From a virus, in the IMG/VR virus record IMGVR_UViG_3300012920_000025, positions 1 through 64,000 of that record: a stretch of DNA of 64,000 bases. One strand, 5' to 3'. The position numbers were made by a program, and so were the translations under genes. Shown piece by piece: positions 1-64,000 of the stretch; positions within the stretch are counted from its first letter, which is position 1; each line of letters begins with the position of its first letter. A model generated the notes under the pieces. That model ran no database searches. It worked only from the letters and a program-made list of their open reading frames with translations, and was not told the DNA's origin.

Positions 1-417
1 GCTCAGATCCACAGAAAGACACTTCGTGGTGGTGCAAACTTTGTTGTTTGTTCTCCAGAAGTTGCTAACATCCTTGAGTTCACAAGCGGTTTCCGCGCTT
101 CTGTTACTGCAGACGCTGACCGTGGTGACATCGGTGCTGTAAAGGCAGGTTCACTTAGCAAGAAGTTTGACGTCATGGTTGACCCATACTTCCCACGCAA
201 CGTGCTCCTTATTGGTCGTAGAGGTAACTCTTTCCTTGAAAGCGGTTATGTATACGCTCCTTACGTACCATTGCAGGTAACGCCTACCATCTTCGGTACG
301 GAAGACTTCGTACCACGTAAGGGTGTTATGACCCGTTACGCAAAGCAGATGGTTAGACCAGATATGTATGGTCTTGTTATCGTGCGTGGTCTCCTTGGTG
401 AGCAAGGCGCTAGTTAA
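1..417 (+). CDS. Major capsid protein, T4 gp23-like (C-terminal part, truncated by window start)
   Basis: Frame open from base 1: AQIHRKTLRGGANFVVCSPEVANILE...GYVYAPYVPLQ...FVPRKGVMTRYAK, the characteristic gp23 C-terminus. Confidence 0.93.
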   Translation, partial: AQIHRKTLRGGANFVVCSPEVANILEFTSGFRASVTADADRGDIGAVKAGSLSKKFDVMVDPYFPRNVLLIGRRGNSFLESGYVYAPYVPLQVTPTIFGTEDFVPRKGVMTRYAKQMVRPDMYGLVIVRGLLGEQGAS

Positions 418-449
418 GATCTGACTTAGGTCAATCATAACAAAGATTT

Positions 450-486
450 AACCCTCGTCATTCATTTGGCGGGGGTTTTGTCTTTT
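450..486 (+). terminator. Rho-independent terminator after capsid gene
   Basis: Stem AACCCTCGTCA/TGGCGGGGGTT followed by a T-rich tract. Confidence 0.8.
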
Positions 487-493
487 CTGAAAT

Positions 494-503
494 CTATTTA
501 ATA
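494..503 (+). promoter_or_regulatory. Putative late promoter (CTANTTA motif)
   Basis: CTATTTAATA; the same motif recurs upstream of about 11 genes, many of them structural. Confidence 0.6.
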
Positions 504-504
504 T

Positions 505-602
505 AACTTTGAATAACCTCCTGGGTCGTAATGCCACTGGCCCTTGAAGAGATTTAACCGAGGTGGCTGGTTATATTTCGTGGAAGTTCAGGTTACGTAA
601 CC
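505..602 (+). ncRNA. Candidate structured, pseudoknotted 5' leader or ncRNA
   Basis: Nested pairings AACTTT/GAAGTT, ATAACC/GGTTAT and GGGTC/GGCCC; loop GCCAC pairs with GTGGC; palindrome GGTTACGTAACC follows. Confidence 0.45.
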
Positions 603-630
603 ATATAACAAAATATAGGAGGAATATATT

Positions 631-1200
631 ATGGGTAGTAGAAGATTAGGTAGAAAGAGACTATTCTCTTTGGAAAAGCAGGGTGAGAGTCTTACAAAGA
701 CACAGTTGTCAACCGGCGCAGGAATTGAAGCAGCGCTCGTTAGAGCAACCCAGATTAGAGATGGCGCTTTGATTATAACCGAATTAATGGTGGATCTGGG
801 TGCAACTGGTATTGAATCGCACGGAGCGAACAAGGCGATTGGTATTGACGACGGAACCGCAGATGCAACACTTTTTAAGTGGACAGAAAGTTTGTTTGGT
901 CAACTTTTGGATGTTGACATGATGTGTGCAGAGGATCTTGCAGGTGGTGGTGTTAATGCTATTCTTTCTGCAAAGGCAACAGCAGTTCTCGCCAAGGGTG
1001 CAAGTAACGGTAATACAGATCACTGCACGATTGCGGCAGCAGTTAAGGGTGACAATGTATCAGCGACCAACATCACCTCGAAGTCCGCAGCAAATGTTCA
1101 CTTTTACCTTCACACCGATTCAGCAACAGACGCTGCATATACTGGCGGAAAACTCATTATTAGAGTAACCGGATACGACGTTAGTGTACCAGATGCTTAA
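631..1200 (+). CDS. Hypothetical virion protein (possible head decoration protein)
   Basis: 189 aa, strong SD (AGGAGG), Arg-rich N-terminus, beta-rich body, directly downstream of the capsid gene. Confidence 0.6.
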   Translation: MGSRRLGRKRLFSLEKQGESLTKTQLSTGAGIEAALVRATQIRDGALIITELMVDLGATGIESHGANKAIGIDDGTADATLFKWTESLFGQLLDVDMMCAEDLAGGGVNAILSAKATAVLAKGASNGNTDHCTIAAAVKGDNVSATNITSKSAANVHFYLHTDSATDAAYTGGKLIIRVTGYDVSVPDA

Positions 1201-1216
1201 AAGGAGGATTTGAAAG

Positions 1217-1333
1217 ATGACTAGAAGAAGAAGAAAGGTGCAACCTGCCCCTAAAAAGGCAGCACCAAAAAAAGTTGAAAAACCAAAGGTTGAAGAACCA
1301 AAGGTTGAAAAGACTGAAAAAGAGAAAGAGTAA
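1217..1333 (+). CDS. Small Lys/Arg/Glu-rich protein (38 aa, not in ORF track)
   Basis: AAGGAGG SD then MTRRRRKVQPAPKKAAPKKVEKPKVEEPKVEKTEKEKE*. Confidence 0.6.
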   Translation: MTRRRRKVQPAPKKAAPKKVEKPKVEEPKVEKTEKEKE

Positions 1334-1340
1334 ATCTTTC

Positions 1341-1371
1341 ATAACCCCCCGAAAGGGGGGTTTATTTTTTT
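1341..1371 (+). terminator. Rho-independent terminator
   Basis: CCCCCC-GAAA-GGGGGG followed by TTTATTTTTTT. Confidence 0.9.
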
Positions 1372-1411
1372 GTAAAAGATGTTATACTAGTTTAAGTTAA
1401 AGGAGTTAAAG

Positions 1412-1777
1412 ATGGGTAAACGTAGAAAAAGAATGATGATGAAGAAGTATGCAAAAAAGTATGCACTTCAAAGAAAAACCTTGGGATTTGATAAGGAAGA
1501 GGAAATGATTGAAATCGATATGACTACAGGTGAAGAGATCAAGGAAGAAGAAACTGTGAAAGTTGTTTCAAATAAAGAAGAAAAAGTTGAAAGTGAATCT
1601 CCTCCTTGGAATCCAGAACCAGAACTTCAAATAGTTCAAATTGAAGAACCAAAGGTCGAACAAGCACCCCCACCAGTCGAAGCGAAGAAACCAACTCGCA
1701 AAAGAGCGCCAAGAAAAAAGGCAACAACAACAAGAAAAACTTCAACAAGGAGATCTGCAAAGAAGGCAGAAGAGTAG
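1412..1777 (+). CDS. Basic/acidic low-complexity protein (histone-like tail)
   Basis: SD AAGGAG; basic N- and C-termini (KKPTRKRAPRKKATTTRK) around an acidic core. Confidence 0.7.
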   Translation: MGKRRKRMMMKKYAKKYALQRKTLGFDKEEEMIEIDMTTGEEIKEEETVKVVSNKEEKVESESPPWNPEPELQIVQIEEPKVEQAPPPVEAKKPTRKRAPRKKATTTRKTSTRRSAKKAEE

Positions 1778-1844
1778 TCAAGACGAAGTCCCCAAGTGTT
1801 TTGTTAAGTTTGAGACTATTTACTAAAGCACGGAGGACTTATGA

Positions 1845-3449
1845 ATGGCACTACCTACTTTGTTACCTGCCAGTAACTCAAGTAAGAGCATCTTACCTGA
1901 AACTGGAAGTCACGGTAACGTAAATAGACTACTACCATATAAGATATATTCAGAAAATAGCAGTACTCTGTTTTCTGGAAACTTTGTATCTGGCGCAGTT
2001 GATCAAGTAGCATACACCTACAAAAAGTTGGGTGGCGATGTTTTGGACATCGAACTATCAGAGGGTAACATATACGCTGCATACGAAGAGTCTGTATTAG
2101 AATATTCTTATCTTATTAATGTACATCAAGCAAACAATGCTCTACCGAGTTTTTTAGGGCATGCTACAGGCACTTTTGACCACAAGGGGGAGTTAACATC
2201 AGGACCCGTATCTGCGAGTCTTAAATACCCCAAATTTGACTATGGTTTTGCAAGAAACGTCTCAGAGCGTATGGGCGCAGAAGTTGGATTGAAAGACTCG
2301 GTTCAGTATTCTGCTTCTTTTGCAGTTAATACTGGACAGCAAGATTATGACCTGCAGGATATCATATCTTCAAGAACTAATGCATTTGCAACAGGGTCGG
2401 TGACTATATCTGATAATTCAGAACTTAATGCGGAAGATACAATTGTTATTGTGACAACAGACGGTACAACTGTCACTGCCACAGCACATGCAGCAACAAC
2501 AACAAACTCAGACACAAACTCTCCAACATTTCAGATTGGCGCAGGCGCTGCAGCAACAGCAACAAACTTGGCAACTTGTTTGGATGCTAATAGCAAACTA
2601 ACTGCGACAGCAGATGGAACCGAGGTTACGATAATCCAGTCTGTGGCAGGAAGAAAGGGCAACACCTCTATCACTCTTACGGACTCTGGCACCGCCGGAA
2701 TGACAAAGTCTGACTTTACAGGCGGCACAACAATAGATTACGTAGGCAAGATAGATGGTAAAAGAATACTAATCAAAAAAGTCTACTACAAAACACCACA
2801 AGCAATGTGGAGATTTTATGGATACTACGGGGGGTTGAATGTTGTAGGGAACTTCTCAAACTACGGACAGTTCTCAGATGACTCAACGTTCCAGTTGGTA
2901 CCGACTTGGCAGAACAAATCGCAAGCGCTTGCGTTTGAGGATGCGATTTACACTAGGATGTCACACTGGTCATACGAACTAAGAAACAATAAGATAAGAT
3001 TGTTTCCAACGCCATTCAGTGGCGGACCGAAGAGGATGTGGGTTGAGTTTTCAGTTCCTGCATCCAACATTACAGATGACACAAATGGAAGATCCGGAAT
3101 AGAAGGGGTTAACAACATGAACACACTTCCTTTTTCTAATCTTCCATATGATACGATTAACTCAATCGGCAAGCAATGGATCAGAAGATTTGCTCTCGCT
3201 CTTTCCAAAGAGATGTTAGGGTTAGTTAGATCAAAATTTGCAACATTACCGATACCAGGCGAAAGCGTCACGCTTAACGGATCTGACCTTGTTAGTCAAG
3301 GCAAAGAAGAGCAGAACGCCTTAAGAGAGGAACTGAAAGCAACATTGGCAGAATTGACTTACACTAAGATGTCTGAACAAGAGGCAACAATAGTTGATAA
3401 TTCTGAAAAGGTTTTACAAAGGATACCATATTCGGTATATGTGGGGTGA
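1845..3449 (+). CDS. Neck/head-completion protein, T4 gp13-like, with inserted domain
   Basis: KLGGDVLDIEL...WIRRFALALSKEMLGLVRSKF..IPGESVTLNGSDLVSQG resembles gp13; late motif at 1816. Confidence 0.8.
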   Translation: MALPTLLPASNSSKSILPETGSHGNVNRLLPYKIYSENSSTLFSGNFVSGAVDQVAYTYKKLGGDVLDIELSEGNIYAAYEESVLEYSYLINVHQANNALPSFLGHATGTFDHKGELTSGPVSASLKYPKFDYGFARNVSERMGAEVGLKDSVQYSASFAVNTGQQDYDLQDIISSRTNAFATGSVTISDNSELNAEDTIVIVTTDGTTVTATAHAATTTNSDTNSPTFQIGAGAAATATNLATCLDANSKLTATADGTEVTIIQSVAGRKGNTSITLTDSGTAGMTKSDFTGGTTIDYVGKIDGKRILIKKVYYKTPQAMWRFYGYYGGLNVVGNFSNYGQFSDDSTFQLVPTWQNKSQALAFEDAIYTRMSHWSYELRNNKIRLFPTPFSGGPKRMWVEFSVPASNITDDTNGRSGIEGVNNMNTLPFSNLPYDTINSIGKQWIRRFALALSKEMLGLVRSKFATLPIPGESVTLNGSDLVSQGKEEQNALREELKATLAELTYTKMSEQEATIVDNSEKVLQRIPYSVYVG

Positions 3450-3455
3450 TAACGG

Positions 3456-3947
3456 ATGAGCGACAACAAATGGAATCAACCTGATGCTCCTCCACCACCA
3501 TTATTTACTGGAAAAAAGGAGAGAGACCTTGTAAAGCAGGTCAGCGACGAACTTGTAGAAAGAGTCGTCGGGCAACAGATTGTATATTATCCTATTTCAA
3601 TTGAGGAAACAAACTTTCATCCAATATATGGAGAAGCGTTGAATAAAACTTTTCTCAATCCAATCAGAGTCTACGCTATGGTTGAGTGGAAGGGGTATGA
3701 AACCGAGACTACCAACTTAGGTGTCGATAGATTGTCAAAAATCACAGTTCACTTTCACAAGCGGAGATTGACAGAGGACCAAAATCTCTTTGTTAGGGAA
3801 GGTGATTTCATATTGTACGGGGAGACTTATTATGAGATTGCAACATTGAATGAACCAACAAGAATCTTTGGTCAGAGAGAGCATATGATGGAAATATCAG
3901 CAGAATGCATCAAGGCAAGAGAGGGTTTGTTCAATGGAACGCAATAA
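3456..3947 (+). CDS. Neck protein, T4 gp14-like
   Basis: Follows gp13; GQQIVYY..IYGEA...VREGDFI motif pattern. Confidence 0.65.
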   Translation: MSDNKWNQPDAPPPPLFTGKKERDLVKQVSDELVERVVGQQIVYYPISIEETNFHPIYGEALNKTFLNPIRVYAMVEWKGYETETTNLGVDRLSKITVHFHKRRLTEDQNLFVREGDFILYGETYYEIATLNEPTRIFGQREHMMEISAECIKAREGLFNGTQ

Positions 3948-4779
3948 ACCTTTTAGCGAAGGGTTGAATGAGTACGAAGGAAAGCGTATTTTCGATTCTC
4001 GCATAGAAAACATCGACACAGCAATGTATAAGTTTGTTGACGAGCAAATGAACTTGCATGCTCACGATGGAACCTCATTTAGAAAGGTTCCAGTTGTCAT
4101 GGCATCCGCAGAAAGGTCCGCTTTGACGAAAGGAGACCTGAGAGTTCGCGACGATGAGGGCGCGCTTATCATGCCCATCATTACAATCGAAAGAACTTCA
4201 ATGGTCAAAAGTCCAACAGATAAAGGCACAGTCTGGGCAAACGTTCCCGCACTGGACAAAGTCAAGGGCGGCAACATTCCTACAATGCAGAGAGTACTGC
4301 AGGGCAAAACATCTAATTTTAAAAATGCACATGCAAAGAAAAAGCACGGTCAACTAAACTTCCCAAGCAAAGTTGACAAGACTGTGTATCAAACAATATC
4401 AATACCTTTGCCGGTGTATGTGACAATAATGTACGAGATAACTATCAGAACAGAATATCAACAACAAATGAATGAGTTGGTGGTACCGTTCATGACGGTT
4501 CCGGGTGGTATCAATTATATTATTATTAGAGATGAAAATCACAGATATGAAGGATTCATTGAACAAGACTATTCGCATGAGAATAACATAAGTAACTTTT
4601 CGAATGAAGAGAGGAAGTTTGAAACAAAGTTTAACATAAAGGTGTTGGGGCACCTAATCGGAGACGGAGTAAATCAAGAGACACCTCAAAAGGTTGTCAA
4701 TGAAACTATTGTTGAAGTAAAAATCCCAAGAGAAAGGGAGTCTTTGTCTCCCGAAGAGTTAGCAAAGTACGGTTTATGA
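3934..4779 (+). CDS. Tail terminator/sheath stabiliser, T4 gp15-like (copy 1)
   Basis: KVPVVMAS.ER, MPIITIERT and PVYVTIMYEITIRTEYQQQMNELV motifs; synteny after neck genes. Confidence 0.7.
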   Translation: MERNKPFSEGLNEYEGKRIFDSRIENIDTAMYKFVDEQMNLHAHDGTSFRKVPVVMASAERSALTKGDLRVRDDEGALIMPIITIERTSMVKSPTDKGTVWANVPALDKVKGGNIPTMQRVLQGKTSNFKNAHAKKKHGQLNFPSKVDKTVYQTISIPLPVYVTIMYEITIRTEYQQQMNELVVPFMTVPGGINYIIIRDENHRYEGFIEQDYSHENNISNFSNEERKFETKFNIKVLGHLIGDGVNQETPQKVVNETIVEVKIPRERESLSPEELAKYGL

Positions 4780-4788
4780 GGTTAAGAA

Positions 4789-7700
4789 ATGGTTAAGAAA
4801 CCAACAAAACCAAGAAGAATAGAGGATAGACCATTTCCTCGTTCTACGATGGAGACGATTGATACAGCGCTCAATAGATTTATTGACGAGACGCTGGATA
4901 TTAATTGTGTTACAACAACTGGTTTTAGAAAAGTTCCAGTTATTTGGTCTTCTGCAGAAAGGATGTATCAAAGCAAGAGCGATCAGAGAATCCGAGATAA
5001 AGAAGGTGCACTGGTTATGCCTCTTATCACCATTGAAAGAACTGGTGTTGTTAAGGATCCTTCTAGGAAGGGCACAGTCTATGCTAACATACCACCTATT
5101 GATAAAGTTAAGGGCGGGTCAATTCAGGTATCCAGAAAGATAAACCAAGGCAAAACTTCAAACTTCGAAAACGCGCACTCAAAGAGAAAGCGCGGTCAAC
5201 TAAACTTTCCAGGACAACCATCAGGAAAGACAGTATATCAAACACTTACTATACCTTTACCGGTTTACGTAACTGTGCAGTATGAAATAACTCTTCGCTC
5301 TGAATATCAAGAGCAGATGAACCAAATGCTAACGCCGTTCATCACTAGACCTGGTGGCATTAACTATGTCATTATTGAAGAGGGTAGATTAAGATACGAG
5401 GCGTTTGTTCAAGAAGACTTCGCGCAGAACAATAACATTAGAAACTTTTCGAATGAAGAAAGAAAGTTTGAAACCAAGATAAGAATAGAGGTTTTAGGAT
5501 GGTTAACATCTCAAGATAAGAATAGTTTACAACCAGACTATGCAGTGAGAGAGGGCGTTGTAGAGGTCAAGATTCCAAGAGAGCGAATCGCACTTGCAGA
5601 TGAACTCGCCACCGCTAACGGCAGACTTTATGGACTAGAGGGTATTAAACCAAATGCTAGGTTTAGAAAGGCGCAAGATCAAGATGATCCTATCTCTACA
5701 TTTGGTCCGGTCTCGGTACCTGGATTACCAGTTGCTGCTTCCTCTGCAGGGACAGAATCGGGGACAAGGGGACCAGAGGGACCACCAGGACCCGCAGGCG
5801 CAACAGGTGCGCAAGGTGTCAGCGTATCGACAGTAACAATAAATGTATCAAATGAACTGATAATAACATTATCAGATGGAACTGTCTTTAATCTTGGTAA
5901 CGTGAAGGGTGATACTGGTGCACAAGGACCTGCAGGTGCAGACGGCGCAGACGGCACTACTCCTAGTCTTGATGCTATATCGGGATCTACTTTAACTTAT
6001 CACAATCTTTCTGGATCTAGTCTAACCCTCAATCTCTTGAACTCTGATAGGGCAGCGATCAATGATTTCGATTTTACTTCTTTGTCTGGGTCCACAGGTA
6101 CGATACATAACCTAAGTTCTTCCGCAATAACATCAAACCTGTTGGACACAGACAGGGTACTCGCAGGGGACCTTGATGTAACCAGCATTGGTGCTACTGG
6201 AGATTTGAGTTTTACAGGATTGTCTTCCGGTACTCCTGTCGAAGGCAAGTACTTAGCGTTAGATGCGAGCAATAATGTTATACTCGCTGCAGCAACGGCA
6301 GAATCAGCGAACTTTACCACTATATCAGGATCTAGTTTAACGTATCACAACATGTCAGGTTCAACTTTAGATTTAAATCTGTTAGACTCAGATAGAATAG
6401 AGGTTAATGACCTTTCTGGTTCAACAGGCACTATACACAATTTAAGTTCATCGATTGTCACCTCAAATCTTCTAGACGCAGATAGGTTAGAGGCAAGAGA
6501 CATCACAGGCACAGGTGAAGTTACCCTAACCGGACTCTCATCGGGTACTCCTGTTTCCGGGAAGTTCCTCGCTCTTGATTCAAGCGACAATGTTATCTTA
6601 ACTGCTGGCGGCGGTGGCGGCGGAGGCGATGGCACCATTGGAGCAGCAGAGGATGGAACATATACTGACGGTCTATTTACGGATTTTGTTTCTTCAACCC
6701 CAATTGGCACACCTATTGATAGGTTTAACGAAGTGTTGAAAATTCTTGCACCCAGTCCAGCGCCAGATTTAAGTTCAATATTGCACAATATATCTAATGG
6801 TACCACCGCAAAACTGTCTTTTGGATCTAGTCAGACTGTTCCTCACTATTCTTCCTCCGCTACTGCTGCAGGTTTTTCAGCAATAGACATAAATGGGTCA
6901 TATGCTCCTGGTAATAGTGATAGAAATTTAAGGTTAGGTATTTACGATGGAACACAGGACATTACTGGAATTTTAAACGACAACGTCGCTGCTAGTATAA
7001 CAAACGGATATGTGGCATATGCTTCTGGCGCGTATGGAAACGCAGAAGTAGGCACATTGAAGTTGGAAGTAAACGGCAATATTATACACTCCATTGATTT
7101 ATCGGGATTTAACGGCATCGGCGCACCTGGATCTGGAACAGATTCTGATTTAAATGCTGAAACTTCTGGTTTTACAAACACATCCCTAACGGCATCAAGT
7201 TTTGATGGAAATAATGCCGAATGGTTTATTTTCAAACACAGAACAGGAAGGTTTAAGGTAGACGTAAACTCGATGGTGCCAGGGTGGAACTACGCCAGAG
7301 TCATACACACTGTGGGATCAACCAACAAACAAACTAATTTTATTGAATGGATAAATGACCCATCTGGATCTCAAAACAACTTGGCAGCAAACAATGGAAG
7401 AATAGAAGACATAACGCTGATAGGTTCAAAATACCTTTCCGGCGTACAATATAACACGGACGCAACAGCAAACTATAAAGTTGATATCTCCAACTTATAT
7501 CAGAACGTTTATCAAGCATCTGGCACTCCTATCAGTTTCACTGTTAGCAACTCAACAACACCATCGGCACAGTCTGTCCCATCTATTAATCACGCTGGCG
7601 GTGAAGACAGCACAAAGACGTTGAGTGTGACTGCTGGACTGGACGTGAACACCGATTCCCTACTAAATGGTGCTATAACTGCTAACGTAACAGCGACTCA

Positions 7701-10173
7701 TCCTTTAAAGTCGACTTTGTCAAACGCTGGATCTGCGACAACTGGTAATGGATTTTTGATAGACAATAGAACTCTTGCAAGTAGTAACTTGAGTGAGAAG
7801 TTTCACGACGAAACGTTTAGAAAAGTATCGTCTTCCTATGACGCTCAGGCAGATGTAACCAATGGATCTAATACTTGGAACTCGCAAACTCATATGCTCG
7901 CACCAAACACTGCATTTGCAGACGGACTCCTCTTTTTCAACCAAAGACTTTACAGTCCAATCGATGGCGATGTTCCTAATGGTGGTAATTTTAGCGGCAT
8001 TTCAAATGTTGCTGCAGGGCAACCAGATTATTCTTCTGTGACTGGCACAAGAACATTTTTTAGAGCAGTTCAAAACAAGACTGGTGCTACAAAGAGAGAC
8101 ATGAAGATCGAGACAACTAAAAATAGCACTACCTTTGATGCAAATGCACTTGCTGCAGCAAACGCTCACTTATATGTAAAAATCCCAGGAAGCACAGGTT
8201 GGATGGATGCTTCTCAAAACTTTGTATATGGAGAAGTCACTACCGATGACGGTGCCCTGATATCAGGCGCTACAAATGATGTAGACAGTGGTAACAACAC
8301 ACACCACTTAACATTCGGATTGGCATCTGTTGCAAACAACGAATATGTCATGGTGAAGATTGAGGCAGATGAGAGTTGGGCAGGATATATATCCCAGATG
8401 GATTTTACCATCGGCGCAACAAGCAACACTGCAAACAGCGCCCCTGAACTAGATGATATAGACGCAAATGATACAGGATTAAACGACGCTCGATTATCTT
8501 TTGGAACTTCGCACACAATTCCAAACTACTCTGATGTTACTGGTTCTGGCATTGGTCTATCAGATTTTAACACCAATGGTTACTATAGTGTTAGTGGCGA
8601 CAGACGCGGCGTATTTAGTGCTTTCGCCGTCATTGATGGAGAACTAAATGAGGATGTAGCGTCAAGTGGAAACAATTATCCAACCAATGCTTTCAATGAT
8701 GCACTTGATGGGTCTCTTGTTTTGGAGGTTAACGGAAATGAAGTACATACTACGGATATATCAGACACAATAAATGCAAAGTCTAATAACTTTAATGGAA
8801 ATAGTTCAGGGTTCAGTGTCTCTTCTGTGAACTGGAGCACAACAGTGGATAACATCCCTGATTATACTAAACCATATAGAACTGGCACGTATCAGATTGG
8901 CACTGCAGATCAAAGACTCGGTTGGAACTATGCAAGAGTTATACACAGGAAAGCGGGAGGTGATGTAAATACAAATTATGTAGAGTGGGTTGTGGATACT
9001 GATTCGAATGCTTTATCCTCTGCTGACGTAGTATTCAATAATTTCTATCACACCGACGTATTCAAACAGTCAGGAGTTGGGTACTTTTCATCTAGACCAA
9101 CTGCATCTTTTGAGTACAGAGCGTCAAACGTGTATAGAAATGTCCATCAGAATGGTAATGCAATATCATTCCCGACTACGACTAACTGTTCTATCTCAAA
9201 CATCAGAGTGTCAGGGTCCGGTGTTACTACAAAGTCCGTTGCTGCAGCGACCACTAGTTTGGCAGACCTCAATAATGTAGGAAATTGTCACATTAAGGAT
9301 ATAGAAGTTTCAGGAACTGCATTGTTTGACAATCTAACTTCAATAGTGGAAGAGTTCGATGTTCACAACTCTCACAATGTAACTGTATCTTCTAGGATTA
9401 TACACCCGCACAAAGCAACCCTTAACGTATCATCCGTAACAAAGTCAAACTTAATGGTGTACAATGGAACACTAGGGAGTACAAATGCGAATACGAATGA
9501 ATACTTTAATAGAGAAGATTACAGAATTATCTCAGGCACATATAATAACCAAGCAGATCCTCCAGCAGGCGGCAATGCGTGGAACGCTAACCTATCTGTT
9601 AATGACAACGGAAATCACCCATCACATGCTGATGGTTTGGTGTTTGTTAATGGATATTTAATGTCACCAAAAAAGGTTGGCGTTGCAGGAGATACAAGAA
9701 ATATAGACGACGGTGGGACTTTGCAGGCACCAGCAGGCAATCCCAACTACAGCACCCTAACGATAAGCACAAGAACGTTCGTAAGACACTTCCAGAACAA
9801 TACTAGTAACGACAGAAGCAGCATTACTATAACTCTTTATGGTAGTGGTGCACTAGTTAAAAGAGCGACGTCTTTAGGGGCGAATGGAAATTTTTATTTA
9901 GATGCGAAGATACCCGGAAAAACAGCATGGTTGGATGTGGGCACTGCCTATTCCAGCAATAACCCAAGTACAGATGGAGCAGGTGCACTAGACGGTGCAG
10001 ATCCTGGAAATCCATCTATCACTATAGCACCAGGTGGGACTGGCGTAGTTTGCAATTTTAACGGGGAGTCTTTGCTTGGAACTGGCGGCGGTTCTGAGTA
10101 CATAGTTCTTAGAATCACTGCTGATGAAAACTGGTCAGGTTATTTAACCAGGATTCAGGTTGCATATAGTTAA
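4789..10173 (+). CDS. gp15-like domain (copy 2) fused to collagen-like repeats, SGS repeats and two tandem ~560-aa beta-rich domains (large fibre/appendage)
   Basis: N-terminal ~270 aa are a clear paralog of 3934..4779; GPEGPPGPAGATG; duplicated GWNYARVIH-containing domains. Confidence 0.75.
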   Translation: MVKKPTKPRRIEDRPFPRSTMETIDTALNRFIDETLDINCVTTTGFRKVPVIWSSAERMYQSKSDQRIRDKEGALVMPLITIERTGVVKDPSRKGTVYANIPPIDKVKGGSIQVSRKINQGKTSNFENAHSKRKRGQLNFPGQPSGKTVYQTLTIPLPVYVTVQYEITLRSEYQEQMNQMLTPFITRPGGINYVIIEEGRLRYEAFVQEDFAQNNNIRNFSNEERKFETKIRIEVLGWLTSQDKNSLQPDYAVREGVVEVKIPRERIALADELATANGRLYGLEGIKPNARFRKAQDQDDPISTFGPVSVPGLPVAASSAGTESGTRGPEGPPGPAGATGAQGVSVSTVTINVSNELIITLSDGTVFNLGNVKGDTGAQGPAGADGADGTTPSLDAISGSTLTYHNLSGSSLTLNLLNSDRAAINDFDFTSLSGSTGTIHNLSSSAITSNLLDTDRVLAGDLDVTSIGATGDLSFTGLSSGTPVEGKYLALDASNNVILAAATAESANFTTISGSSLTYHNMSGSTLDLNLLDSDRIEVNDLSGSTGTIHNLSSSIVTSNLLDADRLEARDITGTGEVTLTGLSSGTPVSGKFLALDSSDNVILTAGGGGGGGDGTIGAAEDGTYTDGLFTDFVSSTPIGTPIDRFNEVLKILAPSPAPDLSSILHNISNGTTAKLSFGSSQTVPHYSSSATAAGFSAIDINGSYAPGNSDRNLRLGIYDGTQDITGILNDNVAASITNGYVAYASGAYGNAEVGTLKLEVNGNIIHSIDLSGFNGIGAPGSGTDSDLNAETSGFTNTSLTASSFDGNNAEWFIFKHRTGRFKVDVNSMVPGWNYARVIHTVGSTNKQTNFIEWINDPSGSQNNLAANNGRIEDITLIGSKYLSGVQYNTDATANYKVDISNLYQNVYQASGTPISFTVSNSTTPSAQSVPSINHAGGEDSTKTLSVTAGLDVNTDSLLNGAITANVTATHPLKSTLSNAGSATTGNGFLIDNRTLASSNLSEKFHDETFRKVSSSYDAQADVTNGSNTWNSQTHMLAPNTAFADGLLFFNQRLYSPIDGDVPNGGNFSGISNVAAGQPDYSSVTGTRTFFRAVQNKTGATKRDMKIETTKNSTTFDANALAAANAHLYVKIPGSTGWMDASQNFVYGEVTTDDGALISGATNDVDSGNNTHHLTFGLASVANNEYVMVKIEADESWAGYISQMDFTIGATSNTANSAPELDDIDANDTGLNDARLSFGTSHTIPNYSDVTGSGIGLSDFNTNGYYSVSGDRRGVFSAFAVIDGELNEDVASSGNNYPTNAFNDALDGSLVLEVNGNEVHTTDISDTINAKSNNFNGNSSGFSVSSVNWSTTVDNIPDYTKPYRTGTYQIGTADQRLGWNYARVIHRKAGGDVNTNYVEWVVDTDSNALSSADVVFNNFYHTDVFKQSGVGYFSSRPTASFEYRASNVYRNVHQNGNAISFPTTTNCSISNIRVSGSGVTTKSVAAATTSLADLNNVGNCHIKDIEVSGTALFDNLTSIVEEFDVHNSHNVTVSSRIIHPHKATLNVSSVTKSNLMVYNGTLGSTNANTNEYFNREDYRIISGTYNNQADPPAGGNAWNANLSVNDNGNHPSHADGLVFVNGYLMSPKKVGVAGDTRNIDDGGTLQAPAGNPNYSTLTISTRTFVRHFQNNTSNDRSSITITLYGSGALVKRATSLGANGNFYLDAKIPGKTAWLDVGTAYSSNNPSTDGAGALDGADPGNPSITIAPGGTGVVCNFNGESLLGTGGGSEYIVLRITADENWSGYLTRIQVAYS

Positions 10174-10183
10174 GGACTAGATT

Positions 10184-11605
10184 ATGGCGTTACCAGGTAC
10201 AGGATCTACAAATCAGAGTTTAACTTTTGCTGCTTCTAAAAAGGTTGCGGGTAAGGCACATACGTCAAATCTTAAAGAGATTTACAATGAAACCATTCCA
10301 TCTAACATCCAGATCAATACAAGCACTATTTTTGCAGAAGATATTCCACAGACGGTAACAAACGATACTGGGAGTCTGTACACAAGATTCAGTGCATCTT
10401 TGGGCGGCAACGTTGTGGTTGAGTATGTAGATTTTTGTGTCGAATCAATATCTGGTACAACATACGATGCGAATGATGGAACTTTCGGGGATGTTGGGTT
10501 TGGTGGCGGAGATGAAGCACAGTCTCCAGGTCCTCACGGATATCAACTTAAGTTAACTAGTAGTTATCAGGCACAATCAACAAACCCGAGCAAAGGTTCT
10601 GGGTTTTTAGTAAACAATCAAATAGTACACCAGAGCAACGGCGCACTACAACTTGTCAATCCTTTGTTTGGTCCACAAACGGGAAACAACTACGGATTAC
10701 AGTTGTTCACTGATCACCCTGATGATGGCGGACTTCAAATTCCAACAACAAGTCCAATAGAATTTTTAGTTGATTATTTTAATGGTGTTGTTTTTGTCCA
10801 AGACTTTAAAGCGTCCGCTGTTCCAAAATATGCTAGAGGTTTTATTTATATAGGTAAGTTTGCAAACACTGCAATATCGGAAGCAGGCGGTGGCGGCGAC
10901 ACTATATCGGGATCTCTGGCAACCTACCACAGGATGACCGGATCAACGGCAACATTTAACTTGGTTGATGCAGACAGAATGGATGCGGGTCAAGTAAAAG
11001 CAACAACTTTTTCAGGTTCTTTGCTGAAACTTTCAGATGGTTCAGATTATCTTATCGCTGGGAGCAATATAACCCTCTCAACGGGGTCAAACGGTTCCAT
11101 AACGATAAGTTCCACCGGCGGCGGCGGAATAGCAGATGTAGACAATATATCCGGGTCCTTCGCTACCTACAATGCTATTTCTGGCGCTGCCGGTGACTTT
11201 TATACCATAGATGCAGATAAGATAACAACGGGACATATCACTGCAAATAAGTTATCGGGGTCGCTCACCACACTATCAGATGGTTCAGACTACCTTATTG
11301 CAGGAGGTGGAATAACCCTGGCGACAGGATCAACGGGCGCTGTGACAATATCTACATCTGGAAGTATTTTAGATATAGAAAGGTATTTGGCAAACACATC
11401 ATTTCAGGAATCTCCAAACGGATCAAGGACAACCTTTACAGTTGCACAATCGTTTGTATTGGGAACTCAAATGGTTTTTAGGAGCGGTCTTTATATGACT
11501 CCAGGAGTGGGCAACGACTATACGATTACAAACAATACTACAATAGAATTCAGCGATCCACCAACTACAGGTGAAAATCTAAGAATAACTTATATAAGAA
11601 CATGA
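10184..11605 (+). CDS. Virion fibre/structural protein with SGS repeats
   Basis: Gly/Ser/Thr-rich; internal repeat LSDGSDYLIAG..ITL.TGS x2; C-terminal PNGSRTTFT..VFRSG..DYT..IEF..PP..GENLRITY small beta domain. Confidence 0.65.
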   Translation: MALPGTGSTNQSLTFAASKKVAGKAHTSNLKEIYNETIPSNIQINTSTIFAEDIPQTVTNDTGSLYTRFSASLGGNVVVEYVDFCVESISGTTYDANDGTFGDVGFGGGDEAQSPGPHGYQLKLTSSYQAQSTNPSKGSGFLVNNQIVHQSNGALQLVNPLFGPQTGNNYGLQLFTDHPDDGGLQIPTTSPIEFLVDYFNGVVFVQDFKASAVPKYARGFIYIGKFANTAISEAGGGGDTISGSLATYHRMTGSTATFNLVDADRMDAGQVKATTFSGSLLKLSDGSDYLIAGSNITLSTGSNGSITISSTGGGGIADVDNISGSFATYNAISGAAGDFYTIDADKITTGHITANKLSGSLTTLSDGSDYLIAGGGITLATGSTGAVTISTSGSILDIERYLANTSFQESPNGSRTTFTVAQSFVLGTQMVFRSGLYMTPGVGNDYTITNNTTIEFSDPPTTGENLRITYIRT

Positions 11606-11665
11606 AAAAGGGGACTATTTATACAAGTGATTGTTTACACATTTTGTTACAGGAGGTTAAGATAA

Positions 11666-12091
11666 ATGTCAGTTTTAAATAAATTGCTAAACATGCTGGA
11701 TGAACTAAAGGAAGAAAATCCAGAACTTGCAAACAAAGCGCTTCTTGCTGCGGAGACACTCAAAGCAGGTGTTGATCCGGAGGAATTAGAAGACGAAGAA
11801 TGGGAAGAGGAAGAGTTTGATGATTCATACGTCGAGATTTCAGAAGACGATACACAACACTTTTTGAGATTAAGGGAAAGGATGAAAGAATCTACAGCAG
11901 AATATGGCATCTATATGAGAGATCATGAAGTAAAGAAAAATCTTATGCTGGAAGAGATTGAGAATGTTAGGCAGAAAAATGAAGATATCGTGGGTATTCT
12001 TAGAGAAAAATATGGACTAGACCCAGATTCTGTTTACTCTATGGAAATAAACAGTGATGGTTCTGGAAATATTGTTTTTGTTAAACAGTAG
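11666..12091 (+). CDS. Acidic coiled-coil hypothetical protein (possible fibre chaperone)
   Basis: SD AGGAGG; late motif at 11615. Confidence 0.6.
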   Translation: MSVLNKLLNMLDELKEENPELANKALLAAETLKAGVDPEELEDEEWEEEEFDDSYVEISEDDTQHFLRLRERMKESTAEYGIYMRDHEVKKNLMLEEIENVRQKNEDIVGILREKYGLDPDSVYSMEINSDGSGNIVFVKQ

Positions 12092-12124
12092 GCACTATTT
12101 ATAGGGAGAGAGGTATAATATAAT

Positions 12125-12340
12125 ATGAATTTTACAACATCTGATATAGGAATCGCCGCTTACTTACAGTTAAAGGGTATTAACCTGATTAGATGTAGGC
12201 GACTAGATTCAGGAAAGTTTCATTTTGAGTTTGATGATAGGTTAAGTGAGTGCCAAGCTCTTTCGTTAGAGTTTTTGAATAGTGAGTTCTGCAAGTTTGA
12301 TAACAATGTTAGAAATCTAAAGAAGGTTCTCTTCTCTTAA
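12125..12340 (+). CDS. Small protein, DUF5659-like
   Basis: F.TSDIGIAAYL..KG......GKFHFEF pattern; late motif at 12095. Confidence 0.5.
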   Translation: MNFTTSDIGIAAYLQLKGINLIRCRRLDSGKFHFEFDDRLSECQALSLEFLNSEFCKFDNNVRNLKKVLFS

Positions 12341-12409
12341 ACCAGTCTGTTTTGAGTACTGTTTGGTTTTCGTTAATAAAAAAATAAAACATTTAAAGGA
12401 GCAAACATA

Positions 12410-14683
12410 ATGGCTAAAACAAAAATTGGCACAAAACTATTAGCGGATAGTGCGATTACTACAGCAAAACTCGCAACATCCAACGTAACCAGAGATAAGA
12501 TTCAGTCTGGTTCAGTTCAGGTAGGTCACTTGGACCTATTTCAAGCAAGAAACGACATTGCACATCTTGAGGATGCGGACGTATTAATCGTATCTGCATC
12601 TAAGGGCAACGGTGGTGGCATGAGAACTGTCACATTCGCACACCTCAAGGCAGCAGTCTCAGCATCAAATGCTGCAGTTGGTGACCCAGGACATATTCAG
12701 TTCCACGGCGCTGGCGGCACAAATGCAATGGATGCGATTTCAAAGATTCGTTCAGACGGTGTTCACTTGACAGCATCTGACGGCGGTAAGGTAGTATTTG
12801 CTTTTACGGACATCTCAGGATCAACAGGTGAACTTTTTGCAGACTCCAAAACAGGCGTTACTCTTAATGCAAAAACTACCCTATCATTCAACATTAACGG
12901 TTCGGATGAATTAGAACTCAACGCTACAACACTTCAACCAGCAGCAGATGAGGGTCTTTCTCTCGGCGCAGCAGGTAGAAGATTTAGTACTGCATATGCA
13001 ACCGCTTTCTCCGGTTCCGGCACCTCAACTTTACACAAGTTGGATGCAGATGAGGTTGATTCTAGAAAGTTGATCGCAACAACAATCACTGGTTCTGGCA
13101 CGACAACTGTTCACAAGTTAGACGCAGACGATGCTACATTTAACGTTGTTAAGACCACAAATCTTTCTGCTTCTGCAACAGCGCAGATTCATAAGTTAGA
13201 TTCTGATCTAGGTACAATCGACAGAGTCCAGGCGCTTGTTGTAACTGGTTCTGGCACATCTCAGATTCACAAGTTGGATTCTGACCTTGGTACTATCGAT
13301 AGGGTTCAGGCACTTGTTGTGACTGGTTCCGGAACGTCTCTTTTCCACAAACTAGACGTCGACGAAGGTACGTTTGGCAAAGTTGTTACAACAAACCTCA
13401 CATCTTCTGGACTTTCACAGTTCCACAACATTGTGGCGAGCGATATTTCAGGTACAATCGGTGAGTTTACAGATTTGACTGTTGATGTACTTAATGCAAG
13501 AACATATAAGTCAACTATTACAACTTCTGAGCACTTTGAGATTGTTTCAAAGCAAATTATTGCAGCGGTATCTCAATCTGCTGGAGCACCAGTCGAGGGC
13601 GCAGGTCTTCAGATTGGTGGTACTGCCGGTTCAGGTTCTGCTGGCATTGCAAGCGTTATCGTTGGCGATGCTGGAGGTGGCGCAGGTGCAGATCTTATCT
13701 TTAAGATTGGTTCAACCCAGGGTCTTTCACTGTCTGCTACTGGCGGCAGAAAAGATGATGCAGTTCTTTTCGGTGTATCCGGTACACTTTCAGCATCCGT
13801 GGGTATCTTTCAAGAAATCGATGTTGCTAGAGGTTTGAATGCAAATTCTTTCTCGGGTTCAGCAGGAACGTTCCACACAGTTTCGGGTTCTAACCTAACT
13901 GTGCACTTGTTGGATGCTGATGAGGCACAACTTGCAAGCGTCTCTGGATCAAGTGCAACCTACAATGTGGTGTCTGGTTCGAACATTACGGTTCACTCTC
14001 TAGATGCAGATAAGGGTCGCATTTCAGACTTGTCTGGTTCTTCGGCAACATACCACACAGTTTCTGGATCTACAGTAACTGTGAATCTTCTTGATGCTGA
14101 TAGAGCGGCAATCAATGATCTAGATGTGGTTACGATTTCTGGTTCTAAGACCTCGACAATACACAAGGTGACCACAGATCACTTGTCAAGTTCTACAATC
14201 CAGGCACACAAAGTAACTGCGGATAAGGTGTTAGTATCATCATTCACTGGTGATGATGTTATCCACGCAGCAAACCTAAACAGGGACATTGTTTATGATG
14301 TAGACAATGGTCACGGCGGTCTTAGTTTTGCAAATGGTGTTTTGAGTATCGGACATAGACGACAGGTGTTCTCAAGAGACGCAACAGTTGCAAATAGAGC
14401 AGCAGCGCCTACGCAAGGTTCTGGTTCACTATTTACCACAGCGTCACTTGCAGCAGATGCAGCATCGAACCCGACAATTATTATGTCTGGTTCTGAGATG
14501 GTATACCTAAATGGTGTACTTCTTATCCCTGCACCAGCAACGCAGCGTCCACCAGTTGATGGTGACTACACTATCGATTATAACCCTTCAAATGGTCCTG
14601 TGACCATTGAGTTGCACGAGACACTCAGTATGGACTCTGACGATATTCTTGTTGTTCAGTATCTTTCTGGTACGATCTCATAA
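12410..14683 (+). CDS. Fibre-like structural protein, SGS/TGS beta-repeat (paralog A)
   Basis: ADSAITTAKLA N-terminal repeat, many [ST]GS-x(4,5)-H repeats, C-terminal VYLNG..DY..DDILVVQY. Confidence 0.7.
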   Translation: MAKTKIGTKLLADSAITTAKLATSNVTRDKIQSGSVQVGHLDLFQARNDIAHLEDADVLIVSASKGNGGGMRTVTFAHLKAAVSASNAAVGDPGHIQFHGAGGTNAMDAISKIRSDGVHLTASDGGKVVFAFTDISGSTGELFADSKTGVTLNAKTTLSFNINGSDELELNATTLQPAADEGLSLGAAGRRFSTAYATAFSGSGTSTLHKLDADEVDSRKLIATTITGSGTTTVHKLDADDATFNVVKTTNLSASATAQIHKLDSDLGTIDRVQALVVTGSGTSQIHKLDSDLGTIDRVQALVVTGSGTSLFHKLDVDEGTFGKVVTTNLTSSGLSQFHNIVASDISGTIGEFTDLTVDVLNARTYKSTITTSEHFEIVSKQIIAAVSQSAGAPVEGAGLQIGGTAGSGSAGIASVIVGDAGGGAGADLIFKIGSTQGLSLSATGGRKDDAVLFGVSGTLSASVGIFQEIDVARGLNANSFSGSAGTFHTVSGSNLTVHLLDADEAQLASVSGSSATYNVVSGSNITVHSLDADKGRISDLSGSSATYHTVSGSTVTVNLLDADRAAINDLDVVTISGSKTSTIHKVTTDHLSSSTIQAHKVTADKVLVSSFTGDDVIHAANLNRDIVYDVDNGHGGLSFANGVLSIGHRRQVFSRDATVANRAAAPTQGSGSLFTTASLAADAASNPTIIMSGSEMVYLNGVLLIPAPATQRPPVDGDYTIDYNPSNGPVTIELHETLSMDSDDILVVQYLSGTIS
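13184..13339 (+). repeat. Tandem 78-bp coding repeat (26 aa x2)
   Basis: QIHKLDSDLGTIDRVQALVVTGSGTS twice; protein-identical, synonymously diverged. Confidence 0.85.
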
Positions 14684-14696
14684 GACAGTTTGTTTT

Positions 14697-14730
14697 GAGG
14701 GGGGGAAACCCCCCTCGTTTTTGTTCTTTT
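14697..14730 (+). terminator. Rho-independent terminator
   Basis: G-run/AAA/C-run hairpin (GAGGGGGG...CCCCCCTC) followed by a T tract. Confidence 0.88.
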
Positions 14731-14765
14731 GTTTATCTAAAACAAAATCAATAGGAGGTTGCTAA

Positions 14766-17700
14766 ATGGCAATAACAAAAATAGGTACCAAACTAATAGG
14801 AGATGGTACGATAACAACAGTTAAGTTAGGCACGAGCGCAGTTACGAGAACAGATATTCAGTCAGGGTCCGTACAGGTAACTCACTTGGATGTTACTCAA
14901 GGTGCTGGAGGTCACGTTGACTTTCTCGACGATGACTTTTTAATTGCAGGTGATGCAACAGACTCAAGCGCTAAAAGTTTTAGTTTCAGTCAGTTGAAGA
15001 CAGCGCTTTCTTTATCCAACGCCGCGAGAGGCGATGAAGGCACTGTTCAATTTAACAATGGTTCTGGTTTCGATGGTATTTCCAAGATCAGGTCAGATGG
15101 CGTGCATCTCACTGCTTCAGACGGCGGCAAGATTGTACTTGCTTTTACTGACATCTCAGGATCTACAGGTGAAATCTTTGCAGATTCAAAAACAGGACTT
15201 ACATTGTCGGCAAAGACCAGACTTTCACTTCACTCAAGTGGGACAGTGCAGGGTAATCAATCCGGTTCTGTTGAACTTCGTGCTGATGGTCTTTTCCCGT
15301 CACCAAAACCACAAGTTGCTGCACAACCAGGAACTTTTAGGATTCAGTTCACTTCAGGTTCTATCGGACCACAATCAAGTGGCAATCCAAAGACTTATGG
15401 ACCTTTGAAGGAGTACAGTGCACAGATGGTTTCTGTGTTAAGCACAGGTTCAGGCGCAAGTCTTGGTAAAGAGTGGTACTTATTTTACCTTAATCAGGCA
15501 TCAAGTCCTTCACCGATTCCAATCAGTGCGAGTTTGAATCTTGAATACAATGACGTCGCACCTGGAAAGAGGAGGCACGACATATCGGTTGAAGCAGTTA
15601 GTGGTATCACCGACTGGCGCGATGTTGTTGCAAATCTTTACACTGCAATGAATACAGAATTAGACACAAACGCTGATGTTGCAACAGTTGCACTTAGTAC
15701 TGCTGCAAACATTAATGCCACTGCTTCAATCACGGTGACTTACAAGGCAGGCACAATGCAGGGTGCAGTCGCTGTAGGTACAGGCGGTCAAGGAATTTCA
15801 CCTAATGGTTCTGGGTTTGGTCGTGGTACTTCTGCCGGCGGACTATCACCCTCATCACCGTTTGATGAAACGCCACCATCGAATAACCCAGCACCTATTG
15901 AAGGGCAGTTCCAGCAAGATAATCATGACTACAAGCAATCTGGTGAACCAGATACGTCAGGCGGCGAGATGATTGTTGTGGCATCTGGTTCTACAGCACA
16001 GGATCGTGATGAGGTTTGGTTAAACCTTGGTGCATCTTCAACAAAGTATAACGAAGTTTATGCTAGTGTTATCTCTGGGTCTGGTACTGCACAACTTCAC
16101 AAAGTTGATGCTGACGAAGTAACAGCAAATAGGATTGTACAATCTACGAAAGAAACCGAGTTATCTGGTTCTGGTACTGCATCCCTTCATAACCTTTCGG
16201 TTGAAGAAGGTACGTTCGGCGGAGTTAAGTTCTCTTCTGTAAGAGATTCAGCAGCGTATGCAGCAACTGGGTCCGGCACTGCAAACCTTCACAAGATCGA
16301 CGCAGATTTGGGTACGATTGATAGAGTAAGTGCTCTTGTTGTAACTGGGTCTGGTGTTTCGCAGATTCACAAGATTGATGCCGATTTGGGTACAATCGAC
16401 AGAGTAAGTTCTCTTGTTGTAACTGGTTCTGGAACCTCGCTTTTTCACAAGTTGGATGTAGATGAGGGTGATTTTAGAAAAGTTATCTCAACTAATGTAA
16501 CTTCTTCTGGACTTGCACAACTCCACAATATGGTTGCTTCTGATGTTTCCGGCGCAGTTGGTGAATTTAATCAACTCAACGTAGATCACTTGAATGCGAG
16601 AGTTATCAACTCTACAACAGATACTGTTGAGCATTTTGAAGTAAACGTGAAACAACTTATTCCAGCAGTAAGTCAGTCTGCAGGAGCATCGCAAGAAGGT
16701 GCTGGTCTTCAGATCGGCGGGACAGCAGGAAGTGGTTCAGCGGGTATTGCGAGCGTTATTCTCGGCGATGCAGGTTCTGGTGCAGGTGCTGACCTTCTAT
16801 TTAAGGTTGGTTCGGTACAGGGTGCATCTTTAAGTGGATCGGCAAACGAACCACTGCAGAGATTTGGCGTAAGTGGGTCTATTTCAGGATCTATTGGGGT
16901 TTTCCACGAGATCACGATCAATAAGAGCATGGGTGCTCAAGACTCAATATTCAGTGGTTCAAGTCTTAATGCACATTTGCTTTCAGGATCTACCGGAAAT
17001 GCACACTTTGTCGATGTAAATCGTGCAGAAGTAGCAGATATCTCAGGTTCTACCATGACTTATCATACAATAACTGGTTCTGAGGTGAATGCACATAGAG
17101 TCACTGGCGACGTTGTTTTGATCGCAGATGTATCTGGTTCAAATGCAGTATACCAGACATTGTCTGGTTCGACTTTGACCGCAAACTTGCTAGACGCGGA
17201 TAGATTAACGGCAGATGTTGACGTTGCTGGTGCAATATCGGGTTCTGCGTTATCTACACTTCATAAGTTGACTTCAGACAACTTATCAGGTTCTCACATT
17301 CAAGTTCACGGACTAGGACAGTATGATCGTATTGACAATCTTGTTGTTAAGGACCTGCAGGGTGATGACGTTATCAAGAAAGCAAGTTTAAATAATGACA
17401 TTGTCAAAAACAACAGCGGCATTCATGGCGGTATTGTCTTCAACAATGGTCAGTTGAGCGTGGGTTGGAAGAGAAGAATCTTCTCAAGATCTACAAGGAA
17501 ACTTGTTAACAGAGCACAACCAACACAAGGTTCAGGATCTCTCTATACGACTTGTTCTTTGAGTGAGATAAGAGTGTTGTCTGGTTCTGAGATGGTTTAC
17601 TTTAATGGTCTACTTCTCGCAAAGAGTAACGCTAATCAGGCAACCTACAAGAAGGATGGTGATTATCGTATTGACTATAACAGTGGTGGTGGTTTGCAAC

Positions 17701-18446
17701 CAGGATCTTACGTACTTAGATTTACTTCTGGTTCAACGAACTCTACTGTTACGGGTAAAGCATCTGGTGGTAGCAATCCGCAGAACAATACGTATGCACC
17801 TATTACAAATGGCCGGGCCCAACTTGTAATTGTTGAGAGCACCGGTAGTCAAAGTTATATCTTCCACTTGGCGGATGGCGGTTCATCACCTCTACCAGTA
17901 AGTGCTAGTATTAACTTAGACTTCAGTGACCTCAATCCTGGCAAAAAGCGTTTTGATATTCCTGTTGAAGCAAGAGCGAATATCAATGACTGGAGAGATG
18001 TTGTGACTAACCTGAAGAACAAGATGATTGGAGAATTGCAGCACAGTGCGTCGCTGGCAACTATATCATATAGTCCTGCAGCAAGCATCAATGCAACTGC
18101 TTCAATCACTGTAACTTATGGTGCGGGCACTACAGAGGGTAATGTTCAGATTGGTACTGGTTTCACCAGGTCCAATAACTCTGGTAAATTTACTTCTACT
18201 TTTAGCGGTGAATTATTCCCAGCATCGAACTTCCCAGCGCCACTTGAGTCTAGGTTGCAAGCAGGGCAGAACCATGACTACAAGGCATCTGGTATACCAG
18301 ACGTCTCAGGTGGTGAGGTAACAATCGCAACCTCTGGTTCAACCTTAATCGCTGGAACTGAGATATTCTTGTCTGAAAATCTTGCAATGGATTCGGACGA
18401 TGTTCTTGTAGTTCAATACCTATCTGGTTCACACAGATTTGGTTAA
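14766..18446 (+). CDS. Fibre-like structural protein (paralog B) with two inserted ~210-aa domains
   Basis: Colinear with 12410..14683 (ISKIRSDGVHLTASDGGK, EGAGLQIGGTAGSGSAGIASV, MDSDD.LVVQYLSG) plus a duplicated QPG...HDYK.SG.PD.SGGE module. Confidence 0.7.
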   Translation: MAITKIGTKLIGDGTITTVKLGTSAVTRTDIQSGSVQVTHLDVTQGAGGHVDFLDDDFLIAGDATDSSAKSFSFSQLKTALSLSNAARGDEGTVQFNNGSGFDGISKIRSDGVHLTASDGGKIVLAFTDISGSTGEIFADSKTGLTLSAKTRLSLHSSGTVQGNQSGSVELRADGLFPSPKPQVAAQPGTFRIQFTSGSIGPQSSGNPKTYGPLKEYSAQMVSVLSTGSGASLGKEWYLFYLNQASSPSPIPISASLNLEYNDVAPGKRRHDISVEAVSGITDWRDVVANLYTAMNTELDTNADVATVALSTAANINATASITVTYKAGTMQGAVAVGTGGQGISPNGSGFGRGTSAGGLSPSSPFDETPPSNNPAPIEGQFQQDNHDYKQSGEPDTSGGEMIVVASGSTAQDRDEVWLNLGASSTKYNEVYASVISGSGTAQLHKVDADEVTANRIVQSTKETELSGSGTASLHNLSVEEGTFGGVKFSSVRDSAAYAATGSGTANLHKIDADLGTIDRVSALVVTGSGVSQIHKIDADLGTIDRVSSLVVTGSGTSLFHKLDVDEGDFRKVISTNVTSSGLAQLHNMVASDVSGAVGEFNQLNVDHLNARVINSTTDTVEHFEVNVKQLIPAVSQSAGASQEGAGLQIGGTAGSGSAGIASVILGDAGSGAGADLLFKVGSVQGASLSGSANEPLQRFGVSGSISGSIGVFHEITINKSMGAQDSIFSGSSLNAHLLSGSTGNAHFVDVNRAEVADISGSTMTYHTITGSEVNAHRVTGDVVLIADVSGSNAVYQTLSGSTLTANLLDADRLTADVDVAGAISGSALSTLHKLTSDNLSGSHIQVHGLGQYDRIDNLVVKDLQGDDVIKKASLNNDIVKNNSGIHGGIVFNNGQLSVGWKRRIFSRSTRKLVNRAQPTQGSGSLYTTCSLSEIRVLSGSEMVYFNGLLLAKSNANQATYKKDGDYRIDYNSGGGLQPGSYVLRFTSGSTNSTVTGKASGGSNPQNNTYAPITNGRAQLVIVESTGSQSYIFHLADGGSSPLPVSASINLDFSDLNPGKKRFDIPVEARANINDWRDVVTNLKNKMIGELQHSASLATISYSPAASINATASITVTYGAGTTEGNVQIGTGFTRSNNSGKFTSTFSGELFPASNFPAPLESRLQAGQNHDYKASGIPDVSGGEVTIATSGSTLIAGTEIFLSENLAMDSDDVLVVQYLSGSHRFG

Positions 18447-18456
18447 TCCCACCTAA

Positions 18457-18492
18457 AAAGGGGGGCGCTCTGCCCCCCTTTCCTTTTCTTAT
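18457..18492 (+). terminator. Rho-independent terminator
   Basis: AAAGGGGGGC-GCTCT-GCCCCCCTTT followed by a T-rich tail. Confidence 0.85.
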
Positions 18493-18584
18493 TTCTTTTC
18501 TAAACTTTTGGAGATTGAAAATACTATTTAATAGAGAGTAAAATAGTATTATTCTTAACTTTAGTTAATAAGGAGATTTCCAGT

Positions 18585-21500
18585 ATGTCTGTAAAGAAGT
18601 TTAAATTTGTATCGCCAGGTGTATTCCTAAATGAGATTGACAATTCTCAGTTGCCAAAAGCACCGAACGCAGTAGGGCCAACGATTGTAGGTCGTTTAGA
18701 GAAAGGTCCAGGTATGATTCCACTAACAGTAGAATCTATGGCACAATTTATAGAGGTTTTCGGTAACCCAATCCCAGGTGGGAAGGGAGGCGATGTTTGG
18801 AGAGACGGTAACTACACCGCTCCAACTTACGCAGCGTATGCAGCGCAAGCATTTTTAAGAAACAGCGGACCAGTCAATGTTGTTCGTCTTTTGGGTATTG
18901 AGGACCCACAAGCAGCATCAGGCGGCGAAGCAGGATTCACCCTCGACGGTGGATCTGTTGGTGATGGATCAAATCCAGCAGACAATACAAAGTCATCTGC
19001 ATATGGTTTGTACCTCTTTTCAACTGGTGGTGTCGATCAGCGTAATGGTTGGTATAAAGCGGGCGCACACAACACAGCGTCTCCGGCCGGACTGACCAGT
19101 TTGACAGGAACCCTGGCAGCAATCTGGTATTTTCAGCAAGGTGCGATAAATCTCTCTGGTGCTCTTGGTCACCTCGGCGGTCCCGAACGCGCCGACTGTG
19201 ATAAAACTGAAGCAGGGGATAACAAAGTAAGTCAAGTTACTGGTTCTCATGCTTTGATTAAATCAACAGACGTAAACACGATGGAATTTGTTGCTAACAT
19301 TTTTGACAAGGGTTCGACAACTCCAACTAGAGTGGTATTCAACTTCAACAGAGATTCAGACAAATATATCAGAAAGGTATTTAACACCAACCCAACACTA
19401 ACAAACGGTGAAGTCACACAGGCGGCCGGATTGAAAAAATATTGGTTAGGGGAGACATTTGACAGGTTTATCAAAGACCACCATGGTCTTGGTACACAGA
19501 ATGGATCACAAAACTCCCTTCACAAGGGTGCAGACGGAGGAGACGGTTCACTTTGCGCCGCTGTTGTGCCGCTATCAAAGCAGACGGTACCACAATACGA
19601 CCGCAGAGAACCAGCAAGAGACTCAGTCACCGGTTGGGTAATATCTCAGGACATTAACACAAGTCATGACGGTTTTCAACCTGAAAACATGCAAAAACTA
19701 TTTAAATTTATCGGTATTGCAGACGGTGGTTCACATTCAACAAATCTAAAGGTTTCCATTACAGATTTAAAGGTTGGAACTGATAGGGATCCATATGGAA
19801 CTTTCTCAGTCTTGATTAGAGATGTAAAAGACAACGATGGTCGACCAGTAGTATTGGAAAGATTCTCACAATGTAGTTTAAATCCAAATTCTAAGAACTA
19901 TATTGGCGCAAAGATTGGTGACCAGTATAGAGAGTGGGATGAAGCAGATAAGAGATATAGAATTTATGGCAATCACCCAAATCAGTCTAAGTTTTTTAGA
20001 GTAAAAGTGGATCAAGACGTTGATGCAGGCGTAACAGATCCTCAGTATTTGCCATTCGGTTTTGAAGGACCGATTAGGTACAAGACAGCAGGATTTAGTA
20101 CCAAGACTCATACCGGCGGAAATGATGGTTATGCATCTGCAGCAATGCAAGATCTTACAGATGTGGTTGCAGATTTTCAAAACCCTGCAAAGTCCTACTT
20201 GCCATTGGGTACAGCAGCAACAGTTGGAAAGCATGGACTTTTCGGATTACCCATAGCTGCAACGGCGTCGCTACTATATCCGACTTTACCTTTGAGACTA
20301 ACTGCATCTGCAGAAGGACTTTCCAACGCAAAAGATTCATTCTTCGGTGTTTCCACATATAGAACACCAACTGACGCTAGGTTTGATCCATCCTACGTCG
20401 ACGTCGTCCGTCGATTAGGCAATACATACGTATCAGACACGGAGTCTAACCCAGTAGCAGATCTTTCAGAGGTTTCTTTTAGATTTACCCTTGATGACTT
20501 GATTGCAATACATAAGACAGGATCTATAAGAAGTGCCAAGGGTTACCGTAGTCAGGGCGACTTTTCAGCGAATCTTATAGGTTCAGCAGTATATGCTTCA
20601 GGATCAAGAAGGGCGGGTGTTTCACACACTGCAGGACAGGGCGGATACTCAGAACTTGTTAAGTCTGGTTTTGCTAAGTTTACAATACCAGTATTCGGTG
20701 GATTTGACGGTCTTGATGTAACGGAGAAAGAACCGTTCAGAAATGCAGGTATGAGTGGCGACGAAACAACTAGTTACCAGATTGCTTCTCTCAAGAGAGC
20801 AGTCGACTCAGTTTCGGATCCAGAAGAGATTGAGATGAACGCGCTTGTATTGCCAGGCATTACAAACACGCGAGTTACCAACCAGGCAATAAGAGTTTGT
20901 GAAGAGCGGGCAGATGCACTTGCGATTATTGACATCGAGAATGGTGGATATATCCCAAGCACAGAAAATAAAGATGATTTTAAGACAAGAATTCAAAACT
21001 CAAAGGTAACAACTGCGGTTACCTCTCTAGAAAACAGAGGGTTAGACTCAAGTTATGCTTGCTGTTTTTATCCTTGGGTTAAGATTGTAGACCAGATCAG
21101 CGATTCGCAGGTTTGGGTGCCGCCTTCAGTTGCAGCACTTGGAACTTTTGGTAGCACCGAAAGAGAATCTGAGTTGTGGTTTGCTCCAGCGGGATTCACC
21201 AGAGGTGGATTGTCGGATGGCGCTGCTGGCGTACCAGTTCTTGCAGTTTCGCAGAGACTCTCTTCAAAAGAAAGAGATACACTCTACGAGGCAAACATTA
21301 ACCCAATCGCTCAGTTCCCAGCAGAAGGTATCGTAGTGTTTGGACAGAAGACTCTTCAGGTTACGCCATCGGCACTTGACAGAATCAATGTTCGTCGCTT
21401 AATGATTTTTGTAAAGAAAGAGATTTCTAGAATTGCTGCTAGACTTCTTTTCGACCAGAACGTTCAGGCAACATGGGACCGATTCCGTGGACAGGTCGAA

Positions 21501-21695
21501 CCGTTCTTGGACTCAGTCAAGTCTAGATTTGGTTTGTCAGACTTTAGAGTTATCCTTGATGATACTACAACGACGCCAGATTTGATTGACAGAAATATTA
21601 TGTATGCTAAGATCTTCTTGAAACCAGCAAGAGCAATCGAATTCATCGCAATCGATTTTGTAATCACAAATACTGGAGCATCATTCGAAGATTAA
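18585..21695 (+). CDS. Contractile tail sheath protein (gp18-like)
   Basis: FVSPGVFLNEID.S; WFAPAGFTRG; ANINPIAQF..GIVVFGQKTLQ..SALDRINVRRL; IFLKPARAIEFI. Confidence 0.97.
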   Translation: MSVKKFKFVSPGVFLNEIDNSQLPKAPNAVGPTIVGRLEKGPGMIPLTVESMAQFIEVFGNPIPGGKGGDVWRDGNYTAPTYAAYAAQAFLRNSGPVNVVRLLGIEDPQAASGGEAGFTLDGGSVGDGSNPADNTKSSAYGLYLFSTGGVDQRNGWYKAGAHNTASPAGLTSLTGTLAAIWYFQQGAINLSGALGHLGGPERADCDKTEAGDNKVSQVTGSHALIKSTDVNTMEFVANIFDKGSTTPTRVVFNFNRDSDKYIRKVFNTNPTLTNGEVTQAAGLKKYWLGETFDRFIKDHHGLGTQNGSQNSLHKGADGGDGSLCAAVVPLSKQTVPQYDRREPARDSVTGWVISQDINTSHDGFQPENMQKLFKFIGIADGGSHSTNLKVSITDLKVGTDRDPYGTFSVLIRDVKDNDGRPVVLERFSQCSLNPNSKNYIGAKIGDQYREWDEADKRYRIYGNHPNQSKFFRVKVDQDVDAGVTDPQYLPFGFEGPIRYKTAGFSTKTHTGGNDGYASAAMQDLTDVVADFQNPAKSYLPLGTAATVGKHGLFGLPIAATASLLYPTLPLRLTASAEGLSNAKDSFFGVSTYRTPTDARFDPSYVDVVRRLGNTYVSDTESNPVADLSEVSFRFTLDDLIAIHKTGSIRSAKGYRSQGDFSANLIGSAVYASGSRRAGVSHTAGQGGYSELVKSGFAKFTIPVFGGFDGLDVTEKEPFRNAGMSGDETTSYQIASLKRAVDSVSDPEEIEMNALVLPGITNTRVTNQAIRVCEERADALAIIDIENGGYIPSTENKDDFKTRIQNSKVTTAVTSLENRGLDSSYACCFYPWVKIVDQISDSQVWVPPSVAALGTFGSTERESELWFAPAGFTRGGLSDGAAGVPVLAVSQRLSSKERDTLYEANINPIAQFPAEGIVVFGQKTLQVTPSALDRINVRRLMIFVKKEISRIAARLLFDQNVQATWDRFRGQVEPFLDSVKSRFGLSDFRVILDDTTTTPDLIDRNIMYAKIFLKPARAIEFIAIDFVITNTGASFED

Positions 21696-21738
21696 AACAA
21701 GTTAGACACTACTTAATAGTGTTAGGAGGATTTTTTAT

Positions 21739-22362
21739 ATGACAACTCAAAAGTTTTGGTCAGATGCAGCAATCGAGCCAAAAAGAAAATATAGATTTTT
21801 GTTATCGTTCAATGGTATCCCACAGTGGATTGTAAAGACAACAGGGAAACCAAACTTTTCGGTAACAGAGTCAGAACACAGTTTTATTAACTACAAGTTT
21901 TACTACCCAGGAAGATTGGAGTGGGACGAGGTGAGCATCACTTTGGTCGACCCAGTAGATCCGGATGCATCACACACGATGCTTCAGTTGATCGAAAACT
22001 CTGGGTATGTTGCACCACACAACTTTTTGAATGATCCGCAGGGTCGTGGTAAAGCAAGTAACGTAGTCACCTTCTCTAAGAAGAGAGCGGTTGATGCAGT
22101 GGGTGGACGTATGTACATTCACATGATTGATGAAGACGGTGCTCCAATTGAGACATGGTCTTTGTACAATCCTTGGATTAAATCTGTCAACTTTGGTGAC
22201 TTGGATTATGAGTCAGATGAGTTGGTAAACGTTGAACTTTCTATTAGATATGACTGGGCAGACCTTGAAACAAAGGTTACCCCAAGTAGAGATCTACAGA
22301 GAGCAGCAGGATTTTCAAGCACTCAGGTGACAAATAGAAGCAACAGAGCGCCCGGTGTTTAA
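21739..22362 (+). CDS. Tail tube protein (gp19-like)
   Basis: EPKRKYRF, YYPGRLEW, GDLDYESDELVNVELSIRYDWA; follows sheath; late motif at 21709. Confidence 0.9.
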   Translation: MTTQKFWSDAAIEPKRKYRFLLSFNGIPQWIVKTTGKPNFSVTESEHSFINYKFYYPGRLEWDEVSITLVDPVDPDASHTMLQLIENSGYVAPHNFLNDPQGRGKASNVVTFSKKRAVDAVGGRMYIHMIDEDGAPIETWSLYNPWIKSVNFGDLDYESDELVNVELSIRYDWADLETKVTPSRDLQRAAGFSSTQVTNRSNRAPGV

Positions 22363-22410
22363 TAAAAAAAATATTTATTTTAGTTTATAATTTAGTTAAA
22401 GAGAGGTTAT

Positions 22411-23250
22411 ATGAGCAGAAATTCTTCAAGGGTTCAGTCGGTAGATGAACCACAAGCGCCCCAGGCGCAACAAACACAAGAAACAGTCCGCCGCACAGCA
22501 AACACAGAGTTTGTTGACCTACCGTCAGGCGGACGATTTTATCCACAAGGACATCCCCTTCACAACCAGGAGGTTGTGGAGATTCGCTTCATGACGGCGA
22601 GAGACGAAGATATTTTAACTTCGCAAACGTTGTTGAAAAAGGGTGTTGCTATCGACAAGTTGATTCAAAGCGTTATAGTGGATCAGTCCATTGATGCTGA
22701 TGATTTATTGATTGGTGACAAGACTGCGATCATGATTGCTGCTCGTATCACAGGATATGGACCAGATTATCAAGTGAATGTAACTTGTCCGAACTGTGAT
22801 TCGAAATCTGATCATCAGTTTGACCTTTCGGATTACAGCAAATACTTCATCAATTCACAAGAAGATGAAAATTTTGAGTTAACTCCTCAAGGCACTTTCT
22901 CTACGATACTACCAGTATCAAAGAGAAAGGTTGTTGTTAAGTTATTGACTTCAAATGATGAAAAAAGAGTAAGAAAGATAACAGAAGCAAAAGCAAAGAA
23001 TAGGTTGGCAGAATCAAACGCAACAGATCTGCTTAAATCGTTTATCGTTTCGATAGATGGTGTTACGAACAAAGACGAGATCGCAGTAATGGTATTAGAT
23101 CTACCTGCTCGTGACTCTTTGTTTTTAAGAAAGAACTACAGCAAACTTGTTCCTAAAGTTGAGATGATAGAGAACTATGAGTGTGTGTATTGCGGCGCAG
23201 AGACCGAAATGGAGGTCCCTCTGGGTGCCACGTTTTTTTGGCCTGGGTGA
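22411..23250 (+). CDS. Tail/baseplate hub assembly chaperone (gp26-like, Zn-ribbon)
   Basis: VDLPSGG.FYP, MTARDEDIL, CPNC...CVYC, ends FFWPG. Confidence 0.8.
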   Translation: MSRNSSRVQSVDEPQAPQAQQTQETVRRTANTEFVDLPSGGRFYPQGHPLHNQEVVEIRFMTARDEDILTSQTLLKKGVAIDKLIQSVIVDQSIDADDLLIGDKTAIMIAARITGYGPDYQVNVTCPNCDSKSDHQFDLSDYSKYFINSQEDENFELTPQGTFSTILPVSKRKVVVKLLTSNDEKRVRKITEAKAKNRLAESNATDLLKSFIVSIDGVTNKDEIAVMVLDLPARDSLFLRKNYSKLVPKVEMIENYECVYCGAETEMEVPLGATFFWPG

Positions 23251-23434
23251 CGATCACATGAAATATGTTCATGAGCAGATATTTTATCTTATTCATCATG
23301 GCAACTGGAACTATTATGACGTGTATGACCTTCCTATCAAGATTAGGTCATGGTTTGTGCAAAGATTGAGCAAACACTTCGAAGACAAAAACAAAGAAAT
23401 GGAAAAGATGCACGCCAAGAACAAGCAACGCTAA
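23234..23434 (+). CDS. gp51-like/chaperone C-terminal extension; reached either by frameshift at the T7 run or by independent ATG at 23258
   Basis: FFGL...HEQIFYLIHHGNWNYYDVYDLPIKIRSWFVQRL; overlaps the upstream stop in the +1 frame. Confidence 0.7.
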   Translation, partial: FFGLGDDHMKYVHEQIFYLIHHGNWNYYDVYDLPIKIRSWFVQRLSKHFEDKNKEMEKMHAKNKQR

Positions 23435-23458
23435 CTACTTATTAGTGGAGAATCAGAA

Positions 23459-23767
23459 ATGAAAGATGAACAACCAATCATAATCGACTTTAATAAAATA
23501 GACGAAAGTTTCCTTATAGCAATGGGCGCAAGATTGAGGTTAGTCTTAAATGCACTATTTACTGGAGAGTTTTTCCCTGTAAAAGTCAGAGGTTCCCAAT
23601 CACAAATAGACTCCTTTGTTCGAACACTTGCAGGAGAGAAAAGATATCTCTCCTCGATGTCACAGTATGGGTTAGACAATCCAAAAACATTGCGTGATAA
23701 ATACAAACTGAAAAAATCAGTTAAATCTTTTGAACGAGATACGGGTTTAGTGTGGCCTTTTAAGTAG
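23459..23767 (+). CDS. Hypothetical late protein
   Basis: SD GGAG; late motif at 23435; ends TGLVWPFK. Confidence 0.65.
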   Translation: MKDEQPIIIDFNKIDESFLIAMGARLRLVLNALFTGEFFPVKVRGSQSQIDSFVRTLAGEKRYLSSMSQYGLDNPKTLRDKYKLKKSVKSFERDTGLVWPFK

Positions 23768-23778
23768 GGGGACCCTAG

Positions 23779-25935
23779 ATGGCGTGGAACGTACAAAAAT
23801 TTCAACAACTCGCAGACCTTCTCATAACTCTTTCTGGGCAAGGCAGCAACATAGATGTAGAGTCTCAAAATTATAAAAAAGCGGAAAGATTAATAACACA
23901 ACTTTTTAATACCAGTGAAAGATCTAGGATTGCGAACATCAGTTTGTCTGAAATCTTGGATGATATGGAGAGAAGAAAGGATCTAATAGAAAAAAGAAAA
24001 TCTGTTTATCTTGAAGAAGATGAAGCCCGACGAGCAATCGTTAACGCTAATAGACGCGCCGAAGAAATGATAAGGCAAAAAATCAAGATTCTACTAACAT
24101 CAGAAGAATATTCTGAGCAAGAACTGGCAGATCTGAGAGAAGAATTTGAGTTATTAAGAAAGACAAATAAAAAAGCACAAGAGTACGACGAAGGTTTAAA
24201 AAAAGGTGCAGCTATTGCTGAATCTATATTACAATCTACCTTGGGTATTAGCAAAAATACCGTTAACGTTATGGGCGGCATAAAAGGGTTTGGTAAGGGA
24301 CTCAAAAAGTCTGTAAATGCTGCAAACATTATGGCGACGTTAGTGACGAGAGCACTTGAGATATTCTCATCTGTCGATGGCGCTGCTGCTAACCTTTTTA
24401 AAAACCAGGGGACAGACAGGTTTAAAAAAGATGTTCTTTCTGTAGGCACTGACTTATCGCTTGCGTTTACAACATCAGATTCCGCAGCGGCCGAGATGAT
24501 TGGTGAACTAAGAAATACACAAAAAACTTTTGACACTCAATCCCGTGAAGAAGTTAGAAATGCCGCACGAACCGCTGGCAAACTAAGTGCAATGGGAGTA
24601 TCTGTAAGTGCATATGCTGACTTGGGCAAATTCATGAGAGCAAACCTTGGTCAGCATATCTTGGAGCAGAATAGAACTTTGGGCAAATTCTATGATTTGG
24701 CAAAAAGCACAGAAATGTCTCCTGAGCAGGTTTTTCGAGAGGTGGCGGAATCAATACCTGTCTACTCAAGGTATGGCCGACAGTTTTCTGATGTTGTTAT
24801 TGGAATGCAACATGCAGCAAAAAGGACAAATATGAAAATGGCAGACCTAGTGACACTAACGGAGTCTTTTGACCAGTCAGAGAATGCTTATAGGCAGGCA
24901 CAAAAGTTCAATGCACTTCTTGGAGGTAACTTCCTCAATCCAGCAGCGCTATTAAGCGCAACACCACACGAAAAAGTCAGATTGATCGCAGAGGCGTATC
25001 AGTCAGCGCAGAGGAAGATAGGAGACATACATCCAGATATAGTTAGATCTCTTTACAGCAATTTCAACATGGATGCCCAGCAATTTAATAATATTGTTAA
25101 TGCTAATTTCGAAGACTTTGATGGGGAAATAAGCAAAACAGTATCCGGAACACCAAATTTAATGAAAAAACTTAATGATGATATTAAAAAATCTTTGAGT
25201 GTGGGCGATGCACTGGAGAGGTCCCTGGCAACGATGTTTAGGGCAGTTTTAAAAGATTTAATACCACACATAATGAAAATCGCAAACTTCGCCATAGAAC
25301 TTTTTAAGATTATTTTAAGATTTAGTCCTGCTGGAATGTTGTTATCAATATTAGATGGATCAGCGTTACAGTTATTTAAAGATGTTACGGGAATAACCGC
25401 AAAAGAGGAAAAACAGAAGGAAAAAGAAGAAGAAAAACGACAAGAAAACTTTTCACACGATATGTTGGCAGGACAAATGCTTGAAGATGAGGATGGTGTT
25501 TCAAGATTCCTTAACTCGCTACAGGATGTCTCTGCTGTGGGACCAACCATGGTTAGCGCCGGAGCAGCAGACCCCATGGAAATCGCCGCTGCTCATGTTT
25601 TAGATTTACATGATCAGGCGGAGTATGCCAAGCAAGAAGAGCAACAAAGATACGTTGAATCGAGAAGAACGGGAATAGCACAGAGTATGGCCGCATCAAA
25701 GATGGGTGCTTTTAATGACTCTCCGGTGGCAATGAGTACCACCAATGCTTCTATGATGGATCTTCTTCCGGCCGGAGTACCAGTCGTTGATGCCAAGATG
25801 GAAACGTCCGATAAAGACGATGTTTTGATAGGCAGACTACTTAAGTTAAGAGACAAACTACAGGAATATGGAAGTAAACAGATAAAAACTTCTATTAATG
25901 TTTCCGGTAGGAGTATAGGAGAGGTTGTAACGTAA
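23779..25935 (+). CDS. Tape-measure-like protein 1
   Basis: 718 aa helical; position after tube and chaperone; paralogous to the next gene. Confidence 0.6.
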   Translation: MAWNVQKFQQLADLLITLSGQGSNIDVESQNYKKAERLITQLFNTSERSRIANISLSEILDDMERRKDLIEKRKSVYLEEDEARRAIVNANRRAEEMIRQKIKILLTSEEYSEQELADLREEFELLRKTNKKAQEYDEGLKKGAAIAESILQSTLGISKNTVNVMGGIKGFGKGLKKSVNAANIMATLVTRALEIFSSVDGAAANLFKNQGTDRFKKDVLSVGTDLSLAFTTSDSAAAEMIGELRNTQKTFDTQSREEVRNAARTAGKLSAMGVSVSAYADLGKFMRANLGQHILEQNRTLGKFYDLAKSTEMSPEQVFREVAESIPVYSRYGRQFSDVVIGMQHAAKRTNMKMADLVTLTESFDQSENAYRQAQKFNALLGGNFLNPAALLSATPHEKVRLIAEAYQSAQRKIGDIHPDIVRSLYSNFNMDAQQFNNIVNANFEDFDGEISKTVSGTPNLMKKLNDDIKKSLSVGDALERSLATMFRAVLKDLIPHIMKIANFAIELFKIILRFSPAGMLLSILDGSALQLFKDVTGITAKEEKQKEKEEEKRQENFSHDMLAGQMLEDEDGVSRFLNSLQDVSAVGPTMVSAGAADPMEIAAAHVLDLHDQAEYAKQEEQQRYVESRRTGIAQSMAASKMGAFNDSPVAMSTTNASMMDLLPAGVPVVDAKMETSDKDDVLIGRLLKLRDKLQEYGSKQIKTSINVSGRSIGEVVT

Positions 25936-25936
25936 C

Positions 25937-28132
25937 ATGGCACTATCACTCAATCAAATACTAGAAACGTTGCGAGAAAAAGGTGTCTCTACAGAAATCT
26001 TAGAGTCTATAACACAGATGTCTGTGTCCGCCGCAGCAGATTCATTTGACGCCACCGCCGATCCTGCACAAGTAAGGACTTACTACGCCAATATAAATAG
26101 ACTTTTAGAAGAAAACAGGTCTTCTCTTGAGGGGGTGATTGATATAGATGAGGAGTCGCTTCGTACACTTGAAGAGGAGATGGATGTTTTAAGAGAGATT
26201 ATTGACAATGAAATTGAATCCGGCAACCTCCAATCTGAAAGACTTCAGTCCGCAAAAGAAAGATTTAAAGAAGTTTCAAAACTTGCCAAAGAAAAGAAGA
26301 ATTTTCTTGAAGGCGCAGCAAAGGGCGAAGCGGCCGCCGAACAACTACTCCAGGCAACTTTTGGATTAAGCACCGAATGGTCCGCGCTTGGATCTAAGGA
26401 TGGCATGAAGGGACTTGGCAAGGGTTTTGCTGGCGGCATAAAAAAAATGTTAAATCCAATGAGCATACTCATCGCTATTGCACAAAAGGTTTTAGAAAGA
26501 GCGATGGCATACGATAAAGCATCAGCCGATCTCTTCAAAAAAACTGCAATTGATCGCGACAAGATTCGTTTATCCACAATGGCTACTGATCTTAAAGGTA
26601 TGACGATTGATTTAGAGAAAAAAGTTGCAAGTGCTGTAGGGTCACTGCAGGAAGGTTTCAGGCAGATAGGAGACTTAAGTCAAACTCAATTAGAAACAAC
26701 CGCAAAAACAATAACTATTTTAGATGGTGTTGGGGTGTCAAGCAATGATACGGTTGATACTTTTGGTATTCTAACGCAAACATTGGGACAAACCCCAGAA
26801 CAGGCAAATGAATTTTTAAATAACACAGTTGCAATATCTCGTGAACTAGGCCGCCCGCCGAGAGAACTAGTAAGCGATTTCGCAAAAAACGCACCTATCT
26901 TTGCAAGGTTCGGCAGCAGAAGTGTAAAAATATTCAAAGATATGGCACTCCAGGCAACACTTCTTGAGATGGACACAGCAAAACTTTTTGGACTTTCTGA
27001 AGGTATGGACACTTTCGAAGGCGCAGCAAAGGCTGCGCAGGCATTTAATGTTGCTGTTGGCGGACCATTCTTGAGCGCACAGGCATTACTGGCAGCAGAA
27101 GGTTCAGAAAAATTTGAATTGATTGCCGAAGCATATAAAAGAGCAAGTGGTGGAAAAGATATTTTATCTGAAAGAGACAAGCGCGGATTGGCCAAAGATC
27201 TGCAAATGGCACCTGACGAATTGATGAGGATGCTTAAAGGCGAAGGCGCGAACTTTAAAACAAAAAGAGAAAAGATGGACGAGGCACAATCAACGATGGC
27301 AGAAAATATAGAACTACAATCCAAAAACCAAACGGTAATGGATCAGTTGACTGCCCAAATGCAGCGAATAATCGATGGACTCATCAAAGCAACCGGCGCA
27401 GACAAGGGTCTTGCATATGTGGCAGAAATTTTAACAGGTGTGGCCCAAACGCTTGCTCCGGATGAAATGCAAAGAACAATGGAAAACCAAAAGAAGATCA
27501 AGGAAGAAGGTGGTCTCATAAGAATAAATGATGAGATGTTTACTGATCACCTGGGCGATTCAAGTTTTTTTGGAACAACCCATGAGGTTTACTACTCCAA
27601 GAAACAAATCACAGATGCAAGAAAGAAGATCAAAGCAGGTCAGGGAGATGATGTTAAAGATGAGTTGTTGGAGTTCTTAACAACAACATCTGCGGTGATT
27701 CAAGATGAAAAGGGCAGAGATCAGTTAATGACACCGCAGGAGATGACAGATAGGCAATTCGAGCAATATCTTAAAACATTTGGTGGGGTCGACTACACAA
27801 AAGAGGGATATAATGTTATTAGTGCAGATCAAACAATGGGCACGTTTGTACCCGGTGAATTGGGAACAGGTTATCTTGTGCAGAAAAACAACGATGCAAT
27901 AGTTGGACCCGCGTCATCAGCACAAGGATACATTCAACCTGTTTTTAATAAACAAGATAAGTTCTACGCAGCAAAAGACGGCGGAGCGATCGCCAATGCT
28001 CTGGATCAGGTCTTGCATGCTGTAGATAAACTGATAGAAGAAAAACAAGACGTAAACCTAGATATTAATGATAGGAAGTTAGCGCAAGCAGTAGATGGCG
28101 CTTTTGCTACTTTGAACGCAAGGAGGGTATAG
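25937..28132 (+). CDS. Tape-measure-like protein 2
   Basis: 731 aa Ala-rich helical; MDTFEGAAKAAQAFNVAVGGPFL; C-terminal VNLDINDRKLA. Confidence 0.7.
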   Translation: MALSLNQILETLREKGVSTEILESITQMSVSAAADSFDATADPAQVRTYYANINRLLEENRSSLEGVIDIDEESLRTLEEEMDVLREIIDNEIESGNLQSERLQSAKERFKEVSKLAKEKKNFLEGAAKGEAAAEQLLQATFGLSTEWSALGSKDGMKGLGKGFAGGIKKMLNPMSILIAIAQKVLERAMAYDKASADLFKKTAIDRDKIRLSTMATDLKGMTIDLEKKVASAVGSLQEGFRQIGDLSQTQLETTAKTITILDGVGVSSNDTVDTFGILTQTLGQTPEQANEFLNNTVAISRELGRPPRELVSDFAKNAPIFARFGSRSVKIFKDMALQATLLEMDTAKLFGLSEGMDTFEGAAKAAQAFNVAVGGPFLSAQALLAAEGSEKFELIAEAYKRASGGKDILSERDKRGLAKDLQMAPDELMRMLKGEGANFKTKREKMDEAQSTMAENIELQSKNQTVMDQLTAQMQRIIDGLIKATGADKGLAYVAEILTGVAQTLAPDEMQRTMENQKKIKEEGGLIRINDEMFTDHLGDSSFFGTTHEVYYSKKQITDARKKIKAGQGDDVKDELLEFLTTTSAVIQDEKGRDQLMTPQEMTDRQFEQYLKTFGGVDYTKEGYNVISADQTMGTFVPGELGTGYLVQKNNDAIVGPASSAQGYIQPVFNKQDKFYAAKDGGAIANALDQVLHAVDKLIEEKQDVNLDINDRKLAQAVDGAFATLNARRV

Positions 28133-28133
28133 T

Positions 28134-28979
28134 ATGGGTTTTTATCAAAACTTTGGTCGTGATGCAAAAGGGCAAGATGGTATTCCAAGTATCGATCCAG
28201 TGTTGGCAGGGTTCGAAGAAGCGGGGTACTTAATAGAGGTGCTGCACATCTCTTCAGGCAAGATGGCAGTTTTTCCATCTTGGATTACAGACTTCTCTGA
28301 TTCTTATGCGAGCAGTTGGAATTCAGAAACCATTTACGGAAGAAGCGACCCTATTGGTATATACCAAGGAACAACGAGAACTATTTCAGTCGCATTGAGC
28401 ATTCCTTCTTACAGTGTTGTTGAGGCCAGGGAAAACATGCACCAACTAGAGCACCTTATCGCGAACTTGTATCCATCATACAAAAAAGATACCAAAGGCA
28501 CTCTGACAATGGTCGGATCTCCAATGGTAAAAGTTAAATTTGCGAATCTTATTAAAAATGCAGAAAAAAGAAACAATGCAATCTCGGCAGCAGAAGGCGG
28601 ACTATCTGGATGGATTAACAATGTTACTTTCACGCCCAATCTAGAGTCGGGGTTTCATCACATGAGTCCGAACATGTCAGTTTCGGACCAGAATGATTAT
28701 AATGGAGCACACTCAGTTACTAAGTTTCGAAACAAAAGTCACACATTACTTCCGAAGGTTATAGATTTTTCTTTTACTCTCACTGTAGTGCACGAACACC
28801 CGCTGGGGTGGCAAGGAAAGTCGTGGTTAAATGAAACAGGACTTTTTCCTTATGGTACAGAGACTATTTCAGGCGGCCAGCATGCAGCGGGAAACCAGGT
28901 TGGTGCAACAACAAGAACAGGTGGCAAGGTAGCAAAAGCACTTGTTGCTAACGCATTTAAGGGGAGACCAAAAGTTTGA
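28134..28979 (+). CDS. Baseplate tail-tube initiator (gp48/gp54-like)
   Basis: ITDFSDSY..SWN....YGRSDPI..YQGTTRTIS; LP..IDFSF.LTVVHE. Confidence 0.65.
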   Translation: MGFYQNFGRDAKGQDGIPSIDPVLAGFEEAGYLIEVLHISSGKMAVFPSWITDFSDSYASSWNSETIYGRSDPIGIYQGTTRTISVALSIPSYSVVEARENMHQLEHLIANLYPSYKKDTKGTLTMVGSPMVKVKFANLIKNAEKRNNAISAAEGGLSGWINNVTFTPNLESGFHHMSPNMSVSDQNDYNGAHSVTKFRNKSHTLLPKVIDFSFTLTVVHEHPLGWQGKSWLNETGLFPYGTETISGGQHAAGNQVGATTRTGGKVAKALVANAFKGRPKV

Positions 28980-29332
28980 GTTCTAGATACGGATTACGAT
29001 CTACAAGAGAAAATAAGCATCCACTTTACAAAAGGATGATAAAAGATCGTGGTGAAAAAAAGATTACCCACTTTCGAGCGCCAAAGTTTGCAGTTTTGAG
29101 TGATGAACTTATTGCAAGCATTGACGTAGAGATGGTCTACTGGGGTATTCAAACTAGGTATTGGAAGTTGGCGTCTGAACATTATGGAGATCCATCATTG
29201 TGGTGGGTGATTGCATACTTTAACAGAAAACCAACAGAATCTCATGTTAAAATAGGAGAGATGATTTTTATCCCTGATCAGTGGGAAGTCATATATAACG
29301 CTATCATAGAGGGCGACGAGAGGTTTAGTTAA
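28976..29332 (+). CDS. Baseplate wedge protein, gp53/LysM-like
   Basis: R..KLASEHYGDPSLWWVIAYFN....VKIGEMIFIP. Confidence 0.8.
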   Translation: MSSRYGLRSTRENKHPLYKRMIKDRGEKKITHFRAPKFAVLSDELIASIDVEMVYWGIQTRYWKLASEHYGDPSLWWVIAYFNRKPTESHVKIGEMIFIPDQWEVIYNAIIEGDERFS

Positions 29333-29333
29333 C

Positions 29334-31697
29334 ATGTCAGGAAATAAAGGTCTCTCAAACCTAAACAAACAAGCATTCGAACTCGCCCGAGGCGACTATC
29401 TAAAAATCCAGTCGACAATGACAGACCAATACATCTTAACTCAGTTTTTGGGGGACTTGGTAAAGCAGTCTGAAGAGGGAAAAATACCTTCTGCACCTCA
29501 CTCTGGAGTGACGGTACCTCTTAGGCGTGTTGACCCATATGAGTTGTGTACTTTACTCACAAGATCCGGCGATTCTTTGGCACACAGGAATGTCTTTAAT
29601 ACTTTTAACAATGCGCAACTTTCTTTTTTGACTCCGGAAATAAAAATGGTGATAAGAAAGAGATCAGGATCAGGTACGACGCTACATTCGATTCCCTTAC
29701 AAAACATACAACCGAAAATGAAAATCTTTGAGAGTGTTGAGAAGAGCACTGCGCTCATCGGATTAAAAAATATAAACCTAGAATTTGCTGGTCAGCATTA
29801 CGCTACCGCAAGAAATGACATTAATGCTACTGCGACTTTTTATGGTAATACTTTGGCGGCATTTGAAAAGCATCCAATCTATCAAAATCTCATCTTGCCA
29901 CCTATAGCAACCGAGGGCACAGATAACTCTGCACCTTCTGAGGTCGAAGTCTTGTTGCATGTAGGGTGGGCCCTGCCCTCCAAGGAAGCAGAAAAATCAC
30001 TTAATTTTACAGAAATTCAGATGCAGGCACTCACGGCGCAGTTTCAGTCGTTTGTTATGATGTATACTGGACATTCCTTTTCTTTTAACCAAGACGGCAG
30101 CTTTATATTGAATGTAAATTATGTTTCAATGATTGACGAAATCCTGACCACTGCCAACTACATAACGAATGAGTCTTTTGCAAAAAGAGTGTTTGGAAAG
30201 TCGGGAGATAAATCTCCAGACAAACCGCTAACTCCAAAAGTCAGTAAGTTTGTAAGTAAATTTATAGAAGCGAACTACTCAGCAGCAAAACCAGAGACAA
30301 AAACAATGGTAAGAAATGCTCTTCTAGTCCGAGGACCTGACAAGGTTTCTGAGCAAATAGAAATTTTTAAAAGAAGACAAGCATCGCTGGCACCATCAGA
30401 GTTTGCTAAAATGTTTGAAGATCTTAGGTACAAATACCTAAAGATAAAACGACCAAAGTTAAACTTACTTTTTCTTAAAAAAGCACTTAAGAGGTACGTT
30501 CCGAATATATCTAATTCAAATATCAGCACACTTGTTGCAGAAATAGCAACAGATTCTGAATTCAATGCAAGAGAATTTTATACAAACGCCGAAGCGATCA
30601 GGATAAGTGGTCTAAAAATCGCTGGCAAGATAGACGAGTTTGCAGAGTTCCTCGGTGCTGGCAAAAACATTACAGGAAAAAGACCCCCTAACGCAATTCG
30701 AGAAGCAATGTCACCGGCACTACAACAACCAACATACTTAACGAGAGAACAGTTTTTGAAAGAAACGGTCATCGATCCAAAAGATGACGAAATAGCAGAA
30801 ACCAAATACATACCGTTTACAACTGTCGGATACTTTATACAGACTTTTTTATCAAAGGTTAAACATCAAATTTCTGGTAGAGATATAAAGGTCGTTCTTG
30901 GAACACTCAAGGTAAGCATCCCAGGTGACATAGCAAATAAAAAAGTCTATTCAATATTTGATATTCCCATAGCGGAACAATCTATAAAGGAAGTAATCAG
31001 AAAACTTTTTACAGGAAGGGTAACTGAAAGAGTTACATTTCTGGCATTTATGAGAGTTCTTATGGAAGAGGTGGTTGAAAAATATTACATACAAGGTGAT
31101 TTTGTTTTTGATGCGGGACTTAAACGGTCTTCAAACATTGTCAGAACAGCCCAGTTTACAATCCCAGAAGCAACAGCATCCAAGATAAATTCTTCAACAA
31201 TAAAGAAGGGATTTAGGCAAGATATAAGATCACTTGCAACTGTAGAGAACCCTCCAGAATCAGTAAATCTTTACTTTGTTACTGCTGGTCCTGCTGCAGA
31301 TCCATCTGAGTTACTGTTAGACAACTATGTTGTATCTTCTCCAAACAGCGTTATAAAAAAGATTAATTATACAGAGTCCAATATTGCAATCATTGCTGAA
31401 AAGCGCAACGATCTTATTGCCAAAGCATACAGGGATGGAAATTTAGAGATTCTACCGCAAGTCTATAACGTAAAGATGGATATAGTTGGGAACATGATGT
31501 TCATACCCGGATATGTATTTAATCTTTGGCCAAACACAATGGGACTCAGTGCAGAGTCCAAAGATTCCGTGCTAAAAAAACTTGGATTGTTGGGTAGTTA
31601 TTGGACAATAGGCGTAGAGCATTCTTTCGGTGAAGGCGGATTCACTACAACGATAGATGCATACAATGTAACTGTTGGCGAATCACCAACGAGATAG
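29334..31697 (+). CDS. Putative baseplate hub protein (gp27/gpD-like, divergent)
   Basis: C-terminal MDIVGN....PG.....GSYWTIGVEHSFGEGGFTTTI, typical of hub proteins; synteny. Confidence 0.55.
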   Translation: MSGNKGLSNLNKQAFELARGDYLKIQSTMTDQYILTQFLGDLVKQSEEGKIPSAPHSGVTVPLRRVDPYELCTLLTRSGDSLAHRNVFNTFNNAQLSFLTPEIKMVIRKRSGSGTTLHSIPLQNIQPKMKIFESVEKSTALIGLKNINLEFAGQHYATARNDINATATFYGNTLAAFEKHPIYQNLILPPIATEGTDNSAPSEVEVLLHVGWALPSKEAEKSLNFTEIQMQALTAQFQSFVMMYTGHSFSFNQDGSFILNVNYVSMIDEILTTANYITNESFAKRVFGKSGDKSPDKPLTPKVSKFVSKFIEANYSAAKPETKTMVRNALLVRGPDKVSEQIEIFKRRQASLAPSEFAKMFEDLRYKYLKIKRPKLNLLFLKKALKRYVPNISNSNISTLVAEIATDSEFNAREFYTNAEAIRISGLKIAGKIDEFAEFLGAGKNITGKRPPNAIREAMSPALQQPTYLTREQFLKETVIDPKDDEIAETKYIPFTTVGYFIQTFLSKVKHQISGRDIKVVLGTLKVSIPGDIANKKVYSIFDIPIAEQSIKEVIRKLFTGRVTERVTFLAFMRVLMEEVVEKYYIQGDFVFDAGLKRSSNIVRTAQFTIPEATASKINSSTIKKGFRQDIRSLATVENPPESVNLYFVTAGPAADPSELLLDNYVVSSPNSVIKKINYTESNIAIIAEKRNDLIAKAYRDGNLEILPQVYNVKMDIVGNMMFIPGYVFNLWPNTMGLSAESKDSVLKKLGLLGSYWTIGVEHSFGEGGFTTTIDAYNVTVGESPTR

Positions 31698-31706
31698 GAG
31701 ATTGTT

Positions 31707-32816
31707 ATGGGGAAAATTATTAGCAGCATAACAAATAAGTCTTCCTACAACAGGGAGTCAAGTATTATAGACAATCTCAATCTTATTGACAACTGGGATC
31801 AAAAACAGTTCTTTTATCTTCGACGAAATAACAAAAATAGAACTATTGCTGTATGGGACAGGGGAAACATGTCTCAACTTAGCGATACAGAAGTTTGTAT
31901 AAATTTTGTAGCAGATGCTTTCGCAGATTTTCAAACTCATTACCGCAAAAAAGTGGTGAATGGGTTGAAACCTTTTATGGACATGAAGACTCTAAAGGTA
32001 GAGAAGGCGTATGTTAGACCAATTGCTGCTTACTTGGAGCACCAAAAGAGACTAGAAGCGCTTCTGTTAGAAAATGTACTAGTTCCAGATGCCAATAGAA
32101 TAAAAACATTTGAAGATTACGCGGGATGCTTTGATAAGTTTGTTAGAGAGTATGGACACAGATACCCAATATTGTATTCGACTTTTGTCAATTCTCATTA
32201 CTGCTCTCTTTACTCTACTGGTCTCATGATTGAATTGGGATCACATGGTCACAACAGTGATGAGAAGAGGAGGGAAGCGCTCAATGACGACTCCTTAACG
32301 TTCTTTGTTGACTTAGCTAAAGAGTATGGATTTACGGTTCCAAAGCAGGCACCGTGGTGCATCATTGCAAATTTAGATTCTCAAGCGATGCAGAACTATG
32401 CTATAGAATATAACGCATTGACCAAGAAAGAGATAATGAAAGAATATTTTTATGAATGCAAGAACCACGACATCGATCTCCTTAAGGGACTAATGTTTAA
32501 TGGATTGGAAGCATTACAAGAAAAGAATCCTTTGATTGAAATCAATAAAGTGTGTAAGAGTGGAAAACTAAGAAAAGTTACATCCTCAAGAAATCTGCCT
32601 GAAACTAAAACATTATTTGATTCTATGTCTTCAAGGCATATGCTTAGAGCGTATATCGAAACTTTGTTGATAGAGAGGCGTGTTAAAATAGAGAAACTAA
32701 AACTTGACATACTTTTTGAAGAATGTTATTATATGCTTGAAAAATATAGTTTCGATATCGCCTATACTTTTATCGAGATGAAGATATTAGAAACAAGACC
32801 AGACAGGATTAGGTAG
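31707..32816 (+). CDS. Hypothetical protein
   Basis: 369-aa ORF with SD AGGAG; no family recognised. Confidence 0.7.
   Translation: MGKIISSITNKSSYNRESSIIDNLNLIDNWDQKQFFYLRRNNKNRTIAVWDRGNMSQLSDTEVCINFVADAFADFQTHYRKKVVNGLKPFMDMKTLKVEKAYVRPIAAYLEHQKRLEALLLENVLVPDANRIKTFEDYAGCFDKFVREYGHRYPILYSTFVNSHYCSLYSTGLMIELGSHGHNSDEKRREALNDDSLTFFVDLAKEYGFTVPKQAPWCIIANLDSQAMQNYAIEYNALTKKEIMKEYFYECKNHDIDLLKGLMFNGLEALQEKNPLIEINKVCKSGKLRKVTSSRNLPETKTLFDSMSSRHMLRAYIETLLIERRVKIEKLKLDILFEECYYMLEKYSFDIAYTFIEMKILETRPDRIR
32704..32732 (+). promoter_or_regulatory. Sigma70-type promoter embedded in upstream CDS
   Basis: TTGACA-17 nt-TATTAT with extended TG. Confidence 0.6.
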
Positions 32817-33928
32817 TGTACTTTCAGATTATTGATAACAACAAGAAGTGCCTGAAGGTGTTTGCTTCGGGAAACTTTGTTGATTATTCAGGACAAAAAG
32901 AATTCTCCAAGACATGGAGACATTCCGCACATCTTTCAAATAGAGATGATATAGACTATGCTATTCTGTATACAGAACAAGGAGATATATTTGCTTCTTG
33001 TCCGGGTTTTGTGCAAGAAGCGTGGCAGTCAAGTTCAGGTAGAGTTGCCGCGCTAATAAAATCTGCAAAAACCACTCAGTGTGATATCGAAAACAACTGT
33101 ATTTACGATTTCATTCCCGATAATTTTTTGCGGGATTTTTTGTCAGACAAGCAAGCGATCATCAGGCATATATTCGAAAGTAAATCAAAACCCTGGCACT
33201 ACGATGTATTAAGGAAAGCACACATACTCACCGAGGAGATGAATGCGAACTACAATATATTCGATGGCAAACTAAGACGAACGAACTATAGCGTGTTCGG
33301 TACAAAAACAGGAAGACTATCAAATGCAAAGGCAGGCATACCGATACTAACACTGAAGAGGGAAGACAGGCACCTACTTCAACCTACAAATGACTTTTTC
33401 TTGGAATTAGACTTCAATGCGGCTGAGTTGCGGACCCTGCTATCGCTATCGGGACAAGAGCAACCCGAAGAGGACATCCACGAATGGACATCTGCAAAGG
33501 CAGGTGTGGACAGAGAAGATATGAAGAAGCGAACGTTCGCGTGGTTGTACAACCCTGAAGCGTCAGATTCGCTCTTAGAGCGACTTTATGATAGAAATGG
33601 TATAAAGGATAGGTTTTATGATAAAAATGCCGTAAAAACGCCTTTCTTGCGTCAAATTATGACAGACGACCGCAGAGCACTAAACTACATCATACAAAGC
33701 ACAAGCAGTGATATATGCATAACACAGGCGTATAGGTTGCGAGAACTTTTTAAAGAATGTAAAACAAAAATCTGTTATTTAATGCACGATTCTGTTATAC
33801 TAGATTGTGCAAAAGAAGATAAGGAAAAGTTTCTCGAAGCAAGAAAAATATTTGCTGATACAAGTTTTGGCCAATATAGAGTCAACATGTCTATGGGTAA
33901 AAACTTCGGGGAAATGAAAAGAATATAA
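32816..33928 (+). CDS. polA: Minimal family A DNA polymerase (polymerase domain only)
   Basis: TKTGRLS; motif A LDFNAAELR; motif B R...K...F...Y; NYIIQSTSSD; motif C MHDS. Confidence 0.8.
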   Translation: MYFQIIDNNKKCLKVFASGNFVDYSGQKEFSKTWRHSAHLSNRDDIDYAILYTEQGDIFASCPGFVQEAWQSSSGRVAALIKSAKTTQCDIENNCIYDFIPDNFLRDFLSDKQAIIRHIFESKSKPWHYDVLRKAHILTEEMNANYNIFDGKLRRTNYSVFGTKTGRLSNAKAGIPILTLKREDRHLLQPTNDFFLELDFNAAELRTLLSLSGQEQPEEDIHEWTSAKAGVDREDMKKRTFAWLYNPEASDSLLERLYDRNGIKDRFYDKNAVKTPFLRQIMTDDRRALNYIIQSTSSDICITQAYRLRELFKECKTKICYLMHDSVILDCAKEDKEKFLEARKIFADTSFGQYRVNMSMGKNFGEMKRI

Positions 33929-34764
33929 TGTATACTGTTATTGGTTTAGGTGGAGTGGGGTGTAGAGTGGCAAAGTGCTTCTCTGAGTACTCCCAATACA
34001 ACGTTCTGTGCATAGATGATCAAAAGACTGGGTGGAAAGATCAGGTGCTGATTCCAAAGCAAAGTAAACCTGAAGATTATGAGCAATCGTTTAAAAATTT
34101 AACGAAAACTAAGTTAGACAAAATAAAAGAAAATGTTATTTTTGTATTGAGTGGTGCAAGCATGGTTTCTAGCATCGCGTTGCGATTACTGCACCAAATC
34201 AAGAAAAAAAATATTACGATACTTTGTATAAGACCGGAGTCGGAACTGATGGATGCAACAGAGTCCGCTCAAGAGAGGGTAATATTTTCTGTATTGCAAG
34301 AATACACAAGGTCTGGACTTTTTGAAAGAATGTACTTGACAAGCAATGAGAAAATGGATACTCTTGTAGAAGATGCGAGTATTAAAGAATATTATCCTAC
34401 GATGAACAGAATGATTGCGTCTGTATTTCACATGATGATGGTCTTTGATCATCAGGATGCAGTTGTTTCCAATTTCTCTGAGACTAATGAAGCAAGGAGA
34501 GTGTGCACGCTTGGTATTTTAAATATGGAAAGCGGATCTGAGACAAGGTTTTTTCCTTTTGAAGATACAATGGAAACAAAACTGTACTATGGTATATCTA
34601 AGGATACTCTGAATAATGATAAGAACTTACAAAGAAACATTATAAAATTAATCAAAGATAAAAATGAAGAACTGTGCAAATACAGTTATGGCGTTTACGA
34701 AACGCAGTACGATTGGGACTTTTGTTATATAAAATATTTTTCTTCGAAAGTCCAAGAATTTTAG
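33928..34764 (+). CDS. Divergent tubulin/FtsZ (PhuZ/TubZ)-like protein
   Basis: VIGLGGVGCRVA T1 loop, IRPE, SNEKM..YY..MNRMI; GGGTG(S/T)G signature replaced by SGASMVSS. Confidence 0.55.
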   Translation: MYTVIGLGGVGCRVAKCFSEYSQYNVLCIDDQKTGWKDQVLIPKQSKPEDYEQSFKNLTKTKLDKIKENVIFVLSGASMVSSIALRLLHQIKKKNITILCIRPESELMDATESAQERVIFSVLQEYTRSGLFERMYLTSNEKMDTLVEDASIKEYYPTMNRMIASVFHMMMVFDHQDAVVSNFSETNEARRVCTLGILNMESGSETRFFPFEDTMETKLYYGISKDTLNNDKNLQRNIIKLIKDKNEELCKYSYGVYETQYDWDFCYIKYFSSKVQEF

Positions 34765-34793
34765 TTGACAAACAAAAAAACATTTAGTATATT
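34765..34793 (+). promoter_or_regulatory. Sigma70-type promoter
   Basis: TTGACA-17-TATATT. Confidence 0.75.
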
Positions 34794-34874
34794 GTAGAAA
34801 GTTGGTCGGGAGATTTGCCGACCTGCTTTAGCCGAAGGTGCAAAAAAATAACATACCATAAGGAGGTAGTAAAT

Positions 34875-35633
34875 ATGGCACTTAATATTGAACTAATGAA
34901 GCAAAAGATGTCTTCATTAACAGGAAAGGGGGACAAAAAGAATAACTTCTGGCGTCCTCAAGAAGGAGAAAATAATATTCGTATTATTCCCACTCCAGAT
35001 GGTGACCCATTTAAGGAAAAGTTTTTCCACTATGGCATCGGTGAACAATCGTTTTTGTGCCCAAAGCGCAACTTTGGAGATGATTGTCCAGTATGTAATC
35101 TGGGTAACGAGTTGTGGAACGAGGGTACCGAAGATAGCAAGTCTATGGCAAAGACCATGTTTGCAAAGCAGCGATTCTTTTCACCTGTCTTGGTCAGAGG
35201 CGAAGAATCAGAAGGTGTAAAGGTGTGGGGGTATGGCAAGTTGGCATACCAGAAGTTACTTGGTATTGTTCTTGACCCTGATTATGGAGACATTACAGAT
35301 CCAGAAGATGGTAATGACTTAAAATTGATGTATGGAAAGCAACCTGGAGCGTCTTACCCAACCACGGACATTCGCCCACGTCCTCGAAAGTCTGTACTTT
35401 GCGATGATGCTGTCGGAGGCGATGAAGCATGCGCAGAGTTGTTGGAAAAGGTTCCAAACCTTGACAATGTTTTTGAGAGAAAAACAACTGCTGAAGTCGC
35501 CGCAATCCTTGAGTCCCACTTGAGCACTGGCGAAACATCTGGCGAGGTTACCCGAGGAGGCAATAACACTTCTACAGTTAAGGACTCTATTGAGCAAAGT
35601 TTCGATGCTGCGTTCAATGAGATTTCTGGTTAG
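34875..35633 (+). CDS. Single-stranded DNA-binding protein, gp32-like
   Basis: FWRP..G...IRIIP, CP...CPVC, GVKVWGYG, DYGDITDP..G.D, acidic/aromatic C-tail; start moved to ATG 34875 (SD AAGGAGG). Confidence 0.85.
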   Translation: MALNIELMKQKMSSLTGKGDKKNNFWRPQEGENNIRIIPTPDGDPFKEKFFHYGIGEQSFLCPKRNFGDDCPVCNLGNELWNEGTEDSKSMAKTMFAKQRFFSPVLVRGEESEGVKVWGYGKLAYQKLLGIVLDPDYGDITDPEDGNDLKLMYGKQPGASYPTTDIRPRPRKSVLCDDAVGGDEACAELLEKVPNLDNVFERKTTAEVAAILESHLSTGETSGEVTRGGNNTSTVKDSIEQSFDAAFNEISG

Positions 35634-35646
35634 TGGAGTTTAGTTG

Positions 35647-36795
35647 ATGGGGAAGGTAACAAAAATTAAACCTGGTGGTTTATCCACCAAGGATATAATC
35701 GCATCTCTTAACAAATCGTCAGGAGGTGTGGTTGCCTACAATCTTGGAGAAGAGAACCCAACGGAAGTCAAGGAGTGGATTCCGACTGGTTCCCGATGGT
35801 TGGATTCTATTACTTGCAAGGGCAGGTACGCGGGAATCCCAGTGGGTAAGATCTCTGAGATTGCAGGACTTGAAGCAACGGGTAAATCATTCATGGCTGC
35901 TCAAGTTGCCGCTAATGCCCAGAAGATGGGTTGCCGTGTTGCTTACTTTGATTCAGAGTCTGCTATTGACCCTGACTTTCTCCGGAGAGCAGGATGTGAT
36001 GTAGACGATGAAGATAGTGGTTTGATTTATATTCAAGCACACTCTGTTGAAATGGTGATGGAGACAATTGAGAATCTTTTAAAGATGCCTGAGAAATGGG
36101 TTTTTATCTGGGACTCACTTGCGCTCACTCCTTCAGAGCATGACTTGGAGTCAGACTTCGATCCTCAATCATCTATGGCGATGAAAGCAAGAGTGTTATC
36201 AAAGGGCATGCCAAAGTTGGTGCAACCTATTGCTAATGCTGGCGCAACTTTGTTGGTGTTGAATCAGTTGAAGACCAATATTACTAGGTCTCCTTCCGAG
36301 GCAATGACAACGCCATACATGACTCCTGGTGGCAAGACACTACCTTATTCTTATTCCTTAAGAATCTGGTTAACAGGAAGAAAAGCGAAAGCATCTTTCG
36401 TTACAGATGAAAACGGATTCAGGATTGGATCAGAGGTAAAGTGTAAAATTGAAAAGTCTAGATTCGGGTCGACCGGACGTACTTGTAACTTTAAGATCCT
36501 TTGGGGCGACTCTGATACTGTTGGTGTTCAGGACAGGGAAAGTTGGTTTGATGCCATTCAGATTTCAGATAACCTTGAGCAATCTGGCGCTTGGTATGCA
36601 CTTGTCTATGAAGATGGCACAAGAGAAAAGTTTCAGAGGGCCCATTGGTTAAAGAAGTTGGAAGATGAGAAATTTCAAAAAAGAGTCTTGCAAATCATGG
36701 ATGAAGATGTTATTATGAAGTTCAGCGAAAAGACAGGCAAAGCATCTGATTTCTATGATCAGGAAGAGGATGTCCCACCAAAGACCGACAGCTAG
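35647..36795 (+). CDS. recA: RecA/UvsX recombinase
   Basis: IPTGS..LD, GIPVGKISEIAGLEATGKS, FDSESAID, TPGG. Confidence 0.95.
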   Translation: MGKVTKIKPGGLSTKDIIASLNKSSGGVVAYNLGEENPTEVKEWIPTGSRWLDSITCKGRYAGIPVGKISEIAGLEATGKSFMAAQVAANAQKMGCRVAYFDSESAIDPDFLRRAGCDVDDEDSGLIYIQAHSVEMVMETIENLLKMPEKWVFIWDSLALTPSEHDLESDFDPQSSMAMKARVLSKGMPKLVQPIANAGATLLVLNQLKTNITRSPSEAMTTPYMTPGGKTLPYSYSLRIWLTGRKAKASFVTDENGFRIGSEVKCKIEKSRFGSTGRTCNFKILWGDSDTVGVQDRESWFDAIQISDNLEQSGAWYALVYEDGTREKFQRAHWLKKLEDEKFQKRVLQIMDEDVIMKFSEKTGKASDFYDQEEDVPPKTDS

Positions 36796-36801
36796 GTTGG
36801 T

Positions 36802-36831
36802 CCACCCCTGGGAAACCAGGGGTGTTTTTTT
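36802..36831 (+). terminator. Rho-independent terminator
   Basis: CACCCCTGG-GAAA-CCAGGGGTG followed by TTTTTTT. Confidence 0.9.
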
Positions 36832-36848
36832 ATTTAAAGGAGAGTAGG

Positions 36849-36944
36849 ATGCTTGAAAACATACTCAACGACAAAGAATTTATTTATACTGCTATTGGTA
36901 TGGTTATTATAGGACTTGCCTTGCATAAATGGAAAAAGGACTAG
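36849..36944 (+). CDS. Small single-TM membrane peptide (31 aa, not in ORF track)
   Basis: SD AAGGAG; MLENILNDKEFIYTAIGMVIIGLALHKWKKD*. Confidence 0.55.
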   Translation: MLENILNDKEFIYTAIGMVIIGLALHKWKKD

Positions 36945-36945
36945 A

Positions 36946-37914
36946 ATGAAAAAACTGCTTATAGTTGATGCACAAAATCAATTTATGCGCTCGTACATTG
37001 TTAATCCTACGCTGTCCCCTAATGGAGACCCTCTCGGCGGCGTAGTTGGATTCTTGCAAACAATGAATAAACTGTGCAGACAGGTCCGCCCAGACGCTTT
37101 TGTTGTTGTTTGGGATGGCGATGGTGGATCTTCTAAAAGAAGGTCAAAAAACAAAAACTATAAGGCAGGCAGAAAACCGCCCAAACTTAACAGGTGGGCG
37201 CAGAATATGAACCCTGCTGAGATCCACACCAATCGAGTGTGGCAGCAGGTTCGTTGTATTGAGTACGTTAATGAGACACCGATCATTCAATTCCGAGAAC
37301 CGGGTGTTGAAGCGGATGATGTTATATCATATGTTAGCAGTATGCCCATCTTTAAAGAGTGGAATAAAGCTATAGTTTCGAGTGATAAGGATTTTATTCA
37401 ATTGCTTGATGACAAAACTTTGTTGATTCGACCTACTCAACAGGAGATATTAAACTACAAGAGGGTTTTGGATCAGTACTCTATTCACCCAAGAAACTTT
37501 GCTATTGCCAGATCTATGGTTGGAGACAAGAGCGATAACATCGATGGAATATCGGGCGTCGGACTCAAGACTGTAGCAAAAGCATTTCCCTTTCTTGCTG
37601 AAGACAGGGACGTTTACCTTAGCGACATTAAGGAGCATGCAGAGACCGTAGATTCTAAATTGTCGGTTTATTCTAAACTTGTTGCAGAATATAAAAAAGT
37701 ATGCGATAATTATTCAATAATGCAATTGAGCACACCCCTGATATCAGTTCAGTGTGCACAACATATAAATGATACTTTTGGAGAATACAAACCTTTGTTT
37801 AATAAAACAGAAATCAACAAAATGTTATCTGTGGACGGACTGATTTCAATCAATATCGACTGCTTAACAACAAGTTTCAACTCTATGGTATCCAACAAAA
37901 TCGGTTTTAATTAA
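36946..37914 (+). CDS. 5'-3' exonuclease / flap endonuclease (T4 RNase H / Pol I N-terminal type)
   Basis: LIVDA.N, YKAGR, EADDVI, SSDKDFIQL, GDKSDNIDGISGVGLKT. Confidence 0.93.
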   Translation: MKKLLIVDAQNQFMRSYIVNPTLSPNGDPLGGVVGFLQTMNKLCRQVRPDAFVVVWDGDGGSSKRRSKNKNYKAGRKPPKLNRWAQNMNPAEIHTNRVWQQVRCIEYVNETPIIQFREPGVEADDVISYVSSMPIFKEWNKAIVSSDKDFIQLLDDKTLLIRPTQQEILNYKRVLDQYSIHPRNFAIARSMVGDKSDNIDGISGVGLKTVAKAFPFLAEDRDVYLSDIKEHAETVDSKLSVYSKLVAEYKKVCDNYSIMQLSTPLISVQCAQHINDTFGEYKPLFNKTEINKMLSVDGLISINIDCLTTSFNSMVSNKIGFN

Positions 37915-39293
37915 TGCAAGCAGTCAAAAGAGATTTTTCCAAGTTTGGGAAAAGTTTTCAAGAAAACTTATGTCACATCATTCTGGACGATAGACCGTTC
38001 GCAGAGCAGATATTTGAAGTGCTAGAGGACAACTTTCTTGAACTCTCCTATCTTCGAGTTTTTGTAAAAAAGATTCGACAGTACAAGGAAAAATATGGAG
38101 TCCACCCAACCAGAGATATAATGAAAAGCATAATGCGCACTGGCATTGCAGAAGAGCAAGACTCTGTGCAGAAGTTGTTGAGAGATTATTATGCCAGAGT
38201 ATTATCTAGACAGATACAAACTGAAGAAGTTGGGTACATTAAGGATACCGCTTTGGATTTTTGCAGAAAGCAGAAACTCCAAGAAGCAATGATGAGGTGT
38301 GTGCCTCTTCTTGAAAAATCTTCTTTTGATGAGATAGCGAAAAATATAAATGATGCAATAAAACTGGGTATGTCCAATGATGTTGGTTACGACTACATGA
38401 AAGACTTCGAACTCAGGTTTATGGAAAAGTCTCGCGATCCCGTATCTACAGGGTGGGATACTGTTGATAAGATTACTAAGGGCGGACTTGGTAAAGGAGA
38501 ACTGGGAGTTGTGATTGCACCAACTGGTGCAGGAAAGTCAATGGTACTCGTTCATCTTGGTGCACAAGCACTTCAACGTGGCAAAAATGTTGTGCATTAC
38601 ACTCTTGAACTTGGAGATACCGTTGTTGGAACTAGATATGATAGTTGTATAACAGGTTATCACCTAACTGGCATTAATGTTTTCAAGGAACAAATCTATG
38701 ACGACCTCAGAGATTTAGAGGGTAAACTTATTATAAAAGAATACCCAACTAGATCCGCTACAATAAGCACTATACGAAATCACGTAGAAAAAATGAAAGT
38801 TACAGGTTTTGTACCGGACATGATTATTGTTGACTATGCTGATCTTATAAAACCAACAGGATCATCACGAGAGGAGAAGAGACATCAACTTGAGACGATT
38901 TATGAAGAGTTGAGAGGAATATCTCAAGAGGTTGGGTGTCCTGTGTGGACAGCATCCCAGACTAATAGGTCAGCATTAAATGCAGAAGTTATAACAATGG
39001 AATCTATTTCAGAAGCATACAATAAGTGTTTTGTTGCTGATTTTATCTTCTCTGTCTCTCGTACAATTGACGACAAAGAGATAAATGGTGGAAGAATTTT
39101 TATTGCAAAGAACAGAAATGGGCCCGATGGAATGATTTACCCTATATTTATGGATACCTCTAATGTCAAGATCAAGATCTTGCCAAAGGTACTCACCACA
39201 GAAGAAATGGATGACGTGACTAAAAATGCAGCGAAAAAACAAAAAGAATTTATTAGAGAGAGATATCAAAAAATGAAGGGAGGAAGCAAATGA
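37914..39293 (+). CDS. dnaB: Replicative helicase, DnaB/gp41-like
   Basis: APTGAGKS, YTLE, IIVDYADL, WTASQTNR, IAKNRNG. Confidence 0.93.
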   Translation: MQAVKRDFSKFGKSFQENLCHIILDDRPFAEQIFEVLEDNFLELSYLRVFVKKIRQYKEKYGVHPTRDIMKSIMRTGIAEEQDSVQKLLRDYYARVLSRQIQTEEVGYIKDTALDFCRKQKLQEAMMRCVPLLEKSSFDEIAKNINDAIKLGMSNDVGYDYMKDFELRFMEKSRDPVSTGWDTVDKITKGGLGKGELGVVIAPTGAGKSMVLVHLGAQALQRGKNVVHYTLELGDTVVGTRYDSCITGYHLTGINVFKEQIYDDLRDLEGKLIIKEYPTRSATISTIRNHVEKMKVTGFVPDMIIVDYADLIKPTGSSREEKRHQLETIYEELRGISQEVGCPVWTASQTNRSALNAEVITMESISEAYNKCFVADFIFSVSRTIDDKEINGGRIFIAKNRNGPDGMIYPIFMDTSNVKIKILPKVLTTEEMDDVTKNAAKKQKEFIRERYQKMKGGSK

Positions 39294-41152
39294 GTTTATC
39301 AAATGATATTTTGTCAGAGATCACAGTGCACATGAAGTACGCAAAGTACATTCCAGAAAAAAACAGAAGAGAGACATGGGAAGAACTAGTAACAAGGAAT
39401 ATGCAAATGCACCTTAAGAAGTTCCCAGAACTTGAATTGCAAATAAGAAAAAACTATAAGATGGTTTTCGATAAGAAGGTATTACCCTCTATGAGGTCCC
39501 TGCAGTTTGGAGGCAAACCAATTGAAGTTGCCCCTAACCGTATTTTCAACTGTGCATTCATGCCGATCGATGACTGGCGCTCATTTGGTGAGGCAATGTT
39601 CCTTTTGCTAGGCGGTACTGGTGTTGGTTACAGTGTGCAGAAGCATCATGTAGAAAAGTTACCAGAGATTCAGAAACCAAACACTAAAAGAACTAGAAGG
39701 TTCTTGGTTAATGACTCGATAGAGGGTTGGGCAGATGCTGTAAAGGCGCTGGTCAGATCCTACTTTAACGGTGGATCTAGACTTAGATTTGATTATACGG
39801 ACATACGACCCAAGGGTGCAGCACTCGTGACGTCAGGTGGTAAAGCACCAGGACCCCAACCCCTGCGTGAATGTCTTGTCAAACTAGAAGGTATGTTATC
39901 AGAGAAAGAGAACGGAGATAAGTTATCATCTATTGAAGTTCATGATATGGTGTGCCACATTGCCGACGCTGTGCTTGCAGGTGGTATCAGAAGAGCGGCA
40001 CTTATTTCACTATTCTCTGCAGATGATGATGATATGATTGCGGCCAAGTCCGGTAACTGGTGGGAGACTAACCCACAGCGTGGACGTGCAAATAACTCTG
40101 TCGTTTTACTTCGCCACAAGATTGACAAAGAATATTTTATGAATCTTTGGGACAGAGTCAAAGCATCAGGGGCGGGAGAACCAGGGTTTTATTTCTCTAA
40201 CGACAAAGATTGGGGTACGAACCCCTGTTGTGAGATCGGACTTAGACCTTACCAGTTCTGCAATCTAACAGAAGTGAATGTTTCAGACCTAGAATCACAA
40301 GAAGACTTTGAAGAGAGGGTAAAGGCAGCGACTTTCATTGGCACGCTGCAAGCAAGTTACACAGACTTTCACTATCTTCGTGATGTTTGGCGCAGAACAA
40401 CAGAAAGAGATGCACTTATCGGCGTATCAATGACTGGTATTGCATCCGGTGCTGTTCTTGATCTTGATATGAAAGCAGCAGCAATCGCAGTTAAGAAAGA
40501 GAACTCAAGGGTTGCGGAACTTATTGGTGTTAAACCAGCAGCAAGAACAACTTGCGTGAAACCAGCAGGTACTACAAGTTTAACTGTTGGGACATCCTCT
40601 GGTATCCACGCTTGGCATAACGACTACTATATTCGTCGCATTCGAGTTGGTAAGAATGAACCAATCTATTCTTACTTGGTAGAGAATCACCCAGAGTTAA
40701 TCGAGGATGAATACTTCAGTCCCCATAGCACTGCTGTTATTTCTATTCCACAAAAGGCACCAGAAAACGCTATTATGAGAACGGAGTCAGCGCTTCAGTT
40801 ACTTAGAAGAGTTAAGAAAGTAACTGACGAGTGGGTGAAACCAGGGTTTAGAAAAGGTCAGAATACTCACAATATCTCTGCAACAGTATCAATCAAGGAT
40901 GCGGAATGGGTCGACGTTGGTGAGTGGATGTGGGAAAACAGAGAGAGTTACAACGGACTGTCTGTGCTTCCTTACGACGGTGGTACGTACACCCAAGCAC
41001 CTTTTGAGGATTGCTCAAAAGAAACCTATGAAGCAATGATGGCATCTCTCAGCAATGTTGACCTGACTAGAGTCGTTGAAGAAGAGGACAACACAGATCT
41101 TAAGGGTGAAGTTGCTTGTGCAGGCGGTGCTTGTGAGGTTAAATTTGTATGA
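39290..41152 (+). CDS. nrdJ: Class II (B12-dependent) ribonucleotide reductase
   Basis: FNCA, GGTGVG, GRANNS, TNPCCEI, TCVKPAGT, C-terminal CAGGAC; no beta subunit nearby. Confidence 0.9.
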   Translation: MSLSNDILSEITVHMKYAKYIPEKNRRETWEELVTRNMQMHLKKFPELELQIRKNYKMVFDKKVLPSMRSLQFGGKPIEVAPNRIFNCAFMPIDDWRSFGEAMFLLLGGTGVGYSVQKHHVEKLPEIQKPNTKRTRRFLVNDSIEGWADAVKALVRSYFNGGSRLRFDYTDIRPKGAALVTSGGKAPGPQPLRECLVKLEGMLSEKENGDKLSSIEVHDMVCHIADAVLAGGIRRAALISLFSADDDDMIAAKSGNWWETNPQRGRANNSVVLLRHKIDKEYFMNLWDRVKASGAGEPGFYFSNDKDWGTNPCCEIGLRPYQFCNLTEVNVSDLESQEDFEERVKAATFIGTLQASYTDFHYLRDVWRRTTERDALIGVSMTGIASGAVLDLDMKAAAIAVKKENSRVAELIGVKPAARTTCVKPAGTTSLTVGTSSGIHAWHNDYYIRRIRVGKNEPIYSYLVENHPELIEDEYFSPHSTAVISIPQKAPENAIMRTESALQLLRRVKKVTDEWVKPGFRKGQNTHNISATVSIKDAEWVDVGEWMWENRESYNGLSVLPYDGGTYTQAPFEDCSKETYEAMMASLSNVDLTRVVEEEDNTDLKGEVACAGGACEVKFV

Positions 41153-41538
41153 GTTACTCGAAGCAAGTGATAGACCATTTTGAGAACCCAAGAAATACGG
41201 GATCATTAGATAAGAATGACAACTCTGTAGGAACTGGTATTGTCGGCGCACCCGCTTGTGGAGATGTTATGAAATTACAAATCAAAGTAAATGATAACGG
41301 AGAAATTGAAGATGCAAAGTTTAAAACATATGGTTGCGGTTCAGCAATTGCATCTTCATCTCTGGTTACAGAATGGATAAAAGGTAAAACTCTTGACGAA
41401 GCGCAAGAGATCAAAAACAAAGACATTGCGGAATACCTTTCTCTTCCGCCTGTAAAAATTCACTGTTCTGTCTTAGCTGAAGATGCAATCAAATCTGCCA
41501 TAGAGGATTATAAAAAGAAAAATGATAACTCTAACTGA
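41149..41538 (+). CDS. iscU: Fe-S cluster scaffold IscU
   Basis: DHFENPRN, GAPACGDVM, GCGSAIASSS, LPPVKIHCSVLAEDA. Confidence 0.97.
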   Translation: MSYSKQVIDHFENPRNTGSLDKNDNSVGTGIVGAPACGDVMKLQIKVNDNGEIEDAKFKTYGCGSAIASSSLVTEWIKGKTLDEAQEIKNKDIAEYLSLPPVKIHCSVLAEDAIKSAIEDYKKKNDNSN

Positions 41539-41836
41539 ATCTGCTGCAAAAAAGATGAAAGCAATGCTAGACAATAAAGATGAGACGGGAGTGCGCGCCG
41601 CTGTACAGGGCGGCGGGTGTTCCGGTTTTACTTATAAGTTATTGTTCGATTCGGAGAACAAAGGTGATAAAGTAATAACAGACCAGGGCGTTAAGATCTA
41701 TGTAGACCCTAAGAGTTTTTTGTATTTGATGGGAACGACGATAGACTTTGTTGATGAATTGAATCAATCTGGATTTAGATTCGTCAACCCCAACGCAAAA
41801 AGAACTTGTGGGTGCGGCGAGAGTTTTTCAATTTAG
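41522..41836 (+). CDS. iscA: A-type Fe-S carrier IscA/HesB
   Basis: ITLTESAA, GGGCSG, NPNA..TCGCGESF. Confidence 0.96.
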   Translation: MITLTESAAKKMKAMLDNKDETGVRAAVQGGGCSGFTYKLLFDSENKGDKVITDQGVKIYVDPKSFLYLMGTTIDFVDELNQSGFRFVNPNAKRTCGCGESFSI

Positions 41837-41849
41837 GCACAAAAAATAC

Positions 41850-41878
41850 TTGCATTATTTGATATAATCTAGTATTAT
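41850..41878 (+). promoter_or_regulatory. Sigma70-type promoter
   Basis: TTGCAT-17-TATTAT in an intergenic gap. Confidence 0.6.
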
Positions 41879-41908
41879 TATTCTACCAACAACAAAGAAG
41901 GAGATATT

Positions 41909-42181
41909 ATGTTTGGTGACAAAGAAGAAGATTTGTTGACGAAAGACGAACACATCGTCAATTTTATTAAAGCATTTGTTGCTATCGAGCAAGAGATGGA
42001 ACCCCTGAAGGAACACCTTCGTGATTTGAGATCCAGTTATTCTGAGAACGATTGGTTATCCAAAGAGGATATGCGAATGGCAGTTAAGGTATATAGGATG
42101 CTGAAATCTGGCGACGACCTTGAAATGATTACAGATTACTTTAATCATCTCAAGCAAAACTTTGGGGGTGCAGATGTCTGA
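41909..42181 (+). CDS. Small helical DNA-binding protein (GapR/T4 DsbA-like)
   Basis: FI......IEQE...LKE..RDL..Y pattern, 90 aa. Confidence 0.45.
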   Translation: MFGDKEEDLLTKDEHIVNFIKAFVAIEQEMEPLKEHLRDLRSSYSENDWLSKEDMRMAVKVYRMLKSGDDLEMITDYFNHLKQNFGGADV

Positions 42182-42497
42182 TAGAATCCTAACACTAAAA
42201 CCTCTCAATAGGTATGTTACAATCGTTCCGCATTTTGTTACAAAGAAGACTGATAACGGGGTTTTATTGCCTGAAGACTTTAAGCAAGAGGAGTCTAGGT
42301 TTGTGAAAGCAACGATTGTAGAGATCGCGTCAGACTGTAAAGAAGATCTCAAAAGAGTTCAAAGAACTTCCAAGAGTGAAGTCACTGCTATAGTTGATAG
42401 GTCTATGATCGAGGTTGTAGAGTTGGCAGATAGAAAGCATCATGTTATATTAGAGAACTACATCCTTGGCGTCTACAGGAGACCAGATGAAAATTGA
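42174..42497 (+). CDS. groES: Divergent co-chaperonin GroES
   Basis: LKPLNRYV.I, T.NGVLLP, ATIVEI, HVILENYILG. Confidence 0.7.
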   Translation: MSDRILTLKPLNRYVTIVPHFVTKKTDNGVLLPEDFKQEESRFVKATIVEIASDCKEDLKRVQRTSKSEVTAIVDRSMIEVVELADRKHHVILENYILGVYRRPDEN

Positions 42498-43185
42498 TTT
42501 ATTTGGGGACGATATAGGTGCGGTTGAGTACGTTTCACATATGGGTACGGATCTGTCAGTTGTTAATGCGGCACGAGTGTCCTTTGGAGCAGGAAAAGAA
42601 GAAGTAGACGAAAAGGATATTAAACTCATCAACTATCTTATGCGCCACAATCATAGTTCTCCTTTTGAACATTGTGTGCTTACTTATAAATTTACTGTGC
42701 CTTTGTTTATACGCTCCCAACACCACAGACATCGTACTTGGGCTTATAACGAGATCAGTAGAAGGTACACTTCTGTGGACATGAAGTTTTATGAACCTAG
42801 TGAGTTTAGAACTCAGCACAAGTCCAACAGGCAAGCGAGCAACGTGGAGGGCATGATTGATCCCGACATGTCAAAGGGTATGGCCCCAGGCGTCACAGCA
42901 TCAAGAATGGTAAAAGACCATCACGCTCAATCCCTGTTTCTCTATACTAGGTTGGTAGAGGAGGGTGTTTGCCGCGAGCAAGCAAGAGGCGTCTTACCGC
43001 AAAACTTATATACACAGTATTATGGGACAGCAAACTTGCACAACTTACTGAAGTTTGTATCATTGCGCGTGCATGATGGCGCACAGTGGGAAATACAAGA
43101 AGTTGCTAAAGCGTGTTTGAGTATTGCGAAGCAGCACTTTCCTCACTCTGTGGAATCTTTTATGAAGCACAAAATGGAGCACTGA
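42487..43185 (+). CDS. thyX: FAD-dependent thymidylate synthase
   Basis: AARVSF, H.SPFEH, RHRTWAYNEISRRY, REQAR.VLP, AQWEI. Confidence 0.96.
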   Translation: MKIDLFGDDIGAVEYVSHMGTDLSVVNAARVSFGAGKEEVDEKDIKLINYLMRHNHSSPFEHCVLTYKFTVPLFIRSQHHRHRTWAYNEISRRYTSVDMKFYEPSEFRTQHKSNRQASNVEGMIDPDMSKGMAPGVTASRMVKDHHAQSLFLYTRLVEEGVCREQARGVLPQNLYTQYYGTANLHNLLKFVSLRVHDGAQWEIQEVAKACLSIAKQHFPHSVESFMKHKMEH

Positions 43186-45206
43186 TGAAGAAACTAACAC
43201 TTTTACTTTTTCTATTTGCATGTTCAGACAGTAGCGTCACCACTGGAGGTCTAGACGCCGAGAGTATCAGAACTCTAATCTCAGATTCAGCATCGGTCGA
43301 TGTGCAGGTGGTTCAAATACCGGATATTACGGTTGATGTTTGGGTCGACCCTTGTGCCGATTTGCAAAATACCCACCCAAGGTTTTGCGATTGCAATCCA
43401 AATTGTTGCCAACAACAAACTTGGTATTGTCCTCCGCGAGGTGTAGAAGTGCAGGCAAAGTATGCAGTGTTGGATATTTGTGACGAAAACTTGGTGCCTT
43501 GTGATAGAAATCGAGATCCAAATTGCCCCCCGGCACAAATAATTGAAGAGACTGGTTGCCAGCATGCCTTTGATTGTCCTCCGGGTATCAATGAAGACTT
43601 CACTATGTATTATAATTGCGATATCAATGGTATATCCGGAACACAACAGGTGCGCTGCGATAAGGGTCGCTTGTATTACGGAGAGTGTGTAACCTGTTAT
43701 GAAGAAGAAGAGGTTTGTGACAGTGTCGACAATGATTGTGATGGTAATGTAGATGAAAATCAACTAAATGCTTGTGGTGGTTGCGGACAGGTGCCCGAAG
43801 ACATTTGTGATGGTTTGGACAATGATTGCGATGGTAACATCGATGAACAACTTATCAGAGAGTGTACAACTATATGCAACACCGGACTTGAGATGTGTGG
43901 TAACGGAGACTGGATTGGGTGTACAGCAGATCGGCCGACTGATGAAGAGTGTGATGGCGAAGATAACGATTGCGACAATCTTGTGGACGAGGGATTAAAC
44001 TGTCAATGTCCACCAGAAATGGTTGGTGCTTTAGTTCCATGTATGGAGTCTCCTCTTACCTGCGGTATGGGGTTTAAAACTTGCGAGTGTGTGAATGAAG
44101 ATTGCGAAGTTACTGAGATGACTGAATGTTTTGCTCTTTGTCACTGGGTTCCAGAGTTATCTGAAGGGGTGCCATGTGATCAGTTTGCGGGTATTGCAAC
44201 AGATCCGGAAGTATGCAATAACTTCGATGAAGATTGTGATTCTTTAATAGATGAGCAACTTACACGACAATGTTATACTGGACCAGAAGGCACCTTGAAT
44301 GTTGGTGTCTGTAACGAGGGTCAGCAAACCTGCAACATGGGGCAGTGGTACGGACAAGATCAGTCCAGAAGGCAGATTGTAGATTTCTGTGGCGGTGAGG
44401 TGCTTCCTAGTGATGAGATTTGTGATGGTGCCGACAACGACTGCGACGGCATAATAGATTATGGTGAAGAGATACCTGAAACAGATATATTATTTATCGT
44501 AGACTGGTCCGGATCTATGGAAAACTATATTAATGCGGTGAGAATGGCAATGAACAGGTTCGCTCAAGATTTTTCCGCAGAAGATAAGTTGAAGTGGGGT
44601 TTAATTGTGGGACCCAAACTTAGGGTGACCCCTACGGATAACGAAGAGATGCTGATCCTACAATCAGATATATCAAACTTTGAGGATTTTTTGACAGCGT
44701 TTTCGAATGTAGGTCAGTTTGACAATCAGACAGGAAATGAGATGCTTAAAGATGCAATATTATTATCGCTCGCTAACATATCCGGAAATGTTGCATATGA
44801 CTTCGCCCGAGCACGCTGGGCAAACAGAGTAAACTCACACCCAGAACTTAAATTTTTCAAAATCAATTGGCGTACTAACGCCGACAGAATCATTGTAGTG
44901 TTCTCTGATGAGCATGCGCAGTCGTTTTTGGTTCCTCGTGTCAATACGGATGTTGTATGGGATGCATTAGATGCGACACCAAACTTAAAGTTTTATGTTT
45001 TTGCGCAGAGGAACGCTAGAGTCTGGGACAACTATGCTCAACATGGCAATGGTTCAGTCTTTGAATTGTCGCGCAATCAGCAGCAGATGTATGATGATTT
45101 GATGTCGATTCTAGATGAGATATGCTTGTCTGCTGATTCGAGAGATGATTTTGAACCAGTGTCATACAGGCATCGATATGATTATGTTCAGAAAATATGC
45201 TACTAG
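43185..45206 (+). CDS. Lipoprotein with Cys-rich CDGxDNDCDG repeats and C-terminal vWA (MIDAS) domain
   Basis: MKKLTLLLFLFA-C lipobox; 5 E.CD..DNDCDG..DE-type repeats; ILFIVDWSGSM...VVFSDE. Confidence 0.85.
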   Translation: MKKLTLLLFLFACSDSSVTTGGLDAESIRTLISDSASVDVQVVQIPDITVDVWVDPCADLQNTHPRFCDCNPNCCQQQTWYCPPRGVEVQAKYAVLDICDENLVPCDRNRDPNCPPAQIIEETGCQHAFDCPPGINEDFTMYYNCDINGISGTQQVRCDKGRLYYGECVTCYEEEEVCDSVDNDCDGNVDENQLNACGGCGQVPEDICDGLDNDCDGNIDEQLIRECTTICNTGLEMCGNGDWIGCTADRPTDEECDGEDNDCDNLVDEGLNCQCPPEMVGALVPCMESPLTCGMGFKTCECVNEDCEVTEMTECFALCHWVPELSEGVPCDQFAGIATDPEVCNNFDEDCDSLIDEQLTRQCYTGPEGTLNVGVCNEGQQTCNMGQWYGQDQSRRQIVDFCGGEVLPSDEICDGADNDCDGIIDYGEEIPETDILFIVDWSGSMENYINAVRMAMNRFAQDFSAEDKLKWGLIVGPKLRVTPTDNEEMLILQSDISNFEDFLTAFSNVGQFDNQTGNEMLKDAILLSLANISGNVAYDFARARWANRVNSHPELKFFKINWRTNADRIIVVFSDEHAQSFLVPRVNTDVVWDALDATPNLKFYVFAQRNARVWDNYAQHGNGSVFELSRNQQQMYDDLMSILDEICLSADSRDDFEPVSYRHRYDYVQKICY

Positions 45207-45958
45207 ATAGTGTGGTGGTGGGTCGTGGTTTTCACTCACTGCTGAAATCATATACAGAAAAGATTCCTATGGTTTTGGTTAATCACGATTCCCCAACTAT
45301 CGATTTAAAACTCTCCGATACATTTCACATAGAAAACCTATCAACAGTAAGAGAACTGGAAGCGTGGCAAATGTTAAAGTTCCTTTGTTCAATGGAGGGT
45401 TTGATTGTAAATCCTAACCCACTCTCTTATCTTAGGATGGAAGAGGATACTTTGCGCTTTAATGGAGGGCATATTCAATTCAAAAAGTGCCACCTCTTTT
45501 CATGTCCAGACTTAAAAACCGACCTTCCGATAGTCAGAATAGATAACGATGATTTATACAGGGTTCTGGATTTTATGAGGTTAAAAATATGTAATGCGTC
45601 TAATATAGATACAATATTTCCAAAAGACACATTTATAGACAAGATAGAGTGTTTTGGAAAGAAAGAAGTCGTGGCAGTTTCTACACTTTCAAAAGAACAG
45701 TTGACAACTTTTGACTATTCTGATACTATTGTTAGATTCATAACTCAAAAAGTTCTTTTATCTAGCAATGGTCTACACAGACCGCTGATATCAAAAGACT
45801 CGGAGAGGAGAAGAAACCCTATACTGACAGTGCTCGAAAGATCGGTCGTACCTATTTCAGAGACAGTATACAGGAGTTCTAGAAAGGTAAAATATTATGA
45901 CAGAAAAAAGCGAGATGACATCTTCAAAGCATATTGCAGGGATAATACCTGTATCTAA
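45197..45958 (+). CDS. Hypothetical protein (possible degenerate Rossmann/FAD-binding start)
   Basis: DSVVVGRG N-terminus; otherwise unrecognised. Confidence 0.55.
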   Translation: MLLDSVVVGRGFHSLLKSYTEKIPMVLVNHDSPTIDLKLSDTFHIENLSTVRELEAWQMLKFLCSMEGLIVNPNPLSYLRMEEDTLRFNGGHIQFKKCHLFSCPDLKTDLPIVRIDNDDLYRVLDFMRLKICNASNIDTIFPKDTFIDKIECFGKKEVVAVSTLSKEQLTTFDYSDTIVRFITQKVLLSSNGLHRPLISKDSERRRNPILTVLERSVVPISETVYRSSRKVKYYDRKKRDDIFKAYCRDNTCI

Positions 45959-46718
45959 AGTGCAAACTGATATTGATCTTGTCTTACATCCCAGTATGTT
46001 ACCTATTGCAAACAACTACTATGCTGTGCAGAGAAGTATCGTGGAGTGCTCCTACATGGGGTGCAAAACTATATGGATTGTTTGTGACGACTCAATCGCA
46101 CCTTTACTCAAAGAGGCATGCGGCGATTTTGTTCTGAGTTTAACACAGCACGAGCGAGCAAAGTTTGCTAATTTTTCTAATGAGATGAAGAGGTATGTAC
46201 CAATATTTTATGTTCCAATATCATATAAACATATGAACAAGAAAGGGTTGGGCGTATCTGTCATGGAGGGTGTCTATGCGAGTTACACAGTTAGTGACAA
46301 GTTAAGTAAGTGGATTTCACCATACAGGTATTATGTCTCTATGCCATATGGAGTATACAACCCAAGAAATGTAGAACTTAGATCGCTTGTTAAAAGCAAT
46401 GACTCGGTGTTCTTAACACACAATGGAGAAAGTGCTAGAACCGGCGCACATCTTGGGTTTAGTTTTAACATTCGTCAGTTTAAGCACTGCTCCTATCTAT
46501 TTAAAAGAATGAACGTAAAGAGTCATTATAGTGTTGACAAAGTTTTCGGTGATGATATAATGATAAACAACAGTGAGACATATGAAATAGATTACTACCA
46601 CGATATTTCTACTTGGCAAGGATATCAGGACATGATGTCGGATCCAATAGCAGTCAATAGTGACTGGAGATATTGTTTTAGTAATGCTTTTAAGAAAGAT
46701 GAAAGGAAGATAGTTTGA
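45897..46718 (+). CDS. Divergent sugar-nucleotidyltransferase-fold protein
   Basis: AGIIPV...P.MLPIA....VQRSIVEC..MGCKTIWIV; C-terminal YHDISTW..Y; lacks GxGTR. Confidence 0.55.
   Translation: MTEKSEMTSSKHIAGIIPVSKVQTDIDLVLHPSMLPIANNYYAVQRSIVECSYMGCKTIWIVCDDSIAPLLKEACGDFVLSLTQHERAKFANFSNEMKRYVPIFYVPISYKHMNKKGLGVSVMEGVYASYTVSDKLSKWISPYRYYVSMPYGVYNPRNVELRSLVKSNDSVFLTHNGESARTGAHLGFSFNIRQFKHCSYLFKRMNVKSHYSVDKVFGDDIMINNSETYEIDYYHDISTWQGYQDMMSDPIAVNSDWRYCFSNAFKKDERKIV
46534..46561 (+). promoter_or_regulatory. Sigma70-type promoter embedded in CDS upstream of dnaE
   Basis: TTGACA-16-TATAAT with extended TG. Confidence 0.55.
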
Positions 46719-49700
46719 GAGAACAACCGACAATACCATTCGTGGGACTACACGCCCACTCGGTAGCAGGATCAATATTCGATGCATTGGGTTATCCCCA
46801 GCAGCATATGGATTTCGCTTTTGATAACGGCATGGATGCTTTGGCTTTGACGGACCATGGAAATGCCAATGGACTTGCATATCAAGTACTGCATGCCAAA
46901 AAGATGAAGTCAGAAGGAAAGGAGTTCAAACCAATCTTTGGTTGTGAGGCATACTTTGTGCCAAGTATCGCCAATTGGAAGATTGACTACGAAAAAGCAA
47001 GAGAGGAAGCAAAGAACAAAAAAGCACTTGAGTCTATGCAGTCAGGGGCAACAGTTGAGGCAGAGGGGGTCTCTAAAAAGAAAATGAAGTCCATCCTCAA
47101 CAGAAGAAGTCACATGATTCTTCTTGCAATGAACCAAACAGGACTGCAAAATATCTACAAGATGATTTCTAAGTCTTATACTGGAGATCATTTTTATCGC
47201 TATCCACGCATCGACTATGCACTTTTGAAAAAGCACGGTGAAGGCGTCATCGCTGCCTCTGCTTGTCTTGGCGGAGTTTATGCTGGCGACTTCTGGCAAA
47301 ACAGAGATTTTGGAGAGGATGCAGTACTGGATGCCATGAGGACAACAACTCAGAAGATGCAATCAATCTTTGGAGACCGCTGGTATGGAGAACTTCAGTG
47401 GAACAACGTACCAGAACAACACAAGTTAAACCAATTTATTATACAAATGCATTATGAGTTTGGCATTGAACTTATCTCAACAGCGGATTCGCACTACTAC
47501 TCTCCCGATGCCTGGAAAGATAGAGAACTATATAAGCGACTTGGGTTCCTTGGTCGTAAAGTGGAGTGGTTATCTGACGAGTTACCCATAGATGTTGATG
47601 ATATTGGTTATGAACTTTACCCAAAGAATGGCGACCAGATGTGGGAGAGTTACAAGAAGTATTCCAAAGAGTGCAATGTGGAGTATGATGACGATGTTGT
47701 TCTTAACTCTATTAAGCGCACGTATGATATCGCGCACAATAGGATTGAATCTTTCTTGCCAGACAATGAAGTGCGACTACCAGACTTCGTGGTACCCGAT
47801 GGATCAACTGCCGGAGAAACTTTGATTGCCCTGTCTGTCGCGGGTGCAAGAAATCTTGGTTTTGCAGATAATCCTGAATATGTTGATAGACTAAAGTACG
47901 AAGTAAAGATTATTGAAGACAGAGGTTTCAGTAAGTACTTCTTAACAATGAAAAAGATTGCAGACGAGGCGACGAAGATGCAACTTGCAGGCGCAGGACG
48001 CGGTTCTGCTGCGGGTTCTCTAGTTGCCTATGCCTTGGGTATCACCCAAATAGATCCCATCCGTTACGGACTTCAATTTGAGCGTTTTTTGACAAAAGGT
48101 GGTTCTGGTTATCCTGATATTGATTACGATGTTTCTGACCCGATGGTTTTGAAAGAGCACTTAATAAATGAGTGGGGTGATAATGTGGTGGTCCCTATCA
48201 CAAACTGGAATACATTACAGTTAAGGTCTTTGGTCAAAGATATATCAAAGTTTTATGGTATTGAGTTCTCTGAGGTCAATGCTGTAACGAACAAAATGGT
48301 GTACGAGGCAACTCCACTTGCGAAGAAGGAACACGGCATCACAGCGGGTGTCTACAACCCTACTTTCGAAGAGTTGATGAAGTATTCGGACTCGTTGCAA
48401 AAGTTCTTGCAGAAATATCCAGAAGTTAAGACTCACGTTGACGCACTTTACGGACAGACTCGTTCAGCATCCCGCCACGCTGGTGGAGTGGTGGTGGGCG
48501 AGAATCTAAACCAGTGGATGCCCTTGATTAACTCGGGTGGAGTTAGGCAAACCCCATGGTCGGAGGGTCAGAACGTTCGCCACCTTGAACCAATGGGTTT
48601 TATTAAGTTTGATATTTTAGGATTGGCATCACTGCGCATGATAGAAGATGCCATCAGGCATGTACTAGTTAGGTATGAGGGTGTCGAAGATCCTACGTTT
48701 GATGATATTAAGAATTTTTATGAAGAGAGGTTGCACCCCGAAAAGATTGATCTTGATGATAGGGAGGTGTGGGAAAGTGTATTCCATGAAGGGAAGTGGG
48801 CAGGGATATTCCAGTTCACAGAGGGCGGCGCACAGTCATTCTGCAAGAATGCTAAACCAAATAATATTACAGACCTTGCTGCAATTACTTCTATATATCG
48901 CCCTGGTCCATTGTCTGCAGGCGTTGACAAGATGTATGTTGGGGCAAAAGAAAACCCAGAAGAGGTAGACTACCTCAACAGTCACGTGCGGGAAGTAACA
49001 GAGGAGACATATGGGTTCCTGATCTTTCAAGAACAGATTGCTATGCTTGCTCACAAACTCGGCAAAGATCTATCTCTTGATGAGGGTAATAAGTTGCGCA
49101 AACTCCTAACAAAGAAGGGCACTGGTTCTGCCTCGGCAGAGAAGGACAAGATTTACGATAAGTTCAGGCGTGGTTGCCTTGAGAAAGGAATGAAAGAGTA
49201 TGAAGCTAAGGAGTTATGGGGTAAGTTCGAGTACTTTTCTGGTTACGGTTTTAATAAATCTCATGCCGTTTCCTACTGTGTATTGTCTTTTCAATGCGCT
49301 TATCTTCTACATTATTATCCTGAATGCTGGTTAGCAGCGTTCTTAGATAAAGAACCGGACAAGAGGAAAGAGAGGGCGATCAACATTGCAAAGTCGTATG
49401 GATATAAGATCGAACCTTTAAATGTTAATACTTCTGGTGTGCGCTGGGAGATCAGCGAGGATGGCAAGACTTTAATCCAACCACTGTCTTCTATCAAGGG
49501 ACTGGGCGCAACCGCTATTCATCAGATAATGAGCAATAGACCTTTTAACAATATAGAGGAGTTTCTTTTCAGTGAGGACATTGTTTATTCTAAACTAAAC
49601 AAGAAGGCAATAAACGCACTTTGTTTAAGTCAGGCGCTTAACTGTCTGATGGATGATCGGTTTACAGGACTAAAGCACTTCTGGACCTCAATCGCTATCA

Positions 49701-50140
49701 AGAGACCAAGAAAGGAAAAGAATCTAATTGAAAACATAGAGTTGTATGCACCAGAGGGCGACCTTACAGAGGAAGAAAAACTTCAGCACCTCGTAAACTT
49801 AACAGGTATTTTCCCCGTGAGTATGGTTGTTAATGAGAGGTTGCAGCAGTTGTTTGATGAGCGTATGGTGCCACCTATATCTGAGTACGATGCTGAACTT
49901 GGTTACTGTTGGTTCATTCCAAGACAAGTCATCGAAAAGAAAACAAGAAACGGAAAGGATTTTTATCTTGTCAAAGTTATTGACTCGAACTCAGAAGAGA
50001 ACACTATCAAATGCTGGGGCGTCGACCCCAAGAAAGATAAAGTATATGTCAACAGACCTTATATGGCAAGACTCAACTGGGACCCACAGTGGGGATTTAG
50101 CACTAGGTCAGTTAGGAAGATGTTCAAGATGTTAGCATAG
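46715..50140 (+). CDS. dnaE: DNA polymerase III alpha subunit (family C)
   Basis: LHAHS, ALTDHG, GRGSAAGSLVAY, FERFL, PDIDYD, HAGG, KFDILGL, YGFNKSHA. Confidence 0.97.
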   Translation: MREQPTIPFVGLHAHSVAGSIFDALGYPQQHMDFAFDNGMDALALTDHGNANGLAYQVLHAKKMKSEGKEFKPIFGCEAYFVPSIANWKIDYEKAREEAKNKKALESMQSGATVEAEGVSKKKMKSILNRRSHMILLAMNQTGLQNIYKMISKSYTGDHFYRYPRIDYALLKKHGEGVIAASACLGGVYAGDFWQNRDFGEDAVLDAMRTTTQKMQSIFGDRWYGELQWNNVPEQHKLNQFIIQMHYEFGIELISTADSHYYSPDAWKDRELYKRLGFLGRKVEWLSDELPIDVDDIGYELYPKNGDQMWESYKKYSKECNVEYDDDVVLNSIKRTYDIAHNRIESFLPDNEVRLPDFVVPDGSTAGETLIALSVAGARNLGFADNPEYVDRLKYEVKIIEDRGFSKYFLTMKKIADEATKMQLAGAGRGSAAGSLVAYALGITQIDPIRYGLQFERFLTKGGSGYPDIDYDVSDPMVLKEHLINEWGDNVVVPITNWNTLQLRSLVKDISKFYGIEFSEVNAVTNKMVYEATPLAKKEHGITAGVYNPTFEELMKYSDSLQKFLQKYPEVKTHVDALYGQTRSASRHAGGVVVGENLNQWMPLINSGGVRQTPWSEGQNVRHLEPMGFIKFDILGLASLRMIEDAIRHVLVRYEGVEDPTFDDIKNFYEERLHPEKIDLDDREVWESVFHEGKWAGIFQFTEGGAQSFCKNAKPNNITDLAAITSIYRPGPLSAGVDKMYVGAKENPEEVDYLNSHVREVTEETYGFLIFQEQIAMLAHKLGKDLSLDEGNKLRKLLTKKGTGSASAEKDKIYDKFRRGCLEKGMKEYEAKELWGKFEYFSGYGFNKSHAVSYCVLSFQCAYLLHYYPECWLAAFLDKEPDKRKERAINIAKSYGYKIEPLNVNTSGVRWEISEDGKTLIQPLSSIKGLGATAIHQIMSNRPFNNIEEFLFSEDIVYSKLNKKAINALCLSQALNCLMDDRFTGLKHFWTSIAIKRPRKEKNLIENIELYAPEGDLTEEEKLQHLVNLTGIFPVSMVVNERLQQLFDERMVPPISEYDAELGYCWFIPRQVIEKKTRNGKDFYLVKVIDSNSEENTIKCWGVDPKKDKVYVNRPYMARLNWDPQWGFSTRSVRKMFKMLA

Positions 50141-50148
50141 GAGGAATA

Positions 50149-50532
50149 ATGGTAGAAAAAAATAGAACTATATTTTGTGACATAGACGGTACGATATTTA
50201 AGTATCGCAAGTTTGAGACACTAAAAACGACAAAACCTGAGTTTACCCCAGGTGCGCTAGGTAAGTTAAAAAAGTGGAAAAGAGAGAAGTGTATGATTGT
50301 CTTTACTACTGCACGACCAGAAGAATTGAGAGACCACACTGTAAAGGAACTCTTGACTATGGGCGTGCCTTGGGATAAACTGGTCATGGGTATTGAGCGA
50401 GGACCAAGGTACTTGATTAATGACATGGACCCAGAGAAACCAGGTATAAGAGCAATAGCATATAGCATCGAGAGAGATAAGGGATTAAAACGAGTTGTTG
50501 TAGGAGCAACGGAGGAGATTACAAAGAGATGA
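50149..50532 (+). CDS. HAD-superfamily phosphatase-like protein
   Basis: IFCDIDGT, FTTAR, YLIND. Confidence 0.75.
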   Translation: MVEKNRTIFCDIDGTIFKYRKFETLKTTKPEFTPGALGKLKKWKREKCMIVFTTARPEELRDHTVKELLTMGVPWDKLVMGIERGPRYLINDMDPEKPGIRAIAYSIERDKGLKRVVVGATEEITKR

Positions 50533-50978
50533 CAGTAAATATTTATAGAGTAAGACCGGACGTGAAGTTGCCGGTCAGAGCGCACAATACAGATGCTGGG
50601 TTAGACTTGTTCTTCTGCCCAGTGGAGGGTGCAGCGGTTAGGATTAATCCAGGACAAAGCGTCTTGCTGGATACTGGTATTAAGATGGAAGTGCCATCAA
50701 ACTGCATGCTTCAGATTATGAATAAGTCAGGGATCGCAAGCAAGAACCATTTGATTACCGGTGCTTGTGTTGTGGATGAGGGATACACGGGTGAAATATT
50801 CGTGAATCTCCATAACATAGGTAAAGACGTTGAATTTATCGAACCTGGTCAAAAAATCGCCCAGGCAATTTTTGTGAGAATTGAAAAACCTGCTTTGCTT
50901 GAGATTTGGGAAGATAACATCTATGGCAGCGAGACCTCTCGTGGCGGCGGTGGACTTGGATCTACAGGTTTGGAATGA
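50529..50978 (+). CDS. dut: dUTPase
   Basis: AGLDL, KSG, VVDEGYTGEI, GQKIAQ, RGGGGLGSTG. Confidence 0.95.
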   Translation: MTVNIYRVRPDVKLPVRAHNTDAGLDLFFCPVEGAAVRINPGQSVLLDTGIKMEVPSNCMLQIMNKSGIASKNHLITGACVVDEGYTGEIFVNLHNIGKDVEFIEPGQKIAQAIFVRIEKPALLEIWEDNIYGSETSRGGGGLGSTGLE

Positions 50979-51247
50979 ACGCCAAGAGAAAACTAAAAAG
51001 GACAAAGCAAAAGCAAGCAAAGAAAGATGTTGAAGTTACGTTAGGTCTTTTTGATAAATTGCCAGACCATTGCTTGACTTGCTTTGCGCCTTATGATAGA
51101 CTAAATAAAGAACAAGTGAAAACATGGAATGTTGTGGTCAGAGAGAAAGAAGGTAAAGTAAACCTTTATTGTCCAGATTGCTGGAATAAGGCAACAAATC
51201 TCATAAAGGAAATACAAAAGGAAACAAATGAAAAGGCAAACACATAG
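50975..51247 (+). CDS. Small Zn-finger protein
   Basis: CLTC...CPDC. Confidence 0.65.
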   Translation: MNAKRKLKRTKQKQAKKDVEVTLGLFDKLPDHCLTCFAPYDRLNKEQVKTWNVVVREKEGKVNLYCPDCWNKATNLIKEIQKETNEKANT

Positions 51248-52226
51248 TTTTGATGATGTGTTACTGATACCCCAATACAGTGACATAGAATCTAGATCGG
51301 AGATAGACTTATCGAGACAATTGGGAAGGAGGATACTTAGTATACCCATTATTACCAGTCCGATGGATACGGTCACTGAATCCGCAATGGCTGCTGCCTT
51401 CGGTGAGATGGGAGGATTAGCTATAACACACAGGTATTGTGACATGGTAGAGCAATCTAAGATGACTCCTTTTAGTGCGGCCGCTGCTATTGGCGTCACA
51501 GGTGACTTTATGAAAAGGATTGAATTCCTTATGGCAGATTCTAGGATTGATACGTTTTGCCTGGATGTAGCACACGGACACCACATATTGGTTGAAAGAG
51601 CATTGAAATCTATAAGAGATAAGTGGGGTAATGATGTCAACATTATTGCTGGTAATGTTGCAACACCAAAGGCATACGTAGATCTGTCTGATTGGGGCGC
51701 TGATGCTGTTCGTGTAGGTATAGGTGGTGGATCTATTTGCTCTACGAGGATCCAGACGGGTCATGGCGTCCCGACTTTTGAGTCCGTTTTAACCTGTAGT
51801 TACGAGGACGGTGCTACCATCATCGCCGACGGTGGCATTAAAACAGCGGGAGATATTGTTAAAGCGCTTGCCGCTGGCGCAGATTTTGTCATGCTCGGTT
51901 CGATGCTTGCAGGCACAGATGAAAGTCCGGGTGATGTATTCGTCAGCAATAATGGCAAGTCTTTTAAGGTCTATCGAGGTATGGCATCTAAAGAAGCGCA
52001 AAGAGACTGGAGGGGTGAGGCGCGCTCACTGGAGGGCATTTCGACCACCATATCAGCAAAGGGTTCGGTTGTTGATGTGGTGGCGGACTTACTTCAAAAC
52101 ATAAGATCAGGACTGTCTTACTCTGGTGCTAGAAACATAACCCAGTTGCAGGCAAAGGCAGAGTTTATTGTTCAGTCTGCTGCTTCTCAGGTAGAAAGCA
52201 GTACTCATATTTTGAGGACTAAATGA
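51228..52226 (+). CDS. guaB: IMP dehydrogenase / GMP reductase family (no CBS domains)
   Basis: [44 protein letters not shown]. Confidence 0.9.
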
Positions 52227-52558
52227 GTTACTATAGATATGGAAAAGAAGAGAAAAAGATAACGTTCGCTGATACAGATAAGCGCCATGCAGAATTAAGA
52301 TTAAAACTTCGAAGAGATGGAATAAGTCAGGTTGACTTTTTTAAGTCAATGGTGACTGGATATATTGATAACGATCCAAATATATTGATGTATATTACAA
52401 AAGTAAAACAGGAGAAACAGAAAGTTGGAAAAAAGAAAATTGCTAGACAAAATGAAGACATCAAACAAGGAAATCAGACCCTTCAAGATCTTGGGATCAC
52501 CGAGAGGGATATTGACTTTGTCTTTGATCTGATTGAGAATGGAGATGAAGATATTTAA
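52223..52558 (+). CDS. Hypothetical protein (possible ribbon-helix-helix DNA binder)
   Basis: KKITF.DT...HAELR.KL...GISQ..FF pattern. Confidence 0.55.
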   Translation: MSYYRYGKEEKKITFADTDKRHAELRLKLRRDGISQVDFFKSMVTGYIDNDPNILMYITKVKQEKQKVGKKKIARQNEDIKQGNQTLQDLGITERDIDFVFDLIENGDEDI

Positions 52559-52842
52559 TGAGTACATTACCAGAGTGTGCTGAGAAGTGCAAACAGGAAA
52601 CAAAGTCGTGTTCGAACAAGGAGTGCAGAATGTGGATCGACTACGAAAAAGAAAAGAACTGCTGTCTTATTTCGATACAGGAAAAGCAAATAAAGTCTGC
52701 AGGCAAATCCCTAACTTTACATGAGGTAGGGGAAAGACTTGGCATCAATTATTTGAAAGTCAGGCAGATTGAGATGGCAGCGTTGAAAAAACTGTCAAAT
52801 AAAATGGAGGTAAAAGAACTTTTTGCCGAAATTGAAGACTAA
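52558..52842 (+). CDS. Cys-rich protein with sigma-70 region 4 HTH
   Basis: LTLHEVGERLGINYLKVRQIEMAALKKL. Confidence 0.8.
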   Translation: MSTLPECAEKCKQETKSCSNKECRMWIDYEKEKNCCLISIQEKQIKSAGKSLTLHEVGERLGINYLKVRQIEMAALKKLSNKMEVKELFAEIED

Positions 52843-52919
52843 ATTAATATACTTTTAGGAAAAAATAATTCTATTTATTATTGTTAACACAAAACTACAT
52901 TTGTTATAAGGAGAATGAC

Positions 52920-53753
52920 ATGTCAAATAACAAGAAGAAAGCGCTTTTAAACGAAGCAGCAACCAGAAGATTTTGGAAGTTGGCGGGACTCAAGCCAATC
53001 CATGAAAAAGCATTTGTCTTCGAAGAGGAAGAAGAACTCGAAGAGATGCGTGCCAAGAAGGAAGACGAGAAAGATGAAGTCGACGAAGGCATGCGCGGTA
53101 AGAAAGAAGACGAAGACCTTGATGAAGGTATGCGCGGAAAGAAAGAAGACGAAGACCTCGATGAAGGTATGCGCGGAAAGAAAGAAGACAAACAAGAAGT
53201 CGACGAGGAATTTGGCGGGTTGAAGTCGAGCGGAATCAAAGGCGTTTACGATATGACTGCCAGGATGAAAGAATTAGACGACGAACCAGAGGTAGAAGTA
53301 ACTCCCTCGGGAACAAAAATAACCACTGCCAAACTACGCTCAATGGATGGCAAACCTGTGAAGAAGAAGACAAACGAGCAAGATCTTGAAGAAGAGATGG
53401 AAATCGATGAGATGGGTATGGATGCAGCAGCAGAAGACGAACCAGAGATGGACATGGGTGCTGAAGAAGGTCCAGAAGACGGTCAGGATGTAGAGGTAGA
53501 TGTACCAGAGGGCGATGTTGCTTCTCTTAGAACTGCTCGTGATATCCTTGATCAGATTCTTTCCGCAGTTGATGGTGGCGATGCAGAACCAGAGATGGAT
53601 GCAGAAGAACCAGCAATGGATGACGAACCAGAGATGGACATGGGTGATGATGACGAACTTAACGAGGTCGATCAGGAAGAACTTGAAGAAGTCGCTGAGA
53701 GAATCGCTCAACGTGTTGCAAAGCGCATTGCAGAGTCACTCAAAAGAAAGTAA
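52920..53753 (+). CDS. Highly acidic repeat protein (prohead core/scaffold-like)
   Basis: SD AAGGAG; late motif at 52871; E/D-rich with repeated [LV]xE sites. Confidence 0.6.
   Translation: MSNNKKKALLNEAATRRFWKLAGLKPIHEKAFVFEEEEELEEMRAKKEDEKDEVDEGMRGKKEDEDLDEGMRGKKEDEDLDEGMRGKKEDKQEVDEEFGGLKSSGIKGVYDMTARMKELDDEPEVEVTPSGTKITTAKLRSMDGKPVKKKTNEQDLEEEMEIDEMGMDAAAEDEPEMDMGAEEGPEDGQDVEVDVPEGDVASLRTARDILDQILSAVDGGDAEPEMDAEEPAMDDEPEMDMGDDDELNEVDQEELEEVAERIAQRVAKRIAESLKRK
53082..53189 (+). repeat. 39-bp tandem coding repeat (~3 copies)
   Basis: DEGMRGKKEDEDL units. Confidence 0.9.
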
Positions 53754-53797
53754 TCATTTTACTTGACTCATCAGAAAGGAACTGTTAGTCTAATAGC

Positions 53798-54142
53798 ATG
53801 AAGACCGAATTTATATACGCACTCTTTTGGTTCTCAATGGGTGCGTTCCTACACCATGCAATATTTATTTTTCGCTCAATAAAAGAGAAGCAGGAGTTCT
53901 ACGCTGAATTCGCGAAGAACATGTCTGCTCTCTCTTCTATATTTTTAGGTCAACTTAAAAATGTCATAGATATCAAAAAATCTGTTATGAAAGAGATGGG
54001 GTTAGATGATGAAAAGATAGAAGAAGAGTGTCAAGTGGAGGAAGCATTTGTAAAAAATTGGAAAGTATTGTATGCTACCACCATATTAACAAACATACCG
54101 AGAGACATCGCATCAAAAATAGTAAAAAAGGAGTTACCATGA
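53798..54142 (+). CDS. Hypothetical protein with N-terminal TM helix
   Basis: FIYALFWFSMGAFLHHAIFIF; promoter TTGACT-17-TAGTCT immediately upstream. Confidence 0.65.
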   Translation: MKTEFIYALFWFSMGAFLHHAIFIFRSIKEKQEFYAEFAKNMSALSSIFLGQLKNVIDIKKSVMKEMGLDDEKIEEECQVEEAFVKNWKVLYATTILTNIPRDIASKIVKKELP

Positions 54143-54438
54143 TCGACGTTGTTTGCTGGAAAGAACTAAAGAGAGAAGACAACACTATTGCCTGTAGATT
54201 ACAGGTGCACTACACCGACCAACGCAGAGTTAAAACTGTATTAAAAGAACTGCAAGAGTGGGATGAATCGGGCAGTGGTTTCAATCCCAAGAAAAAGGAG
54301 TCGCTACTTATTTTTACAAGGAACTTTCCAGATGATGGTAAGTGGAGAAGTTTTCTTAAGAGTTTCCCGTATAGAATCACAGAAAAGACAATGACAGGAA
54401 AGGAGAAAGTATACAATGCCAAAAAAGTTATCGGATAA
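54139..54438 (+). CDS. Hypothetical protein
   Basis: SD AAGGAG before ATG 54139. Confidence 0.6.
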   Translation: MIDVVCWKELKREDNTIACRLQVHYTDQRRVKTVLKELQEWDESGSGFNPKKKESLLIFTRNFPDDGKWRSFLKSFPYRITEKTMTGKEKVYNAKKVIG

Positions 54439-55162
54439 GGATTTAAAGAACTTTGAAGACTTCGTGATTGTAAATGAAACCACCAAGAAGAAAAAGAAAG
54501 AAAAGAAAAAAGAAGAGCAAATATTAGAAGAGTTTGTTGATGAATCTACCGGGAAGGAAGGCAAGCAACCAATCTATATCATCAACAATATCGCTGGTAA
54601 GGACGATAAGGATGACATCAGGGCAATCAATTGTTATGGCGACATAACAGAAAGAATGGGTTCCGAGGTTGTTCAGGCAATGCTGTACTTCAATCACTCA
54701 AGACTTGATATTATTGAAGATGCAGAAGGCAATACACACGAGGTGGTAAGACCATTTAGGATGTACATCTCCACTCATGGTGGCATAGTCTCTGATATGT
54801 TCTCCATTCTTGATGTTATGGACATGATTAAAGAAGACTGTGTTATTGAGACAGTCGGTCTTGGCAAGGTAATGTCAGCGGGTGTTCTAATGCTTGCGAA
54901 CGGGACTAAGGGCAGAAGAAAGATTGGAAAGAACTGCAGGGTGATGCTTCACAGTGTCATCAGTGGACACCATGGTTCTTTCCCTAACGTAGAGAATCAA
55001 ATGCGTGAAACAAAGGCATTGCAAGATATGTATTTTGACTACCTCTGCTCATGCACCAAGTTGACTAGGAAGAAGATTAAAAAGTTACTTTTAAACAACG
55101 TTGATGTCTATTTATCTGCAGAGGAAGCAATCGAATATGGCATTGCTGATGAGTTTCTATGA
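54416..55162 (+). CDS. clpP: ClpP-family protease
   Basis: YISTHGG, GKVMSAG, RVMLH, DVYLSAEEAIEYGIAD (Ser-His-Asp triad present). Confidence 0.9.
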   Translation: MPKKLSDKDLKNFEDFVIVNETTKKKKKEKKKEEQILEEFVDESTGKEGKQPIYIINNIAGKDDKDDIRAINCYGDITERMGSEVVQAMLYFNHSRLDIIEDAEGNTHEVVRPFRMYISTHGGIVSDMFSILDVMDMIKEDCVIETVGLGKVMSAGVLMLANGTKGRRKIGKNCRVMLHSVISGHHGSFPNVENQMRETKALQDMYFDYLCSCTKLTRKKIKKLLLNNVDVYLSAEEAIEYGIADEFL

Positions 55163-56130
55163 GTGATTTAGACCTTTTAGTTGAAATGTTTGCCAAGGTG
55201 GGTCGACCCGTTGTTGAGAAGAAGTCTGCTGGTAAAAAACCAACCATAACTTATGAACCAATTGTTTTGGACCTCAGTTGGATGAACGACTACGACGCGG
55301 CAACTGCTCCAGAATCTCAAAGAAGGTTTGAGACGGCCGTAGCAAACATTGCCCCTGGTGACATATCACAACTTGGTGAATTGGTATCCAACCTTAACAA
55401 CTTCCTAAATACACCCGCCAAGCAGTTGATCAATGATCACGTCACTGCTATCGCAATGGTGGATGTTATGAGGACGTTGTATCACCTATTAACGTCACCC
55501 AACCCGTCTGTAAAGGGGTATACTTTTGAGCAGTTCATCGCAAAACTCTTCGGCGGCAAAGTTATAAAAGGAATCGCAGACAACATTGCTGACGTTGAGT
55601 TTCCGCAGGGTAATGTGTCGCTAAAGTTTGTAAAACCGAAGTCATCAGTAAAAGGTTCCTATGCGAATCTAAGTGCAGAGGTTCAGAAGAATGAAGAGAT
55701 AAGGTATTATGTCGGAGAGAAGATCTTAGACAAGAAGAATCCGAAGATTCGATTCTATACCTTCGTAATCACTCGCGAACAAGCCATATACATGCTCCGA
55801 ACAATTAAGAAAAACAAGATGAGTCCACTATTGGATAAGAAAGGTAACGCGTTCTCTCTTTCACCAACTGAGTTGAATAAAGGTGTCTATCAGATGAAAG
55901 AACTTGGGGTCCTTAACATGGGAGACATGGTCGGTAAGACTGACGCGATCTTTCGGTTGCTGGATCAGAAGTTTCAAGGATTGTTTTCCACCCTACAGGA
56001 ACTCGCAGAGGCAGCGGATAGATTTAAGACAGACTCCGCTACAACATCAGACCCTGGTAAAAGACAGCAGTCCAAGCAAGACACGATAAAGAAGACTGAC
56101 GCTACAAAGGCAGCAGCACAAAAAATCTAA
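55159..56130 (+). CDS. Hypothetical protein, possible PD-(D/E)xK nuclease fold
   Basis: GYTFEQFIAKLF...IADV.....VSLK. Confidence 0.45.
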   Translation: MSDLDLLVEMFAKVGRPVVEKKSAGKKPTITYEPIVLDLSWMNDYDAATAPESQRRFETAVANIAPGDISQLGELVSNLNNFLNTPAKQLINDHVTAIAMVDVMRTLYHLLTSPNPSVKGYTFEQFIAKLFGGKVIKGIADNIADVEFPQGNVSLKFVKPKSSVKGSYANLSAEVQKNEEIRYYVGEKILDKKNPKIRFYTFVITREQAIYMLRTIKKNKMSPLLDKKGNAFSLSPTELNKGVYQMKELGVLNMGDMVGKTDAIFRLLDQKFQGLFSTLQELAEAADRFKTDSATTSDPGKRQQSKQDTIKKTDATKAAAQKI

Positions 56131-56138
56131 CAAACCAC

Positions 56139-56167
56139 TTGACATCTAGTATATACTTGTTTATAAT
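56139..56167 (+). promoter_or_regulatory. Consensus sigma70 promoter for groEL
   Basis: TTGACA-17-TATAAT. Confidence 0.85.
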
Positions 56168-56190
56168 ATAATCATACAAAGTGAGGTTAA

Positions 56191-57780
56191 ATGAAACACT
56201 ATTCAGACGGTAAGGATTTACATCAACTGATGCTTGATGGGGTCAATCAACTTGCCGACAATGTAGCATCAACATATGGACCCAAGGGTCGTAACGTAAT
56301 ATTAAGGAAGAAAGATGGCAAACCGATCATCACCAAAGATGGAGTCACTGTTGCGAGATTTGTATCTCTCGAAGATCCGTTCCAGGATGCAGCAGTTGAA
56401 ATTGTCAAGCAAGCATCAGAGAAAACGAACTCCGATGCGGGAGACGGCACCACTACATCAACAATCCTAGCAAGAGCAATCTTTGCAAAGTCTCTTGAAC
56501 TTATTGAAAGAGGATTAAGTCCTGTGGAGGTCAAGCGTGGTTTAGATAAGGTATGTAAACTTGTCTGTGAGAAGATAGAGGAAAAGTCTAAACCAATCTC
56601 TAGCGCAGAAGATGTGGCATTTGTTGCAAAGATCTCTGCCAACAATGATCAGGTCATTGGTGATCTTATCTCCACTGCTGTAGACAAAGTGGGCAAGGGA
56701 GGTTCAGTAACTATTGAAGATGGTAGGTCAACTGAAACAACTCTTGATTTAGTCGAGGGTTTTAGGTTTCAGTCAGGATACTTATCGAACTACTTTGTAA
56801 CGGATGAAAGAAGAAATGTTTGTAGATATGAGAATGCTTTACTTTTCCTGTGCGACGCCCAAGTCGACCAGGTCCAAGTTATTTTACCAGTACTGGAAAT
56901 TGCTGCAAGAGAACAGAAACCAATCGTATTAATTTGCGATGATGTCGAGGGACAAGCACTATCTGCGCTTGTTATGAACTCTGCGCGAGGATCAATGAAG
57001 GTTGCCGCTGTAAAATCTCCCAAGTACGGTGAAGAGCGCAGAGCAGTCATGCAGGATCTTGCTATTGCTACCGGTGCCAGGTACTTTAGAACAATGATGG
57101 GCGATCAAGTTAGGGATGTAACTATTAATGATTTGGGAACCTGTCACAACATAGAGATCTCTAAGTACGGTACGATCATTGTCGGCGGCGGAGGAGATAC
57201 CGAAGAGATGTCTCAGCGGATTGAGGATCTGAAGCAACAAGTTAAGGATGCAGAGTCTCTTGTTGATGCAGAACAGATTCAGGAGCGAGTAACCAGATTG
57301 TCTAGTGGTGTTGCTATTGTTCGTGTTGGCGCAGCAACAGAGATAGAAATGATTGAAAAGAAGCATCGCATAGAAGATGCGCTAGAAGCGGTCAGGTCTG
57401 CACAACAAGAAGGCATCGTTCCAGGTGGAGGACTGACGCTATATAGAATCTCTCAAACGATTTTGGATGACATCAGGAATGTTGAGTTGACGGAAGATCA
57501 GAAGTTTGCTGCGGAAATCTTTTATGATGTTCTTAGGTCTCCGATCAAAGAGATGGCAGAGAATGCAGGGTTTACATTTGATGAGGTTGACGGAGTTTTG
57601 TCTAATGAATCAGACAATACCGGATTTAATTTCTTGACAGGACAACCCGTAGATATGTATAATAGTGGTGTTGTTGACCCAGCAAAGGTTACTAAAAACG
57701 CACTGAGAAATGCAGTCTCGGCTGCGGGTACATTGCTGACAACTAATTTTGCAATTATTGAAGAACGAGGAACTCCATAG
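56191..57780 (+). CDS. groEL: Chaperonin GroEL
   Basis: GPKGRNV, ITKDGVTVA, AGDGTTT, GIVPGGG, VVDPAKV; no GGM tail. Confidence 0.97.
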   Translation: MKHYSDGKDLHQLMLDGVNQLADNVASTYGPKGRNVILRKKDGKPIITKDGVTVARFVSLEDPFQDAAVEIVKQASEKTNSDAGDGTTTSTILARAIFAKSLELIERGLSPVEVKRGLDKVCKLVCEKIEEKSKPISSAEDVAFVAKISANNDQVIGDLISTAVDKVGKGGSVTIEDGRSTETTLDLVEGFRFQSGYLSNYFVTDERRNVCRYENALLFLCDAQVDQVQVILPVLEIAAREQKPIVLICDDVEGQALSALVMNSARGSMKVAAVKSPKYGEERRAVMQDLAIATGARYFRTMMGDQVRDVTINDLGTCHNIEISKYGTIIVGGGGDTEEMSQRIEDLKQQVKDAESLVDAEQIQERVTRLSSGVAIVRVGAATEIEMIEKKHRIEDALEAVRSAQQEGIVPGGGLTLYRISQTILDDIRNVELTEDQKFAAEIFYDVLRSPIKEMAENAGFTFDEVDGVLSNESDNTGFNFLTGQPVDMYNSGVVDPAKVTKNALRNAVSAAGTLLTTNFAIIEERGTP

Positions 57781-57816
57781 TACTACTTATAATAGGCACG
57801 TTGTGGAGGGTTTATA

Positions 57817-58089
57817 ATGTCTGATAGTGATCTTTCCCGAGATTTGATGGTTGAGTTAACTAGAAAGTTAGATAAGTTATGTCTTACTATGGAAGCGGTT
57901 AGAGAAAAGCAAGACGAAATGATAGAGAACGTTTCTAAGATAAAAGAAGCAGTCTATAACCCCGACGAAGGTCTCTACGCCAGAATCAGAGCACTAGAAG
58001 CATGGAAGAACACCTCCTCTAAAATTTTATGGATACTATTCACTGGAATTGTCGGTTTGGCAAGTGCAGTAGTTATTAAGTTGCTTTAA
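57817..58089 (+). CDS. Coiled-coil protein with C-terminal TM (XhlA/holin-like)
   Basis: RIRALE.W followed by a hydrophobic helix; late motif at 57783. Confidence 0.55.
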   Translation: MSDSDLSRDLMVELTRKLDKLCLTMEAVREKQDEMIENVSKIKEAVYNPDEGLYARIRALEAWKNTSSKILWILFTGIVGLASAVVIKLL

Positions 58090-58103
58090 AACAAAGGAGA
58101 GAA

Positions 58104-58391
58104 ATGAAAGTTAAAGTTTCGTATACGGTTGATTTCAATGACATCCCCGATGTTGTGAGGGATATCGTTAGCAAGGCGCAGACTTTGCAGCAGGAGATGT
58201 GTGAACTATCTGAGGGATTACACAGTGGTGATCTTGGAGTTAGATCTCTGAAAGATCTTGGTAGGTTGAGAGAAATCTCTTCTGAACTAACAGAAAGTTA
58301 CTCTGACTGTGAGTCTATTCTATCTGGATTCTTCGGTGCAGTATTTAATCCGCAAGAGACCAGAGAGGAGGAGTCGGATGATAACACTTAA
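58104..58391 (+). CDS. Hypothetical protein
   Basis: SD AAGGAG, 95 aa. Confidence 0.65.
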   Translation: MKVKVSYTVDFNDIPDVVRDIVSKAQTLQQEMCELSEGLHSGDLGVRSLKDLGRLREISSELTESYSDCESILSGFFGAVFNPQETREEESDDNT

Positions 58392-58653
58392 TGTAATCCG
58401 GAGAGGCGGACCTCCACTTTTTAATCACAGAACAGAGACTCTGTGCCTTAATCCAACCAGCATTGTTTCAATTGCACCCGCAAATCATAACAGATCTATC
58501 ATTAAAGAAGTTAATGGTTCACCCTCAGATTCAATTGACATCTCAGAGGTGGAATATACCATCGGGTCTAGGGCAGAAAAGATATTAGTTGTTGGTAGTT
58601 ATGAAGAGATATTGAGGGAGACCAGAGGTAGCAGGAGACTTTTGAATGGATAG
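58378..58653 (+). CDS. FlbD-like small beta protein
   Basis: MI.L......LCLNP..IVSI......I.VVGSYEEI; SD GAGGAGG. Confidence 0.5.
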   Translation: MITLNVIRRGGPPLFNHRTETLCLNPTSIVSIAPANHNRSIIKEVNGSPSDSIDISEVEYTIGSRAEKILVVGSYEEILRETRGSRRLLNG

Positions 58654-58900
58654 GGGTGATCAGTACATTGTTTTTGGATTATCTACATGCCCCTTTTGTG
58701 AGGAAGCAGTTGCGCTTTTGTCGTTTTTGGGTTATAATCACGAATACTACACTCTTGATGACAACCCTGAGTATTTAAAAGAACTGAAAGAGTTTTATCA
58801 ACAAAGGACGGTGCCAATGATTCTTCGGGTCGGTGGAGAGGATTCGATAGTTAGGTTTATTGGTGGATGTGACGACCTAAAGAGAGAGTTAAATGATTAA
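58646..58900 (+). CDS. Glutaredoxin
   Basis: CPFC, TVPMI, FIGGCDDL. Confidence 0.92.
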   Translation: MDRGDQYIVFGLSTCPFCEEAVALLSFLGYNHEYYTLDDNPEYLKELKEFYQQRTVPMILRVGGEDSIVRFIGGCDDLKRELND

Positions 58901-59288
58901 GTGTGATCTACAAGAAATAAAAGAACATGAGATTCTAGCAGAGAAAAAGAAAAAGCGATTCGGAAGATATCACGGGTCTATGTTTTGGAACTTGCCAGGA
59001 TTTGGCAAAAAGAAGTGGATAGTCGCGACCAGAATAGAATTCAAAGAAGATGTCCCTGATGGATTAACAGATAAAGAGGTGATTGATAGGTGTGTGGATT
59101 ACTTGAATACTCCGCCCCCAAGAAGAAAGTTCCAAAGAAGGATTACCAAACCAAAGTACGGTATGTTAGAACTGTACAGTGGAAAGATAATCACAAAAGA
59201 TGGAGAGAAATATATTAGTGCACTTTTGATTACTGATCAGAGAACTAATAAGCACTTCTGGGGTCGCGGCATTGTCACAGCAAAATGA
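58893..59288 (+). CDS. Hypothetical basic protein
   Basis: 131-aa ORF in operon. Confidence 0.6.
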   Translation: MIKCDLQEIKEHEILAEKKKKRFGRYHGSMFWNLPGFGKKKWIVATRIEFKEDVPDGLTDKEVIDRCVDYLNTPPPRRKFQRRITKPKYGMLELYSGKIITKDGEKYISALLITDQRTNKHFWGRGIVTAK

Positions 59289-59610
59289 TTTTAAGTACAA
59301 GTTCAGAAGAAAATCTTATGAAGAGTGGAGGCAGATGGCATCCCAACACTCTCTCGTATCCGGAGAGGTGCTTAAGTTAGAGGAACTGAAACTGTCAGAG
59401 CATGTTCAGATAGAACTAAGTAAGTTAAACATCAACTCATATTTGTTCAAAGAATATATGAGTAGTCTTGATCCGTTCCTAGAGGAGGATGCTGATGGGT
59501 ACTTAGATCTTACAGAGGTTGAGGTTGCTAATATATGGAAGTGTCTTACTGCTCTCTCTGAATCTAAAAAAGAATTAATAAAGTCTTCTATAAGTTTGGA
59601 AGTGCACTGA
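59272..59610 (+). CDS. Hypothetical protein
   Basis: 112-aa ORF, start uncertain. Confidence 0.5.
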   Translation: MSQQNDFKYKFRRKSYEEWRQMASQHSLVSGEVLKLEELKLSEHVQIELSKLNINSYLFKEYMSSLDPFLEEDADGYLDLTEVEVANIWKCLTALSESKKELIKSSISLEVH

Positions 59611-59948
59611 TGAATTTATATATTGGAATAGTTCTCGTGTTTCTTGGGCAAGCAATCGGGTGGTTTCAGTTAAATGCTCAATATATTTCAGAGTGGTGGA
59701 AAGATAAACCCATCGCTGCAGCATTTTTCCTGGGTGTTCCATGTTCTATTGCTTTTTGGTATTCCTGGAAACTTATAGTGGACGAGACAGGTTCAGTGTG
59801 GACCGCTAGATTTATAGGATCATCCGCTGGTTTAATATTGTTCCCCGTTTTAACTTGGTTTCTTCTAGGGGAGTCTATGTTTAATCCGAAAACTTTGATA
59901 TGTTTTGGATTGGCAATTATAATAATTTTAATTCAACTTTTCTATTGA
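59610..59948 (+). CDS. 4-TM membrane protein (SMR/DMT-like)
   Basis: Four hydrophobic helices, FLLGE motif, 112 aa. Confidence 0.65.
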   Translation: MNLYIGIVLVFLGQAIGWFQLNAQYISEWWKDKPIAAAFFLGVPCSIAFWYSWKLIVDETGSVWTARFIGSSAGLILFPVLTWFLLGESMFNPKTLICFGLAIIIILIQLFY

Positions 59949-59972
59949 CACGACAAATCTAGTGTTTATAAT
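59945..59972 (+). promoter_or_regulatory. Sigma70-type promoter for hsp20
   Basis: TTGACA-16-TATAAT. Confidence 0.75.
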
Positions 59973-59977
59973 ATTAG

Positions 59978-60040
59978 TATGGTTGTGTTGCTTCGGGACT
60001 CAACCATAAATTGCAACTTGCTTAATAAGGAGGATATAAT
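59978..60040 (+). promoter_or_regulatory. ROSE-like RNA thermometer in hsp20 5' UTR
   Basis: Hairpin TATGGTTG..TTCG..CAACCATA, then CTTGCTT-AAT-AAGGAG pairing UUGCU with the SD. Confidence 0.65.
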
Positions 60041-60469
60041 ATGACACACGCAATTGCTACATATCGACCAGGACTACTTGGTCACAAAGTTATCAATGAG
60101 GTCTTTGATAATTTCTTCAATGACTTCCCAACACACTTGAAGGCATCTACACAGGGATACCCCGTTGCCGACATTTATCGAGACGATGATGGTTCCACTG
60201 TGCTAGAGTTTGCATTGGCAGGGTTCAAGAAGAAAGAACTCTCTATTGACATTCAGCCGGATAAGAGAAGTATTACTATTGCTGGACAAGTTGATGAAAA
60301 TAATCAAAAGAGGCAGAGGATTGCTCGTAGGAACTTTACAAGAACGTACGTTAACTATGATGACAACCTAGACTTGTCACAAGCTAAAGCATCGTTCGAG
60401 AATGGTTTGTTATCAGTTAGAGTCCCACAGCGACCAGAAGTCCAACCACTGTCAATTAAGATTGACTAA
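60041..60469 (+). CDS. Small heat-shock protein Hsp20 (IbpA-like)
   Basis: YP..DI, LEFALAGF, IARRNF.R, ASFENGLLSV. Confidence 0.93.
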   Translation: MTHAIATYRPGLLGHKVINEVFDNFFNDFPTHLKASTQGYPVADIYRDDDGSTVLEFALAGFKKKELSIDIQPDKRSITIAGQVDENNQKRQRIARRNFTRTYVNYDDNLDLSQAKASFENGLLSVRVPQRPEVQPLSIKID

Positions 60470-60476
60470 ATGAAGC

Positions 60477-60503
60477 GGAGGGGCATTTGCCCCTCCGTTA
60501 CTT
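60477..60503 (+). terminator. Probable terminator hairpin
   Basis: CGGAGGGGCA-TT-TGCCCCTCCG followed by a short T-rich tail. Confidence 0.7.
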
Positions 60504-60547
60504 CTATCACCTACTAATTACTACAACGCAAAAAAGACGGTTTAATC

Positions 60548-60931
60548 ATGAATGAAATAGAAGATTACTTTGATTCCTTAGTCAGTGAGAAAGAAGAGCG
60601 CTCAAGACAGACGGGCGTATTTCAGTTTTATTTGATGTTAGGGTATAAGGCAGAGACAGCAGGAGAAAAAGGATATAGAGGTCTTGAGGACATCGTTGCA
60701 GACATTCGTGCTATCCCTAGCGTAACTGTTGTCACAATAATGGTAAAAAATCAAAAGATTTCCGATACAGATTATATTGCAGGTTTGAGAATCAAGTTCA
60801 TACCAAGTTTGCCCGGAATGCTTCGTTCGCCAGAGGATGCAAAACTAAAGATTCTCAGAACGATAAAGCAAACTAAAGGTGTCCGTAAAATATTTAAAAT
60901 TTCACAAGGATTTGAAAAGACTACGGTATGA
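60548..60931 (+). CDS. Hypothetical protein
   Basis: 127 aa; late-like motif at 60514. Confidence 0.6.
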   Translation: MNEIEDYFDSLVSEKEERSRQTGVFQFYLMLGYKAETAGEKGYRGLEDIVADIRAIPSVTVVTIMVKNQKISDTDYIAGLRIKFIPSLPGMLRSPEDAKLKILRTIKQTKGVRKIFKISQGFEKTTV

Positions 60932-61485
60932 ATACTGATCTTATTTTGGAATACTTTTTAGAATATCTGACAGAAAGAAAAACACTGCAACTAAAATCCT
61001 ATCACTTGACAGAAGAACCTGACTCATCTATCATTAGACTTGATCTGAAAGATGACGGTGACGACAGGTCTGTTGAGGCATCGGGCGTAGGCATGATAGA
61101 TGCCGGTTTTAACTCGTTGATTAGTTATTTCTCAACAAAGTACCCATCACTCAACACAGTAAAACTAGAAGATGTTTATTTTCAGGTCGACCATCGTTCT
61201 GGTAGAGACGTTTCATTTAAATCAAAGATGGAAATCAAACTAGAGTTTAGTAATCACTGCAAAGATAAATCATTGTTTTCAGGCAAGACTAGATCAATGG
61301 GTTACACAGGAGTTAGTGTTCTTGTTTCCGCTATTGAGTTCTACATAAACTGTGAACTTTTGTTTAAGAGAATGAAATTTCTTTTAGAGGATGCTGAACA
61401 ACGCGGCCGCTTTGACGTTGCTTCTAGATACAAATACATTCTCTCCAGGGTTGTGGAGGTGACAAACTATCAAACTATCGCATAA
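60928..61485 (+). CDS. Stand-alone LeuA (isopropylmalate synthase) regulatory-domain-like protein
   Basis: L.SY.L...VEASGVGMIDA.F.SL....VKLED..F.V resembles G.GPVDA...L.DY.V. Confidence 0.5.
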   Translation: MNTDLILEYFLEYLTERKTLQLKSYHLTEEPDSSIIRLDLKDDGDDRSVEASGVGMIDAGFNSLISYFSTKYPSLNTVKLEDVYFQVDHRSGRDVSFKSKMEIKLEFSNHCKDKSLFSGKTRSMGYTGVSVLVSAIEFYINCELLFKRMKFLLEDAEQRGRFDVASRYKYILSRVVEVTNYQTIA

Positions 61486-61607
61486 ATTGTTAGAAACCAT
61501 ATCGCTTTTGTTATGGTCAGCAATACTAACTGGCGGCATCATTCTTCTCAAACATCACTTTGAAGGTAAGACCGAACAAACTAAATGTATCTGCCCCTAG
61601 TTAGTGT

Positions 61608-61850
61608 ATGAGGTCAAGGAAGCCGCAAATCGGAGACATCGTTCATCATTGCCTGTTTTTGCGCTATGAATGGTCTGCTCTTCTGTTAAAAATAGAAAAA
61701 CAACAAGGAGACACAGAAAAAGGGTTCGTAAAGATGATTCCAGGAACTAAATATGAAGACTACTTCTTAAGAATAAAAGAGTCATCCAATGGTTACGGAT
61801 GGGTCTACAAGAAGTGGTTGTGGGTCTATATTCAGGAGGAATCAACATGA
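61608..61850 (+). CDS. Hypothetical protein (SH3-like)
   Basis: PQIGDIV.H N-terminus; 80 aa. Confidence 0.55.
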   Translation: MRSRKPQIGDIVHHCLFLRYEWSALLLKIEKQQGDTEKGFVKMIPGTKYEDYFLRIKESSNGYGWVYKKWLWVYIQEEST

Positions 61851-62221
61851 ATTTAAAGAAATTAAAACCTATATTTTATGAAAACTCAAGAGTTCCCATC
61901 TGGTTGTCGAAGATCGCACCTATCAATGTGTGGGCAAATTCATTTGCAATCTGGGTTTGGTGCAGAGGAGAGATGTCAGAAAAAACTAAGAGGCACGAGA
62001 CGATCCATTTTCAGCAGCAACTGGAACTTGGATTCGCCTTACATTGGATATTGTACGCCTTATCGTGGACAGCGGGTTACATCAGGTATGGAAATGGTCG
62101 AGATGCATACTACAATTGTATGTTCGAAAGAGAGGCATATGACAATGACCAGGATGAAGATTACCTTGAAAACAGACCACGCTTTGCATGGATTAAATAT
62201 ATCGGGAGACCAGTGTTATGA
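61847..62221 (+). CDS. Zincin-like HExxH protein
   Basis: RHETIHFQQ...FEREAY; SD AGGAGG. Confidence 0.7.
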   Translation: MNLKKLKPIFYENSRVPIWLSKIAPINVWANSFAIWVWCRGEMSEKTKRHETIHFQQQLELGFALHWILYALSWTAGYIRYGNGRDAYYNCMFEREAYDNDQDEDYLENRPRFAWIKYIGRPVL

Positions 62222-63132
62222 TTATCAAGAATGGATCAAGAGGTGAAGACGTCAAAGAACTTCAGCGAGCACTTAAAGTCCTTGGATACAACGTTGGTGT
62301 GTCGGACGGTATCTTCGGCACCGCTACAGAGATACAAGTAGAGAAGTTCCAAGAATCGGTAGAACTACATCCAGATGGAATTGTTGGGAAGGGCACACTC
62401 AAAGAAATAAATGAGGCACTCGACAAATCTGGAAACTCTAACTTGAAGTTCGAACTAGGGGACTATCCAGACCCAGAAGAACCATCAAATAGAATGTCTT
62501 GGACAAAAGTAGAGGCGGACCAAGTGGAAGGTAGTAAGGGTTATTCATACTTCAGGTTGCGAGAGGACGCAGCAAAAGCGTACAATGCGCTCAGGTATGA
62601 AGTCTTGTCTTTGGGTGGCGTCATCACTAGTGCTGGCGCTAAGAGACCACTATCTGATAGCAAGAGGATGAAAAGTAGGTCAATTAAGTCGCTACACTAC
62701 ACCGGACTTGCGTTTGATATGGCACTTGACTCCGGTATGAATAACCCAAAAAGGGAAAGGTTTGTTATCGAGGAACTAGATGATAGAGAGTGGAACGTTT
62801 GGTGTAGAACCAGCAAAGAAAGTGTCGACATCAGGAAGATACAGGGTTATACTTACAACAACACTAAAGTAACGGTTGAAGATAGGTTCTTTTCTTTTAC
62901 TGATATTGCGAAGAAGCATGGGTTTCACCCTATCAAGTCCAGAAGATCTTTTAAGAAGGGTGGTAGTTATCTCGGAGCAGAATGGTGGCACTTCCAGTAT
63001 GAGAAGGCACTAGAACCAGGTACATCAACCTTTGGCGGAGAACTGTTGAAGATTTACACTCTTGCAGAATGCAGGAACTTTGGTCCATGGGAAACTGTAA
63101 AGCACTGTACGTGGCAAGAAAGTTGGTGGTAA
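62218..63132 (+). CDS. Endolysin: PG-binding domain plus M15-like Zn peptidase
   Basis: GSRGEDVKELQRAL..DGIFG..T..DGIVGKGT; SLHYTGLAFD; EWWHF. Confidence 0.88.
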   Translation: MIIKNGSRGEDVKELQRALKVLGYNVGVSDGIFGTATEIQVEKFQESVELHPDGIVGKGTLKEINEALDKSGNSNLKFELGDYPDPEEPSNRMSWTKVEADQVEGSKGYSYFRLREDAAKAYNALRYEVLSLGGVITSAGAKRPLSDSKRMKSRSIKSLHYTGLAFDMALDSGMNNPKRERFVIEELDDREWNVWCRTSKESVDIRKIQGYTYNNTKVTVEDRFFSFTDIAKKHGFHPIKSRRSFKKGGSYLGAEWWHFQYEKALEPGTSTFGGELLKIYTLAECRNFGPWETVKHCTWQESWW

Positions 63133-63142
63133 AGAAAATAGC

Positions 63143-63171
63143 TTGACATTCAATCAAAGATTCCCTATATT
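63143..63171 (+). promoter_or_regulatory. Sigma70-type promoter
   Basis: TTGACA-17-TATATT. Confidence 0.75.
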
Positions 63172-63201
63172 ATATAAACAGCAACAAGAAAGGAATAGAG
63201 T

Positions 63202-64000
63202 ATGAATCTCGGATATGCATGCATTAACATGAACCTATCTACACTTCCCAAATCAAAGCGAGTCACGACGAATCGCTCCATGATCAAGAAGACCTTCCAG
63301 CAGAAGGGTATTGCCTACGCATCAGAGTTGGGATTGCAGAACTGCAGAGACCTTCTGACTATTCTGCAGTGGAACGAAGCAAACGGTATCAAGTTTTTCC
63401 GAATGACTTCGGATCTCCTACCTTGGTCTTCAGAGTACAACCTCAAAGACTTGCCTGACTATGAAGACATATGCTATTGGCTTTGCGAAGCAGGGATGTT
63501 CGCAGAAGAACATGGACATCGTATCACTACACACCCTGGTCCGTTCAACGTGCTTGGTTCACCAAATGAGAACACGGTTCGTAAAACTATCAAAGACCTT
63601 GAAACACACTCAGAAGTGTTCGACCTGATGGGTCTACCTGATACCCCTTATGCTAAGATTAATATTCACATCGGTGGTACATATGGTGGCGACTTCTCAA
63701 ATACAGCAGACCGTTGGTGTCGCAACTTCCTAAAGTTATCGCCCAACTGTCAAAACCGCATCACGGTGGAGAACGACGATAAGGCATCAATGTGGTCTAC
63801 TCGCCATCTGTATGATTACATTCATAAAGTAATTCACATTCCTATTGTGTTTGACTATCATCATCATCGATTTTGCACAGGTGGACAGACTGAAGGCGAG
63901 GCACTACAACTTGCAGCATCAACTTGGCACGGCGTGACACCGGTCGTACACCTATCTGAGTCTCGCCGCGAGGAACAGGGCGATGTGAAGATCAAAGAAC
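63202..64000 (+). CDS. uvsE: UV damage endonuclease (UVDE), truncated by window end
   Basis: MNLGYACIN..., FFRMTSDLLP, HPGPFNVLGS, INIHIGG.YG, VENDD, VFDYHHH, VHLSES. Confidence 0.95.
   Translation, partial: MNLGYACINMNLSTLPKSKRVTTNRSMIKKTFQQKGIAYASELGLQNCRDLLTILQWNEANGIKFFRMTSDLLPWSSEYNLKDLPDYEDICYWLCEAGMFAEEHGHRITTHPGPFNVLGSPNENTVRKTIKDLETHSEVFDLMGLPDTPYAKINIHIGGTYGGDFSNTADRWCRNFLKLSPNCQNRITVENDDKASMWSTRHLYDYIHKVIHIPIVFDYHHHRFCTGGQTEGEALQLAASTWHGVTPVVHLSESRREEQGDVKIKE

Follow-up and report, generated by a model that had tools for sequence, protein, structure and literature searches.

Locus and source phage

We analysed a window of 64,000 nucleotides (positions 1..64000 of IMGVR_UViG_3300012920_000025), which lies in a contig (G000) of 86,538 bp that covers about 47% of the genome. 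The source phage is an uncultured marine tailed phage, a myovirus, and its contig encodes a T4-type sheath, tube and baseplate together with a replisome of DnaE and mini-PolA, all genes being on the plus strand. The features on which the analysis rests are these:

1..64000, no strand: window-wide depletion of RGCY, 61 observed against about 670 predicted from base composition
566..12255, no strand: longest RGCY-free stretch by RGCY positions (11.7 kb), virion genes
12410..14683, plus strand: Ala/Gly/Ser-rich virion gene; 58 RGC, 57 followed by R and one by Y (12412, ATG GCT)
19084..19089, no strand: CGGCCG, an exempt GGCC context, one of nine in the window (other starts: 19423, 24488, 25769, 26331, 43932, 51478, 55334, 61404)
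23240..23243, plus strand: GGCC imposed by a Trp-Pro pair (TGG CCN) and thus beyond the reach of synonymous change (others in the contig: 23754, 31528 and, past the window, 76820 and 85174)
23779..28132, plus strand: two virion genes of about 720 aa each, occupying most of the densest bin of residual sites
39290..41152, plus strand: nrdJ; 36 RGC, one RGCY (GGCC, 40042), 15.0 by shuffle
41149..41538, plus strand: IscU; one RGCY (41475)
55159..56130, plus strand: 323-aa protein, member of a large family confined to phages; possible nuclease of the PD-(D/E)XK type

Extent of the RGCY depletion

The four words that make up RGCY are the bottom four of all 256 tetramers in the window, with 12 AGCT, 9 AGCC, 11 GGCT and 29 GGCC against zero-order expectations of 230, 160, 165 and 115; RGCR and YGCY reach or exceed expectation (AGCA 438/281, TGCT 288/188). 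The whole contig holds 88 RGCY. As a null we shuffled synonymous codons inside each ORF, which keeps the protein and the per-gene codon usage. The coding sequence of the window (58 ORFs) contains 54 RGCY against 476.1 in shuffled sequences (sd 15.3, minimum 440 in 200 shuffles), and that of the contig (112 ORFs) contains 77 against 627±18 (minimum 572 in 300 shuffles), an under-representation that exceeds what protein sequence and codon usage explain. A sequence-only reading of this DNA had claimed a window-wide depletion and set a codon-shuffled null beforehand as the test of it; the claim stands against base composition and against the shuffle. The same reading saw GGCC as less depleted than the other three words, correctly, as the observed/shuffle ratios are 0.05 for AGCT, 0.08 for both GGCT and AGCC, and 0.42 for GGCC.

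Both orientations are equally depleted in the contig despite the single-strand gene layout (10 AGCC and 15 GGCT in coding sequence), and outside the called ORFs 11 RGCY remain where 71 are expected in 6,882 nt. Every 5-mer that contains AGCT or AGCC/GGCT is depleted, to 0.02-0.16, so the avoided core comprises four bases.

Codon contexts and selection on the word

All three reading frames are purged, to 0.09, 0.06 and 0.20 of the shuffle expectation. The last value belongs to the frame ..R|GCY, in which a C>T or G>A change would alter Ala and which is nevertheless purged five-fold, through GCY>GCR. After a Y-ending codon Ala is written GCY 509 times out of 1078, and after an R-ending one 50 times out of 717, which agrees with the earlier remark that GCT and GCC are common after C or T. 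The AGC codon is used in 3 of 589 cases before Y against 161 of 1382 before R, GGC in 12 of 660 against 387 of 1289, and CTN for Leu after RG in 1 of 175; before CY, the counts are 1 of 131 for GAG, 1 of 124 for AAG and 1 of 66 for CAG. Much of the site loss came about through changes at the outer R and Y positions, and on the scale of the contig about 550 codon contexts were rewritten across 80 kb of coding DNA, with roughly nine tenths of RGCY gone. The synonymous routes were GCR for Ala after R-ending codons, TTR for Leu after RG-ending codons, Ser and Gly codons other than AGC and GGC before Y, and GAA, AAA and CAA before CY; RGCY was lost wherever some such route was open.

Three genomes served for comparison: G001 (121.5 kb, 67% complete), which is purged throughout, and the sister genome G002 (192.8 kb) and G003 (186 kb, complete), both unpurged. 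Of 214 positions that carry RGCY in G002 and code for an identical pair of amino acids in the two phages, this phage retains the word at 8 (3.7%), against 108 of 369 (29%) for control words. Among the 206 replacements, 87 (42%) are C>T or G>A and 119 (58%) are of other types (Y>R 46, C>A 27, C>G 12, R>Y 10, plus others). The purge is selection on the DNA word and not methylation-driven decay, because all frames are purged and 58% of the replacements are neither C>T nor G>A. The earlier reading had offered either selection against the site or mutational erosion from RGCY methylation; the purging of three frames, ..R|GCY included, and the changes at the outer R and Y speak for the former, and the latter found no support. 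The search for cytosine methyltransferases that it proposed, run on the contig (86.5 kb) and on G001, recovered none of PF00145 or PF01555. The only methylases found were two Dam-class adenine enzymes, and GATC is undepleted (314/318).

Residual sites

Between 565 and 17811 just two RGCY occur, at 12256 and 12412, and the chance of the gap at 566..12255 is about 6e-4, given the contig's own residual density and allowing for 88 starts. The Ala/Gly/Ser-rich gene carries its single RGCY against 20.9 by shuffle (minimum 11 in 500 shuffles); here, as in nrdJ, the sequence-only reading had by eye found essentially one site, and the counts confirm it. The densest bin, 24001-28000, holds 13 RGCY, mostly GGCC and several of them in CGGCCG. 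GGCC is spared in some contexts only, and CGGCCG is exempt from the purge: it occurs 11 times in coding sequence against 3.0 by shuffle, a count matched in 0 of 200 shuffles, and it is undepleted elsewhere too (20 against 11.3 in G001, 22 against 21.6 in pooled relatives). RGCY is also retained in tRNA genes, and residual sites turn over: at conserved residues, only 6 of the 42 residual sites of G001 are common to this phage. The leftover sites are of four kinds, namely those in tRNA genes, forced Trp-Pro sites, the apparently spared CGGCCG, and recent, transient sites.

Distribution among relatives and cultured cyanophages

In a tail sheath tree of 81 rows, all 17 RGCY-low rows fall in one clade (17/17, support 100), which requires one change, and the sister clade of seven rows is normal for RGCY. 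Within the RGCY-low clade AGCT, AGCC and GGCT are low in every row and GGCC ranges from 0 to 0.39; outside it, 35 rows show depletion of GGCC only. Other words are avoided in a lineage-specific manner (GATC 0/49 in L004 and 0/52 in L005, CCGG 0/244 in G001), as expected if restriction pressures change.

We also sampled 25-30 kb from each of five cultured, marine T4-like Kyanoviridae: P-SSM2, P-TIM40, S-PM2, S-SCSM1 and Bellamy. RGCY is low in all five (AGCT 0.14-0.45, AGCC/GGCT 0.02-0.21, GGCC 0.00-0.17), independent of host genus (Prochlorococcus or Synechococcus), and CCGG is absent from four of the five stretches, as it is from G001. The Prochlorococcus podovirus P-SSP7, in contrast, is unpurged (AGCT 2.17, AGCC/GGCT 1.06). 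The cyanomyoviruses differ from our phage in belonging to another virus family, with sheaths that align along a third to two fifths of their length at about 30-36% identity, and in having GGCC as the lowest word, whereas AGCT is lowest here; psbA, moreover, is absent from this phage's lineage, unlike this comparison group.

The sole hint at a host is a weak one: IscU is 75-82% identical to its best 80 bacterial matches listed, nearly all of them (two excepted) from Pseudomonadota, to which the host may accordingly belong. RGCY is undepleted in the bacterial loci around these matches (n=80, minimum 0.66, median 1.0). That the depletion is a host fingerprint, as first proposed, is unproven: the trait tracks the phage clade and is carried by five of five cyanomyoviruses, while a podovirus infecting Prochlorococcus lacks it. 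From this pattern the cutter may be the host's, that of rival phages or the phage's own; together with the stability over a deep phage clade, it is as compatible with a cause in the phage as with one in the host.

Comparison with known systems

Rusinov and colleagues reportedly described restriction-site avoidance in phage genomes as an anti-restriction strategy against type II R-M systems (BMC Genomics, 2015), and a 2018 phage study is said to have treated the subject as well. Our case resembles such avoidance in its short symmetric word, synonymous removal, lineage specificity and the lack of any protective methylase among the genes searched; it differs in that the word is degenerate, with about three bases of specificity, and that no cognate enzyme was found. 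Among the papers retrieved by our literature search, none reports that phages avoid RGCY.

The depleted words coincide exactly with the recognition set of CviJI, save that GGCC is exempt within CGGCCG. R.CviJI of chloroviruses cuts RG^CY and M.CviJI modifies RGC(Y/G), as quoted in PMC3526282. That system belongs to eukaryotic viruses and protects itself by 5mC, whereas here neither a C5 methylase nor, among the roughly 88 ORFs scanned, a nuclease homologue was recognised in the contig, and we could match the sparing of CGGCCG, an effect of the flanks, to nothing known of CviJI. The clade-A pandoraviruses offer another case of a viral genome that has lost, in one clade and without explanation, a palindromic 4-mer centred on GC: AGCT is described as eliminated with no methylase or nuclease difference to account for it (Poirot et al. 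2019, bioRxiv 10.1101/712018). There, however, AGCT alone is lost, completely and from a eukaryote virus, whereas in this bacteriophage the whole of RGCY is reduced to 5-40%.

Habitat, word and broad virus type are the same in nine marine viral MAGs, 'Myoviridae-like', in which RGCY is reported to carry m4C; among marine viral MAGs no methylated motif is more common, and prokaryotic MAGs seldom share it (Hiraoka et al. 2022, PMC8919816). Those viruses modify RGCY, whereas the present clade deletes it, N4 and C5 methylases not having been found in the contig or G001. Methylation of RGCY is the alternative counter-measure to a threat of this kind, and it implies that the word matters to marine myoviruses.

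A CviJI-like endonuclease as the probable selective agent

On balance, we consider it probable that this phage lineage avoids an endonuclease with CviJI-like specificity, by default a restriction enzyme of the host. Given the depletion, the codon mechanics, the clade distribution and the outcome of the cytosine methylase search, we infer a nuclease as the agent and, by default only, the host as its owner. Natural selection on double-stranded DNA would have cleared the symmetric RGCY from the whole lineage, the agent being a sequence-specific endonuclease (RG^CY, CviJI-like) met inside infected cells. A phage with no cytosine methylase in its contig could lower the number of targets instead, and every site lost would raise the genome's chance of escaping cleavage. 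With 88 sites in 86.5 kb, a classical type II enzyme would still meet many targets, so the model requires either that some genomes escape through methylation or that each site is cut inefficiently; as the contig is about 47% of the genome, the remainder could hold a methylase or nuclease. RGCY cutters are described from chloroviruses and are not known from bacteria.

In the sites that it avoids, a phage preserves a fossil record of the nucleases it has met, and the record here points to an enzyme of about three-base specificity, a kind not known outside chloroviruses. The selective pressure sufficed to recode hundreds of codon contexts across a clade of abundant marine phages, and a matching footprint was measured in well-studied cyanophages. 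Such an enzyme, if found, would bring a cutter of very frequent sites into the repertoire of marine defence or counter-defence and would explain the frequent RGCY methylation in marine viruses. More speculatively, an uncharacterised RGCY-directed cutting activity might be a pervasive force on marine myoviruses, with unrelated lineages, such as this far-T4-like clade and the Kyanoviridae, each purging the word and others methylating it (m4C), and the cutter perhaps a myovirus-borne weapon against host or rival DNA; this tentative view, which we hold less likely to be right than wrong, would account for the untouched podovirus of the same host genus, and under it the exemption of CGGCCG would directly reveal which flanking bases the enzyme prefers. 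A profile of the words RGCY, CCGG, GATC and AATT could also serve to mark links of uncultured phages to hosts or competing phage guilds.

Alternative agents

It is unlikely, in our estimate, that the phage's own nuclease attacks host or rival DNA at RGCY and, for want of a methylase, leaves few sites in its own genome. Inheritance of the trait through a deep phage clade would suit this, as would a purge common to cyanomyoviruses of different hosts and absent from the Prochlorococcus podovirus. The clade moreover encodes the family of the 55159..56130 protein, in which E124, D145 and K156 are invariant and S154 nearly so (120 members, 17-34% identity). The protein may be a nuclease of the PD-(D/E)XK type and is the sole candidate for a phage-borne cutter that we saw; its nearest named Atlas clusters are restriction enzymes, at a score (0.82) that often arises by chance, and its predicted structure agrees in part with a NOV_C model. 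However, no Pfam family common to the 102 members scanned was found, and no PDB sequence match to its core. The unpurged G002 has a homologue at the corresponding place (E 2.3e-12), and the purged cyanomyoviruses are without the family, as tblastn gave no match in 50,697 phage records. RGCY is also far from absent, with 88 sites left, although a self-inflicted cutter should bring them to zero, as happened to CCGG in G001.

Less probable still is that rival marine myoviruses carry cassettes of an RGCY nuclease and methylase which destroy unmethylated co-infecting genomes, so that competitors shed RGCY. The purge in unrelated marine myovirus lineages would agree with this, as would the prevalence of m4C RGCY in marine viral MAGs and its rare sharing with prokaryotic ones, which is drawn from one paper's motif list (PMC8919816). 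No such cassette was seen in this phage, though, and podoviruses sharing the hosts should suffer equally, yet P-SSP7 is unpurged.

We give a similarly low probability to separate agents, one AluI-like (AGCT), one HaeIII-like (GGCC) and a third acting on AGCC/GGCT. The 35 rows low in GGCC only, the variable GGCC of a clade whose other three words are always low, and row L038, which is low in AGCT (0.16) and GGCC (0.17) and not in AGCC/GGCT (1.35), would favour this. However, the non-palindromic AGCC/GGCT is depleted like AGCT in 17 of 17 rows, so one degenerate symmetric specificity explains the pattern in one step, and the three word classes arise together on one branch of the tree.

A constraint at the RNA level or otherwise without a nuclease, such as a ribonuclease or signal that reads RGCY in transcripts, is very improbable. 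Strand symmetry by itself does not tell a DNA target from an RNA one in this contig, because its genes all share a strand and the reverse complement of any RGCY word is again RGCY. A degenerate, dyad-symmetric four-base word with RGCR and YGCY spared is, however, the mark of an enzyme that acts on DNA as a dimer; the depletion extends to DNA beyond the called ORFs, tRNA genes retain RGCY, and cyanomyoviruses, which have genes on both strands, are purged likewise.

The least credible account, and one largely refuted, is decay of methylated RGCY cytosines through deamination: AGTT and AACT exceed the shuffle expectation (1.24 and 1.34 of it), and C>T and G>A rank first and second among single changes relative to G003 and first and third relative to G002, but they do not dominate the losses, the frame in which they alter the protein was not spared, no cytosine methylase was found in the contig or G001, and ratios of 0.05-0.08 are far deeper than usual decay.

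Depletion of RGCY words

The RGCY tetramers (AGCT, AGCC, GGCT and GGCC; R = A/G, Y = C/T) are depleted throughout the window, as a sequence-only reading had claimed, and this depletion is real, large and past any codon or dipeptide explanation. Against base composition, we counted 12 AGCT (230 expected), 9 AGCC (160), 11 GGCT (165) and 29 GGCC (115), which places these words at the bottom of all 256 tetramers. A maximal-order Markov model likewise gives them the lowest observed/expected ratios, except that CGCG falls below GGCC. Across the contig (86,538 bp, estimated completeness 47%; window = bases 1-64000) there are 88 RGCY, or 0-13 per 4 kb, versus 50-105 RGCR per 4 kb.

Exchanging synonymous codons within each ORF preserves proteins, dipeptides and per-gene codon usage, and is a conservative null because the purge has itself shaped codon usage. 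The window's coding DNA (58 ORFs) holds 54 RGCY versus 476±15 after shuffling (minimum 440, 200 shuffles), and that of the contig (112 ORFs) 77 versus 627±18, a wide margin below what codon and dipeptide usage predict. Relative to the shuffle, AGCT stands at 0.05, GGCT and AGCC at 0.08 each and GGCC at 0.42. Non-ORF DNA (6,882 nt) is also depleted (11 versus 71 expected), RGCR and YGCY are enriched, and AGCC and GGCT are equally scarce despite the single-strand gene layout. Our recount of the two genes first put forward as examples, 12410..14683 and nrdJ, agreed exactly with that reading.

The purge touches all three reading frames, with 15 versus 169 expected from the shuffle in frame RGC/Y (the slash marking the codon boundary), 12 versus 203 in.RG/CY. 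and 50 versus 256 in ..R/GCY, and codon choice varies with the neighbouring codon. The depletion of GCCT/AGGC and TAGC/GCTA is a by-product, since AGGCY and TAGCY contain RGCY.

Codon choice by neighbouring context
Ala GCT/GCC: 50/717 after R-ending codon; 509/1078 after Y-ending codon
Ser AGC: 3/589 before Y; 161/1382 before R
Gly GGC: 12/660 before Y; 387/1289 before R
Leu CTN: 1/175 after RG-ending codon; 1164/1883 elsewhere
Glu GAG: 1/131 before CY-starting codon; about half elsewhere
Lys AAG: 1/124 before CY-starting codon; about half elsewhere
Gln CAG: 1/66 before CY-starting codon; about half elsewhere

Selection on the word

We compared orthologous codon pairs encoding identical amino acids in this phage and in the unpurged sister-clade genome G002, which contributes 214 RGCY. 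Only 8/214 (3.7%) are retained here, versus 108/369 unchanged control words (RGCR/YGCY; 29%). The replacements comprise C>T (48), G>A (33) or both (6), together 87/206 (42%), and in 46 of the others the fourth-position Y became R; C>A (27), C>G (12) and R>Y (10) follow, and 16 differ in their two outer bases, which leaves a small number of other kinds. The complete unpurged relative G003 gives the same picture, with RGCY kept at 6/108 sites. Erosion through cytosine methylation, one of two causes suggested from the sequence alone, is thus not borne out: deamination cannot explain the outer-position changes, which argues for selection on the word. So does the five-fold purge of the ..R/GCY frame, where Ala would be lost by either C>T or G>A. 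Dimeric DNA enzymes read dyad-symmetric, degenerate words such as RGCY, and the purge is the product of selection on double-stranded DNA.

Residual sites

The 88 residual sites include three in two tRNA genes, five GGCC forced by Trp-Pro, several of the form ATG GCT and eleven CGGCCG. The purge of GGCC is limited to some contexts: compared with the shuffle, AGGCCN/NGGCCT occurs 5 times versus 51.4, TGGCCA 8 versus 10.5, GGGCCC 5 versus 2.6 and CGGCCG 11 versus 3.0, a count that 0/200 shuffles reach. The purged relative G001 repeats the CGGCCG exemption (20 versus 11.3 by composition), and other clade members, pooled over 219 kb, have 22 versus 21.6; the remaining GGCC contexts in both sets lie at ~0.05-0.8 of expectation, with GGGCCC in G001 at the top. 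Either the agent is inactive on CGGCCG or this context is protected.

Residual sites are not conserved, as only 6/42 G001 sites at conserved residues are RGCY here. Their density is uneven: 566-12255 has none and the contig's final 2.5 kb (84001-86538) has 11, four to five times the contig average. This terminal segment consists of small genes without G001 orthologues and may be recently acquired DNA in which the purge is still pending.

Gene content and habitat

The contig has a GC content of 41% and carries all credible genes on the + strand.

Features of the contig
18585-21695, +, T4-type tail sheath (Pfam)
Within contig, +, tail tube; baseplate protein (Pfam)
+, PolA (370 aa); gp32-like SSB; RecA/UvsX; 5'-3' exonuclease; DnaB (Pfam)
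39290-41152, +, nrdJ (Pfam)
41149-41836, +, IscU and IscA (Pfam)
46715-50140, +, DnaE-type Pol III alpha (Pfam)
+, GroES; ThyX; dUTPase; GMP reductase; ClpP; GroEL; Hsp20 (Pfam)
63202-64161, +, UvdE UV-damage endonuclease (Pfam)
69563-70456 and 70970-71989, contig past the window, two Dam-class (D12) adenine methylases
Contig past the window, thymidine kinase; RNA ligase; tRNA-Arg; tRNA-Met

IscU, IscA and UvdE are auxiliary genes uncommon in phages. An island at contig 69563-73728 (L002:5563-9728), missing in the relatives examined, combines the two D12 methylases with a 395-aa protein and a pair of small ORFs of unknown function. The 395-aa protein was considered as a nuclease and rejected, as the protein Atlas places it next to ParB_N clusters and it looks ParB-like there.

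Marine metagenomes contain the stretch: six sequencing runs from three other studies at 0.24-0.42, and one further marine run at 0.99 that may be its source; runs with smaller shares were left out of this result. None of the cultured phages is close: blastn with 7.9 kb as query found nothing among 50,697 phage records. The closest cultured tail sheath, that of Microcystis phage Mel-JY01, has 38% identity across 47% of the protein, and the closest cultured nrdJ relative, also from Mel-JY01, is likewise distant (65.5%). psbA was not found in this contig or in G001-G003. IscU has 75-82% identity to the IscU of the 80 best bacterial matches listed, which, two excepted, are spread over many Pseudomonadota without resolution; none of these 80 bacterial loci is RGCY-poor. 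A heterotrophic proteobacterial host would be our weak guess.

Distribution among relatives and cultured phages

A tail-sheath search of IMG/VR returned 406 relatives, from which we retrieved 80 loci. All 16 loci with sheath identity >=64% are RGCY-low (AGCT 0-0.22, AGCC/GGCT 0-0.14, GGCC 0-0.39), and those at <=54% are not. In a FastTree sheath phylogeny of 81 rows (70 distinct), all 17 of the RGCY-low rows fall in a single clade (local support 100), for which one change suffices; the seven rows of the sister clade have normal RGCY, and lowness of GGCC only occurs in 35 rows elsewhere. Another gene led to nine more RGCY-low loci, representing six distinct sequences of the same clade. G001 (121.5 kb, 121,518 bp, 67% complete) is purged throughout (AGCT 0.08, AGCC/GGCT 0.11, GGCC 0.34), and G002 (192.8 kb) and G003 (186 kb, 100%) show no strong tetramer avoidance.

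Other words vary among these relatives. CCGG is absent from G001 (0 versus 244 expected) and stands at 0-0.04 in 7/9 of the additional loci (L196-L204). The closest relatives, the 13-kb loci L004 and L005, lack GATC (0/49 and 0/52) alongside a total RGCY purge; this contig has normal GATC (314/318) and two Dam-class methylases, so that both counter-strategies occur within one clade. The family is therefore a mosaic of avoidances, in which RGCY is the deep, stable avoidance of this clade.

We also counted words in 25-50 kb of each of ten named phages.

Observed/expected ratios in cultured phages (AGCT; AGCC/GGCT; GGCC)
P-SSM2 (cyanomyovirus): 0.15; 0.02; 0.00
Bellamy (cyanomyovirus): 0.14; 0.15; 0.06
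S-SCSM1 (cyanomyovirus): 0.29; 0.16; 0.08
P-TIM40 (cyanomyovirus): 0.38; 0.20; 0.09
S-PM2 (cyanomyovirus): 0.45; 0.21; 0.17
HTVC008M (pelagimyophage): 0.55; 0.23; 0.16
Mosig (pelagimyophage): 0.81; 0.68; 0.97
P-SSP7 (Prochlorococcus podovirus): 2.17; 1.06; 0.09
KVP40 (Vibrio phage): 1.00; 0.70; 0.18
Mel-JY01 (Microcystis phage): 0.11; 0.46; 0.88

Like this clade, the T4-like cyanomyoviruses are RGCY-low in 5/5 sampled, and CCGG is wholly absent from the sampled stretch in four of them. RGCY is partly low in HTVC008M and not low in Mosig, where GATC stands at 0.17 and 0.05, respectively. In P-SSP7 and KVP40 GGCC alone is low, in Mel-JY01 mainly AGCT. These counts show that other phages besides this clade bear the footprint; marine myoviruses commonly have it, long-published genomes already display it, and it does not simply track host genus. 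Mel-JY01 (20-50 kb) has CCGG at 5.7x expectation (175 versus 31) and GATC at 0/99, and P-SSP7 (10-35 kb) has AGCT at 2.2x expectation.

Possible agents of the purge

The purge is a heritable trait of an entire marine myovirus clade, all of it uncultured, and a cytosine methylase is absent from the DNA examined. The search for such enzymes that the sequence-only reading had proposed was run on this contig (estimated 47% complete) without a PF00145 or PF01555 match, and neither C5 (PF00145) nor N4/N6 (PF01555) methylases occur in any of five records (this contig and G001-G004). PF09208 (MspI) nuclease was absent from 4/4 records, G001 included. Scans of ~88 contig ORFs and 10 of G001 against Pfam, PHROGs and NCBIfam found no recognised restriction nuclease; the sole methylases and nucleases they yielded were the two Dam-class methylases, UvdE and the 5'-3' exonuclease.

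What most probably lies behind the purge is avoidance of an endonuclease whose specificity resembles that of CviJI (CviJI specificities are quoted in PMC3526282). We lean towards a resident enzyme of the infected cell, by default the host's, which would drive the loss of RGCY.

A nuclease of the phage's own seems unlikely, even though the 323-aa product of 55159-56130, from a phage-only family, is a candidate. Its nearest named Atlas clusters are the restriction enzymes SmaI, Eco47II and ThaI, at a score of 0.82 that according to the tool is often chance, and NOV_C resembles part of its predicted model. A profile search gave 566 representative clusters, and two alignments, one of 120 members and one of 102, each 17-34% identical to the query, show G120, E124, D145 and K156 as invariant and S154 as nearly so, an E...D...SxK pattern that in our reading recalls PD-(D/E)XK nucleases. 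Nine of nine viral-contig relatives of the product are RGCY-low, but are not independent, because all come from the same clade and a single sequence accounts for four of them. Against this candidate, unpurged G002 carries a homologue at the syntenic place, cultured phages are without one (tblastn, 50,697 phage records), and nuclease identity is unsupported by Pfam or PDB matches: the 102 scanned members share no Pfam family, and a profile search of PDB sequences matched the coiled-coil tail alone. The first ~15 residues of the product are highly conserved (16-member alignment), with L-x-E motifs that, we presume, recall T4 prohead-protease processing signals; judging from these residues, it could be a packaged protein.

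A system of a rival phage as the cutter is improbable, and we consider the action of several separate enzymes just as doubtful. Methylation decay or an RNA-level cause retains little probability.

To our knowledge, no bacterial enzyme of RGCY specificity is known. In the literature covered, we found no description of RGCY avoidance in phages, and further literature on cyanophages and site avoidance gave nothing relevant. The sole work found to tie RGCY to phages is that of Hiraoka et al. 2022 (PMC8919816), which reports that among the methylated motifs of marine viral MAGs RGCY, carrying m4C, is the commonest, present in nine 'Myoviridae-like' viral MAGs and seldom shared with prokaryotic MAGs. 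Pandoraviruses, according to Poirot et al. 2019 (bioRxiv 10.1101/712018), have a clade-specific, unexplained AGCT loss. Restriction-site avoidance is already known in kind; what is new here, and makes the purge worth experiment, is that it concerns RGCY, how deep it goes, that CGGCCG is exempt, that no bacterial enzyme of this specificity is known and that the purge recurs in marine myoviruses.

The sole other strong tetramer signal of the whole contig is AATT (244 versus 511 by shuffle, 0.48). It stands at 0.41 by composition and is low in every flank context (0.21-0.62); its avoidance does not extend to the wider family and is common to the nearest relatives (0.46-0.72).
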